A DNA stretch of 64,000 nucleotides from Heptranchias perlo (GCF_035084215.1 NC_090340.1:3162001-3226000); one strand, 5' to 3'. Numbered from the stretch's first letter, positions 1 to 64,000 are shown. The notes: a model not told the origin generated them from the letters alone. A program made the numbers and translations.

Positions 1-2300
1 GCAAAACTTCCTCTGCTTTACATTATCGCCCTCTGGTTATAAAGGCTAATGTTACTTTAGCAGTTTTGATTATTTTTTGCACCTGACTACAACGATTTAA
101 TAATCAATGTGGAAGGACACCTAAATCTCTTTGGACCTCCATTGTTCGTAGATTGTCACCATTTAAAAATATTCGCATTTATCTTTTCTTGGTCCAAAAT
201 TGTTGACCTCACCCTTAATTGCATTGAAATCGAGCTGCCAACGCTTTGCCCACTAACTTAATCTATCAATGTCTCTTTTTAATTTCATGCTCCTGTCTGC
301 ACGACTTATAATGCCCACAGTCTTTGTGTCATCGGCAAACTTAGATATATTTCTCTCTATTGAGTTATCTAAGTCATTAATCAATACAATGAATAGTTGA
401 GGCTCCAGCACAGATACCTGTGGACAACACCAGTCAACTTCCAATTCGAGTAAATTGCCGTTATCCCCACTTTCTGTCTTCTACTGCCTAATCAATGTCT
501 AAAACAGATCGATAATTTGCCTTCAATTCCATGAGCTTTAAATTGAGCTACCATTCCCTTATATGGATTATTATCAAATGCTTTCTGGAAGTCCATATAC
601 ATTACATCCGTAGACATCCTTCAGTTACTTGCTCAAAAAATTCCATTAGGTTCCTTAGACATGACATCACTTTTACAAATCCATGTTGGCTCGCTTTAAT
701 GAACTCAGATTTCTCTGCGTGCTAAGAGACTCTGTCATTAATTATCTATTCCAATAAGTTCTCCACATCAGATGTTAGACTAATAGGTCTATACTTTCCT
801 CGTTTCTCTCTCACTCACCTTTCTTAAATAACGGAGTTACATTTGAAATTCTCCAATCTAAAGGGAGAATTCCTGAAAGAGAGAGCTTTGGAAGATTATG
901 GCTGAAGCGTTTTCAATTTCCTCACTTGCTTCCTTTAAACCCTGGGGTGGAAACGTTCAAGTGCCGTGGATTTGTCAGTCTTTCGTGGCATCACTTTTTC
1001 TAATTCTGTTTTCTTGCTCACGGTAATTTTAGTGATTTCCAGTCCTTGATTCATTATTCGTTTGGTTGGAATATCAGGTATATTAACCTCTTCCTTTGTT
1101 GTGAAGTCTGATGCAAAGTAATTATTCAACAAGCCAGCTATTTCCTTTTTTTCATTTTCAAGATTACACGCAGCTGTTTTCAAAATGTCCACAACATCCT
1201 TGACTGCCCGTTTTCTTCCAAAATAATTGGAAAAATGTTTTGTATTAATCTTGCCATCCCTCACAAATTCCTTTTCCTAGTCTCTTTTTGCAGCTCTTTC
1301 TATCTTTTTTTCTTCCTTTGCTGTTCTTTATATCTCTCCCGTCCCCTGGATCTACGCGATTATTTTCATCTTTGTATGCTCTTTCCTTTAGTTTTATGTT
1401 ATCTCTCACTTCTTTTGTCGACCATGGCTGTTTTATCTGGTAATTAGTGCTCTTGGCCCTTTCGGGATATACACTCTATTAAGCTATTTTTTTTGAAAAC
1501 CTCCCACTGTTCATTTGTAGTTTTATCCGATAAGAGCTTTGGCCAGTTTGCTGTCGTCAGCCCCTCTCTCATCCCGTTAAATTTGGCCTTACCAACATCT
1601 GCCCCCTTAGTAACTGTGTTAATTTTCTCCACTTCAAACCTAACATTACATTCCATTATATTATGATCACTCTGAGATAATTACCGATGTCTGGCTCAAT
1701 ACTCATTATTACATCTAGTACGAACTGCTCTATTGTTAATTCTACAATATATTGCTCCAGAAAACAATCTTCAATGCGCTCAAGAAATGTATTACCTTTC
1801 TGACTCCGCTCTTCCCTATCTATATGAAAATTAAAGTGTCCTATTAAAACGACACTGATTTTGTTACAAGCCTCTGTAATCTCTGAATTCATACATTCTG
1901 ACACTTCATTGCTGCTATCATGGGGCCTGGAGACAACGCTCATTACAATTTAAAGTCCTCTCTTATTTCTCGAATCTAACCATAGAGTTTCTGTTGATTG
2001 CTATCCCTTACCTATATCTTCTCTTACTAATGTCGTAATAGAATATTTAATCAGTAAGGCTATCTCTCCTCCTCTTCCAGTATCACTATCCTTTTCAAAG
2101 ACCTCACAACCTGGAATATTTAACGCCCAAATATGTCCAGTTACAGCTATATCTCAGTAATGACCACCATGGCATGCCCTTTAGCTACATTTCGCCTCTA
2201 ATTCACCCAATTTATTCATCATGCTCCGTGCATTAGTATATAAAACTCTTATTTGGCAAGAGACCATAACCTGTCCTTCTACCCTGATGCTGTCTTTCTC
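1..2300 (-). mobile_element. Decayed CR1 LINE ORF2 fragment (RT and APE endonuclease remnants)
   Basis: Minus ORFs contain the RT motif LINDLDN..ISKFADDTK (253-444) and the APE remnant VLIGHFNFHID..FLEQYIVELT (1656-1943); many stops and deletions. Paralogous to 50202-50722 plus 54258-55790. Confidence 0.85.
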
Positions 2301-4898
2301 ACGCTGCTTAATTTAACACGTTTCTTATTTGTCACTCCTGCTATAATTGCTTTAGTTATTTTTGTTTATCTTTCACCAGGAGTGTTTGCATCACTGTTTG
2401 TGACCTGAACTCTGCTGTTATCCGTTTCATTAATGTATAAAGTATATGTTTTACTTTTATTTCTGACTGAGACCGCCCTCCAATTTACCATTCTATTTAT
2501 CCTTTCCGCTAGCATTGTTCGTCACCTTTTATTCGTTTATCTGTTCAGTGACTTGAGCGATTCATATCTGGTTCTTGATTTAATAATTTTACCATGATTT
2601 TCTGAGGAGTTGCCCCGGTCTGCTGCCTGAACACCGGTGGGAGATCGGGGCAACCATTGGAGCAACGGGAACGAAAAGGAATGGTATGGGCTATTCATGA
2701 GCTTATCCCCGGATTCCGCTGATTTCCTACAAAATTTACAGGGATAGCTGGGCACAATGGCCGAGGATTTTCAAGGCTTTTAAATTATTCAGTTGGAAGT
2801 CTTTTCTTGCAGCAACTGAAATAGCTAACGTGCAAAATAAGCGATTATACAAAATTGAAAAGAAAATGTATCATATATTTAACATAAGCATGTATTAATT
2901 TAATTGTCGTTTCCATCTTAGATTTCCTTTAATAAGATTTTTTTCAATGCCTCATCCGCTCCCAGAAGTCTCGATTTGGCCATGATATTTTCCCCAGCGC
3001 TGTCGCAAAATGAGCTGAAATTAGGATATGTTGTATGTGCCGTATCAGTTGCATTTAGTCAGCTGTTGATTTTTCCACAAAAAGGCGAAATGTTAGAATA
3101 TTTATTCAAAAAAAAGTTTACTTTCAGTGTTTAAGGAAATGCAGGCCTGTTTTGTGCGTGTGTCAGTGAGAGAGAGGGAGAGAGCGAACTTTACAAAAAA
3201 TAGCATTATGTGTCATACCTCTATTAATATTTGTACTCTGTTCTATAAATTGCAGAAAGTTTATTAAGCTGAGGAACAGAGAGGGAGAGAAACTTTTGTC
3301 TTAAATTGCGAAGGGAAAGGCACAACAGGCAGAGATTGAGAGAGGGGAGGGACAGAAGAGAAAGTTAAAGCCTTTCTTCAGGTTGATATTTTCACACAAA
3401 AAATGCATTTTGAGGCATATAATGGCTTTATCTGTGACATGTTTTCTTGACATTTACTACGTTTTAATAGTAATTTCTTGTAGCTGTGAGACGCACATTC
3501 TAATTTCTAACAGAAGAATCTGCGTCAGAGGGGACACTTCCACTCCACAAAAATGGATGATAGCAAATTGGCAGAAAATCGGGCGCGGTGCAAGACGGGT
3601 TGCCAATTCTCTTACAGCCGTTTTGCGCAAAGAAATAAAAGTTAAAAAATACCCCCAGAGAGAGAGATAGGAGAGGTGTAGACAACCAGTGACTTTTGAT
3701 CTTTCGAATTTAATTGCTTTCAAAATGTAAGGTATATTTTCAAATCAAGCACAGTTTGTAATATGAAGGTCTGGAAATATTCCATAGATTTACTTAACAT
3801 TTACAGCACAGAAACAGGCCATTCGGCCCAACTGGCCTATGCTGTTGTTTATGCTCCACACAAGCCTCCTCCCACGCGAGTTCATCTAACCCTATCTGTA
3901 TATCTCTCTGTTCATATCTCCTTTATGTGCGTATCTAGCTTCACCTTCAAGGCATCTATGCTGTTCGCCTCAGGAACTCCATATGGCAGCAAATTCCACA
4001 TTGTATCAACTCTCTGGGTAAAGAAGTTTCTTCTGAGTAGTAGCAGGTAGTCATCGGCAAAGGGTAAGGTTGCCTTAGACCTCACAGCAAGGGAGTGGGA
4101 CTAATTGGATCGGTGTATTAAATTGGCGGCAAAGACACGATGGGCCGAATGGCCGTATTCTGTCCTGTAAGATTCTATGATTCTACGATTCATCACACAC
4201 TTTGGAGGGGCGAGTGGAAGTGCAGACTTGACGGAGTGGGAGTTCCATAGCAGCAAAAATGTGGCTGAAGCATGAATATTTGTGGATAAGGTGGACAAGA
4301 AATAGTAGGTACCAGAGCTTCCCTATAATCCCACCTAAATTGCAGCAGGGAGCCATTAGTTGCACTTTTGCTCTTACACAACACACAGTGCCACGCACCA
4401 CCTCCGACTTCCACTGTTAGAGCATGAATGCAGACAAGGAAGCAGAGGCGGATTGAGAGTGAAGCAACACGGACTTAGGGACAGAGAGCATCAGGGGCAA
4501 AAGTAAGAGGCAGAAGTCGAAGAGGGGAGACGGCGACAGAAACATTATTACCAAGACAACTGAGATAGTTAAGGGAGAGACCATGGATCTGAAATTGTAT
4601 GGGGTATCACTGATCTGGCGTCACATTTTGCATGCGAGACGAACGAAATCCCAGACAAACCACGTAGACAGCTAAACATAACAATTTAAACTATTTATAT
4701 GGGGTTGCTGCAAATTTTCCATCGAAGTTATAGGGGGACACGAACGACAGCCGCACAGTTTTATGGCCTCCGCTATTTACATGGGTGTTCCACTGTTGCC
4801 TGCTAAAGTTGTGGCAAGTGCCCGGGACAAACCTGCAGAAAATTTCAGAACTTTTATCTTATATCTATATTCGGTTATTTCAGTTCCTCACATTTCAG

Positions 4899-4969
4899 AA
4901 TGTGATGATTCACAATCCCAGACTTGGTACGATAATGCAACCCTTGTTACTGATCAGTTAGATTTTTAA
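4899..4969 (+). other. Candidate alternative 3' exon (secretory-type tail) of IgSF gene 1: ECDDSQSQTWYDNATLVTDQLDF*
   Basis: Pyrimidine tract plus catttcAG at 4898; phase-1 compatible with the C1 exon; frame and stop conserved in the paralogue at 58162-58232. No transcript evidence. Confidence 0.3.
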
Positions 4970-4993
4970 GTGGGATTTCTCTTTATTTTGCAG

Positions 4994-5107
4994 ATACCGA
5001 TCGTGGCTTTCCACTCGTGATAATATGTATCTGTATAGGGGTTGGAATGTTAATTCTACTATTGGTGATCATCATAGTGAAACTACTTAAATTACATAGA
5101 TTCGAAG
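4994..5107 (+). CDS. IgSF receptor gene 1, transmembrane exon (DTDRGFPLVIICICIGVGMLILLLVIIIVKLLKLHRFE); donor mutated, read-through stop at 5128-5130
   Basis: ttttgcAG acceptor, 114 nt, phase 1-1; hydrophobic stretch followed by basic stop-transfer residues; 107/114 nt identical to 58257-58370; the homologous donor reads CTAAGC instead of GTAAGC. Confidence 0.85.
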
Positions 5108-5179
5108 CTAAGCATTCTCGTTGTATCTAGTATCCCATGATTGTTTTACGTCTAAAATATTACAGAATCGTAGTATCAT

Positions 5180-8100
5180 AGAATGATACAGCAAAGAAGG
5201 AGGTCATTTAGCGCACCGTACTTGTCCCGGCTCATTGAAAGTGCGATGCAATTAGTTCCATTCACCATAGCCCTGCAATTTTCCCTCTTTAAAGTATTCC
5301 CTTTTAAATGTTATTATTGAATCTGCTTCCACAACCCTTTCAGGCAGTGCATTACTGATCATAAAAACTCGACGCATAAAAAGAAATTCCCCCCATCTGG
5401 CCTCTGCTTATTTTGTAAATTACATAAGAACATAACAAATTGGAGCAGGAGAAGGCCACACAGCACCTCGAGACTGCTCTGCCATTCAATATGATCATGG
5501 CTGATCTTCGACCTCAACACTTGTTTCCTGCCCTATCCACATATCCTTCCATTCCCTTAATTTCCAAATATCCATCGATCTCAGTCTTAAATATACTCAA
5601 CGACTAAGCATCCATAGCCCTCTGGGGTAGAGAATTCCAAAGATTCACAACCCTCTGCTTGAAGAAATGTTTCCTCAGCTCAGTCCTAAATGGCCGACAC
5701 CTAATCTTGAAAGTATGCCCCTAGTTTTAAATTCTACAGCCAGGGGAAACAGCCTCTCAGCACCTCCCCTGTCAAGCCCTCTAAGAAATGTATACGTTTC
5801 AATGAGATCTCCTCTCATTCTTCTAAACCTCAGATAATATAGGCCCATACTACTCAATCTCTCCTCATAGGACAACCCTCCCACCCCACGAATCAATCCA
5901 GTGAAACTTCGTTGCACCCCCTCTAAGACAAGTATATCGTTCCTTAGGCAAGAAGACCAAAACTGTACATGGTACACCAGGTGTTTTCTCACCTGTGCCC
6001 TCTCCAATTGCAGCACGATTTCCTTGCTCTTATACTCCAGCCCCCTTGCAATAAAGGCTAACATATTATTTGCTTCCTAATTGCTTGCTATACTTACATT
6101 TTTTAATTTCTATAATTCATGTACAAATCACACAAATCCCCCTGATTACCAACATTTCTTACTCTATCACCTTTTAAAAAATATTCTGTTTTTCTATTCT
6201 TCTTATCGAACTGGATAATTTCACATTTCCCCACTTCAGAATACATCTGACAATCTTCTCGCCCACTCACCTAACCTGTCGATATTCATTTGCAGTCTCT
6301 GTGCATCCGCCTCACAGCTTACTTTCCCACGTAATTTTGTATCATCATCAAACCGTGGACACATTACACTAGGTCCCTTCATCTAAGACATTGGTATAGA
6401 TTGTAAGCAGCTGAGGCCCAAGCACTGATCCTTGCGGCAATCCACTGGATACAACTTGCTAACCCGAAAATACCCGTTTATTCCTTCTCTCTGTTTTCTG
6501 TCCATTAACCAATCCTCAATTCATGCTAATGTATCACCCCCAATCCCATGAGCCATAATCGTATGTAACAATCTCTTGTATGGCAACTTATCGAATGACT
6601 TTAGAAAATCCAAATATGCAATATCCACTGATTCCCCATTATCTGCCTTGCTATTTACACCTTCAACAAACTCTTAATACATGTGTCAATTGCCTTTAAT
6701 CTGTATGCCCTGGCTATCGATCTTTCTTCCACTGGAAAAGTTTCTTCTGATTTACTCGATCAAAACACTTCATGACTTCGAACGCTTCGAATCAATATCC
6801 TTAATCTTCTCTGCTCCAAAGAGAACAACCCCAGCTTATCCAGTCTCCCGTAACTGAAGTCCCACATCCCTGGTCCATTCGAGCATATCTCTGTGCATCC
6901 ACTCTGAGGCCATGACATCCTTTGTAAACTCTCGTTCCAAGAATTAGACACAATGATCCAGCTGGGGCCGAACAAGTGATTGATAAATGTATAGCATCAC
7001 TTCTTGGCTTTTGCACTGTGCGCCTCAGTTTAAATAGCCAACGATCACATATGCTTTTTTTTACAGCATTCAAAACTTGTCCTGCCACATTCAAAGATTT
7101 GTGTAACATACAAACATAGAAAATAGGAGTCGGAGTAGGTCTTTCGGCCCTTCTAGCCTCCTCCACCATTCAATATGATCATGGCTAATCCTCCATCTCA
7201 ATACCATATTCCTGCTTTCTCCCCAGACCCCTTGATGCCTGCTGATTCTAGAAATCTATTTATCTCTTTATTAAATATAATCACTTTCTACCACAGCCCT
7301 CTATGGCAGAGAATTCCACAGGTTCACCACCTTCAGAGTGAAGATATTTCTCCTCATCTCAATCCTAAATGTCCTAACCAGAATCCTGAGACTGTGACCC
7401 CTCGTTCTGGAGACCCAGTCAGGGGAAAACATCCTCCCTGTACCCAGTCTGTCTAGCCAAGTTTGAATTGTATACGTTTCAATGAGATCCCCTCTCATTC
7501 TTCTAAACTCTAGTGAATGCAGGCCTGGTCGACCCAATCTCTCCTCAAACAACAGTCCTGCCATCCCAAGAATAAGTCTGCTGAACCATTGCTGCACTCC
7601 CTCTATGGCAAGTCTATCTTTTCTTAGGTAAGGAGACCAAAACGGCACACAATACTCCAGGTGTGGTCTCACCAAGGCGCTCTATAATGCAGTACGACAC
7701 CTTTGCTCTTGTACTCAAATCCTCTTGCAATGAAGTCCAACATACCATTTGCCTTCCTAACTGCGAGCTGCACCTGCATGTTTGCTTTCAGTGACTGGTG
7801 TACAAAGACACCCAGGTCCCTTTATACATAACCATGTCCCAATCTATCACCAATTAAATAATAATCTGCCTTTCTGTTATTCCTTCCTTTATAATACACT
7901 CTAGAAATTTTCCCCAGTACTGATTTTAGGCTAACCGGTCTGTAGTTCCCTGTTTTCTCTCTCCCTCCTTCTTGAAATAGTGGGGTTACATTTGCCACCC
8001 TCCAAACTTCAGGAACTGTTCCATAATCTATAGAATTTTGGAAGATGACAACCAATGCATCCAGTATTTTCATGGCTACCTCTTTTGGTACTGTAGGATG

Positions 8101-8460
8101 CAGATCATCAGGCCCTGGAGATTTATCGGCTTTCAGTCCCGTTGATTTCTACAGCACTATTTTTTTACTAATACTAATTTCCTTTAATTCCCCTTCTGAC
8201 TAGACCCTTGGTTCCCGAGCATTTCTGGGAAATTATTTGTGTCCTTTTCCGTGAAGACAGAACCAAAGTATGTGTTTAATTGCTCTGCTATTTGTTCAAT
8301 TGCTCTGCTATTTCTTTGTTCCCCATTATAAATTCTCCCATTTCTGACTGTATGGGACCAATATTTATCGTCACTAATCATTTTGTTTTTAAACACTTGT
8401 AGAAGCTTTTTTGTTTCTTGCAAGTTTGCTCTCATATTCTATTTTTCCCCACGTCTCTCT
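5180..8460 (-). mobile_element. Cluster of nested CR1 LINE 3' fragments
   Basis: ORFs 5675-6064, 7301-7675 and 7822-8073 carry CR1 ORF2 motifs (VRPHLEYCVPFWSPYLRKD, RRMRGDLIETY, NYRPVSL); CR1 tail repeats cataagaacata and catagaaaata. Confidence 0.88.
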
Positions 8461-8479
8461 GTTCCTGCTTTAAAATTTC

Positions 8480-11400
8480 GTTTCTTTTGCCTCTCCTCGT
8501 CCTTCCTGGCAAAATGCATCACTTCACACTCCTCTTTGTTAAATCACATCTGCCCATTTCACCAGTCTGCCGATATCCTCCTGAAGTCTGTAACTGTCCT
8601 CCTCACTGTTTGCTACATTTCTGATTTTCGTGTCATCTTCAGCTTTGAAATTATGCCCTGTATACCCAAGTCCAGGTTATTAATATATATCAAAAATAGC
8701 AGCGGTCATAATATCGACCCTTGGAGGACACCACTATATAATTCCTACAGTCTGTAAAACAACCGTTCCTCAGTTCTCTCTCCCTTCTGTTGCGCTTAGT
8801 CTTTTTCGTATCCATGCTGCCATTGCCCTTTGAATGCCATGTGTTTCAATTCTGCTAACAAGTCTATTATGTGGTACTTTATTAAAACCCATTTAAAAGT
8901 CCATATGCATAAAATATCAACCTTACGACCTTAATTAATCCTCTCCGTGACTTCATCAAACAACTCAATCAGGTTAGTCAAGCACAATTTGCCTTTAATC
9001 AATCTGTGCTGGCTGCCAATTATTAACGCATCAATTTCCATGTGAGGATTATTTTTTGTCACGAAATATTGGTTAAAAATTGGATGGGTGCCGTTTTTGG
9101 GTGCGGATAGCGCGATGTGCTATTACCCCGCGCCCAATGACCCCTACGTAGGCAGTACGCAAGATTCTGCGGACCCCAAGGACTCACATGCAATCAGTAT
9201 TCCATTCCGGGCCTCGCACGTGGAATCAATGCAATTCTCACTTTCCCCACTAGGGGGAGCTCAGTCTCTTAAGTGGAGGATTTTTATTCGAAATCACTTA
9301 AAGGTAGCAGGTACCCGTTATTTTCTGAAAATAACAGTCTACTGTCCACATTTAGTCTGTACTGAGATCCGACATCGAACACGTAAAACACAGATGCAGG
9401 TCCCATCACTATGTTTACACACTGATGAGTTATGTTAAAACATTGAATAAAGGTTGCAGACGACTAAATCCTACATCCTCCAACCTGCATGCCAGTCCTC
9501 ACCAATCTGCCGATTGGAGATGATAGCAGGACTGCGAGGATGCCTGCACCAAGTTTCTCTGCTGATGTACTAGAGACCTTGGTGCAAGAGGTGGACAGAA
9601 GGAGGGACACCCTATATCTGAGGGAGGGGGAGCAAGCTGCCCTCCAAACATATATCCAAAAGACATTGGAGGATGAATTTAAATCCAGGCGCACAGCATC
9701 ATGAAGATGGATGCAGTGCAGGAAGAAGTTCAATGCTTTGACATGAGTGGTCAAGGTGAGTGAGGTCAACTCTCAAGTGACGTTTTCAAACAACTGCTCC
9801 ATGCACCACACTCCATCATCCACATACCAAAAATCTCTTTCCATCAGTACTCAACTCTTCCAACAAGATGCTTCCTCTCACCCTTACACATTACCACTGT
9901 TGCAAGCCACCGACTCACAACTCACAGGCCACACACACTAGCTATTCAACAATGACAGGTACATCACACAGACACACGTCCCACATTCTTGCAGGAATAG
10001 GTGGCGCACATCAGGAGGCAGCAAGTGGAAGTGGCATTTTGCCCCTCGAGCCTGTTCCACCATTCAATGAGATCATGGTGCACCTGTGACCTAACTCCAT
10101 ATACCCATCTCAGCCTCATATCCCTTAATACACTTGGTTCACAGATATCTATCAATTTCAGATTTAACATTCACAAGTGAGCTAGCACCACCTGCCGTCT
10201 GCAGAAGAACATTCCAAAACTCTCCCACCCTTTGCGTCGAGAAACCTTTCCTAACTTCACTCCTGCACATCCTGGCTCTAAATGTTAGGCTATGTCCTCG
10301 CATCCCAAAAGACTTCCAAAAACAGTTATACAAGTCTCGGCAGCCAGAAGTAATATTGCAGTCACTGACCTGTAATTCCTGCGTGTTCCCTTTAAATAGC
10401 ACTGCTGGGGCGGGTCCTCCAGGCACTGTAAGACACGTTCAGATGGTCGGACTGTGTGTTCAGTTGAGCGTTGAGTCCCAAAATGGTGTCCATCACTTTA
10501 AATTACCGTTGCACACTGATTGAAGCCATTTTCACCCTACTTTACACGATTCCAGCGTTTGTTATCTGCGCCTGCGCTAACTCCTATACCAAGATGGCGT
10601 CCGGTACAGGTCACAATGGAAATATGCGTGCGCATCCAAGACGCCTTCTGGACAGTCGGAAAGGCCGAATTGAGCCAAAACACCGGGCGCTACTCGGTCG
10701 AATTTAGCTCCCTCGTGCATCAGCGGAGAACCGTGATGCATGCACTCTCGCTGGCTTGTTACCAACTCAGATCGGCAGATTGTTGAGTTCTGGCGTGCAG
10801 ATTGGGAATTGAGATTTAGTGGTGTGCAACCTTTACTCAATGGTTAAACACAACTCATCATTGTGTATACATAAGGATGGGACCTGCATCAGCGTTTTAC
10901 GTGTGCAATGTCTGATCTCTGTTCAGACTCCATGCAGATAGTAGAATGTTATTTTCAGGAAATAACAGTTACCAGCTAGCTTTAAGAGATTTCTTAGAAC
11001 TATTCACCCTTTAAGAGATTGCGCTCCCTCTGGTGGTGGAAAGTGAAAATTGCATTGATTCCAGATGCAAGGCCTGGAAAGGAACGCTGATTGCAGGTAA
11101 ATGTTTCGGTGGTTCCAAACTTGCGTTCTGCCTGTGCAGGGGCCATTGGGCACGGGGTACCAGCGCATCTCCTCCAAAACGGCCACTGTCGAATTTTTCC
11201 ACCATCCTTCCCTTAAGGGATTGAGCTCCCCTGATGGTGGAAAATGCAAATTGCATTGAATCCACGTGCAAGGCCCCGAATGGAATGTTGATGGCAAGGG
11301 AGTCCTTGGGGCGGCAGAAACTCGCTTCCTGTCTGTGCAGGGGTGTGGGGTAATAGAGCTTCACGCTACCCGCACCCAAAAACGGCCCCTGTCCATTTTT

Positions 11401-12275
11401 CCCCCAATGTGTCTAAAAGTTTCACCACCAATAACTTTAGACTGACTGGCCTGTACTTGCCCGTTTTATACTTCTCCACTTTTTTGAATGGGGGTTGAAC
11501 ATTTGCACTCTTACATGCGTCTGGCACCGATCACATATGTGAGGAGAATTGGAAGATTGTGGTCAGAATTTGCTCTATCTCTATCCTTACTTCCCTCAGC
11601 AATCTAGAATGCATCCCATCCGGACAGGGTGACTTTTCTACTTTAAGCTCTGACAGCATTTTAAGTACCTCCTCTTTATCTATTTTATCCTATCCCATTT
11701 CTCTGCTTCCTCCTTCTTTACTGTGACATTGTTAGCTTCCACTTCTTTTGTGAAGACAGATGCAAAGTACTCATTTAGTAAATGAGCATAGCCCGCCGCC
11801 TCCACAAAAAGAGCTTTTTCTTTGTCCCCAGTCAGCACCACCCTTCCTTTGACTAATCTGTCATTATTTCTATGTGGATAAAAAAAAATCAGGATTCCCT
11901 TTTATGTTGCCCGTTAATCTATTCTCATGTACTCACATTGCAACTCTTATTTACATTTTTCAGCTCTCCTCTCTACTCTATGTGTATAATTTGATTCCCT
12001 ACTGTGTTATGAGCCTACTATTTATCATAAGACACATTTTTCTATTTCATTTTAATCTTTGTATCTTCAGTCATCCAGGGAGCTCTTAGCTTGCGATGCA
12101 CTTCCTTTTCCTCTCGTTGGAATGTTTCTAGGCTGTACAGGAAGTATGGACGCTTTGAAGGCCTCCCAGAGCTCATTTACTGTTTTATCTGCCAATCTTC
12201 CAATCCACCTGGGCCAGATCCCCTTTCAACTTACTGAAATTAGCCCACCTCCAGTTAAGTATTTTCACGTTTGAT
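8480..12275 (-). mobile_element. CR1 LINE fragment split by the Harbinger-type insertion at 9071-11405
   Basis: RT-region sequence at 8480-9070 resumes collinearly at 11406 (tttgtcacgaaata...tgtgtctaaaagtttcaccacc). Confidence 0.75.
9071..11405. mobile_element. Non-autonomous PIF/Harbinger-type DNA element with long terminal inverted repeats and a Myb/SANT-like ORF remnant
   Basis: Left end ggttaaaaattggatgggtgccgtttttgggtgcgg matches the reverse complement of right end ccgcacccaaaaacggcccctgtccatttttcccc; inverted similarity spans about 9071-9460 vs 10822-11405; ORF 9489-9704 FSADVLETLVQEVDRRRDTLY resembles Harbinger Myb/SANT-like protein; contains a CR1 tail at about 10030-10307. Confidence 0.75.
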
Positions 12276-12779
12276 TATAATTTTGACTAAAAAAGCGGAT
12301 ATTATCATTGCACCAGTGGAAATCAAGATTCGATCAGACCTAAGAACAATTGCCGACTATTTTGTAAACAAAAGAATTAGTGCAACCGGACAAACAGCGA
12401 CTGGAACAAGAGATAAAAGGACCACAATGTTTGACTGAAACTTACTTCGGACAAATGGGCTATAACATTCCATGCGATGCCATCAGTCTCTCATGCCAAC
12501 GTCATAACTGGCTCAAAATGACTTTTTAAGTTAGTCCCCTCAAGGTGCAGCCGGTTCTGCAGCAAAGTTTAAAGCAGGAGACTTGGAGAACCGTGACGAT
12601 ATTACAGAGCCATGCCTGTAGAATATCTCATCTCTCTTGGTAATTTGAGCTGCAACTTACAATTGAACTAATCCGTAACAAGGGTTGCATAGCTGCTTTA
12701 ACAAAGGGATTGTGAACCATCACTCGCTGAAATCAAAGGAAATGTGACGATAATAACGAAATTAAAGATATTTTCTAGA

Positions 12780-13738
12780 TATATATTAATGTCTTGAAAT
12801 TGGAAATAAAGGGCACAATTTCAAAATTTGCGGATGACACAAATCTTGGAAGGGTAATGAACTGTGAGAAGGATAGCGATAGCCTTCAAGAGGATATAGA
12901 CAGGCTGGTGGCATGGGCGGACACGTGGCAGATAAAGTTTAACGCCGAAAAATGCGAGGTGTTGCATTTCGGTAGCAAAAACGAGGAGAGGCAATATAAA
13001 CTGCAGGGCACAACACTAAAAGGGGTGGAGGAACGGAGGGATCTGGGGGAGTATGCGCATACATCGTTGAAGGTGGCAGGGCAGGTTGAGAAAGCGGTTT
13101 AAAAAGCATGCAGAGTTCTGGGCATAATAAATACAGGCATAGAGTACAAAAGCAAGAAAGTCTTGATCAACCCTTATAAAACAATGGAGTACTGTGTCCA
13201 CTTCTGGGCACCACACTTTAGGAAGGATGTGAAGGCCTTAGAGAGGGTGCAGAGGAGATTTAATAGAATAATTCCATGGATGAGGGACTTAAAATACGTG
13301 GATAGACTGGAGAGGCTGCGATTGTTCGCCTCCCAACAGAGAAGTTTGAGCGGAGATTTGATATAGGTGTTCAAAATCATAAAGGGTCTAGACAGAGTGG
13401 ATGGAGAGAAACTGTTCCTATTGGCGGAAGGGTCAAGAACCAGAGGGCATAGATTTAAGGTGATTGGCAAAATAACCAAAGATGACATGAGGAAAAACCT
13501 TTTTACACAACAAGTGGTTAGGATCTGGAATGCACTGCCCGAAGGGGTGGTGGAGGCAGGTTCAATCACGGCCTTCAAAAGGGAAGTGGATAAGTACTTT
13601 AAACGAAATAAAATATGCAGGGCTACGAGGATAGGGCGGGGCAGTGGGACTAGCTGGATTGCGCATGCATAATAACGGGGCCGTCTCGATGGGCTGAATG
13701 GAGCGTTTTCATGCTGTAACCTTCTATCATTCTATGAT
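12780..13738 (+). mobile_element. CR1 LINE 3' fragment
   Basis: ISKFADDTNLG, EYCVHFWAPHFRKD and FTQQVVRIWNALP motifs; ends in a ttctatcattctatga tail. Confidence 0.9.
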
Positions 13739-14164
13739 AAAAACAATATTCTTAAGCAATACGTAATAATACACGGGGCTTGTTCCAGTTTCTCGCCCAA
13801 CTTTGTCAGAAGACTGGCGAAACCCTCTGAGAAATGGTGAGATACAATTATTTGTGTGATGTATAATTGTATAGGCTCAGATACTTTGTGGGTACTGCCA
13901 TTATCCCGTGTACCCTTGGCGGGAGAGTGATGGGAACCCCAGATAAACAGGAGTAGAATTCCTACTGGGTTGCCGATCTTATGCTCGCGGTGGAAACTTC
14001 AGAGCAATGGCGCAATTGAATGTCTACGTTCTTGACCAGTGCAGAAATTTCACCCCGTGGTCAATCCGATAATGAATATGAACATTCCTACCTGGAATTT
14101 TATCAGCGGTTCTCCTGATCTGCCGCCATAAATTATGGGGAAGATCGACTGAAACTCGTGTAAA

Positions 14165-14955
14165 TAGCGCCTTTCATACACAAAAAAAAATGTCCAAAGG
14201 CGCTCCACAGAAGTCTAAACAGTAAGAATCGACATGGAGCAAAAGAAGGCGATAATGAGAGGACTGACCAAAAGCTTGGTCAAAGAGGTGAGAGGGTTAA
14301 AGTAGCAAAGGGTAGTGGAGAAGCGGTTCACTGACGGAATACCAGTGCTTCGGGCCTAAATGTTGCAGGCAGGGCTGCCAATGATGGCGTGAAGGGAACA
14401 GGAATCCACAAGAGGTATAATTTGAGGAAAACAGCGCTCCCGATGGATAGTATGGCTGAAAGATAGGGACGGGCGAGACCACTGTGGGATTTCAACACAA
14501 GGATGAGAATTGAAAATCTGAGGCATGGGCAGACCGAGAGCCAATACAGGTCAGTGAGCAGAGAGGAGGGGGCGTGAGTGGGACTTGTTGCAGGACAGGT
14601 TATGGGCAGCAGGGTTTGGGTTGAGCTCAAATTTAAGGAGGCAGGAGAATTGGAAAATGACCAGGCATGCATTGCAGTGGTAGAGTCTGGAGGTAAAAAG
14701 GGCATGGATCAGGGTTTCAGCAGAACATGGGCTGGAGCAGAGGCTGAGACAGATAATGCTACAGAGGTGGAAGTGGGCAGTCATTGTAACAGAGGATATT
14801 GGGTCGGAATGGCAGTTCGAGGCCAAAAATTGGACCGAAACTACGAACACACTGGTTGAACCTGAGACAGTGACCGGGAAGTTGGCTCGAATTGATGGCG
14901 ACTGTGCAGAGATTGTGGCGGGGGCTGAAGATGATGGTTTGTCGCTTTCCAATAT
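14165..14955 (-). mobile_element. L2 LINE 3' fragment
   Basis: ORF 14551-15051 contains TAHFHLCSI..SAETLIHALFTSRLYHCNA, resembling the L2 ORF2 C-terminus (TAYFHLRNI..AETLIHAFVTSRLDYCNA). Confidence 0.75.
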
Positions 14956-15549
14956 GCTCCAGATGTTACTCCTTTGTCTGCCGTGCACTCTTTTCAGAAC
15001 TAATAAGACCAAGTTCTTGAAATCCAAGTTTCTGTTTAAGCCTGTGTGCATTTTAATCAGATTTTGTAGAGTATTGTATCATATTGTTCCAGTTTCTTTA
15101 TTTAACGTGAGGATGTCAAATCTGCCTGTGATGCAATGAAAACAAAACTGCATCAAGCAGTCCAAAGGAGCAAAGCTTCGACTCTATAGTTTTTAATTAA
15201 ACGAACACTGCATCTAACAAGGAGTGAGTTTACACGATGTTTTAATGGATAGTCAACGATATAAGGTGACTACGTAGAGATATTTTTTTTTCTGATTAGT
15301 TACTAAATACTTAAAACAAATGTAACGTTCTAGGCGAGGGTCAATAGCAATTCTGCATTGAGAATAAGTGTGACTTGCGGCAGTGTGAGAGTGTCATAAT
15401 AGAAATCTGCAAGCTCAATTTCGAAACAGCAATTAAATAAAACAAAATTGGATTTTGGAAGTTTTACCCTAGTAACGTATTATGCTTATATTTGAAATCT
15501 ACGAACGATCTCAATTTGTTCTATAATATAATGAAAAATGTGCCAATAG

Positions 15550-15659
15550 ATTTGCAAGAAACAACAGATGAACAGCTCACTTACGCAACTTTGAATTTTA
15601 CTGACCCCAAGAGGCATTCCAACCTCAAACAGATGAAAGGGAAAGACGTGAACGCGGAG
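15550..15659 (+). CDS. IgSF receptor gene 1, cytoplasmic exon 1 (DLQETTDEQLTYATLNFTDPKRHSNLKQMKGKDVNAE) with ITIM LTYATL
   Basis: AG at 15548-15549 (weak pyrimidine tract); donor gag|GTACTG; phase 1 in matches the TM exon and phase 0 out matches the next exon; ITIM at 15576-15593. Confidence 0.75.
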
Positions 15660-16871
15660 GTACTGATAATTCCGTCTATACATATAACACAATTTTGTAC
15701 ACACATGTAACGTTATTTTCTGTATTTTAGTTGCAATAATTCATGCCTTTGTGAGCCAGTGTAGGTTTGAAGTATTTTTAGTTCGTGCATTGCTTGCAGA
15801 CACATATACTGAAACATAGATTCACTTTTATCTCAGTTGCGCCACCCTGTCACCCACGTAAATTAAGAATACAATTATGACCAATATAATCCTATTTGTT
15901 TTGTGTATTCGCGGGTGAAATTCCTCTTGTGCGAATGCGCAAAACGGGCGTGACGCATGAGCACCCGGTTTTACATTTCGCCCGAGTTTCGATTCGCTTA
16001 ACAATGAAAAAGAAAATGGGCGGAGTGAAAAATGGGATACCGATGAATTATCGCCCGCTTTGCGTTACCGCCCAATATGAATCCCCAGCCCCTCCATCGA
16101 TACGGCGATCTTTCGGGTGCCCCAGCACCGTTTCTACTATCTGTGAGAAATTGAATTCAACAGCGCTTTAGGGAGATGAGGCCAATTGTAAAACAACTGG
16201 TTTCATTTATTTAAAACTTATAAAAAACAATGACTGTACAGAATAACATTTTCACAGCGAGATTTATATTTCACCCGTGGCTTCTCTTAAGATAAAATGA
16301 TCAATTCTGCAAGTTAAGTTTTGCGTGGTGAAACGGGAGTCCCATCTTAAAAGCCAGGCGCTTCTGTCAGCCGAAGGGAGGGTATGGAAAAAACGACAGT
16401 GAGTAAACTGTCCTTGTTTAAGGTACGGTAAGTCTACCGACCCCATTTTGAGGTCATTATTGCATTATTACCACCGATTTCGGTTAGTTATAATTGGCCT
16501 CAAAGATGCAAAACCAATCGAAGCTGTGCACACACCACACTACTCTGTGTCGAGAGCAGGTTGATCACAACGACAATAAAAATTGTCCCCTCCAAGGAGA
16601 AACCGTCAATGCCCATGACATCGACATTGTCAGTTCACCAAAGCACATGTTGGGCTCAATGGGGTATATATTGACTTTGCGCGATAGTGTAAAGTGGGTG
16701 ACAGTGAAGCCGCAGTCCGACAGCTCTCCCAATTCTAATTTCCATTGACCGCCAGTTGGTATTAACACGTTGAATTTGCCTGTCCCTATGCAAGGTTATT
16801 CTAGGTTGTTTGACGTGGCATTCTTCTGACTTGGGAATACACATATTTACACTTTCTGAATAACATTACAG

Positions 16872-17036
16872 GTTCCGCAAATGGTAGCTGAAGGACTGAA
16901 CTACTGTGCTGTAAATGTCGTCGGTCAGAAGGCACGACCCAAACCGAAACGGCAGGAGGAGGCCATCGTGTATGGGCAGGTGCAGCTTAACAATCCAAAG
17001 AGGGTGCTCAGGACGCACAGTCATCGAAAAAAATAA
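16872..17036 (+). CDS. IgSF receptor gene 1, terminal coding exon (VPQMVAEGLNYCAVNVVGQKARPKPKRQEEAIVYGQVQLNNPKRVLRTHSHRKK*) with ITIM-type motifs LNYCAV and IVYGQV
   Basis: ttacAG acceptor, phase 0, 54 open codons to TAA 17034-17036; too short to appear in the ORF track. Confidence 0.8.
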   Translation, partial: VPQMVAEGLNYCAVNVVGQKARPKPKRQEEAIVYGQVQLNNPKRVLRTHSHRKK

Positions 17037-17320
17037 AAGCCACAATGGAATCCTCTGCTGATCGAGTCGCAAATCATTGAGGGCTTCAATCTGGGGAAAT
17101 GAAAAATTATTAATTTATTGCATTTTCCTGTATCAGTGTTTCACAAAATAATACTCGCTGTAGAAGGGAGTTGAAATGCGCCAGTCTATTTTTACTTGTT
17201 GATGCAACACGTCCACACCCGCTTCTCTGCTGTGGGTTCTGGAATTAAAAGTTCTAACGTTCCATTCTGAAATATTAGCACACGTTATTTGTATATTTTA
17301 ATTTGTAACAACGTTTTCCG

Positions 17321-17326
17321 AATAAA
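17321..17326 (+). terminator. Candidate polyadenylation signal of gene 1
   Basis: AATAAA about 285 nt after the stop, with GT-rich sequence downstream (ttcagtgttttc); a second AATAAA overlaps the stop codon (17032-17037). Confidence 0.4.
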
Positions 17327-18244
17327 CATAAGGAAGGGGATACCATGGTTCAGTGTTTTCGGTGAGTTCGTTGACAATCTTTACACTTGTTATCAAGAAT
17401 TGACTTTTTGTCTACAGTTGTGCGAAAAGTATTCTTTTTTGTCTTGTTACTGAATTGCTCGAATAGAAATCAGGAAATTCAAAGGCTTTAGTGAATCTAA
17501 CTTGTTTTCATTTGGAAATGGAAGCAGATCTATTTAGTCCAGAAATTGTCATTCTCGGCAAACGTCATTGAATTACGCGCTCCATCTGCAGTTAATTAAC
17601 GAGCAGAGTAGTTTCCTGTGCAGCTAGGATCAGGTCGATGGTTTCATTTGTTCAATTTGTCTCTCCCGTCAAGTGTAAGCATTTCATTGCAATCCCACAT
17701 TTGGTGCTTAAAGCAGTTTTGCTTTATTTTCAGCATCATTCATTATAATTTCCATTATGTAGCCTTGTGTGCATATATTTCCATTTCCTGACTATTGTTG
17801 GATCCACACTTCCACACAATATTGGGTCAGTGATATCTGCATTCATCCATATATCGTTCAATCACAGCGCGACCGAGAAATTCGACTATATTTCTTTACC
17901 AGTTACTGAAAATATCAATATTACTTATGGTGGGAATGTACTCCATGGGAAAGGAAAAATAAATGGAGTAGATATTTTCCTTTATCTAAGTATCGCCCAG
18001 GAAGAGCAGCAGAGGGGAAAATACGGTGGGGTGCGTCACACCCTTTATATATAATTTGGTCTAACTCCTTTTGCATTACCACCCAAAATCAATGTCACAA
18101 ATTCGCTGGCCTCGATTATAACTTATGGCAGGATCAGAGCCTGCAGAGTTCGGGCCTGTTCCCAGTAGCTATGAATGCCTGGCCCGTTTGGGGAAGTGGG
18201 AATTCGTGTGGCAGGACGGCGCCTGCGTGGACCGCAGCGATGCA

Positions 18245-18906
18245 CCCGGGCAGTCATTACAAAACGCTGCACAACAAAATGTTTCCTCATGTGGCCTCTG
18301 GATTTTTTCCAATCACCTTAAATATGTGCCCTCTGGTTGCCGACCCTTCTGCTACTGGAAACTGTTTCTCCGTATTTATTCCGTCAAAACCGTTCATGAT
18401 TTTGAACAGCTGTATCAAACCAGCCCTCAACGTTCCCTGCTCGAAAAAGAAGTACCCCATCTTCCCCAGTCTCTCTACACAACTGAAGTCCCTCATCCCT
18501 GGTATCCTTCCAGTAAACCTCTTCTGCACACTCTCGAAGGCCTTGACATCCTTCCTGAAGTATGGTGCTCAGAATTGAACGCAATACTCCAGCTAAGGCC
18601 TAACCAGTGTTTTATGAATGTTTAGAATAAATTCATTGTTTTTGTACTCCATGCTTCTATTAATAAAGCTGAGGATCCCACATGCTTTTTGACAGCCTAC
18701 TTAACGTGTCCTGCCACCTTCAAACATTTGTGTATGTGCACCCCCAGGTCTCTCTGTTCCTGCACCACTTTAAAATTGTACCTTTTAGATTATATTGAAT
18801 CTCCTCATTCTTTCTACTAAAATGTATCAATTTGCACTTCTCTGCGTTAAATTTCATTTGGAATGTGTCTGCCATTTTCTTCAGTCTGTCTATATCCTCC
18901 TGAAGT
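18245..18906 (-). mobile_element. CR1 LINE 3' fragment
   Basis: ORFs 18287-18529 and 18720-18935 (LQEDIDRL..QMKFNAEKCK). Confidence 0.85.
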
Positions 18907-18911
18907 TGTAT

Positions 18912-20155
18912 TGTAATTCGTTGGGTAAATTTCATATTTAACTTATGTGAGGTTCAAAACCCGTTTAACAAAAGACATTTGAAGGAGAGGGTTAACTGTA
19001 CCCCTTTTAAAATAAGACTTTTGAAAACCTGCAAACACAGCAATGTGGTAAGCTGTGTTCTCGCAAATTCTGTTTTTCTCCTATCGACGCTGATGGCATT
19101 GGAGAAGTCTGAGCTTCGGGATCGAAGACATTGTACTGCGGATAGATATGTAGATTATTAAATAAATAAGCGAGATGGATCATCTGGAACTTAAAGCATT
19201 GTCAGGCTTTCAAAACGCATAGGCTTTTGGAAACACAAGCTTTTCAACACAGCAGAGGGCAACGTAAGAAAAAGCGTACGTCAAAGACTTCCGATCGGGA
19301 AAGCAATGATAGGTGTGAGAAAAAGCATGGGCCTTTCATTCCTATTGGGTAATCTGTTCAAAGAACTGGGATTTGTAAAAAAATAAATAGTACTCCATCC
19401 AGCATATGTTTAAATGGAATAAATAATGGATTTGGAGCAATTGAAGCCATCAAAACAGGAGACATCATGACCATTAAGGATATCTGGACATAGAAATGCA
19501 AGGGGCTATCTCTGCAAGAAAGACAATAAACAGAGATAGTAAAGGGGCCTTTTATAATCTATAGCTCGAACGCATGGTCTTTTCTGCATAAAAAAAGAGT
19601 CTCTGGTCACATGATCAAAGCTTAAACTATCAATCATTGAGGTGTGTTAATGATTGGAGCATAGCAACAGGGAGCAATTGGACAAAAAAGAATAACCCTC
19701 CACAATCCTTCGTCCCATTGGTAAAAAAAAGTCAAAAGAAGACTTTGAGAGAAGAAGAGACTCTTCACCACCCGGCAGTCACAAGGAATGCAGACTGCAG
19801 CGGAACATCATGCAAGAAGAAGAGGATCTCGAGGACTGAAGAGCTGATCAACCGTCAGGCCTGATGAGCAAAATCCTTGGTTGAAAAGTTGCATATGTAT
19901 TCGTGATTTGTCTGATGTTATTATGAATTGACAATTCATTACTTGATAACATTGCGAATTATTAAGTGTATAGCGGGATTTTATAAAGGAAAGTCATATA
20001 TATGGTTTGATTTTGCTTCATGAATGTTTGTATGAATGATAACATCATTAAATAATTACTTCTGATTAACGAAACTGCTGTGACTTAGAGTGGTTTTCTT
20101 TGCTTGACCATTCGTCCAGTGTCCAAAGATCACTCGAAATAAGGTTCTCCCTACA
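18912..20155. mobile_element. Possible solo LTR (about 1.24 kb)
   Basis: Bounded by TGTA...TACA; the 5' end abuts a CR1 and the 3' end coincides with the start of homology to the 32917-37430 duplicate. No TSD seen. Confidence 0.3.
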
Positions 20156-20826
20156 AATACTCAGAGTCAACTATTAATAGTCGTTTTCAGAAGTGACACA
20201 ATCGGAAGTGAAGGATACTTCAGCAGCCAGGCTGGGTACAGGCGTCGGCCGGTCACAACCCCCTTAATAGCTGTGATCTGCCTTTAATTGGCGACAGTGA
20301 AGCCCGAGCTCACGATCATCCCCCAAATAGGCGTGAAGCCAATGAATAGAGCAGGTAGCGCTGACTGCACGCTTGATTGAATTATAATCAGATGTGATCA
20401 CCAATTTCACCTGGTCCCTGGGACATTGGAAAAAGGCATGTGCAGCGCTAGCCCAGCTCTCTGCGCGCCAGTTTTAGGAGCCGATCGAATTTCCGAGCCT
20501 CTACCTGTCAAGAGTTTGAAGTTCCATTGGCCGCAGACGACTACAGCCCTCGATTTCTAGAACCATTTTTTCCACTTCTGTTTTGATGGGCTTGTCCCCA
20601 GTAAACCCTTGGCATGAACATTTCCTTTCCTCCGTCAAGTGAAAGAGGCCCAGACTTGAGCGTACCTAAGACATAACTGCTTAAAGCCATCCATCACCAA
20701 TTCTGCCACGTGGCACGTTAACCTCTTCTTTGTCAAAGCATAAAACTAGGAACATTCCCAAGGTCAAAGGTAATTGCCAGCTTGTTTTTTTTAATACTAC
20801 CAGTAATTTCTTGCAAGCCATGAACG

Positions 20827-20975
20827 CAGCAATGTGGTTGATTGTTAATTGCCCTCTGAAATGGTCCAGCAAGCCACTCAGTTGTACAATCCAGCTCACC
20901 ACACGGACTGCAGTGGTTCAAGAAGACAACTCAATACCACCTTCTCAAGAGCAATTAGGGATGGGCAATAAATGA
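20827..20975 (+). mobile_element. 5'-truncated copy of the bipartite tRNA-headed SINE
   Basis: Same junction gcaagccactcagttgtacaatcc-gctcaccacacggactgcag as 21555-22017. Confidence 0.75.
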
Positions 20976-21554
20976 AATCAGTGCTAGCACACTCGAATCA
21001 GTCAGAAAGTTTTGGTTGAAATCGAACTCATCGAACTGAGCAGATAATCAGAGTGACACGTCCGTGCCTTGATGAGGGAGTGCCGCACTGTCGGGAGCGA
21101 AATCATTTGGATGAGACATTAAATTGTAGGCCCTCTTGCCAATTCAGATCTCATAGCACGACTCTCTAAGGACACTGGTAGCGAGGTGCACTGGTGATCG
21201 ATACTGCTCATGCTCTTCCTGCACCTCATCCTGCTCTTCCTCCACCCGCTCCTCCTTGTCGGCCATCTCTGCAGCGGTGTTCGGGTTTCTGATAGGACGC
21301 ATGAGTTATGCTTGAAGTGGATAGACCTTGTTGCCCATTAGCCAGCCTGTGAACTGACGGTCGGATTGGAAAAAAAGTATTGATGCAGATTGAAGTAATC
21401 ATGATTACTGCCTGGAAAACGGGCATTGACCTGCATGATGTATTGCCTGTGGTCGAAAATAAGCTCGATATTGAGGGAGTAGAATCCCTTTCTATTCACA
21501 AACATGTCAGGATGGTGATGGGGAGCATGCCAGGAAATGTCCGTAGTTCATATT

Positions 21555-22017
21555 GTTCCATTCATTCGTGGGATGTGGGCGTCGCTGGCAAGGCCTGCAT
21601 TTATTGCCCATCCCTAATTGCCCTTGAGAACGTGGTGGTGAGCTGTCTTCTTGAACCACTGCAGTCCGTGTGGTGAGCAGGATTGTACAACTGAGTGGCT
21701 TGCTGTGCCAGTTCAGTGGGTAGTTAAGAACCAACCACTTTGCTGTGGGTCTCGAGTCACATATAGGCCAGACCAGGCAAGGACCGCAGGTTTCCTTCCC
21801 TAAAGGACATTAGTGAACCAGGTGTGCTTTTACGACAATCTGGTAGTTTCAACGTCACTATTACAGATACTCGCTTTTTATTCCAAATAACTTATTTAAT
21901 TAACTGAATTTAAATTCCCCAGCTGTCGTGGCGGAGATCTGACATTACGTCTCCGGAATATTAGTCCCAGTCTCTGGATTACTAGTCCTGTAATATAACC
22001 ACTACACTTTCGTACCC
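21555..22017 (-). mobile_element. tRNA-headed bipartite SINE (LINE 5' segment joined to LINE 3' tail)
   Basis: Head gggtacg..tagtggttat matches 50727 onward; body matches 50727-51085; tail matches 54133-54245. Confidence 0.82.
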
Positions 22018-22124
22018 ATGATGGCACCTTGCACCATGGAGAAGACTGCGATGTGGGTAAAGCGTGTTGCTCTCCCATCCTGCTTTGCTCTATCCATGAG
22101 GCAACAGGTCAAAGAGTTCCTCCT

Positions 22125-22868
22125 TGCGTAGAGAGTCTAACTACCTCTCCTTCACATTCAATGCCAATACCATCACCGAATCTACTACCATCGACATCTT
22201 GGGAGTCACCATTGAACAGAAACTTAACTGCACCAACCACATAAATAGTATAACTGCAAGAGCAGGTCAGAGGCTGGGTATTCTGCGGCGAGTGACTCAC
22301 CTCCTGACTCCCAAAAGCCTTTCCACAATCTACGAGTCAGAAGTCAGGAGTTTGATGGAATACTCTCCACTTGCATGGATGAGTGCAGCTCCAACTACAC
22401 TCAAGAAGCTCCACACCATCCAGGGCAAAGCAGCCCGCTTGATTGGCACCCCATCCACCAATCTAAACATTCACTCCCTTCACCACCGGCGCACCCTTGT
22501 TGCAATGTATACCATCCACGGGATGCACTGCATCAACTCGCCAAGGTTTCTTCGACAGCACCTCCCAAACCCGCTACTTCTAACATCTAGAAGGAAAAGG
22601 GCAGCAGGCACATGGGAATAACACCACCTGCATTTTCCCCTACAAGACACACACCATCCCTACTTGGAAATTTGTCGCCGTTCCTTTATCATCGCTGGAC
22701 CAAAATCCTGGAACTCCCTACCTAACAGCACTGTGGGAGAAGCTTCACCACACGGACTTCAGCGGTTCAAGAAGGCGGCTCACTACCACCTTCTCAAGGG
22801 CAATTAGGAATGGGCAATAAATGTTGGCATTGCCAGCAGTGCCCGCATCCCATGAATGAATAAAAAAG
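22125..22868 (+). mobile_element. 3' fragment of the CR1-clade APE-RT LINE family seen at 50727-54257
   Basis: ORF 22124-22621 AGQRLGILRRVTHLLTPKSLSTIY..MEYSPLAWMSAAPTTLKKL; ends gaatgaataaaaaa. Confidence 0.88.
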
Positions 22869-24249
22869 GAGAGCCTTGATCACCTCACAGTTACAACTTT
22901 GGACTGCAAACTAAAATACACCACTCATGGCACCTGCTGCAGGCTGGAAAGATCCTGTTGCGATAAAATGAATTGCCATGGTGTCGTGACAGCGAGAGGT
23001 AGTGCAGTCTATGCCCTGGATCTAGACTCTAGTTGTGGTTGCAGAAGGGAAAGTAGCTCGGTGATAGCCTCCTTTCACAACACAAAGTTCCTGAGAATTT
23101 GCTCCTCAGCGAACTTCAGTTCGGATAATTGCTTCCTGAAATCCCCGCTATGGATATGGTGTCCTGTGCAGTGCCCTCTTATTCGTTCTACTCCTTACTG
23201 TTCCTGCTCTCTCCTGTATTCTTGACGGGTCCTTCCCTCCTCCAGTGCTGAACACAGTCCTAACAGACCACCGGTGACTGCAGTAAACTGTTCTGAAGAT
23301 ATGCAAAACGGTCCAGCACCACTAAACACTTCTATTCAATTCAGAAATTAGTTCTGGAAGTCAGAAAAAAAAAGAGACAAGAAAGGCCTATAAGTTTGAT
23401 TCTTCGTCGAACAGGAAAAAAAGACCACTAATCGTATGTATTCGAAGAGCTGTTTAAAGAGGTTTGCTGAAAGGCTCCTATGTTGGCGCTCCGAGTTGCT
23501 TAGCGAGTTCATCACGTGTCGAGTCAGGCGTGGGAAACCCCAGCTTCGGAAAGGTGTCCAAAAACTGGCACATGAACATCATTTAAAGCTTTTAATCAGA
23601 GTTTATATACATGCGTTGCACGACCTTGATTCTTAAGGAAAATCCGATCTAATATGGCTCACGTCCAGTGTGGAATGAGTCCGCGCTCCGACTCTCAAAT
23701 TGAATGTTTAGGGCAAGTAGTGTAAAAGTGCAGTTGCAGCCAATTGTCAGGGATGGACGCAGAAGGCATCGGTTGGAAGGGGATAGCTGGATGAAGGTGA
23801 TTGGGCGAAGGTGCCTAGATACACATAAGACTCCAACATAAATATGAAATATTTTATATCCATCCGAATCCGGAATGCATTCCAGGCCAATCAAAGGCGA
23901 AAGTGAATATTTATGCATCTAACCGCAAAGACTTGAGAGAGAGGAGCAGTGAACCGCAAAACCGTGGGAATTTGTGGTAAAATGAACTGAAAGTGAGTGC
24001 TGGAGCATGTTATAGACTGTGGTAAAATCACTCACAACATTCACTGCTGGCAAAAACAGAGTTAAGCTTTACTGCTGAGTTTGTACACAAGCTTATGCTG
24101 TCCTGTATTTTTCCTGATTTATAAATTTCTATCAAGCAATCTAGTTGTCCAATTCAGTATCTGAGCCCATCAATATTGTGGCCTGCTGTGTTATCACCTG
24201 CCAGAGTGGTTTGGAGAGAACAATAAGCACAAGAGGCAACAGCGACTCA

Positions 24250-26370
24250 AGGGAAGGTAAACTGGAAAAATCTTTTGACAATGAGTTGGAACAGCAGTGG
24301 GAAATATTTGAAACGGTGATCAATAGAGTTGAGAAGAAACATACTGCTCTATAAATGAAAACGCATCTAGCAAATAATGAAATACCATGGAGGAATAAAA
24401 AGACAAAGGTAAGATTGAGAACAATGAAAAAGACATTCACGAAGTGCATAGACAACAAATGAGAAAAGAACAAAAGAGAATACGAAGAGAATGGGAATGA
24501 AGTCAACGAATCATTGAGAAAGCAAAGAGGAACTGCGAAACTAAATCATCATTGAATATAAAAAGAAATAGTAAAGTATTCTACAGATACAAAATAACAA
24601 AAGAAAAATCAGGATTGGAATAGGGCCAGTAAGGGATGCAGAAAATAAACTCACAGGGAATGACAGCGAAATTGCAGAAATATTGAATAGTTACTTCGCT
24701 TCAGTTTTGAACAGGGAGACTAACATGGTGGGCATCACATTAGAAGAAGAGATCAAAATATACAAAGACATTTAAGATAGAAAGGGGGGAGATAATTGAT
24801 AAGCTAATCAAATATAGAGAGGAGAAAACCCCTGGCCCGGATGGATTGCATCCGTGCATATTAAAATAAGTTAGGCAAAATAAAGCTGAGGCACTATTAC
24901 ATATATGTAAAAAATCAATAAAAAATTGATTAGTGCCAGAGTACTGGCGGACAGCTAATGTTATTCCCATATTGAAAGGACGATAGGAAAAGTCCATGTA
25001 ACTACAGATCAGTTAGCTGAACGTCTGTTGAACGGGGAAGATAATGGATTTTTTTCTCAAAGATGCAACAGATAATCAGCTAGAAAATGAAAATATAATA
25101 AAGAATAGTCGGCACGGATTTCAAAAGGGAACGTCATGCTTGACTAACCTTATTCAATTCTTTGAAGAAGTAACAGAAAGTGTACACAGGGCAATGCATG
25201 GGTGGAATATATTTGGATTTTCAAAACGGCTTCGATAAGTTACCACTTTGTAGATTTATGACAGAGCATTAGGAGTCAGGGGACAGGTAGCAGAATGGAT
25301 TGCAAGCTGGCTGCAAAACAGAAAACAAAGAGTGTAGCTACTCAGACTGGCAAAAGGTGGGAAGTGGTGCTCCACAGGGATCTTTGCTGGGACTATTGAT
25401 GTTTTCAATTTACAATAATGAATTGGACTCGGGATTCGGATTACAATTTCAAAATTTGGGGATGGCACCAAATTGAAGGGTGTAGCTAATACAAAGGGAG
25501 AATGCGTCATTAAACATTCATAAATTTGCAGAATGGATATGTAATTGCCAAATGAATTTCAATATAGATGAGTGTGAAATGGTACAATTTGCTGGGAAAT
25601 ATAAGGAGGCCACATAATGCTTGTATAATAAGAGTCTGAATGGGGTAAAGGGGAAAAGGGATGTCAGGGTACGGATGCATAAATCACTAAATGAAACAAC
25701 GCAGGTTAATAAGGCCAGGAAAAGGTAAACGAAGCACTGGCGTCCATTCCCAGTTGGATAGAATTGAAAAGCAGAGACATTATATTAAACTTGAATAAAA
25801 CCTTGGTTAGATCACACTTGGAGTACTGTGCTCAGTTCTGGTCTCCACATTATAACAAGGATATAGAGGCACTGGAGAAGGTGCAAAAAAGATTCACTTG
25901 GATGATACCAGAAATGGGATGATTATACTTATGAGGACGGGTTCACCAGGCTGGGGCTCTTTTCTTTAGAAAAGCGAAGGCTTAGGGGTGACATGATGGA
26001 TGCCTTCAAGATAAGGAAACGGTTTGAGAGATTAGACGTAGAGCAAGTGTTTTCCGTGTGGGGGAGTCCAAAACGAGGGATCATACATATAAGATATTAA
26101 CTAATAAATCCAAGAGGGAATTCAGGAGAAACTTCATTACCCAAAGAGCAGTAAGAATGTGGAACGTGCTCCTACAAGGAATGGTTGAGGCAAGAAACAT
26201 AGATGCCGTTAATGCAAAGTCATATAAGCACACGATGGAGAAAGGACTAGAAGATGTGTTGATAGAATTAGGTGAAGTAAGGAAGGAGGAGACTCGTGTG
26301 GAGCATAAATGGTGGCATGGACAAGTTGGGCCGAATGACCTGTTTCTGTGCTGTCGGCTCGATGAAACTC
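24250..26370 (+). mobile_element. Decayed CR1 LINE (ORF2 RT to 3' end)
   Basis: HGFQKGTSCLTNLIQFFEEVT (25044-25238) and FRRNFITQRAVRMWN (26058-26387). Confidence 0.88.
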
Positions 26371-28199
26371 GATATAGGTTTGTGTGAGTCCCAAGAAGTA
26401 CCAGATCTCTATAAAGATAGAAAACCAAAGATGAGCAGCTTTCCTCTGTAAGCAATTGGATGTGCATGCAGATAATTGAACAAAGGAATAGCTAACCCAG
26501 AATTATATCACATCGCAGTGCCCTTTGGTTACAAAAAAAGAAAATTTTGAGAAGAAGAGAAAAGAAACAGGAATCGGAAATTAGCTTTCGAGCAGGCGTT
26601 AGGACCAAAACGGAGGAGCCACTTCATTATTTACTCACCCTTGAGCTGTTGGCACATTTGTGACCAGCTTGACTTATGCCTAGCAGGTGATGGGGAGGCT
26701 TTGGGGAGTCAAGAGGTGAACCAATCGCCACAGCGTATGCGGTCTCATACCTTTTCTAGTAGCCACCACATTTATGCAGAGGGCGCAGTTGAGTTTCTGG
26801 TCAATGGTGACACGCAGGATGTAGAAGGCGTGGGGATTGGTGATGGTATTGACATTGAAAATCAAGAGGAGGTGTTAGGCTCTCTCCTCGAGGAGGTCAT
26901 AGAATCAAGGAATCGTTAGAGCACAGAATGAGGCCATGAGGCCCATCAAGCTCGTGCCGAGATGGCCATTGTCTGGTACCAGTTTGGTATGAATGTTACT
27001 TGCCCTTATTTCAAGCATGGATTTAGTCCAATTCTAAAGGCACAGGGACACGGCCTGCTGCTGATCAATTGCATATTAATCTGAACGCGATACAATCATC
27101 AACGAACAGAAACACTTCGCACCTTACGACTGAGGGAAGTTCTTTTGTGATCTTTTTCTGAGTGGCCACCAGTGGTCCACTGGCCTTGTTTAAAACCTGG
27201 TTCCGAAGGCAATACAAATCAAAGATAATGAGTGGCCAAATCGCAACATCAGATTGACGCCCGGTGATAAGTTAAAAAGCGAACTGGAAGCAGGAAGCAG
27301 GTCTACATCTAACCGCCATTAAATACCTAGAATAGCTTCAGGCCAGGGATACAGGGATATTTATTTGCAAAAGACCTTCCTGAAGATTTGGATTCCTCAT
27401 ATGTTAATGAGTGAGTTTATTACGTTACAGTAATAGATGAAACACTGAGAATTTGCAGGTACTTCACTGGCCCATTGTACTGCCTTCTCTTATGGGCAGC
27501 TCTTTTCTTTAAGAAGGCAAAAAAAAAACTTTTGCAGTTAGCCTGAAGGATGTATACATACTTATGCAATGAAAGTGCTATAAGGTATACAAGTGAAAGA
27601 TTTGTGTTCACCTTCAAAATCCAGCAACTCGAGCTAAAGGTCCGTGCTCCATGCTTCCCATTCCAAGAACAACACTCCTTTGCTGCAAACCTTCCTGAAG
27701 AAGTCACGAAGCTGAATTCGTCAGGAAGATTGTCCTGACTCTTGTCATCGCCATACTTCCATCAAAAATTAACGCAAGGCCTGCCTCCGATATATTTCAG
27801 CAAAACACAATCTCAATATTGCAGTAGCATAAACAATACAAACTAAACCTCGTGAACTGCTGCGCTACAAACCATTCCACTCCTGCTGCCAGCTCCCAAC
27901 ACATTCATCTTGAAATATACTTGCTTTATTCCAACCCATGCTGCAATTAAGGGAACAAGACAAATGTATCTTAAATATCGCATCGCACAATTATTGGAGG
28001 TTTTGTTTTTATTTACAAGGTATTTGCGAAAAATGTACTTTGTATCTATTTTACTGGGAGCAGTAAAATGTATTTTAACAATGTGATCAGCATTACAAGA
28101 ACATATAAGAGGTACATTTTTCCTGACAGTGTGATCTTTCACGCCGGCGCGATATATACAGACGGGTTGCTGTGAATATCATAGCATTGAAATATGGCT

Positions 28200-31100
28200 A
28201 TCCATATCTAAGCCATAGCGATCACAACATAATAAGTTTTGGGATAAATATTGGGAAGGACATAAGTAAGGCACAGAACAAAGTAATAAATTGGGAAAAA
28301 GGCTGTTTTTCAGAGGATGAGAATGGAACAAGGGAAAACAAACTGGAAAATGTATTGATGAACAAAATAGAACAGCAGGATCAAACATTTAAAACTGTGA
28401 TCAGCAGGTTCCAGAAGAAATGTATCCTACTTAAAAAGCAGGAACAAATTAGCCAGTAAAAATACACTGTGGATGAATAAAGAAAAAAATGGTAAAATTG
28501 AAACTAAAGAAAAAGGCATACATTACATAGATAACAAAGGAAAGTATGATAAAAGTGAAGAGGAAAAGGTTCGGAAAGGAGTTAAAAATCAATTAGGAAG
28601 GCAAAGATCAACTACGAATTTCAATTGTCAAGGCTTATAAAATAGATAGTAAATTATTCTACAGACACATAAAAAACATAAAAAATGAGAACAGAGATAG
28701 GGCCACTAAGGGATTTTTTTATTCGTCCATGGAATGTTGGCATCGCTGGCGAGGTCAGTATTTAGTGCCCATCCCTAATTGCCCTTGAGAAGGTGGTGGT
28801 GAGCCGCCTTCTTGAACCGCTGCCGTCCGTGTGGTGAAGGTTCTCCCACAGTGCTGTTGGGAAGCGAGTTCCAGGATTTTGACCCAGCGACGTTGAAGGA
28901 ACGGCGATATATTTCCAAGTCGGGATGGTGTGTGACTTGGAGGGGAACGTACCGGTGGTGTTGTTCCCATGTGCCTGTTGCCCTTGTCCTTCTAGTTGGT
29001 AGAGGTCGCGGGTTTGGGAGGTGCTGTCGAAGAAGCCTGGCCGAGTTGTTGCAGTGCATCCTGTGGATGGTACACACTGCAGCCACAGTGCGCCGTTGGT
29101 GAAGAGGGTGAATGTTTAGGGTGGTGGATGGCGTGCCAATCAAGCTGACTGCTTTGTCCTGGATGGTGTCGAGCTTCTTGAGTGTTGTTGGAGCTGCACT
29201 CATCCAGGGAAGTGGAGACCATTTCATCAAACTCCTGACTTGTGCCTCGTAGATGGTGCAAAGGATTTGGTGATTTCTGGGTGAGTCACTCGTCGCAGAA
29301 TACCCAGCCTCTGACCTGCTCTTTTAGAGACAGTATTTATATGGCTGGTCCAGTTAAGTTTCTGGTCAATGATGACTCCACGTTGTTGATGGTGGGGAAT
29401 CGGTGATGGGAATGCCTTTGAAAGTCAAGGGGAAGTGGTTAGACTCTCTCTTGTTGAAGATGGTCATTGCCTGGCACTTGTCTGGTGCGAATGTTACTTG
29501 CCACTTATCAGCCCAAGCCTGGATGTTGCCCAGGTCTTGCTGCGTGCGCGCACGGAGTGCTTCATTATTTCAAGGGTTCCGAATGGAACTGAACACTGTG
29601 CAAACATCAGCGAACATCCCAATTTCTGACCATATGATGAAGGGAATGTCATTGATGAAGCAGTTGAAGATGTTGGAGACTAGGACACTGCCCTGAGGAA
29701 CTCCTGCAGCAATGTCCTGGGGCTGAGACGACTGTCCTCCAATAACCACTACCATCTTCCTTTGTGCTTGCTATGACTCCAGCCACTGGAGAGTTTTCCC
29801 CATGATTCCCATTGACTTCAATTTTACTGGGGCTCATTGGTGCCACACTCGGTCAAATGCTGTCTTGATGTCAAGGACAGTCACTCTCACCTCACCTCTG
29901 GAATTCAGCTCTTTTGTCCACGTTTGGACCAAGGCAGTAATGAAGTCTGGAGCCGAGTGGTCCTGGCGTAACCCAAACTGAGCATCGGTGAGCAGGTTAT
30001 TGGTGAGTAAGTGCCGCTTGATAGCACTGTTGATGACACGATCCATCAATTTGCTGATGATTGAGAGTGGACTGATCGGGCGGTCATTGGCCAGATTGTA
30101 TTTGTCCTGCTTTTTGTGGACAGGTCATACCTGGGAAATTTTCTACATTGTCGGATAGATGCCAGTGTTGTATCTGTACTGGAACAGCTTGGCTAGAGGC
30201 GCAGCTGTTTCTGGAGCACAAGACATCAGCACTACAGCTGGGATGTTGTCAGGGTCCATAGAATTTCTGTATCCAGTGCACTCAGCCGTTTCTTGGTGAA
30301 TCGAATTGGCTGAAGACTGTCTTCTGTGATGGTGGGGATATTGGGAGGAGGCCGAGATGGCTCATCCACTCGGCACTTCTGGCTGAAGATGGTTGCAAAC
30401 GCTTTATCCTTGTCTTTTGCACTCATGTGCTGGACTCCATCATTGAGGATGGGGATGTTTATGAAGCATCTTCCTCCCTTTACTTCTTTAATTGTCCTCC
30501 ACCATTCACGACTGGATGTGGCAGGACATAAGAGCTTTGATCAGATTTGTTGGTTGTGGAATCGCTTACCTCTGAAACGTATGATAAACTCACAGTTAAT
30601 GACAGCGAAATGGCAGAAATATTAAATAATTACTTTGCCCCTGTATTTACCAGGCTGACTCAAATTTTTGACATGACATTAGACGAAGAGATCAAAAAAG
30701 CTATAAATACATTTAAGATGGAAGGTGCGGGGTAGAACACTGATAAACTAATCAAGTTTATAGAGGATAAAACCCCTGGCCTGGATCAATTGCATCCGCA
30801 CATATTAAAAGAAGTTTGGAAAAGAAAGCAGAGGCACTATTACATAAGTATAAAAATTCATTAGAAAAGTGAATAGTTGCAAAGGACTGGCAGACAGCTA
30901 ATGTAATTTCTATATTTAAAAAAGAATGATGGAACCAATCCAAGGAACTATAGACCCATCAGCTTAACGTAAGTGGTAGGAAAGATGATGGAATCCTTAC
31001 ACAAAGATGACATAGAAAAAAATCTAGAAACAGAAAATACAATCAAGAATAATCAGCAAGGATTTTCAAAGGAAGGTCATGCTTGATCAACCGTATTGAA

Positions 31101-32330
31101 TTCTTTGAAGAAGTAACAGAAAGGGCAGGCAAGGTTAATGTCGTACATGTAATATATGTGGAAAAGGCCTTCAATATGGTACCTCATAAGAGATTCATGA
31201 CTGAGGTCATAGCATGAGGAAAACGTCGACAATTAACAAAAGGATAGCAAGCTGTTTACAAAACAGAAAACAGAGAGTCTGGGTTAAAAGTAATTACTCA
31301 CACAGGCAAAGTGTGTTCCACAAGCATCTGTGCTGGCACCACTATTTTTCCCAATTTACATGAACGTTGAACTCGGGAATCGGAAGCACAATTTCAAAAT
31401 TCGCAGATGACATCATATTGGGTCGTATTTTTAAGAGTGAGGAGAACTGAGATTAAATGCAGAAAAAACATTAAGGAAGTTGCAGAATGGGCGCGTAATT
31501 GGTGAATGAATTTCAATATAGATAAGTGCTCGGCATTACATTTTCGTAGGTACAACATGTGGCCCACATACTGCTTGGAAATGAAGACTCTAAATGAGGT
31601 AGAGGAGCAGAGGGATCTTGAATTCAAATACACAAATAACGTAAAGTATCGATACAGATTAATAAGGTCCATAAAAAGGAAAACCGTGCATGGGCTTCGT
31701 TTCTGGAGGAATTGAATTGAAGAGCAGAACATTACGTTAAACTTGTATAGAACTTTGGTTAGACGACACTTGGAGTATTGTGAACATTTCTGGTCACCAT
31801 GTTATGAAAAGGATGTAGAGGCACTGTAAAATGTGCAAAAGGATTTACTCGGATGATACCAGACCTGAGAGGTTATACATTTTAGGAATGATTCAGCAGG
31901 TTGTGACTCTTTCCTCTTGGAAAGAGAAGAATGAGTAGTGCCAGGATAGAGAGCTTTAAGATAATGGAAGGGTTTGAGAGGGTAGACGTAGAGAAGATAT
32001 TTCCAACTTGGGGGGGCAGGGGAGAGCAGAACTAAGGGTCATAAATATAAAATCGTCATTTAAAAATCCAGTAGAGATTTCAGGAGATGTTACTTTGCCC
32101 AGAGATTGGTTAGAATATGGAACTCGCTACCACAAGGTCTGGCTGAGGCGAATAACACAGATGCATTTAAGGGGAAGTTAAAGAAAAACATGAGGCAGAA
32201 AGGAATAGACGGACATGTTGATAGGGAAGAAGAAGTAGGGAGGGAGGAGGCTCCTGAGTGGCATAAACACCAGCACGGACCATTGGCCGAATGGTCTGTT
32301 TATGTGCAGTTTATACCATGTAATTCTATG
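28200..32330 (+). mobile_element. Decayed CR1 LINE interrupted by the 28714-30573 LINE
   Basis: SHSDHNIISF (APE end), NDSEMAEILNNYF, MNFNIDKC and MVRIWNSLPQ motifs; the host sequence is collinear across the insertion. Confidence 0.85.
28714..30573 (-). mobile_element. 5'-truncated CR1-clade APE-RT LINE (same family as 50727-54257)
   Basis: ORFs 28775-29230, 29570-29755 (GVPQGSVL..MFADVCT) and 29834-30049 (LDIKTAFDRVWHQ); A-rich tail at 28714-28721. Confidence 0.9.
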
Positions 32331-33849
32331 TCAGGAAGATTTTTTTCATTGGGCTGGCTGTACCTATTCTAACTGTAGTTTGGTGTGAGGAACATCAATT
32401 CAGCTGTTCATGCGCAGAATTTCGTACCACGGAAGTGTGTCACACACCGTGATCAATTGGATGACTAATGTGAACATGGAAACTGCTGCAGTAGGAACTT
32501 ATCACCTGTTTCGAGTCAATGCTTCCACGGTACAGATAGACCTTCAATCCGCTGCGAACCTTCGAGTTACATTCCACAACGCCTGAAAGCAGCGATATAA
32601 TAATATAATCTGGCATGTCAAACCAATGTTGCCAACAGATTATATGCGAATTCCATTACAATGGTTTCTCTCGATCAATGACAACAGACCATTTTTGAAT
32701 GGTTTCAGTACCCACAATTTTACTGTTATGTCAAATCAATTAGTCCAGCTCTTTGTCTTGCTCCAGAATTGTTAATTTTGCATTTCCGCCTCGTGGCCCT
32801 AACAATCAAACTTAACCCAGATAATCAGCTTACATCGCTATCAGGTGGGCATTTTTATAACAACATATGTTATGTTGTATCATTATTGTATTCAATCGGG
32901 GAATTTTGAGGTTTAACATACTTACAGTCAACTATTAATAGTCGTTTCGGAAGGTGACAAAAGCATGGTGAGGGTTTTAGTGGCCGATGAGTTGAGGAAG
33001 CGATAGAGGTTGAGATGGTGGTAACCCACTTTAACAAATGCTATTTCCCTTTAATTGGCGTCACTGAAGCCGAATTTCACGCTCTGCCGCCAAAGTGAGA
33101 CGTGCAGCCATTAAATAGAGGAGGCAGCGCTGGCTGCACGCCTGATTCGTTATAATCAAATACCAGCACCAATTTCACGTGTTGCCTGGGCCCACTGGAA
33201 AAGGCATCTGCAATGCTTGCCCAGCCCCTTGCTAGCCCAGCCCCTTGCGTTACCGATTTTGGATGCGATCGAATTTCTAGGACCCCATCTTCTGAGGCTT
33301 TGACCTTTCATTTGGCTCTATACCTCTGCAGCCCTCCATTGACAGAACCATTCTCTTATCTTCCCTCTTAATTCTCTTGACAAGAAAAAAAATCCGTCAC
33401 TGCCTTGCATTTGATCGTCCCCACTGGCACGCCCCCTTCTTTGCTCACTCAAGTGAAAGAAACTCAGAGTGTAGCTGGCACACAACTCGCATAGCGATCC
33501 ATGGACCAGGCCCACCATGGACCACAGGCCTCATTACATTTTGCCAAGACAGAAAACTAGTAAAATCCTCATACTCACTGCTTGCATATGCGCCTATTGG
33601 TCAGAAGGTTGTGGATTCAAATGCCACTTCAGAGACTTGAGCACTATATTTAAAATAACACTGTTCTGCTGTGTGTGTGTGCGGGGGGGGGGGGGTTGTG
33701 TTCTACTGTCGGAGGTGACAACTTTTGGATGAGACATTAAACCAACTGTCTTCTCGAATGGATGTAAATATCCCATGGCACTCTTCGAAGAAGAGCACAT
33801 AAATACATGTACTGACATGACGTCAACACCCTGCAAGGATGGACTGAAG

Positions 33850-34690
33850 GAAGGTAATTAGAGTGTGGTAGCAAAACCGGTGGTGACAAGGATTGGATGA
33901 CTATTGGGCTATTGGAGATGGAAGGGATGGTTTGAATAAAGCGCTCTTCTACGAGCTGCTCTCGAAGTGCTCCAGCAGCTACATGCACTGGTGGTCGATG
34001 CTGCACAATCTCTTCATGCTGCTCTTCCTCCTCCTCCTGCTCCTCCATGTCGGCTTCATCTGCCACTTTGTCCGTGTTCCTCCCATGAGTCATGAGGCAA
34101 ACCTAAAGACAATAGAAGCTCTCGTCGACTAGCCAGCCTGTGACCCAAAGGCCTGTTTGAAAATAAAGACGGCACAGAGGACTGGAGCAGAATAATGACT
34201 CATGATTGCTGCCTCTTAACTGCGCATAGACCTTCATGATGCGCTGCCTGCGGTCAAAAACAAGCTGGATATTGAGGGGTTATAAACCGTTTCTATGCAC
34301 AAACATGTCAGAATGCACGTTCCATCCTGGAGACCCCTACAATGTTGGCGGCGTCTAGTGCGCTCTTGACCTGCTTTGCTCTGTCCATTGGGAAGCAGAT
34401 GAGGATATTCCTCCTGGCGTAGAAAGCCTCCAACACCTCCCTGATAGAGCGATGGGCTACAAACTGAGAGTTACCTGCTGCATCCTGGAAGGTGCCTGTT
34501 GCAGATAAATTAAAGGCCTGGATGACCTTGATATGCAGAAGTATTGCTGTCCAAACTCTGGTTCGAAGCTCAATTTGTGGCTGCAGCTGGTGATATAGCT
34601 CGGTGATAGCCTCCTGTGAGAAATCAAGGACCTGACACATTGCTCCTCCGTGAAGTTCAGTTAGGAGAAGTACTCCATGAAAATTCCGCT
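33850..34690 (-). mobile_element. PIF/Harbinger (HARBI1-like) transposase pseudogene
   Basis: ORF 34308-34640 FSQEAITELYHQLQPQ..FNLSATGTFQ..SQFVAHRSIREVLEAFYARR..FP; then NIQLVFDRRQRIMKVYAQLRGSNHE and an acidic C-terminus (33737-34093). Confidence 0.82.
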
Positions 34691-34711
34691 GTTGGTTTGG
34701 AGAAAAAAAGG

Positions 34712-35150
34712 GACTTTAATTGATATAGCTCCTTTCACCACAGCAGAACGTTGCAAAGCGCTTTACAGTTAATTAAATACTTTTGAAGTGTCGTCACTGT
34801 TGAAATGTAGGAAACGCGGCAGCCAATCCGTGCACAGCATGGTCCCACCAACAGCAAATTGATAGTGATCAGATAATCAGATAGTGATGTTGCTTCTGGG
34901 ATAAATATTTGCAAGGACACCCATGCTCTTGTTCGAAATCGTGCCATGGGACCTTTTACTTATACCTGAAAGGGCAGACGGGGCCTCGTTTTAACATTTC
35001 ATGCGAAAGACGGCACCACCGACAGTGCAGCACTCCATTGGTATTGCACTGGAGTGTAAGCCTAGAATTGCGTTCAAGTCCAGGGAGTGGGACATAAATT
35101 CCCAACTTTCTGATTCGAGGCGTGAGTCCCAAAACTGAGACACGGCGAAC
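34712..35150 (-). mobile_element. SacSINE1/DeuSINE-like tRNA-derived SINE, near full length (partial + strand copies at about 33596-33798 and 20985-21170)
   Basis: Reverse complement shows a tRNA-like head, a central gtgctgcactgtcgg..tgttaaaacgaggccccgtctgccc domain and an L2-like tail gtaaagcgctttg..gctatat. Family name assigned from memory of the consensus. Confidence 0.65.
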
Positions 35151-37103
35151 TCAAATGTGGCCTTCTGTGTAGTTCCCTCCTTCGCTCAGCTGCTCCTCCT
35201 GTCTTATTTCCTCATAAGAGGAGACCGAACAGACCAGCCTTGACAGCAATAAAACTGTTCTGAAGGCAGCCAGAATCAGTCCAGCACCAATAAAAACTTA
35301 TTTCTGGTCAGTTGTAGAAGTCCGAAAACCGGCCACAAACGACCAGAGGTTGACTAGCAGTCTAGCAATTAGAAACAGCAACTAACCTGTATGCAGTGGA
35401 CGACTGCTGGAAGATTTTAATCAGACTGTTAAATACTTGCGCAGCACGCCCTGGACACCCAGGGAACAGCGGGATCTAATATGGCGGGTGGCGCACTTCC
35501 GCTATGGAAGGAACCAGTTCTCCGCCTCTAAAATGGCGCAGTGCCAACGAATTGTTAGACGAGGGAGTCTGAAAGTGCATTTTTAACGAATTTGTGAAAT
35601 AATTTTTGCAGGGGTAGACGCAGAAGGATGGGGAATTGGAATGGGATAACGGGATGAAGTGGAATGGGAGAGCGGGATTAAGTGCATTGGCCGAAAATAG
35701 CAATATATTCTCAAATTTGTAACATTAATATGAAATATTTTACGCTCACGCGAATCTGCAATGCATTCCAGGCAAATCAATGACTAAAGTGAACAATTAT
35801 GCATCTTCCCGCTGAAAGCAGAGAGAGAAGCACTGGACAGCAAAGGGTTTGAAAACGAAATTGCATTTCGTGAAATGCACTGAAATTGAGTGCTGCAGCC
35901 GGTTCTGGACTGTGGTAAAAAGACTGCCCACATTCATTGCTGTCAAAAGCAGAGTGCAGCTTTAAAAGGCCTGAATTTTTACTTTTACTGCTGTCTTTTT
36001 ACACAACCTTGGGCTTTATTTCAGGATCTGAGCCCATCTTAAATGTAGTGTTCTAATATTACCATCTGAGACTGTTTTGGAGGGAAATAAAGTCACAGGA
36101 GGCAAAATCGACTCAACATAGTCTAAAGCGTGTCAGGTATCTACAGGGATAGTAAAACAGCGAGGTTCCCTTGCAGGAAGTGTGGATGCTCTTTGTGTTC
36201 GTCGAACGAGAGAATAGCACACTCAACACCCGGAATTACATCACACAACAGCGCGCTTTGGAAGATAGCTGTACCCACTCAAGAAAAGCAAATTATGATA
36301 CTAAGAGCAACAAACCAGCAAAAGTTATCATTTAACTTTGAGATTAAATTTGGCGCAAGCCATTGGACAAAAAAAGATTTGATATTTCATTTTTACTCAA
36401 CCTGGTGCGCTTGGCACATTTAAGATTATCGTTACATATGCCTTGCAGGCGGTGGAGGGGCTTTGTGAAGTCAAGAGCTAAACCAATCGCGACAGCATAA
36501 CCGATCTCTTGGTAACCAGCACATTTATGCGGAGGGCGCAGTCGAGTTTCTGATCATTGGTGACCCGCAGGATGTTGAAGGTGCGGGAATTGGTGACGGT
36601 ATTGACATTGAATGTCAAGGGATGGTGGTTAGGCTCTCTCCTCATGGGGGTGGTCATTGCCTGGTAGTTTGTGGCGTGAATGTTACTTGCCAGTTATCCC
36701 AAGCATGGATTTAGTACAATTCTTATTGCATTGGGACATGGACTGCTTCGTCATCTGAGGAATTCCGAATTGATCTGAACACGGTACAACCATAACTTCG
36801 CACCTTACGATTGAAGGAATTTCTTTTCGGACCTTTTTCTGAGTGGCCTTCAGTGGTCCATTGGCTATCCTTAAAAACTGGTTCCAAACGCAACACAAAT
36901 CAAGGGTAATGGGTGGCCATATTGTCGTTAGTCTGAAGGTTGCATACATTGCGATGCAAATACTTATCCTGCACCGCAATGCATATATAAATCAATGGCC
37001 ATACAAATTGCAATTAGCTGATGTTGGATGCCGCATTAAAGGACATTTTAGTTAATGCTATAACTATTTTTAAAAAGTACTTTACAGAGACAGGCTCTGT
37101 TGA

Positions 37104-37300
37104 TCATCTATATGAACAGACACGTAAATGGGAGAAAGGTTCTTGAGTGACATATATGTGTTCACCTTCAAAATACAGCAGCTGGAACTCCAAGCGTGCC
37201 ATGCCAAGAACAACCCTCCTTTGCTGCAGCTCTTCCGGAAGAATCTGCAAGGCTGAATTCGATAGGAGGATTATCTTTACTCCTGTCATCATCCTACTTC
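37104..37300 (-). mobile_element. Harbinger Myb/SANT-like ORF remnant (second copy about 27600-27750)
   Basis: LSNSALQILPEELQQRRVVL resembles FSADVLETLVQEVDRRRDTL at 9489-9704. Confidence 0.4.
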
Positions 37301-38391
37301 CAGCTAAACTTTATGCAAGGCTTGCCTCCGACAAATTTCAGCCAAAACACAATCCTAACATTGCAGCAGACTTTTAAACAGCCACCAGCTAAACCGCGCT
37401 ACAGACCATTCCGCTTGCGCTGACAGCTCCCTACACGGTACTTGCAGTATTCCAGCCCTTGCTGCAATTGGCCCGAAACCTGTACAATTGAAAACCTGTA
37501 CAGGATTGTTTAGGCACATATTGTTCGTTCTTAGGGCCGTTTTAGATTCAGGTATCAATCCATATTTGGGGATAAGGAAATGCAGCACCCCGTCCCTCCA
37601 GCTTCTGATTAAGTTTCAAGTCTATTTCCTTGTAGATAACGTGACATGAACTGCCGGAAAAACTCCGAGGCAACGCGGTGACCAACCAGGAATGCACGTA
37701 ATAATATAATACTGTCCTTGCCCATTGCACCTGTGGCCATTCTAGAGGCACCTTGCCATGATCATTAAATATATCAATATTCAACCAAACCTTCTTCTGA
37801 GATTCCGCAATTTCCATGCGTACATGCTTCAACTCTACCCGCAGTTTGGTTAGAATGCAACAGAGTCAAAATCTTGACCGTGTTTCTCGAAAAAAAAGAA
37901 GTAATTCAAAGCCTTGACATTATCTGAATATGTTTCGGTATTACAATCATGCGGGATAAAACCCCTCGTTTTTCTGGCAGTGGGTCATCTCTCAGAAATT
38001 AGCTGCTACAAAGATCCCCTGAATTTTTTCGCAGCAAATTGTGCTTCGCTTTATATTTTACAAGCAGCCCAGAAAAAAATGATCCGTTCTAATTAACATT
38101 TACTCGTAAATGAGGAGCCATAACAATTACGGTTCTCCATCCATCCAACGAATTGAATGCATACGCTGCAGAAGTGATCACGTGACCCGTAGGTTTAATT
38201 TGCATTGATTCAAGACATCCTCCCATTTTTGCAGCGTATTCCCGCTCATAAACAGATTGGTCCCGTCTATTTCCACCATTGTGGTGGATTAAAGCACTTT
38301 CCCTATTGTCAGCGACAGTAAGTGAGAGAACAATATTCATCCAATCCTTTTTCTGGAATGTCCAGTTTGATCCAATCATTATCAAGCTACA

Positions 38392-38707
38392 GAGTTCAGA
38401 CAAGGTACAGCGCTAATAATACGGAGTTCAGAGAACACACAGCGCCAAGTCTAGGGAGTTCAAAGAACAGACAGCACCAACAGTACTGAGTTCAGAGGAC
38501 AGGGCTGACACGATCGAGTTCATAGAACAGACAGCGCCAACACGACAGAGTTCAGAGAACAGAAAGCACCAACACGACCGAGTTCAGAGAAGAGACCGCA
38601 TCAACACTACCGAGTTCACAGAACAGACAGGGCTGACACTGCCCAGTTCAGAGAACAGACAGGGCTAACACTACTGAGTTCATCCAACAGACAGCACCAA
38701 CACAACC
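38392..38707 (+). repeat. 32-bp minisatellite, about 10 units (consensus GAGTTCAGAGAACAGACAGCGCCAACACGACC)
   Basis: Ten head-to-tail units starting gagttca or cagttca; nine are 32 bp and one is 28 bp. Confidence 0.92.
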
Positions 38708-38749
38708 CAAGTTGTTTTGAGGTGCTGTTCATTCAAGGGTGATGTAATT

Positions 38750-39045
38750 GGAAGTGACGTCACTAGCGGAGCGGTAAGTGTTCGGCATGCGCTGTGGGTG
38801 ACGTCATCGAGTGCCCCCTGCGCATGCGCAGCAGGACGTCACATGTCGAATGAAAACCGGAAGTGTCCACTGTCCCTCAGTGAACCTAAACCCCATGGGA
38901 AACAGCTGCAGCGAATGTTGGGGCATTGTGTGCGGGTGACTACTTGTTTTCAGGTTTATTGTGCAGAAAACGGGCGGGTCACCTTTTACATTAGAAGTGA
39001 ATCGTAACACTTTGTTCGATGACGTCACTTAACACGCATGCGCCA
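38750..39045. promoter_or_regulatory. CpG-rich promoter-like cluster: ETS-CRE composite, three full CRE sites, NRF1 palindrome, ETS site
   Basis: GGAAGTGACGTCAC 38750-38763; TGACGTCA at 38755, 38799 and 39020; TGCGCATGCGCA 38819-38830; CCGGAAGTG 38857-38865; CGCATGCG 39035-39042. Confidence 0.65.
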
Positions 39046-39169
39046 GGCTTTCCGAGACATCAACTCGTTGCCCTGCATGTTCAAGAAGGTGATCCAGATA
39101 TAAAGCGGGGGAGTTGAGGGAGCGGGAGGGGTTGGTGGAGAACGTGATCCATCTCCCAGTCTGGACTAC

Positions 39170-39765
39170 GTTCTCCCTCTCTTTCCCTCCACACCTTTGA
39201 CCTGGATCATATTATCCCTCTCCCCTTCTGCCAAGGCTCCTCCTTCCCCCCTTTCCCCGTGATCCTGTTTTGCCGCATACCTCAGGCTATTCCTTTTATC
39301 TGGCTCCTGGTTCCCCCTGGTTCTTGCTTCCCGATTCCTTCCATGCTCCTGCTTCCCCCTTCCACCAGGAGCTCCTGCTTTAACACGGGCTTCTGCTTCC
39401 CCCCTTCCCCCAGGCTATCGCATTGCCTCATTCCCCCAGGTTACTGCATCCACCTGGCTCCAGCTTCCCCCCTTCCACCCAGGCTCCAGTTTCCATCCCC
39501 TTCCCCCAGGGCTCCTGCTTACCCCCTTCCTCCTTGCCTCTTGCTTCCACTTAGCTCCAGTTTCGCAACACCCACCGCTTCTCCCAGGCTCCTGCTTCCC
39601 TACTTCCTCCCTGGCTCCTGCTTCCCCCCACCTCTTGTCTGCATATTCCTGCTTCCCCACCTTACCCTCTGTGCTCCTGCTTCCTCCGTCCACCCGGGCC
39701 CCAGCTTACCCCCTTCCCCCGAGTTCCAGCTTCCACTTTCCCCCGTTCTTCTGCTTCCTCATTTT
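39170..39765. repeat. C/T-rich degenerate tandem repeat (about 23-nt unit ccaggctcctgcttcccccttcc)
   Basis: Repeated ctcctgcttcccc motifs; it produces the spurious Pro-rich ORF 39259-39819. Confidence 0.8.
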
Positions 39766-39784
39766 CTCAAGGGGACACAGCGAA

Positions 39785-40600
39785 GTGTACAAATACAGTC
39801 ATCACCGGGGATTCGATAGACAGGGGGATAGAGAGCTTTTCTGCAACTGTCGACATGAATCTAGGATAGTGTGTTGGCTTCTTGGTGCCAGCTTAAAGGA
39901 TATCATGGAAAGGATGTAGAACATTCTGCGTGGGGAAAGGGAACAGCCAGAAGTAATAGTCTATTTTGGAACCAATGACATAGGAAGAAAAAGGGTTGAG
40001 GTCCTACAGACAGAGATTCAGGAGCTAAAGGGGAAACTAAAGAGATGGACCTGAAAGATGTTAATGTCTGGAATTCTCCGAGTGCCACGAGCTAGTGAGT
40101 ATAGGAATAGCAACAGAAAGCCCGTTCATGTGGGCTGGATAAATGGTGCGGGAGAGAGGGCTTCGGATTCATGTGGCATTAGGAACCAGTCAGTGGCAGA
40201 AGGGACCTGCACAAGATGGACCGTTTGCACCTGAAGAGTGCTGGCATCAATGTCCTCACAGGGAGGTTAACTAGTGCAGAGGGGAAGGATTTAAATCCTA
40301 GCAGGGGGGGCGGTCACCAGCGGACACAGATTCCATAAAATTGGCAAAAAAGCCGGGGAAGATGAGGAGATTCTTTTTTACTCTATGACTTGTTATGAAC
40401 TGGAATGCAGTGCCTGAAAGGGAGGTGAAAGCAGATTCAATAGCAACTTTCAAAAGGGAAGGAGATATAAGCTTAAAACAGGAACATTTGTCGGTCTGTG
40501 CAGCAAGTGCAAGCGAGTGGGACTAATTAGTCGGACTTTCGGAGAGCCGCCACAGGCACGATGGGACGAATGGCCACATTCAAAGCTGTATGTTCTATGA
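39785..40600 (+). mobile_element. CR1 ORF1 (GDSL/SGNH esterase) remnant followed by a CR1 3' tail
   Basis: GDSIDRGIE..FCNCRHESRIVCWLLGASLKDIMER and D-x-LHL motifs; tail sequence at 40350-40600. Confidence 0.75.
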
Positions 40601-40929
40601 TTTGCACTTAAATTGCAACTATCAGCAGCCTCCAGTAACTGTCTGGAATAAACATATCAACTGCAAAGAACGTGTGAACAAAAGCTTGTCGTGCAACACA
40701 GGCTACTGAAAAAAGAGACATAGAGAAACAAATTTTATTCTAGTGCTGACCTGAGGTAAAAACCGCAACTCCTTTCGTTAAGTTTTGAGAATGTTGCTGG
40801 TTTGCAGATGTTGTACACGAAAATAAGTGAGAAAAATATTCTGTGTCAAAACAAAAATATTTAATTGAATTTGATGAATGGCTTCTGAAGTTCACAAAGC
40901 TCTAATAATCTTTTGAGTGATCTCGAATG

Positions 40930-41450
40930 ATACAAATCATTATTATATGTACGTGCGAGGTTATTGTGCACGGACTGTGAGTGAACTTTACAAAAACTGG
41001 GCTCCCCAGCCTGTAAAGAAGTCGACTGCGATGTTACCTCACTGAAGTACGTCCTCAGTAATGGCAATGGTATGCGATATCTCTTTTTACCTTCCATAAC
41101 GCTTGACGTAGTTCACAACACGGACATCCTCCACAACCTATTCTCGCCGGTGAAATTTATGAATTCTGTTTGTCTTCTGCTAGCCCAGTGTAACTCAGGC
41201 AACCGTTACTGTTCATACCGCATCATCCCTGCAGTGAACCCATTCCCCCCGAAGTTTCGCCATTTCTTATCCTTCTTTTGCTGACAGTTGGTGCCATTAT
41301 ATAACTAATCAAGTGAGTCACTTCCCTATGTTTGCTGAGGACACCCAGCTTTACCAGTCCATGACGGCCACGGCGTATTCTACCTGTTTGGCTGACATGC
41401 TGCCGTGGGTTATCCAGAATTTCATCACCTGAAAAATATGTAAAATTAAT
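40930..41450 (+). mobile_element. Ancient L2-like RT remnant
   Basis: atgtttgctgaggacacccagctttac = MFAEDTQLY, similar to the L2 motif YADDTQLY. Confidence 0.45.
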
Positions 41451-42451
41451 CCCACCCATTTCTTCTCCAACCTGAAAGTCCACATGGTACTCCAATCATC
41501 CTTTTCCTTGGATGTTCAATCCAACTGGAGCACTCTCGCTAATTAGCTTCACCATGAGCTGCATTTGAGAGTTAATTTAGTACATGACATGAACTTTGAG
41601 ACATGCGTCTATTTGTTTAAAAAATGAATGGCAATGCTCTAAGGAGTTTGGGAAAGGCCACATGCAAAGATCTGTATATGTTGATTGAAGCAATACTGTT
41701 TACAACAACATCAACGTTTTAACGTTTTTAGCGTCAGTTTAAATCGTGCGCAAAGTGAGAACGCGCTCCACAGTGGCAGATACATTAGCAGTTAATTGCC
41801 AGGTCATGGTCTATTATAGACGGACTTGGAGCTGTTTCCCTGCGGAATCACGCACCATATGGACTTCACGTAATGCCATGTTTCAATTCACAATATGTAG
41901 CATTATCTCACAACTGTGTGCATTAACCTCCCAGAAAAGCACCAGTAGATCTAAATTGAAATTGTTATTTATCGGTAAGCAACTAACCCAACGTTCCCTC
42001 TGGAAATCACTTCCCCCGCTCCCTCGCTCGGTCGGTCTCTCTCTCCCTTGCCCTCTACTTTCCGTATCTCCTTCCAATGCAAACTCCTTTACCTTGCGCT
42101 GGCATTTCACAGCTTCCTATTCTAAATCGCTTTTCGACCTTTCTTTCGGGGATGTCCTTTTACAATGGTACGTCCTGAACCGCAATGTCGTAAAGAGACT
42201 TCAGTTCTTGATTCCAGATTATTGAAATTTCGACATTGTTTTTTGTCTGTTCGTTCAACAAATCCGTGGTTTGTAAATTTCTTTAGTGAGAGTTGCAGGA
42301 GTGGAACGGAAACCCTGCACGTTGTAGGCGGAACGCACATCCTGCGCAACCACGTTCCTCAGCCGGATGGCATTCAGCATAGATATGTTACAACCTTACA
42401 AGTCAATGTAACAGTTGTCTGATCGGAGTATCTGCAGCGCTCAAGTCAGTT

Positions 42452-42518
42452 ATGGGTTTAGTTCTGGCTCGGAATGCCATGTTTCAGTATTGTGCCACGC
42501 TGGGGATTTTCTGCACAG
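42452..42518 (+). CDS. IgSF receptor gene 2, leader exon (MGLVLARNAMFQYCATLGIFCT; alternative ATG at 42479)
   Basis: Hydrophobic signal-like peptide ending in a phase-1 donor cag|GTATTC, 207 nt before the V exon. Confidence 0.7.
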
Positions 42519-42725
42519 GTATTCGACTGATTTCTCTGGAGCAGAGAATTGTCATCAATTATACACCGTTCATATTTCTCTTTGTTCTGTTTTATTGGTC
42601 ACGTTTTGAATTGGTTCATTTACATTGCGGTATTCTGCTTTTGTCTATGTTGTGTTCTGTTATTAATCGTTGGAGTTATTTTGCGTTTAAAGAAAATATT
42701 GTGCGACTGTATCTATTTCCGACAG

Positions 42726-43037
42726 TTGCCCTGGATGTTTCACGGAAAGTCCCTGAATCTGTGAAGGCGAACACAGGTGAGAATGTAACATTACAGGGCA
42801 ACGTATCTGGATTCCAGAAGATTGAGGATATGAATGTTTACTGGAGTAAGAACGATTCCCAGCAAAACGTAATAATTACGCCTGACAACCGCGTAATATC
42901 TCGTGTTCTACCGAATGGAACATTTTTTCTTCATCTACAGAATGTGAGTTTCCACGACTCTGGAGCCTATCGTTGTAGAGTGAGAGTTGGGAACTCCAAT
43001 TATGTTGATGGATGCGGCACAGAACTAATCGTATGTG
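42726..43037 (+). CDS. IgSF receptor gene 2, germline-joined VJ-type V-set domain exon
   Basis: tttccgacAG acceptor and g|GTAAGC donor, 312 nt, phase 1-1; motifs GENVTL, VYW, FFLHLQNVSFHDSGAYRC and the J-like G-strand GCGTELIV; the canonical first Cys is Gly (GGC 42797-42799). Confidence 0.92.
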
Positions 43038-43784
43038 GTAAGCGGCGTTCCATAAAAACTTAAATGTCGTTCATGTACTGATGACATAAAGGAAGATAAC
43101 AGGATGGCTAGATGGACGGACAGCTAGACATACAGATAGATAGATACGTAGTAGATATACAGATAAAAATATTGTTTAACAGATCTAACGGTTCAAACTC
43201 TAGGAACATTACGCATCTTCCTTAGTAACACTCTATATAGACTTAAAACATCCCAGCTTTTATTTGGTAATTTAAATGAATATTTATACATGAGAGTTCT
43301 CCATGAAAAGTTATAATAAGTAACAAGTTATTTAATTTTCGGGTTTTCCGCTGCTCTTTCGCCGAATTAAAAGCGGATGAGCGGCAGAATCTCCCATAAA
43401 ACTCTCAGCGGACCATCGACAGCACAACACACGCTGGCAATTCGAGTCCGGAGGCAATCTGGCCAAATGATAGGGACGCCCCCCAATAACACACACGCAC
43501 TGAAAACAAATCAATCAAAGGAAGAATGGTAACGGCAATCAACGCAATTTGATCGGTGTGAAAGTCGCCTTAGGCGTCAGCGCAACACGGAGGTCGACAT
43601 CGGCAACTGGTCACTTTCGTGTTGATCACAATTGGTTGGAAAATCGGGCGAGAGATTTTGTGCTTTGGCGCTGCCGCCAAAGGCGGCCCGTGAATGGAAC
43701 TCAATAGGAAAGGAAATCCAGCGGGTCTTTGTCCGTCGAGGGCTGGACTTCACGGAATGATGCTGGTTTTAAATAAATGCACCC

Positions 43785-45067
43785 TCTCGTAAGGGAGCAG
43801 CGATCATAGTATCATAAGGTATAGAATAGCTATGGAAAGGGACTCCGTCTACTCTAAAGTAAAAATACACAATTGGAGGAGGGCCAATTTCAGTGGCATG
43901 AGAACAGATCTGGCTCTGGTAAATAGGAATCATAGATTGGCAGGCAAAACTCTAATTGAACAGTGGGCGGCCTTTAAAGAGGAGGTGATTCAGGTACAGA
44001 CAATGTACATTTCAACGAGGGCGAAAGGTAGGGCAACTAAAGCCAGAGCTCCCTGGATGACAAAGGAGATAGAGAATAAGATGAAGCAGGAAAAAGCAGC
44101 ATATGAAAGGTATCAGGTTGATAACAGAAGTGAGAACCATGCAGAATATAGAAAGTTCAGTGGGGAAGTGAAAAAAGGAAATAAGAGGGGCAAAGAGAGA
44201 GTTTGAGTGTAGACCAGCAACCATCATAAAAGGGAATCCAAAAGTTGTCTGCAGACGTGTTAGCAATAAACGGGTAGTAAGAGGAGGGGTGGGGCCGATT
44301 ATGGACCATAAAGGAAATCTGCTCATGGAGGCAGTGGGCGTGGCCGAGCTACAAAATTAGAACTTTGCATCGTTCCTTACCAAGGACGACGGTACTGCCA
44401 TACTGGATGGGCTAAAAATTGAGAAAGAAAAGATACTAGAAAGGCTAGCTGTACTTAAAATGCATAATTCACCCGGTCCGGATGGGATGCACCCACGGAT
44501 GCTGAGAGAAATAAGGGGAAAATTGTGGAGGTACAGCTCATAATCTTCCAGACATCCTTAGCTACTGGAGTGCTGCCAGAGGACTGGATAATTGCAAATG
44601 TTACACCCTCATTCAAAGAAGTGTGTAAAATTAAACCCAGCAACTATAGGCCAGTCAGTTTAACCTCGGTGGTGGGGAACCTTTTGGAAACGATAACCCG
44701 GGACAGAATTAACACTTACTTGGATGAGTGTGGATTGATTAGGGAAAGCCTGCACGGATTTGTTGAAGGCAAATCGAGTTTAACTAACTTGGTAGAGTTT
44801 TTTGATGAGGTAACAGAGATGATAGATGAGGCCAATGCATTTGATGTGGTGTAAATGGATTTTCCAAAAGCTTTTGATAAAGTGCCACATGGTAGGCTAA
44901 CTATTGAGATTGCGGCCCATGGAATAAAGGGGGCAATCGCAACATGGATAAAGAATTTGCTAAAGGACAGGAAGCAGAGTGTAGTGGTGAGCGGTTGTGT
45001 TTCGGACTGGAAGTTGGTGTACAGTGGTGTTCCTCGGGGGTCGGTGCTGGGAGCATTGCTTTTCTTG

Positions 45068-45098
<31 letters not shown>

Positions 45099-46015
45099 TG
45101 GTTTGAGCATGGGAGTAAAGGGCACAATTTCAAAATTCGAGGATGACTCAAAACTTGGAAGGATAAGGATGAGTGATGAGGATAGCGATAGATTTCAAGA
45201 GGATGTAGAAACTCTAGTGGCATGGGCTGGCACGTGGCAGATGGAGCTTAACGCCGAAAAATGCGAGGTGATGTACTTCTGTCGGAAAAAAATGAGTGGA
45301 AGCAATATAAACTAGAGAGCACAATTCTAAACGGGCTGGAGGAACAGAGGGATTTGGGGGAGCATGTGCATAAATCGTCGAAGTTGGCAGGGCATGTTGA
45401 GAAAGCAGTTAAAAAAGCATACAGGGTTCTGGGCTTTATAAATCGGGGCATAGAGTACAAAAGTATTGAAGTCATGATGAACTTTTATAAAACACTGGTT
45501 CGGCCACAACTGGAGTATTATGTCCAATCCTTCAGAAAGGATTTGAAAGTCTTCGAGAGTGTGCAGAAGAGATGAGGGACATAATTTACGTGGATAGACT
45601 GAAGAGGCTGGGATTTTTCTCCTTGGAACAGAGTTGGTTGAGAGGAGATTTGATAAAGGTGTTCAAAATCATGAAAGAGTGGACAGAGTGGATAGAGAGA
45701 AATGGTTCCTATTGTCGGAAGGTCAAGAACCAAGTGGCGTAGATTTAAGATGATTGGGAAAAGACCGAAAGGTGATACGAGGAAAAACTTTTTTACACAG
45801 CGAGTGGTTAGGATCTGGAATGCACTGCCGGAGGGAATGGTGGAGGCAGATTCAATCATGGCCTTCACAAGGGAACAGGATAAGTACCTGAAACGCAAAA
45901 AAATGTGCAGGGTTACGGGGATAGGGCGGGGCAGTGGGACTGGCTGGATTGCTCATGCATAGAATAGGCGTAGATCCGATGGGCCGAATGGCCTCCTTCC
46001 GTGCTGTAATCTTCT
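43785..46015 (+). mobile_element. Decayed CR1 LINE in intron 2 of gene 2, with a (TA)n expansion at about 45067-45094
   Basis: ORFs 43832-44206, 44525-44854 (NYRPVSLTSVVG), 44855-45106 (DFPKAFDKVPH..GVPRGSVLG) and 45702-45962. Confidence 0.9.
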
Positions 46016-46744
46016 TTAAATCTCCGACGGACTGTATAATGTAAGGCTATTTTCGGAAGTGTTTTGCACCCCACTTAAAACCGTTAATTCGTCTTTTGGT
46101 GAATGAAATCATAAATGTTCTCATATGAGTACATTTATAACATGCCGCCAGGGTCCAAACCTGAAATTGCACGTGATCCGTCTGTTCTTGAAACCGCCCG
46201 AATTTACTTTCCATTGAAATCAAATCGAACCATTTTCCAGTTAGGCCCAGGGTATATATATAAATCCTCTCCGTGAGATGCTTCTCCTCAAGACTAACTG
46301 CTCTCAGCTGGTGTTGGCCTTTCGCTTACCCAAGTAAACATTTTTTTAGCGGTAATTGTGAAGGACCACCTGATATTCCGATGGGTTCCCCTGGTCACTT
46401 CGGGCAATTTCGGACAGAGACGTGCGGAACCGGAGCAAAACGGATACTTTGGGATTTCTATTGGATTCCCGCAGATACTGCGCAGCCTCGTGGAATTTCA
46501 AGCCCTGACGACAATGATAATGGGGGAATTGAACTAACTTGGTCTAAATTGTGACAACTTGAAGAGGGACAATATCGACATTTGTAGAGCAGACAAAATG
46601 AGGAATGTTGTTTACTGTGTAGGAGACTCTACACAACTTCAAGATAATACAAATAGGTTGCAATGTTGTTTAGAATCAAATCCGTTTAAAATGGATATAT
46701 ATGAGTTAATGCTTTTGGGAAGGAGGAATGAGATCGAATGTAAC

Positions 46745-47160
46745 AGTTACTGCGGGGTCGTAGTTATCTTAGTTTCTCGTAATCCAGATGTGTCGACTAA
46801 TAATCCAGAGAATACGAGTTCTAATCACACTTTAGCAGTTTGAAAATATGGGTTCAGTTTTAAAAATATGGAAATAAGAAGCTGGTGTGAGTGGATTGTC
46901 GTAAAACCTTACTGTTGCACGAAAGTGCCTTAGGGAATGAAATCTGCCATCCTTACTCGGTCTGGCCAATATGTGATTGCAATCCCACACTAACGTGGTT
47001 GACTCTCAATTGCCCTCTGAAGTAGATTAGAAAGACAACGAGTTGTATGAAACCGCTACAAAGGTGGGCCACAAACACAGTGTCCGGGTAATTGTGGATG
47101 GCCAATAAATGATGGCCCTGCTGGTGATGTGCACATCCCGAGAACGAATTAAAAATAAAT
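46745..47160 (+). mobile_element. Diverged copy of the tRNA-headed bipartite SINE
   Basis: gtaatccag..gagttctaatc head, gattgtcgtaaaa..gaaatctgccatccttac body, caataaatg..cacatcccgagaacgaattaaaaa tail. Confidence 0.65.
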
Positions 47161-48276
47161 CATAGCCAAAAATAATTAATGAATTAAAGAGCAGGTCGAT
47201 TTAGGAGTTTGGGTTCGCAATTTTAAAAGATGGCAAGAGGAATAGGCAACGTTTTAACAACAATCAAATTGAATCGACTCCAGCGGAGAGTCTCCTGGTC
47301 CATCGCCGTAACTCTGGCTGGAGACTGGCTCAAGCCCTGGAGAAACGGTCTCCATGTCAAGAACCGGCCTGTTATACCGTGTCCTGCGCGAAACGGATCA
47401 TAGCGCCGGCCGAATTTTACGGCCCTAGGTTTTATATAATGGAGCTTACGGATCAAAGTCAATGATATTGCAAAACCTATACAAATCACTGGGCAGAATC
47501 CAGTTAGACAACAGTATACAGATTTCGGGGCATTACTTTGGGAAAAATGTCAAGGACACTGAGAGGATTCACTAACTTGGGATGAAGGCTGAGACGGTTT
47601 AGTTATGACAACAGACGACAGAAATTTGAACTTTATTCCCGAAATCAGTGAAAGTTAAGGGATCTGATTGAAAGTCACCAGATGTCGATGCCGCAGGATT
47701 TCAGTGCCATTATTTTCCAGGGCGGCTTGGTCATTAATTGGGCTCATTTGGAAATCAGCGAGATGCTGTAAAGGGAGCACAGTTCAATTGGTATTCCAGA
47801 GGGTAAAATCGAACACGCAGAAGAGCTTTTCTCATTCGAACATGTATTTTGGACCATGCGATATTTTATTTGGAGTGAAGATTCTTTAACAGCTGAAGGA
47901 AAGCTCCTTCTCCAATCAAAACCACACTTTCTTACAAGCCCACAAAATCGATTTTAAACATCAAGCAAATCTAGTTGTGTTCTGTGAAAGTTTTGAGCAG
48001 GGAATTAACTACGCAGCAGAAGCTTTTTTTTGTCTAACCGACATTTTATTTATAAAATAGCATGAACCCATGAACCGTAGCTTGCGAATGATAATTGTTG
48101 CTTTAACATATTGACAATACAAACTTCAACTGTATTTAATGACCGTTTTAATGTGATCCTACCTGACCGTGGCCCTATTTCAAATCATTGTTGATTTATT
48201 TACTGCTGTTTGGTTCTCAGTCCACATTGGTTGACAATTAAATTCACAATAACATTTGATTATATTTTATCAACAG

Positions 48277-48570
48277 TTCCTCCGACGCCTTTGCAGATTT
48301 CCCCCACTGTGTCATCGACTGCTTTGACTCTTGTGTGTAAAACAGCTGCGTTTTTCCCGGAAAAGCTGAACATTAGTTGGTATAAAAATGGATCCGAAAT
48401 TCTGAGCGGTATGGAACCAATCAAAGACCAGAACCTAGCGGGACTGTATGAAGTTTCCAGTTATCTCACTGAAACAGGTCCGTTGCAGAGTGGAACTAAT
48501 TACACCTGTCAGGTATCACACGTCTCTCTCCAGACTGGAGCCAGTGTTCATTACATTTCTCAAATTTCAG
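48277..48570 (+). CDS. IgSF receptor gene 2, C1-set domain exon
   Basis: tttatcaacAG acceptor and cag|GTAAAT donor, 294 nt, phase 1-1; C1 hallmarks LVCKTAAFFPEKLNISWYKNG, GLYEVSSYL and YTCQVSHVSL. Confidence 0.93.
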
Positions 48571-50726
48571 GTAAATTTTCAAGTTTAAAAACAGCTATGT
48601 ATAATTCCAATATGCAGAAAAAAATGTTTCAGAAGAGTTTGCCGATTTTCTCCGCCTTTCATGAAATTGATGATTTTGCTGTGATCCGTCTCCACAGACT
48701 GTTGGACCCATTTTTTGCTTCGTGAGTTGCTACTCTTAATGTGAGATCCGAAAGAGTTTCGGGAGAACTTTATACCAATAGCCAAATCTATCTCCACCCT
48801 TCAGTTTTCAGCAAGGACATTTGTACATGATCTGAAGAAAGGCACGTGTTTTATTGTCCTTTTCCCCAGTCCAGGTGGAGGTCGGTTTTCCCGCCCCAAT
48901 AAATTGATGAGCACTTACCGGAAATGCACCAACCTGAGAATTTCTGACCTATTTGGCCCTTAAATCAAGCGGAAATTCTACACTTTTTTGCACGAAATCA
49001 TTTTCCCCATCCTCCGGGAATTCCAGACATTACCGTCTGGAATTTCGGGGTCGAATTTGGCCTTTTGTCCGAGGTTTGCGGGACTTTCCTACGAGGTTAA
49101 ATGGGGGAGAACACGACAACAATGAGCGAAAATTCTGCCCTTATGTATTCAGACCTTTGCCGGATGCTGTCTTCACCGACCAGGCCTTGCATGAATCTAC
49201 GTTTATCAGTTAAATCCATCGGTATAACGGCAGCATTCTATAAGGCTGGTAACAGATTTATTTCTTTATATAAATTTCATTATTGTGCGAAATGAGGTAG
49301 AAGTTTTGGTTGCATCGAAACATTTCCTTAAATGTCAGTCAATCATATCTCAGAATTACAGCATTTCAATCAAATTCTTTTGTAAAGAAAATGTATTAGC
49401 CGCACTCATATTTTGGGAGATATCTTGATTCTCCCCGCTTCAAGTTTATTGGAGTACGCAATTCCAAATATGCCCGTTAATGGACACTTCCGTTATCAAT
49501 ACATTTACTTAAGCTCGCGGGAATATACCGTCAGAAGCCTGAAATCTTTCACCGTCACTGATACAAGTCGAAACGATATAAATTAAGCAGATAGGATAAA
49601 GAAAAGTTATGACTAACAGTGATTGGGAACATAGAAACAATGGAAGTCGCCCATTCAGCCCCTCGAGCCTGTTTCGCCATTAATTGTTTTCATGGTTGAT
49701 CTGTATCCGAACTCCAACCACCCGCCTTGGCTCTATATCCCTTAATACCCTTGGCTAACACTAATCTATCGCTGTCAGATTTAAAGTTATTAATTGAGCT
49801 CGCATCTACCGCTTTTTGTGGGAGTTCCACACTTCCACCACCCTTTTCGTGAAGAAGTGTTCCCTAACTTCTATCCCGAATGAAGTGGCTCTGATTTTAA
49901 GGCTATGTTCCCTTTTCTAGACTCCACCATCAGCGGAAATGTTTATTTCTATCTATCCTATCAATTCCTTTCAAAATCATAAAAACCTTAATGAAACAAT
50001 TACTTAACCTTCCATATTCCAGGAAATACAAGGCTAGTTTATGCAATCTCTGCTCATAATAATATAACTTAAAGCTCTGGTAACATTCTTGTGAGTTTGC
50101 TCTGCACTCCTTCCAAGACCAATGTATCCTATTCAATGTGCAGTGCCCAGAAGTGAACACAGTCGTCCAGATGCGGTTTAACCAGGCTTTCTATAGCTGT
50201 AGCAAAACTTCCTCCGCTCCACATTCTCGCTCTCTCGTAATAAAGGCTAACGTTGCATTAGCCCTTTTGATTATTTTTTGACCTGTCTAAAACTTTACAA
50301 TTATCACTTTTTAAGGACTCTTAAATCTCCTTAGACCTCCATTGTTCGTAGATTGTCACCGTTTAAAAAATATTCGTATCTATCTTTGTCGGTCCAAAGT
50401 GGTTGATCTCAACCTTGATTGCATTGAAATCGATTTGCCAAAGTTATCTAAGTCATTAATCAATATAATAATTAGTTGAGGCCCCAGCACAGATCCTTTT
50501 GAGACAACACCAGTGACTTCCTCCAAATTGGAGTGCATAGCCATTATCCTTACTTTCTGTCTTCTACCACCTAACCAATCTCCAAAACAGGTTAATAATG
50601 TGCCTTCAATTCCTTGAGCTTTCATTTCAGCTCGCATTCCCTGAAATGCAACCTTATCAAATGCTTTATGGACGTCCATATAAACTTCATCCGTGGACAT
50701 ACTTTAGTTCATTGCTCACAAAATTA

Positions 50727-53700
50727 GGGTACGGTAGCATAGTGGTTATGTTACTGTACGAGTAGTAGTCCAAAGGCCTGGGCGAAAATCTGGAGTCATG
50801 AGTTCAAATCCCGCCACGGCAGCTGGCGAATTTAAATTCAATTAATTAATTTAATTAAATGATTTAAATACAAATCTGGAATTAAAATACTAGTATCAGT
50901 AATGGTGGCCATGAAACGACCGGATTGTCATAAAAACCCATCTGGTTCACTAATGTCCTTGATGGAAGGAAACCTGCCGTCCGAACCCGATTTGGCCGAA
51001 ATGTGACTCCAGACCCACATCAATGTGGTTGATTCTTAATTGCCCTCTGAAATGGCCTAGCAAGCCACTCTAGTTGCAAAATCTCGCTCCAAAAAGTCAG
51101 AATAAGAATAAAACCCGACGAACCACAATGCACCAGACACGACAACAGCAAACCAATCCCAGTCGACCCTGCAAGGTCCTCCTTACCAACATCTGGGGAC
51201 TTGTGCCAAAATTGGGAGAGCTGTCCCACAGACGAGTCAAGCAACAGCCTGACATAGCCATACTCACAGAATCATACCTTTCAGCCAACGTCCCAGACTC
51301 TTCCATCACCATCCCTGGGTATGTCCTGTCCCACCGGCAGGACAGACCCACCCCAGGTGGCGGTACAGTGATTTTCAGTCAGGAGGGAGTGGCCCTGGGA
51401 GTCCTCAACATTGACTGGACCCCATAAAATCTCATGGCATCAGGTCAAACATGGGCAAGGAAACCACCTGCTGATTACCACCTACCGTCCTCCCTCAGCT
51501 GATGAATCAGTCCTCCTCCATGTTGAGCATCACTTGGAGGGTAGCAAGGGCACAAAACGTACTCTGGGTGGGGGACGTCAACGTCCATCACCAAAAGTGG
51601 CTAGGTAGCACCACCACTGACCGAGCTGGCCGAGTCCTGAAGGACATAGCTGCCAGACTGGGCGTGCGGCAGGTGGTGAGCGAACCAACACGAGGGCCAA
51701 AACTTACTTGACCTCGTCCTCACCAAGCAACTTGTCGCAAATGCATCTGTCAATGACAGTATTGGTAGGAGTGACCACCGTACAGTCCTCGTGGAGATGA
51801 AGTCCCGTCTTCGCACTGAGGACACCATCCAACGTGTTGTGTGGCACTACCACCGTGCTAAATGGGATAGATTCAGAACAGATCTAGCAACTCAAAACTG
51901 GGCATCCATGAGGCGCAGTGGGCCATCAGCAGCAGCAGAATTGTGTTCCAGCACAATCTGTAACCTCATGGCCCGGCATATTCCTCACTCTACCATTACC
52001 AACACGCCAGGAGATCAAACCTGGTTCAATGAGGAATGTAGAAGAGCATGCCAGGAGCAGCACCAGGCGTAACTAAAAATGAGGTGCGAACCTGTGAAGC
52101 TACAACTCAGGACTACATGCGTGCTAAACAGCAGAAGCAACATGCTATAGACAGAGCTAAACGATTCCACAACCAAAGGATCAGATCAAAGCTCTGCAGT
52201 CCTGCCACATCCAGTCGTGAATGGTGGTGGACAATTAAACAACTAACGGGAGGAGGAGGCTCTGCAAACATCCCCATCCTCAATGATGGCGGAGTACAGC
52301 ACGTGAGTGCAAAAGACAAGGCTGAAGCGTTTGCAACCATCTTCAGCCATAAGTGCCGAGTGGATGATCCATCTCGGCCTCCTCCCGATATCCCCACCAT
52401 CACAAAAGCAAGTCTTCGGCCAATTCGATTCACTCCACGTGACATCAGGAAACGGCTGTGCGCACTGGATACAGCAAAGGCTATGGGCCCCGACAACATC
52501 CCAGTTGTAGTGCTGAAGACTTGTGCTCCAGAACTAGCTGCGCCTCTAGCCAAGCTGTTCCAGTACAGCAGCAACACTGGCATCTACCCGACAATGTGGA
52601 AAATTGCCCAGGTATGTCCTGTTCACAAAAAGCAGGACAAATCAAATCCAGCCAATTACCATACCATCAATCCACTCTCAATCATCAGCAAATTGTCAAC
52701 AATTTTACAACACCAAGTTATAGTCCGACAATTTTCTTTTAAAATCACAAGCTTTCGGAGGCTTCCTCCTTCCTCAGCTGAATGTTCCTCAGGAAGGAGG
52801 AAGCCTCCGAAAGCTTGTGAATTTCAAACAAAATTGTTGGACTATAACTTGGTGTTGTAAAATTGTTTACAATTGTCAACCCCAGTCCATCACCGGCATC
52901 TCCACATTATGGCAATCATCAGCAAAGTGATGGAAGGTGTCGTCGACAGTGCTATGAAGCGGCACATACTCACCAATAACCTGCTCACCGATTCTCAGTT
53001 TAGGTTGCGCCAGGACCACTCGGCTCCAGGCCTCATTACAGCCTTGGTGCAAACATGGACAAAAGTGCTGAATTCCAGAGGTGAAGTGAGAGTGACTGCC
53101 CTTGACATCAAGGCAGCATTTGACCGAGTGTGGCACCAAGGAGCCCTCGTAAAATTGAAGTCAATGCGAATCAGGGGGAAAACTCTCCAGTGGCTGGAGG
53201 CATACCAAGCACAAAGGAAGATGGTACTGGTTGTTGGAGGCCAATCATCTCAGCCTCAGGACATTGGTGCAGGAGTTCGTCAAGGCAGTGTCCTAGGCCC
53301 AACCATCTTCAGCTGCTTCATCAATGAACTTCCCTCCATCATAAGGTCAGAAATGGGGATGTTCGCTGATGATTGCACATTGTTCAGTTCCATTCGCAAC
53401 CCCTGAAATAATGAAGGACTCCGAGCCCGAATGAAGCAAGACCTGGACAACATCCAGGCTTGGGCTCATAAGTGGCAAGTAACATTCGCGCCAGACAAGC
53501 GCCAGGCAATGACCATCTCCAAAAAGAGAGAGTCTAACCAGCTCCCCTTGAAATTCAACGGCATTACCATCGCCGAATCCCCCAGGTTGGGGTTCACCAT
53601 TGACTAGAAACTTAAGTAGACCAGCCATATAAATAATGTGGCTACGAGAGCAGGTCAGAGGCTGGGTTTTCTGCGGCGAGTGACTCACCTCCTGACTCCC

Positions 53701-54257
53701 CAAAGCCTTTCCACCATCTACAAGGCACAATTCAGGAGTGTGATGGAATACTCTCCACTTGCTTGGATGAGTGCAGCTCCAACAACACTCAAGAAGCTCG
53801 ACACCATCCAAGATAAAGAGTCCCGCTTCATTGGCACCCCATCCACTAATCTAACCGTTGAATTCCTTCACCACCGGCGCACTGTGGCTGCAGTGTGTAC
53901 CATCCACAGGATGCACTGCAGCAACTCGCCAAGGCTTGTTCGACAGCACCTCCCAAACCCGCGACCTCTACCACCTAGAAGGACAAGAGCAGCAGGCACA
54001 TGGGAACAACACCACCTGCACGTTCTCCTCCAAGTCACACACTATCCCGACTTGGAAATATATCGCCGTTCCTTCATCGTCGCTGGGTCAAAATCCTGGA
54101 ACTCCCTTCCCAACAGCACTGTGGGAGAACCGTCACCACACGGACTGCAGCGGTTCAAGAAGGCGGCTCACCACCACGTTCCAAAGGGCAATTAAGAATG
54201 GGCAATAAATGCCGGCATCGCCAGCGACGCCCACATCCCATGAACCATTTAAAAAAA
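50727..54257 (+). mobile_element. Near full-length single-ORF CR1-clade LINE (APE + RT) with tRNA-like 5' head; frameshifted
   Basis: A box tagcatagtgg 50735-50745 and B box gttcaaatcc 50802-50811; APE motifs TNIWGL, ILTES, GDVN and SDH; RT motifs DIKAAFDRVWH, QGSVLGP and FADD; A-rich tail; absent from copy A. Confidence 0.9.
52693..52912. mobile_element. Penelope-like mini-element forming an inverted repeat with minimal hammerhead-ribozyme cores; 14-bp TSD
   Basis: Arms 52691-52777 and 52788-52874 are near-perfect reverse complements; TSD caatcatcagcaaa at 52679-52692 and 52913-52926; CTGAGGA-stem-GAAA core on the minus strand. Confidence 0.78.
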
Positions 54258-57200
54258 CAATTTCATTAGGTTCCTTGGACATGACCTCAGTTTTACAAAT
54301 CCACGTTGGCTCGCTCTAATGAGCTCAAATTTCTCTATGTGCTAATACACTCTATCGTTAATTATCTATTCCAATACTTTCCCCACAACAGATGTTGGAC
54401 CAATCGGTCTATACATTCCTGTTTTTTCTCTCTCTCACCTTTCTTAAATAACGGAGTTACATTTGCAATTCTCCAATTTAAAGGGAGAATTCCTGAATGG
54501 ACAGAGCTTTGGAAGATTATGGCTAAGCATTTGTAATTTCCGCAAGTGCTTCCTTTAAACCCAGGCGTGGAAACGATCAAGTGCCATAGATTCGTCAGTC
54601 TTTGGTGGCATTACTTCTTCTAATTCTGTTTTCTTGTTCACGGTAATTTTAGTGAGTTCTGGTCCTTAATTCGTTATTAGATTGCCTGGAATATCAAGTA
54701 TATTTTTCTCTTTCTCTATTGTGAAGGCTGATGCAAAGTAATTGTTCAACAAGCCAGCCATTTCCTTATTTTCATTTTCAATATTACACGCATCTGTTTT
54801 TAAAATACCCACAGCATCCTTGACTGCTCGTTTTCTTCTAAAATAATTGGAAAATCGTTTTGTATTAATCTTGCCATCCTTCACAACTTCCTTTTTCTAT
54901 TCCCTTTTACAAATATTTCTATCTTTTTTGTCTTACTTTGCTGTTCTTTATATATCTCACAGTCCCTTGGATCTACACTATTATTTTCACTTTTGTATGC
55001 ACTTTCCTTTAGCTTTATGTTATCTCTCATTTCTTTTATCGACAATAGCTGTTTTATGTGTTCATTAGTGCCCTTGCCCCTTCGGGATATACGTTAGGCC
55101 TGTGTTAAGCTTTTTTTTTTTTTGAACACCTCCCACTGTTCATCTGTAGGTTCACCCGATAACAGCTTTGGACAGTTTGCTGTCGAAGTCTCTAATTCAT
55201 CCCGTTAACGTTGACCTTACCAATATCTAGAGCCTTAGTAACTTTGTTAATGTTCTCCGTTTCAAACCTAATATTGAATTCGATCATAATAGATCACTGT
55301 TAGATAATTAACGATGTCTGGCTCAATACTCATTATTAAATCTAGTACGACCTGCCCTTTTGTTGGTCGTAGAATATATTGCTCCAGAAAACAATATTGA
55401 ATGCACTCAAGAAATGTATTACCTTTCTGACTCCGCTCTTCCCAATTTAATTGAAAATTCAAGCCTCTGTAGTCTTTGAATTCATACATTCTGACACTCC
55501 ATTGCTGCTATCAGGAGGGCTGTAGATTACGCCCATTACAATTTAAAGTCCTCTCTTATTTCTCGAATCAACCCATGGAATCTCTGCTGATCACTTTACG
55601 TGACCTATATCCTCTCTTACTAATGTTGTAATGCTATATATAATCCTAATTATGATAACTTACAGCTATGTCTCAGTAATGGACACCATGACAAGCCCTT
55701 AAAGCTGCATTTCAGCCTCTAATTCACCCAATTTATTCATCATGCTCTGTGCACTAGTATATAAAACTCTTATTTGGCAGGAGATCCTAACCGGTCCTTC
55801 TGCCCTGATGCTGTCTTTCTCACGCTGCTTAACTTAACACGTTTCTTATTTGTCAATCCTGCTGGGGTTACTTTAGTTATTTTTGAATTCCCTTCAACGG
55901 GAGTGTCACTGTTTGTGACCTGAACTCTGCTCTCATCCCATTCTTTAATGTTTAAACTATATCTTTTACGATTGTTTTGCCACCACCACCCGCCATACAC
56001 AAAATTTACCATCCTATTTATCCTTTCCGCGAGCATTGTTAGTCAACTGTTAATCGTTTATCTGTTCAATGACTTCAGCGATTCATATCTGGATCTTGAT
56101 TTAAAAATTTGACCATGATTTTCTGAAGAGTTGCCCCGGTCTGCTGCCCGAACTTTAGTGGGACATCGGCGGAACCATTTGAGCAAAGCGGACGAAAAGG
56201 TTTGATATGGGCTGTCCATGAGCTTGTCTCCGGATTCCGCGGATTTCCCACCAAATTTACAGGGATAGCTAGGCACAAAGGCAGATATTATTCATGGCTT
56301 TTAATTTTTTCAGCTGCAATTCTTTTTGTGCAGCAACTGAAATAGCTAACCTGCAAAATAAGCGATTACACAAAATTGAAAAGACAATATATAATATATT
56401 TATCAGTAGCATGTATCCATTTAATTGTCGTCTCCATCTTAGATTTCCTTTCATAAGATATTTCTTGAATGCCTCAGTCGCTCCCAGAAGTCTCGATTTG
56501 GCCATGATATTTTGCCCAGCGCTGTCGCAATATGAGCTGAAATTAGGATATGTAGCGTGTGCCGTGTATCAGTGGCTTTTAGTCAGCTGTTGATTTATCC
56601 ACGAAAAAGCGAAATGTGAGAATATTTATTCAAAAAAAGTTTATATTCAGTGTTTCAGAAAATGCAGGCCTGTTTTGTGCGTGTGTTAGTGAGAGCAAGA
56701 GAGAGACAGCTGAGTTTACAAAAAATAGCATTATGTGTCATACCACTATTATTTTTTGTACTGTGTTCTATAAATTACAGAAAGTTTATTAAGCTGAGGA
56801 ACAGAGGGCGAGAGAAACTTCTGTCTTAAATTGCGTAAGGAAAGGCACAACAGGCAGCGATTGAGAGAGGGGAGGGACAGAAGAGAGAGTTAAAGCCTTT
56901 GTTCAGGTTAATATTTTCACACAAAAAATGCATTTTGTGGCATATAATGGCTTTATCTGTATCTTACTTTTTCTTGACAGTTACTACGGTTACATTGTAA
57001 TTTGTTACAGCTGTGAGACAGACATTCTAATTATTAACACAAAAGAATTTGCGTCAGGGGAACACTTTTCATTTTTATCGCGAGGCGACAAATGGATCAT
57101 AGCAAATGGGCAGAAAATCGGGCTTGGTGCAAGACGGGTTGCCAATTCCCTTTTACCCATTTTTCGTCAAGAAATAAAAGTTAAAATTACCCCCAGTGAG

Positions 57201-58161
57201 TGGGAGAGATAGAAGAGATGTAGACAACCAGTGGCTTTACCTCTTTCGAAATTAATTGCATTCAAAATGTAAGCGATATTTTCAAATCAAGCACCGTCTG
57301 TAATATGAAGATTGGGCAATATTCCATAGAATTACATAACATTTACAGCACAGAAACAGGCCATTCGGTCCAACTGGCCTATGCCGTTTTTAATGCTCCA
57401 GACAAGCCTCTTCCCACGTTAATTCATCGAACCCTATCTGCATATCTTTCGATTCATACCTCCCCTATGTGCGTATCTTGCTTCACCTTCGAGGCATCTA
57501 TGCTGTTTGCCTCAGGAACTCCATATGGTAGCAAGTTCCACATTGTAAAAACTCTCTGGGTAAAGAAGTTTCTACTAAGTAGTAGGAGGGAGTAACCGGC
57601 AAAGGGTAAGGTTGCCTTAGACCTGTCAGCATGGGAGTGGGACGAATTGGATAAGTCTTTTAAATTGGCTTCCACTGTTAGAGCATGAATGCAGACAAGG
57701 AAGCAGAGGCAGATTGAGGAGGGAAGCAACACGAACTTAGGGACAGAGAGCATCAGGGGCAAAAGAATAAGGCAGAAGTAGAAGAGGGGAGACGGCGGCA
57801 GAAACATTATTACCAAGACAACTGAGATAGTTAAGGTAGAGACCATGGATTTGAAATTTTATGGGGTATCACTGATCTGGCGTCATAATTTGTATGCGAG
57901 ACAAGCGAAACCTCAAAGGAACCATGTAGACAGCTAAAAATCGCCGTTTAAACTACTTATATGGTGTTGCTGCCAATTTCCCACCGAAACTATAAGGGGA
58001 GACCAACGACAGCCGCACAGTTTTCGGGCCTCCGCTATTTACCTGGGTGATCCACTGTTGCTTTGGTAACGTTATGGCAAGACCCTGGGGCAAACCTGCA
58101 GAAAATATCAGAACTTATATCTTAAGCCTATATTCGATAAATTCAGTTTCTCTCATTTCAG

Positions 58162-58232
58162 AATGTGATGATTCACAGTCCCAGACTTGGCACGATAATG
58201 CAACCCTTGTTCATGATCAGTTAGAATTTTAA
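58162..58232 (+). other. Candidate alternative 3' exon (secretory-type tail) of gene 2: ECDDSQSQTWHDNATLVHDQLEF*
   Basis: tttctctcatttcAG acceptor, phase 1, conserved with 4899-4969. Confidence 0.3.
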
Positions 58233-58256
58233 GTGGGATTTCTGTTTATTTTGCAG

Positions 58257-58370
58257 ATACCGATCGTGGCGTTCCACTCGTGATAATATGTATCTGTATC
58301 GGGGTTGGACCATTAATTCTACTATTGGTGATCATCATAGTGAAACTACTTAAATTACATAGAATCAAAG
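58257..58370 (+). CDS. IgSF receptor gene 2, transmembrane exon (DTDRGVPLVIICICIGVGPLILLLVIIIVKLLKLHRIK)
   Basis: ttttgcAG acceptor, aag|GTAAGC donor, 114 nt, phase 1-1, in frame with the C1 exon; uncharged hydrophobic helix. Confidence 0.88.
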
Positions 58371-58429
58371 GTAAGCATGTTCGTTTTATCTAGTATCCCG
58401 TGATTGTTTTACGTTTCAAAATATTACAG

Positions 58430-60185
58430 AATCATAGCATCATAGAATGATACAGCAAAGAAGGAGGCCATTTAGCTCACCGTACGAGTCCGGGCTCATT
58501 GAAAGTGTTGTGCAATTAGTTCCATTCCCCATAGCAATGTTCTTTTCCCCTCTTTAAGCATATATCCAATTCCATTTTAAATGTAATTATTGAACCTGTT
58601 TCCACAACCCTTTCAGGCAGTGCATTACTGATCATAAAAATTCGCCGCAAAAAAAATCCCCTCATCCCGCCTCTCCTTTTGCAAATTACATAAGAACAAA
58701 ACACATTAGAGCAGGAGAAGGCCATGCGGCCCCTCGAGCATGCTCTGTCATTCAATAAGATCATAGCTGACCTTCCACCTCAAATCTTGTTTCCCTCCCT
58801 ATCCCCTATCGCTTCCATTCCCTTACTGTCCAAATATCCATCTATATCAGTCTCAAATATAATCAACGACCAAGCATCCACAGCCCTCTGCGGTCGAGAA
58901 TTCCAAAGATTCACAACCCTCTGAGTCAAGATTTTTTTCCTCATCTCAGTCCTAAATGGCCGACCCATAATCTTGAATCTATGCCGCTAGTTCTAAACTG
59001 TACATCCAGGGGAAACAGCCTCTCAGCACCTACCCTGTCAAGCAGTCTAAGAATTTTATACGTTTCAATGAGATCACCTCTCATTGTTCTAAAACCCAGA
59101 GAATATAGGCCCATGCTACTCAATCTCTCCTGATAGGACAACCCTCCCATCCCACGAATCAATCTAGTGAACCTCCGTTGCACCCTCTCGAAGCCAAGTA
59201 TATCGTTCCTTACGTAAGGTGACCAAAACTGTACATAGTACAGCAGATGTGGTCTCACCAGTGCCCTATACAATTGCAGCAGGACTTCTTTACTGTTATA
59301 TTCCAGCCTCCTTGCAAAAAAGGCTAATATACCATTTGCATCCTAATTGCTTGCTGTACCTCCATTTTTTAATTTCTGTGATTCGTTTACAAGACACCCA
59401 AATCCTCATGATTATCAATATTTATTACCCCATCACCTTTTTAAAAATATTCTGTTATTCTATTCTATCCTATCAAAGTTGATAATTTCACATTTCCCCA
59501 CTTTAGACTACATCTGCCACCTTCTCGCCCACTCACCAAACCTGTCTTTATCCCTTTGCAGTCTCCATGCATCCTCCTCACAGCTTACTTTCCCACGTAA
59601 TTTTGTATCATCATCAAACGTAGATACATAACACTCGGTCACTTCATCTAAGGCATTGATATAGATTGTAAACAACTGAGGCCCAAGCACTGATCCTTGC
59701 GGCATTCCACAAGTTACAATTTGCCAACCCGAAAATGATCCGTTTATTCCTTCTCTCTGTTTTCTGTCCATTAAACAATCCTCAAAACATGCTAATGTAT
59801 TACCGACAATCCCATGAGCCATAATTATGTGTAACAATCTCTTGTATGGCACCTTATCGAATGACTATTGATAATCCAAATATGCAATCTCCATTGCTTC
59901 CCCTTATCGGCCCTGGTATTTACACCTTCAAAAAACTAAAATAGATATATCAATTGCCTTTAATCTGTATGCCCAGGCTACCGATCCTTCTTCCACTGGA
60001 AACAGTTTCTCCTGATTTACTCCATCAAAACACTTCATGACTTCGAACACTTCGAATATATCTCCTCAATCTTCGCTGCTCTAAAGAGAACAAGACCAGC
60101 TTATCCAGTCTCCCAACGTAACTGAAGTCCCAAATCCCTGTCCATTCTCGCACATCTCTGCGCATCCTCTTTTAGGCCATGACAT
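58430..60185 (-). mobile_element. Nested CR1 3' fragments (paralogous to 5180-6918)
   Basis: ORFs 58941-59273 and 59508-59852 (GMPQGSVLGPQLFTIYINALD..FDDDTKL). Confidence 0.88.
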
Positions 60186-62539
60186 TTATTTTATTCGTTC
60201 ATGGGATGTGCGTCGCTGGAGAGGCCAGCATATATTGCGCATCCCCAATTGCCCTTGAGAAGGTGGTGGTCAGTCGCCTTCCTGAACCTCTGCAGTCCGT
60301 CTGGTGAAGGTTCTCCCACAGTGCTGTTAGGAAGGGAGTTCCAGGATTTTGACCCAGCGACGATGAAGGAACGGTGATATATTTCCAAGTCGGGACGGTG
60401 TGTGACTTGGAGGAGAACTTGCAGGTGGTGTTGTTCCCATGTGCCTGCTGCTCTTGTCCTTCTAGGTGGAAGAGGTCGCGGGTTAGGGAGGTGCTGTCGA
60501 AGAAGCCTTGGCCAGTTGCTGCAGTGCATCCTGTGGATGGTACACACTGCAGCAACAGTGCGCCGCTGGTGAAGGGAGTGAATGTTTCGGGTGGTGGATG
60601 GGGTGCCAATCAAGCGTGCTGCTTTGTCCTGCATGGTGTTGAGCTTCTTGAGTGTTGTTGGAGCTGCACTCATCCAGGCAAATGGAGAGTATTCCAACAC
60701 ACACGTGACTTGTGCTTTGTAGATGGTGGAAAGGATTTGGGGAGTCAGGAGGTGAGTCACTCGCCGCAGAGTACAAACCTCTGACCTGCTCGAAGAGCCA
60801 CAGTATTTATACGGCTGGTCCAGTTAAGTTTCTGGTAAATGGTGACCCCTAGGATGTTGATCGTTGGGGATTCGGCGATGGTAATGCCGTTGAATTTCAA
60901 GGGGAGCTGCTTAGACTCTCCCTTGTTGGAGATGGTTATTGCCTGGCACTTGTCTGGCGCGAATGTTACTTGCCACTTATCAGCCCAAGCCTGAATGTCG
61001 TTCAGGTCTTGCTGCAGGAGGGATCGGACTGCTTCATTATTTGAGGGATTGCGAATGCAACTGAACACTCTGCAATCATCAGCGAACATCCCCATTTCTG
61101 ACCTTATGATGGAGGGAAGGTCATTGATGAAGTAGCTGAAGATGGTTGGACCAAGGACACTGCCCTGAGGCAATCCTGCAGCAATGTCCTGGGGCTGAGA
61201 TGATTGGCCTCCAACAACAACGACCATCTTCCTTTGTGCTAGGTATAAATCCAGCCACTGGAGAGTTTTCCCCCTGATTCCCATTGACTTCAAATTTACG
61301 ACTGCTCCTTGGTGCCACACTCGGTCAAATGCTGCCTTGATGTCAAGGGCAGCCACTCTCACCTCATCTCTGGAATTTATCTCTTTGTCCATGTTTGGAT
61401 CAAGGCTGTAATGAGGTCTGGAGCCGAGTGGTCCTTGCGCAACCCAAACTGAGCATCGGTGAGCAGGTTATTGGTGAGTAAGTGCCGCTTGATAGCACTG
61501 TCGACGACACCATCCATCACTTTGCTGATGATTGAGAGTAGACTAATGGCGTGGTAATTTGCCAGATTGGATTTGTCCTGCTTTTTGTGGACAGGACATA
61601 GCCGGGCAATTTCCACTTTGTCGGGTATATGCCAATGTTCTAGCTGTACTGGAGCATCTTGGCTAGAGGCGCAGCTAGTTCTGCAGTACAAGTCTTCAGC
61701 GCTACAGCCGGGATGTTGTCGGGGGCCATAGCCTTTGCTGTATCCAGTGCACTCAGCCGTTTATTGATATCACGTGGAGTGAATCGAATTGGCTGAAGAC
61801 TGCCTTCTGTGATGGTGGAGATATCGGGAGGAGGGCGAGATGGATCTTCCACTCTGCACTTGTGGCTGAAGTTGGTTGTAAACACTTCAGCCTTGTGTTT
61901 TGCACTCACCTGCTGGACTCCGCCATCATTGAGGATCGGGATGTTTACAGAGCCTCCTCCTCCGGTTAGTTGTTAAATTGTCCACCACCATTCACGACTG
62001 GATGTGGCAGGAATACAGAGCTTTGATCTGATGCGCTGCTTGTGGAATTGCCTAGCTCTGTCTATAGCATGTCGCTTCCGCTGTTTAGCATGCATGTAAT
62101 CATGAGTTGTAGCTTCACAAGCTAGGCACCTCATTTTTAGGTACGCCTGTTCCTGCTCCTGGCATGCTCTTCTACACTCCTCATCGAACCAGGGTTGAAC
62201 CCCTGGCTTGTTGGTAATGGTAGAGTGAGAAATATGCCGGGCTATCAGGTTACAGATTGTGCTGGAATACAATTCTGCTGCTGCTGATGGCCCACAGCAC
62301 ATCATGGATGTCCAGTTTTGAGCTGCTAGATCCGTTCTGAATCTATCCCATTTTGCACGGTGGTAGTGCCACACAACACGTTGGATGGTATCCTCAGTAC
62401 GAAGACGGGAATTCGTCTTCACGAGGACTGTGCGGTGGTCACTCCTACCAATACTGTCATGGACAGATGCATTTGCGACAGGTGGATTGGTGAGGTTGAG
62501 GTCAAATAAGTTTTGCTCGTGTTGGTTCGCTCACCACCT
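60186..62539 (-). mobile_element. 5'-truncated CR1-clade APE-RT LINE (same family as 50727-54257), specific to copy B
   Basis: ORFs 60191-60760, 60757-61392 and 61973-62422; the flanks rejoin to the copy A sequence catgacat/ctttgtaaactctcg at about 6911-6935. Confidence 0.9.
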
Positions 62540-63199
62540 ACTTTGCAAACTCTCGTTCCAAGAATTAGACACAATGAACCAGTTGGGGCCTAACAAGTGA
62601 TTGATAAATGTACAGTACGCGTCTCTTTAAACAGTCAAAGGACACAAATGTTTTTTTTAACAGCATTCAAAACTTGTCCTGCCACAATAATGATTTGTGT
62701 AAGATAGAAACATAGAAAATAGGAGCAGGAGTAGGTCATTCCGCCCTTCGAGCATCCTCCGCCATTCAATATGACCATGGCTGATCCTCTATCTCAATAC
62801 CATATTCCCGCTCTCTCCCCATGCTGCCTGCATCCAGTCTGTCCAGCCCTGTCAGAATTTTATTCGTTTCAATGAGATCCCCTCTCATTCTTCTAAACTC
62901 TAATGAATGCATGCCTAGTCAACTCAATCTCTCCTCATACAACAGTCCTGCCATCCCAGGAATCATTATGGTGAACCTTTGCTGCACTCCCTCTATGGCA
63001 AGTGTATCCTTCCTTAGGTAAGGAGACCAAAGCGGCACACAATACTCCAGGTGTGGTCCCACCAAGGCCCTGTATAACTGCAATAATACATCCTTGCTCC
63101 TGTACTGAAATCCTCTTGCAATGAAGGCCAACATACCATTAACCTTACTATCTGCTTGCTGCACCTGCATGTTTGCTTTGAGTGATTGGTGTAGAAGGG

Positions 63200-64000
63200 C
63201 ACTCAGGACATTGGGACCGGTTCTGGGGAAGGTGGGGCTGTACAAGCGGGACGGGTTACACCCGAGCAGGACCGGGTCCAATGTACTCACGGGGGTGTTT
63301 GTAGGGCTGTTGGGAAAGGTTTAACCTAGACTGGCAGGGTGATGGGAGCCTGAGCGGGGCGTCAGAAGGGAGTAAAGTTGAGAGCACCAAGAGATTGGAA
63401 GATCCAAGGGAAATTTGGAATACAAATTGTACAAAACGTTGTTCAAGAACAAGTGAAAGGGAAAAGTGTAGAACAGCAGAAAGGAAGTGTACTTTAGGCA
63501 CTACAGATAAAATGAATACTAGAAGGTGTAAAACGATTAACCCAGAATCAAAGCTGAAGGTCAGGCTAGGGTATGTGGCCCACCTATGAGTTCTATATAC
63601 AAATGCACCGAGTATAAGGAATAAATTAAATGAACTACAGGTTCAAATTCAAATTGGAGTGTATGACATGATAGCTATTAATGAGGCATGGCTGCAGGAT
63701 GGTCAGGATTGGGAACTAAATATACCAGGTTATAACGTCTACCGGCGAGATAGGGAAAATGGAACAGGGGGAGCAGTAGCCTTAGTGATTAGAGATGAAA
63801 TCACTTCAATGATAAAGGAGGATATAACGAGGGGTAAGCAGCCAAAAGAAACCTAAGGGGTTGAATTCAGGAATAGGAAAGGATCTAAGGCTATCGTGGG
63901 AGTTGTGTATAGGACCACAGGCAGCAGCTCTGAAGTGCTAGATTTTATAAATGCAGAGATTAGACAAGTGTGTAACGAAGGCATAGTGGTCTTAATGGGG
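63200..64000 (+). mobile_element. CR1 LINE: end of ORF1 esterase and start of ORF2 APE
   Basis: LYKRDGLHPSRTGSNVL; YTNAPSIRNK..YDMIAINEAWLQ..WELNIPGYNVYRRDR..GGAVAL. Confidence 0.85.

What the first reader, a model, noticed from the sequence alone, without database searches (positions are those of the whole stretch)
4994..58370. Tandem family of non-rearranging VJ-C1 receptors with a triple-ITIM tail
Seen: exons of two paralogues fit by splice phase into one architecture of leader (67 nt), V (312), C1 (294), TM (114), cyt1 (110) and cyt2 (165), which is 1062 nt or about 353 aa. The V exon already contains the J-like G-x-G-T strand (YRC-10aa-GCGTELIV) and has no RSS. It is followed by one C1-set domain, an uncharged TM and three ITIM-type motifs (LTYATL, LNYCAV, IVYGQV). 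Known: C1-set domains are largely confined to Ig, TCR, MHC/b2m, tapasin, SIRP and B7-like proteins; SIRPs have a VJ-like domain, two C1 domains and ITIMs, and germline VJ-C1 genes have been proposed as relatives of the pre-RAG antigen receptor. Inference: this is an expanded shark cluster of inhibitory receptors shaped like an IgL/TCR chain, and may be an uncharacterised family. The full model is a composite of two copies, because gene 1's ectodomain and gene 2's tail lie outside the window.
Basis: partly seen in the sequence, partly recalled or inferred. Interest (0 to 1): 0.85.

Follow-up and report, generated by a model that had tools for sequence, protein, structure and literature searches.

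The report
Two flawed shark VJ-C1 receptor genes
The window holds the back half of one gene and the front half of its tandem copy, both from a large family of fixed (non-rearranging) antibody-like receptors with inhibitory-type tails that is found only in cartilaginous fish; the family is real but carries only inconsistent automatic names, and each copy here has a possibly disabling defect.

Summary
All seven exons exist at the stated sizes and phases, with AG/GT borders except one. Pfam calls the V exon V-set and the next exon C1-set. The V exon carries a germline G-x-G-T-E-L-I-V strand and has no RSS. The tail has three ITIM-type motifs.

The two genes are a tandem duplicate about 53 kb apart, roughly 86% identical.

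The composite model matches full-length predicted proteins from sharks, rays and chimaera. About 50 protein clusters share leader-VJ-C1-TM-tyrosine tail. They carry inconsistent automatic names (tapasin-related-like, SIRP-alpha-like, B7-H6-like, lambda-like). I found no paper describing them. The nearest named relatives are SIRP-alpha, Ig light chains/TCR chains and UrIg2.

Two caveats apply:
- Gene 1's TM donor is CT, not GT.
- Gene 2's V domain has Gly where all 24 aligned relatives have the canonical cysteine.

No protein in the searched collections exceeds 39% (V) or 54% (C1) identity, so these look like divergent, probably unannotated and possibly decaying members. One run covers the V and C1 exons but not the unique intron. 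No splice junction was seen.

Earlier notes of this scan report the same family at many other places on this chromosome.

The parts
4994..5107 (+). Gene 1 TM exon (114 nt, phase 1/1). Peptide TDRGFPLVIICICIGVGMLILLLVIIIVKLLKLHRFE, uncharged core.
   Evidence: It is 89% aa identical to the gene 2 TM exon. It aligns to the TM of family proteins at their residues about 226-262.
5108..5121 (+). Gene 1 TM donor region. CT stands where gene 2 has GT (5108-5109). Read-through ends after AKHSRCI at a TAG. A weak in-frame GT (CTC|GTTGTA) lies at 5120-5121.
   Evidence: The read-through and the cryptic site were read directly from the sequence.
15550..15659 (+). Gene 1 cytoplasmic exon 1 (110 nt, phase 1 in, phase 0 out). 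Contains LTYATL (15576-15593).
   Evidence: AG/GT borders. Weak alignment to the family tail unit (E 0.003-0.02 in a small database).
16872..17036 (+). Gene 1 cytoplasmic exon 2 (165 nt with stop). Contains LNYCAV (16896-16913) and IVYGQV (16965-16982). The two tyrosines are 23 residues apart.
   Evidence: It aligns to residues 285-321 of Callorhinchus family proteins (E about 1e-4).
42452..42518 (+). Gene 2 leader exon (67 nt), MGLVLARNAMFQYCATLGIFCT. It forms a split leader with a 207-nt intron.
   Evidence: The donor is G|GTATTC. The ...Y-x-x-x-L-G-I-x-x-T pattern matches family leaders by eye. No significant BLAST hit, because the peptide is too short.
42726..43037 (+). Gene 2 VJ exon (312 nt). 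V-set domain with the J-like strand GCGTELIV (43010-43033). The canonical B-strand Cys is replaced by Gly (GGC, 42797-42799). Extra Cys sit in G-C-G and in the final IVC.
   Evidence: Pfam V-set E = 2e-11. 35-39% identity to family V domains. The alignment shows Cys>Gly. AF2 gives an Ig sandwich, pLDDT 79. A contig of run X1 covers 42752-42973.
48277..48570 (+). Gene 2 C1-set exon (294 nt). Starts (V)PPTPLQI. Has LVCKT...WYKNG...YTCQVSH. All family-invariant residues are kept.
   Evidence: Pfam C1-set E = 6e-13. 49-54% identity to family C1 domains. PDB best single domain is the Ig lambda constant domain at 31.7 bits; UrIg2 domains give 24-25 bits. A contig of run X1 covers 48309-48552.
58257..58370 (+). 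Gene 2 TM exon (114 nt), TDRGVPLVIICICIGVGPLILLLVIIIVKLLKLHRIK. The donor G|GTAAGC is intact. Its cytoplasmic exons are expected beyond the window's end.
1..6918 (+). Duplicated segment, copy 1 (gene 1's C1-TM intron, TM exon and the start of the next intron).
   Evidence: Self-BLAST: 1-6918 matches 50202-60185 at 82-89% identity, offset 53.3-53.6 kb.
50202..60185 (+). Duplicated segment, copy 2. It is interrupted by a repeat insertion at about 50727-54257 that copy 1 lacks.

Best explanation
The window holds two tandem paralogues, about 53 kb apart and on the same strand. They belong to a multigene family of non-rearranging type I membrane receptors found only in cartilaginous fish.

The family layout is split leader, one exon for a germline-joined VJ-type V domain, one C1-set domain, an uncharged TM, and a tail of repeated tyrosine motifs.

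Inferred mechanism, step by step:
1. The V domain binds an unknown ligand.
2. Src-family kinases phosphorylate the tail tyrosines.
3. The phospho-ITIMs recruit SHP-1/SHP-2 and dampen cell activation.
This is how SIRP-alpha works. Tail-less or short-tailed relatives in the family would act as non-inhibitory partners.

Shown: the exons, the domain types, the duplication, family membership, and the family's taxonomic range.
Inferred: the TM-to-tail splice, any phosphorylation or phosphatase binding, and the ligand.

The two copies here are a divergent lineage of the family, and each carries a lesion. Gene 1 has lost its TM splice donor, so it would make a tail-less product or none. Gene 2 has lost the canonical V-domain cysteine. 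One or both may therefore be decaying.
For: Exons and splice phases.

Domain calls: V-set and C1-set.

No RSS.

Tandem duplication.

No further Ig exon in the window when searched with 24 family proteins.

Family membership:
- An HMMER scan of 1.84 billion representatives with the V exon gave, as the only hits covering the whole V including the J strand, cartilaginous-fish proteins of 264-423 aa.
- Those proteins read leader-VJ(GxGT/SxLxV)-VPPTP...YTCQVSH-TM-tyrosine tail.
- Their source names come from Heterodontus, Callorhinchus, Mobula, Scyliorhinus and Chiloscyllium.
- Wider searches add Heptranchias, Hemiscyllium, Carcharodon, Cetorhinus, Stegostoma, Pristiophorus, Narcine and Hemitrygon. 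After E = 1e-50 the scores fall sharply to 84 bits or less for non-chondrichthyans.

The window's exons align to these proteins in the right order.

ITIM excess over chance: P about 7e-4.

SIRP-like or AgR-like affinity:
- A family profile against the PDB puts an Ig lambda-containing chain first, UrIg2 (9dmx) second and SIRP-alpha (2wng) fourth of 11,753 matches.
- The ESM Atlas's nearest named clusters are SIRP-alpha, at 0.96 with 203-205 of 256 features shared.
- Foldseek on an AF2 model of a family member gives light chains and TCR beta at E about 1e-15.

SIRP-alpha signalling is taken from PMC12975943.

Transcription: run X1 has contigs inside the V and C1 exons at depth 3.8 and 7.1. Unique intron bins have depth 0-1.
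Against: - No read or contig crosses any splice junction, and the run's RNA status is itself a guess.
- The ITIM exons come from gene 1, whose TM donor is CT. So no single gene in the window is shown to make the full protein.
- Gene 2's V domain lacks the cysteine that is invariant in all 24 aligned relatives.
- The TM exons differ at 7 of 114 nt. Six of those seven changed bases lie in four amino-acid-changing codons, which shows little purifying selection.
- No protein in the 15-billion-sequence collection is closer than 39% (V) or 54% (C1), although other members of the family from many sharks are there. That fits unannotated or pseudogene status.
- Nothing has been tested for phosphatase binding or ligand.
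- Structural search does not separate SIRP, IgL, B7 or nectin-type two-domain proteins; Z is 14-16 for all.
Confidence: 0.8

Rival explanations
1. Both copies are pseudogenes. This would be a decaying edge of a large receptor cluster, with open exons left over by chance and residual transcription.
For: - Gene 1's TM donor is GT>CT.
- Gene 2's canonical Cys is replaced by Gly, against 24 of 24 relatives.
- Changes in the TM exon are mostly non-synonymous.
- No annotated protein is closer than 39% or 54% identity in collections that hold many other family members.
- The C1 end branch is 0.56 against a median of 0.26.
Against: - All seven exons are open, and 11 of 12 splice signals are intact.
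- The C1 exon keeps every family-invariant residue, and the V exon keeps 17 of 19.
- TM exon divergence is 6%, lower than the flanking introns at 11-15%.
- The V and C1 exons appear in contigs of a probable RNA run.
- A weak in-frame GT lies 12 nt after the lost donor.
- Some working Ig domains lack the disulfide (general knowledge).
Confidence: 0.4
2. These are the cartilaginous-fish orthologues of SIRP (SIRP-alpha, -beta and -gamma) that have, or retain, only one C1 domain. On this view they are plain SIRPs, not a separate family.
For: - NCBI automatic names such as 'tyrosine-protein phosphatase non-receptor type substrate 1-like'.
- The ESM Atlas's nearest named clusters are SIRP-alpha.
- SIRP-alpha (2wng) ranks fourth of 11,753 for the family profile, aligned over V plus C1.
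- The family tail has four spaced tyrosines (YAxLNx, VYAQT, TYAxLD, EYAxI). From memory, this resembles the SIRP-alpha tail.
- The family also has short-tailed members, as SIRP does.
Against: - SIRPs are defined by one V and two C1 domains (PMC12975943). Here, and in all relatives seen, there is one C1.
- A natural V-only isoform of the family hits lambda V, CD79b, TCR alpha, VNAR and NKp30 in the PDB, with no SIRP among the best 60.
- No bony-vertebrate SIRP appeared in either family search, though those searches are word-limited.
Confidence: 0.25
3. The family is a B7/B7-H6/butyrophilin-type ligand family (V-C ectodomain), not a receptor family.
For: - Automatic names 'NCR3 ligand 1-like', 'CD276 antigen homolog' and 'butyrophilin-like' for some members.
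- VIA-align puts B7-H6 (4zso) at rank 2 with Z 16.2, and PD-L2, BTN2A1 and B7-H3 at Z about 15.
- The window's V exon hits CD276 and BTN2A1 at E about 2e-4.
Against: - Those structural scores tie with nectins, Neph1 and light chains.
- By sequence profile, B7 proteins are not among the best 60, whereas lambda, UrIg2 and SIRP-alpha are.
- The V domain has a canonical J-like G-x-G-T-x-L-x-V strand.
- The tail carries repeated ITIM-type motifs typical of inhibitory receptors.
Confidence: 0.08
4. The composite is wrong: the ITIM exons at 15.5-17 kb belong to another gene, and the VJ-C1-TM genes have short tails.
For: - No junction was seen.
- Gene 1's TM donor is destroyed.
- The family has natural short-tailed members.
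Against: - cyt1 and cyt2 have the phases needed to follow the TM exon.
- They lie on the same strand, between gene 1's TM and gene 2's leader.
- cyt2 aligns to the tail of full-length family proteins at the expected position.
- No other protein-coding exon set was found between them. The rest is retroelement ORFs.
Confidence: 0.05

Closest known systems
SIRP family (SIRP-alpha/PTPNS1, SIRP-beta, SIRP-gamma)
   Same: - Non-rearranging V domain with a J-like strand.
- C1-set domain(s).
- Single TM.
- Inhibitory members with several spaced tyrosine motifs that recruit SHP-1/SHP-2.
- Paired short-tailed members.
- Nearest named clusters in the ESM Atlas, and rank 4 in the PDB profile search.
   Different: - SIRPs have two C1 domains; this family has one.
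- The V domain by sequence is nearer to lambda, TCR, CD79b and NKp30 than to SIRP D1.
- No CD47 link is known.
- Orthology and synteny are untested.
UrIg and UrIg2 (non-rearranging elasmobranch antigen-receptor-like genes; PMC12227049)
   Same: - Split leader.
- VJ encoded in one exon without an RSS.
- True C1-set domains.
- Found in cartilaginous fish.
- UrIg2 (9dmx) is the second-best PDB match of both the family profile and the window's C1 exon.
   Different: - UrIg and UrIg2 have several to eleven C domains, form disulfide-linked homodimers, and are reported without ITIM signalling.
- This family has a single C1 and an ITIM-type tail.
- It is a large multigene cluster, not one or two genes.
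Ig light chains and TCR chains
   Same: - The two-domain VJ-C1 ectodomain.
- Best sequence and Foldseek matches: lambda constant domain 31.7 bits; light chains and TCR beta at E about 1e-15.
- The G-x-G-T-x-L-x-V strand.
   Different: No RSS and no separate J or C cluster. It has its own TM and a signalling tail.
B7-H6 / B7 / butyrophilin V-C proteins
   Same: - V plus C ectodomain with phase-1 exons.
- High structural Z scores.
- Some family members are auto-named after them.
   Different: - Not among the best sequence-profile matches.
- No B30.2 domain.
- The J-like strand and the ITIM repeats point to a receptor.
NKp30 (NCR3) and PRARP: single-V, non-rearranging VJ receptors
   Same: - Germline VJ domain.
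- NKp30 appears among the PDB hits of the family V domain.
- PRARP is cited as a VJ gene near the MHC (PMC10751288).
   Different: From general knowledge, these have no C1 domain. NKp30 signals through a charged TM, not through ITIMs.
Tapasin / TAPBPR
   Same: C1-set domain next to a V-like domain. The commonest automatic name for family members is 'tapasin-related protein-like'.
   Different: The family has no N-terminal tapasin domain and no ER-chaperone features. The name reflects only the shared Ig domains.

Membership tests
Cartilaginous-fish VJ-C1-TM tyrosine-tail family (unnamed; e.g. XP_067905922, XP_042196405) | Split leader followed by a single exon that encodes V plus the J-like G-x-G-T/S-x-L-x-V strand | tested here: met
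   Leader 42452-42518, 207-nt intron, VJ exon with GCGTELIV.
Cartilaginous-fish VJ-C1-TM tyrosine-tail family (unnamed; e.g. XP_067905922, XP_042196405) | One C1-set domain that starts VPPTP and carries C-x-T...W-Y-K...Y-x-C-x-V-S-H | tested here: met
   The window's C1 exon keeps all invariant columns and is 49-54% identical. No second Ig exon is present.
Cartilaginous-fish VJ-C1-TM tyrosine-tail family (unnamed; e.g. XP_067905922, XP_042196405) | Canonical V-domain cysteine pair (invariant C46 and C105 of alignment A1) | tested here: not met
   The F-strand Cys (YRC) is present. The B-strand Cys is Gly, GGC at 42797-42799. This departure is specific to this copy, not to the family.
Cartilaginous-fish VJ-C1-TM tyrosine-tail family (unnamed; e.g. 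XP_067905922, XP_042196405) | Tail built of units Y-x-x-L-N/D ... basic/Pro spacer ... V/E-Y-A-x-x | tested here: met
   cyt2 (LNYCAVNV...RPKPKRQEEAIVYGQV) aligns to VAYVALNL...RPKKQEERTVYAQT of Callorhinchus proteins, E about 1e-4. The match for cyt1 is weaker.
Cartilaginous-fish VJ-C1-TM tyrosine-tail family (unnamed; e.g. XP_067905922, XP_042196405) | All parts joined in one transcript | tested here: inconclusive
   Contigs lie inside the V and C1 exons only and cross no junction. Gene 1's TM donor is CT.
SIRP family | Ectodomain of one V-set and two C1-set domains (PMC12975943) | tested here: not met
   One C1 exon lies between V and TM, and no other Ig exon is found in the window. All relatives also have one.
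SIRP family | Inhibitory member with cytoplasmic ITIMs that recruit SHP-1/SHP-2 | tested here: inconclusive
   Three ITIM-type motifs are present. Phosphatase binding cannot be tested with these tools.
SIRP family | D1 binds CD47 | not testable with these tools
   No binding data. The V domain is only 35-39% identical even to its own family.
SIRP family | Orthology by phylogeny and conserved synteny | not tested
Only indirect signs are available.
UrIg / UrIg2 | VJ followed by several C1-type domains; homodimeric; no ITIM tail (PMC12227049) | tested here: not met
   Single C1 and an ITIM-type tail. The sequence similarity is at the level of generic C1 domains, 24-25 bits per domain.
Rearranging antigen receptors (Ig/TCR) | RSS-flanked V, (D) and J segments | tested here: not met
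   V and J are contiguous in one exon. There is no heptamer, and the best RSS-like site has 6 of 16 mismatches.
B7 / butyrophilin | V-C ectodomain that groups with B7/BTN by sequence | tested here: inconclusive
   Structural Z of 15-16 ties with many two-Ig proteins. No B7/BTN is in the best 60 profile hits.

The most novel reading that the evidence does not exclude
The family could be a surviving membrane-bound descendant of the two-domain VJ-C1 gene that Flajnik et al. (PMC12227049, Fig. 2 legend) predict as the first form of the UrIg/antigen-receptor precursor. On that reading it would be a one-chain, germline-fixed 'proto-TCR/IgL' coupled to inhibitory signalling. It would have been kept and expanded in all cartilaginous fish, and SIRPs would be its bony-vertebrate offshoot.
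Probability: 0.1. Interest if true: 0.85.

Novelty: new variant of a known kind. Interest (0 to 1): 0.42.

Why it matters
Germline-joined VJ-C1 genes are rare, and they are used to reason about what the RAG transposon invaded.

A family of VJ-C1 membrane receptors with inhibitory tails that is large and spans all cartilaginous fish, yet is neither UrIg nor a textbook SIRP, would add a third reference point for that debate.

It would also show that paired-receptor clusters on an antigen-receptor-like scaffold existed before sharks and chimaeras split.

This window itself adds little beyond a divergent, probably decaying pair. Its practical value is to show that the cluster holds unannotated and damaged members, and that database names for the family are unreliable.

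Tried and rejected
**Searches that gave nothing or could not decide**
- A word-index search with the V part of the unspliced ORF found nothing.
- The Rfam scan of the window found nothing.
- A look-up of the scan's own notes by sequence found nothing, which means nothing.
- The structural searches could not discriminate between families.
Only a within-family C1 tree was made. It used 34 family rows plus the window; partial or near-duplicate models were left out.

Every search used single exons, an unspliced genomic ORF, or natural database proteins.

**Readings considered and rejected**
- CD28-family membership: single V, no C1 (PMC11599192).
- UrIg membership: multiple C domains.
- A GC donor one base before the lost GT in gene 1: it shifts the frame into a stop in cyt1.

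**Literature**
- Six literature searches found no description of this family. The library holds open-access papers only.

Full report

Yes. The window has no N. Reading the sequence at the stated places and checking borders by script gives these exons.

Gene 2:
- leader 42452-42518 (67 nt)
- VJ exon 42726-43037 (312 nt)
- C1 exon 48277-48570 (294 nt)
- TM exon 58257-58370 (114 nt)

Gene 1:
- TM exon 4994-5107 (114 nt)
- cyt1 15550-15659 (110 nt)
- cyt2 16872-17036 (165 nt, with stop)

All acceptors are AG. All donors are GT except gene 1's TM donor, which reads CT where gene 2 has GT. The sizes sum to 1062 nt and the phases fit.

Pfam calls the V exon V-set (E = 2e-11) and the next exon C1-set (E = 6e-13). 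Three such motifs in 90 residues compare with 0.17 expected from the window's own six-frame translation (P about 7e-4).

There is no RSS. No heptamer lies within 600 nt of the V exon, and the best heptamer-spacer-nonamer has 6 of 16 mismatches.

Self-comparison shows a tandem duplication. Positions 1-6918 match 50202-60185 at 82-89% identity with an offset of 53.3-53.6 kb. Copy 2 is interrupted by a repeat insertion at about 50727-54257.

Searching the window with the exon peptides and with 24 family proteins finds no further V, C1 or tail exon.

**2. What is it?**

All searches used single exons, an unspliced ORF, or natural database proteins.

A word-index search with the V part found nothing. 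A full HMMER scan of 1.84 billion representative proteins with the V exon gave many multi-Ig proteins through summed scores. The only hits covering the whole V domain including the J strand were proteins of 264-423 aa at up to 39% identity.

Their sequences read leader, VJ (NGTGTELIVH), VPPTPLK...YTCQVSH, TM, and a tail with LSYAAL, TVYAQT, LTYASL and VEYSEI.

Their sources are horn shark, elephant shark, devil rays, catshark and bamboo sharks. Their names include 'tapasin-related protein-like', 'signal-regulatory protein beta-1 isoform 3-like', 'tyrosine-protein phosphatase non-receptor type substrate 1-like' and 'uncharacterized'.

Searches with one member and then with a 16-sequence profile raise the count to about 52 clusters. 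They add sevengill shark, epaulette, white, basking and zebra sharks, sawshark, electric ray and stingray. Scores run from E = 1e-158 to 1e-50 and then drop sharply to 84 bits or less for a few bony-fish and turtle proteins. [quoted passage not shown] This spread shows that no pipeline recognises the family.

At least three sub-types are visible:
- the tyrosine-tail type;
- a well-conserved type with a cysteine-rich juxtamembrane stretch and a basic tail;
- short-tailed forms.

**3. Does the composite hold?**

Exon by exon, the window aligns to these proteins in the right order.

| Exon | Identity / support | Position in family proteins |
|---|---|---|
| V | 35-39% | residues about 22-124 |
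| C1 | 49-54% | 122-217 |
| TM | weak | 226-262 |
| cyt2 | E about 1e-4 | 285-321 |
| cyt1 | weaker | same repeated tail unit as cyt2 |

For example, the window's LNYCAVNV...RPKPKRQEEAIVYGQV lines up with Callorhinchus VAYVALNL...RPKKQEERTVYAQT. So homology supports the ITIM exons belonging to this kind of gene.

Direct proof is lacking. The one sample with runs (three runs, RNA status only guessed) gave contigs in run X1 only. They lie inside the V exon (42752-42973, depth 3.8) and inside the C1 exon (48309-48552, depth 7.1), with one mismatch each. Unique intron bins have depth 0-1 and repeats have depth in the thousands. This pattern suggests transcription of gene 2, but no contig reaches a junction.

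**4. Two lesions**

*Gene 1.* The TM donor is CT.
- Read-through adds AKHSRCI and stops.
- A GC donor one base earlier shifts the frame into a stop in cyt1.
- A weak GT 12 nt downstream (CTC|GTTGTA) would keep the frame (read).

*Gene 2.* The V exon has Gly (GGC, 42797-42799) at the B-strand position where all 24 aligned relatives have the canonical Cys. It has extra Cys in G-C-G and at the last V residue. The same Gly codon is present in the X1 contig, but that run may come from the individual that was assembled.

Otherwise gene 2 looks sound.
- The V exon keeps 17 of 19 family-invariant residues, and the C1 exon keeps all of them.
- AlphaFold folds the V exon as an Ig sandwich (pLDDT 79). 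It resembles lambda V, CD79b, TCR V and I-set domains.

The two TM exons differ at 7 of 114 nt, with four amino-acid changes and one silent change. The flanking introns differ by 11-15%. Constraint is therefore weak at best.

In a C1 tree the window's exon sits in the unresolved base of the family. It falls outside the well-supported elasmobranch tyrosine-tail clade and outside the basic-tail clade. Its end branch is 0.56 against a median of 0.26.

No protein in the collections is closer than 39% (V) or 54% (C1), although many family members from annotated sharks are present. So these two genes are a divergent lineage that is probably unannotated. I put the chance that both are dead at about 0.4.

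**5. How it most likely works**

Shown: a type I membrane protein plan with a VJ-type V domain, a C1 stalk, an uncharged TM and ITIM-type motifs.

Inferred, from how SIRP-alpha and other ITIM receptors work (PMC12975943):
1. The V domain binds a ligand.
2. Src-family kinases phosphorylate the tail.
3. SHP-1/SHP-2 are recruited.
4. Activation is dampened.

The 23-residue spacing of the two cyt2 tyrosines would suit a tandem-SH2 phosphatase (inference). Short-tailed relatives, and perhaps gene 1 if it reads through, would be non-inhibitory partners. The V domain is much more divergent than the C1 domain. That fits either ligand-driven diversification or relaxed constraint.

**6. Comparison with known families**

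By sequence profile, the family's best solved relatives are:
- a lambda-light-chain-containing chain (first);
- UrIg2 (9dmx, second);
- SIRP-alpha (2wng, fourth of 11,753), aligned over V plus C1.

Other comparisons:
- The window's C1 alone scores 31.7 bits to a lambda constant domain and 24-25 bits to UrIg2 domains.
- A natural V-only isoform hits lambda V, CD79b, TCR alpha, VNAR and NKp30, with no SIRP in the best 60.
- The ESM Atlas puts two SIRP-alpha clusters first (0.96; 203-205 of 256 features).
- An AlphaFold model of a horn-shark member (ectodomain pLDDT mostly 72-96) matches light chains and TCR beta in Foldseek.
- In a non-redundant VIA search, B7-H6, Rst/Neph1, PD-L2, butyrophilins and nectins tie at Z 14-16. 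Structure therefore does not decide.

Membership conclusions:
- It is a member of the unnamed cartilaginous-fish family, apart from the copy-specific loss of the cysteine.
- It is not a SIRP by the two-C1 definition.
- It is not UrIg or UrIg2, which have many C domains and no ITIM tail (PMC12227049).
- It is not a rearranging receptor.
- It works most like SIRP-alpha.

**7. Novelty and context**

Six literature searches found UrIg, UrIg2, NKp30, PRARP and the CD28 family in cartilaginous fish, but no description of this family. The library is open-access only.

Earlier notes of this scan report the same family at many places on this chromosome, from 0.43 Mb before to 2.7 Mb after this window and again 11.8-12.4 Mb away. 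Those notes are unchecked AI notes and I use them as leads only. Several follow-ups reached the same reading: SIRP-like, auto-named, no paper. One names the genome as sevengill shark, which I did not verify.

So the family is a new variant of a known kind: a SIRP-like inhibitory or paired receptor on a single VJ-C1 scaffold. This window adds only a divergent, damaged pair.

**8. Limits**

- The Atlas could not read the window's own exon.
- No reference SIRP, IgL, TCR or UrIg sequences could be fetched for a cross-family tree.

Noticed in passing
window 41878-41974 (+): A second leader-like open exon lies about 480 nt upstream of the leader. It runs from an ATG to a strong G|GTAAGC donor, is 97 nt long, and is in phase 1 like the real leader. 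It shares a 17-nt stretch (AATGCCATGTTTCA...) with the real leader. It could be an alternative first exon or a local partial duplication.
   Followed up: partly
window 42939 and 48342: The only two differences between the X1 contigs and the window in the V and C1 exons are both A>G on the sense strand, and both change the protein (Gln>Arg; Thr>Ala at a family-invariant Thr). They could be alleles, errors or A-to-I editing. Two sites cannot tell.
   Followed up: no
window 50727-54257 and 60185-62541: Retroelement insertions (reverse-transcriptase ORFs) are present in copy 2 of the duplicated segment and absent from copy 1. They therefore date to after the duplication. Most long ORFs in the window are LINE-type RT fragments.
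   Followed up: partly
proteins P0199-P0203, P0195, P0197, P0208, P0211 (alignment A2): This is a conserved sub-type of the same family across sharks, rays and chimaera. It has V(J)-C1, WWIYLCG in the TM, a CCKFCKCK cysteine cluster, VRCSEP, and a basic KKHRKRDRD end. It has no ITIM. It looks like a single orthologous gene, and it is auto-named NCR3LG1-like, lambda light chain-like, CD276 or butyrophilin-like.
   Followed up: partly
protein P0140 (Heterodontus XP_067905015): This public gene model is a chimaera. Its first 130 or so residues are LINE reverse transcriptase, and they match several repeats in this window. They are fused to a family VJ-C1 short-tail receptor.
   Followed up: partly
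proteins P0218-P0220 (Pelodiscus sinensis): These are turtle proteins with a germline VJ domain (FGSGTRLIV), a C-like domain, a TM and a short tail ending TEYAAVRY. They are auto-named as Ig light or heavy chain-like. They are the best non-chondrichthyan V-C matches to the family profile (49-56 bits).
   Followed up: no
window 38387-38707: A tandem array of a 32-nt unit (about 10 copies, 74% matches) lies in the GC-richer intergenic stretch. A proline-rich open frame follows it (39259-39819). It is probably repeat-derived.
   Followed up: no
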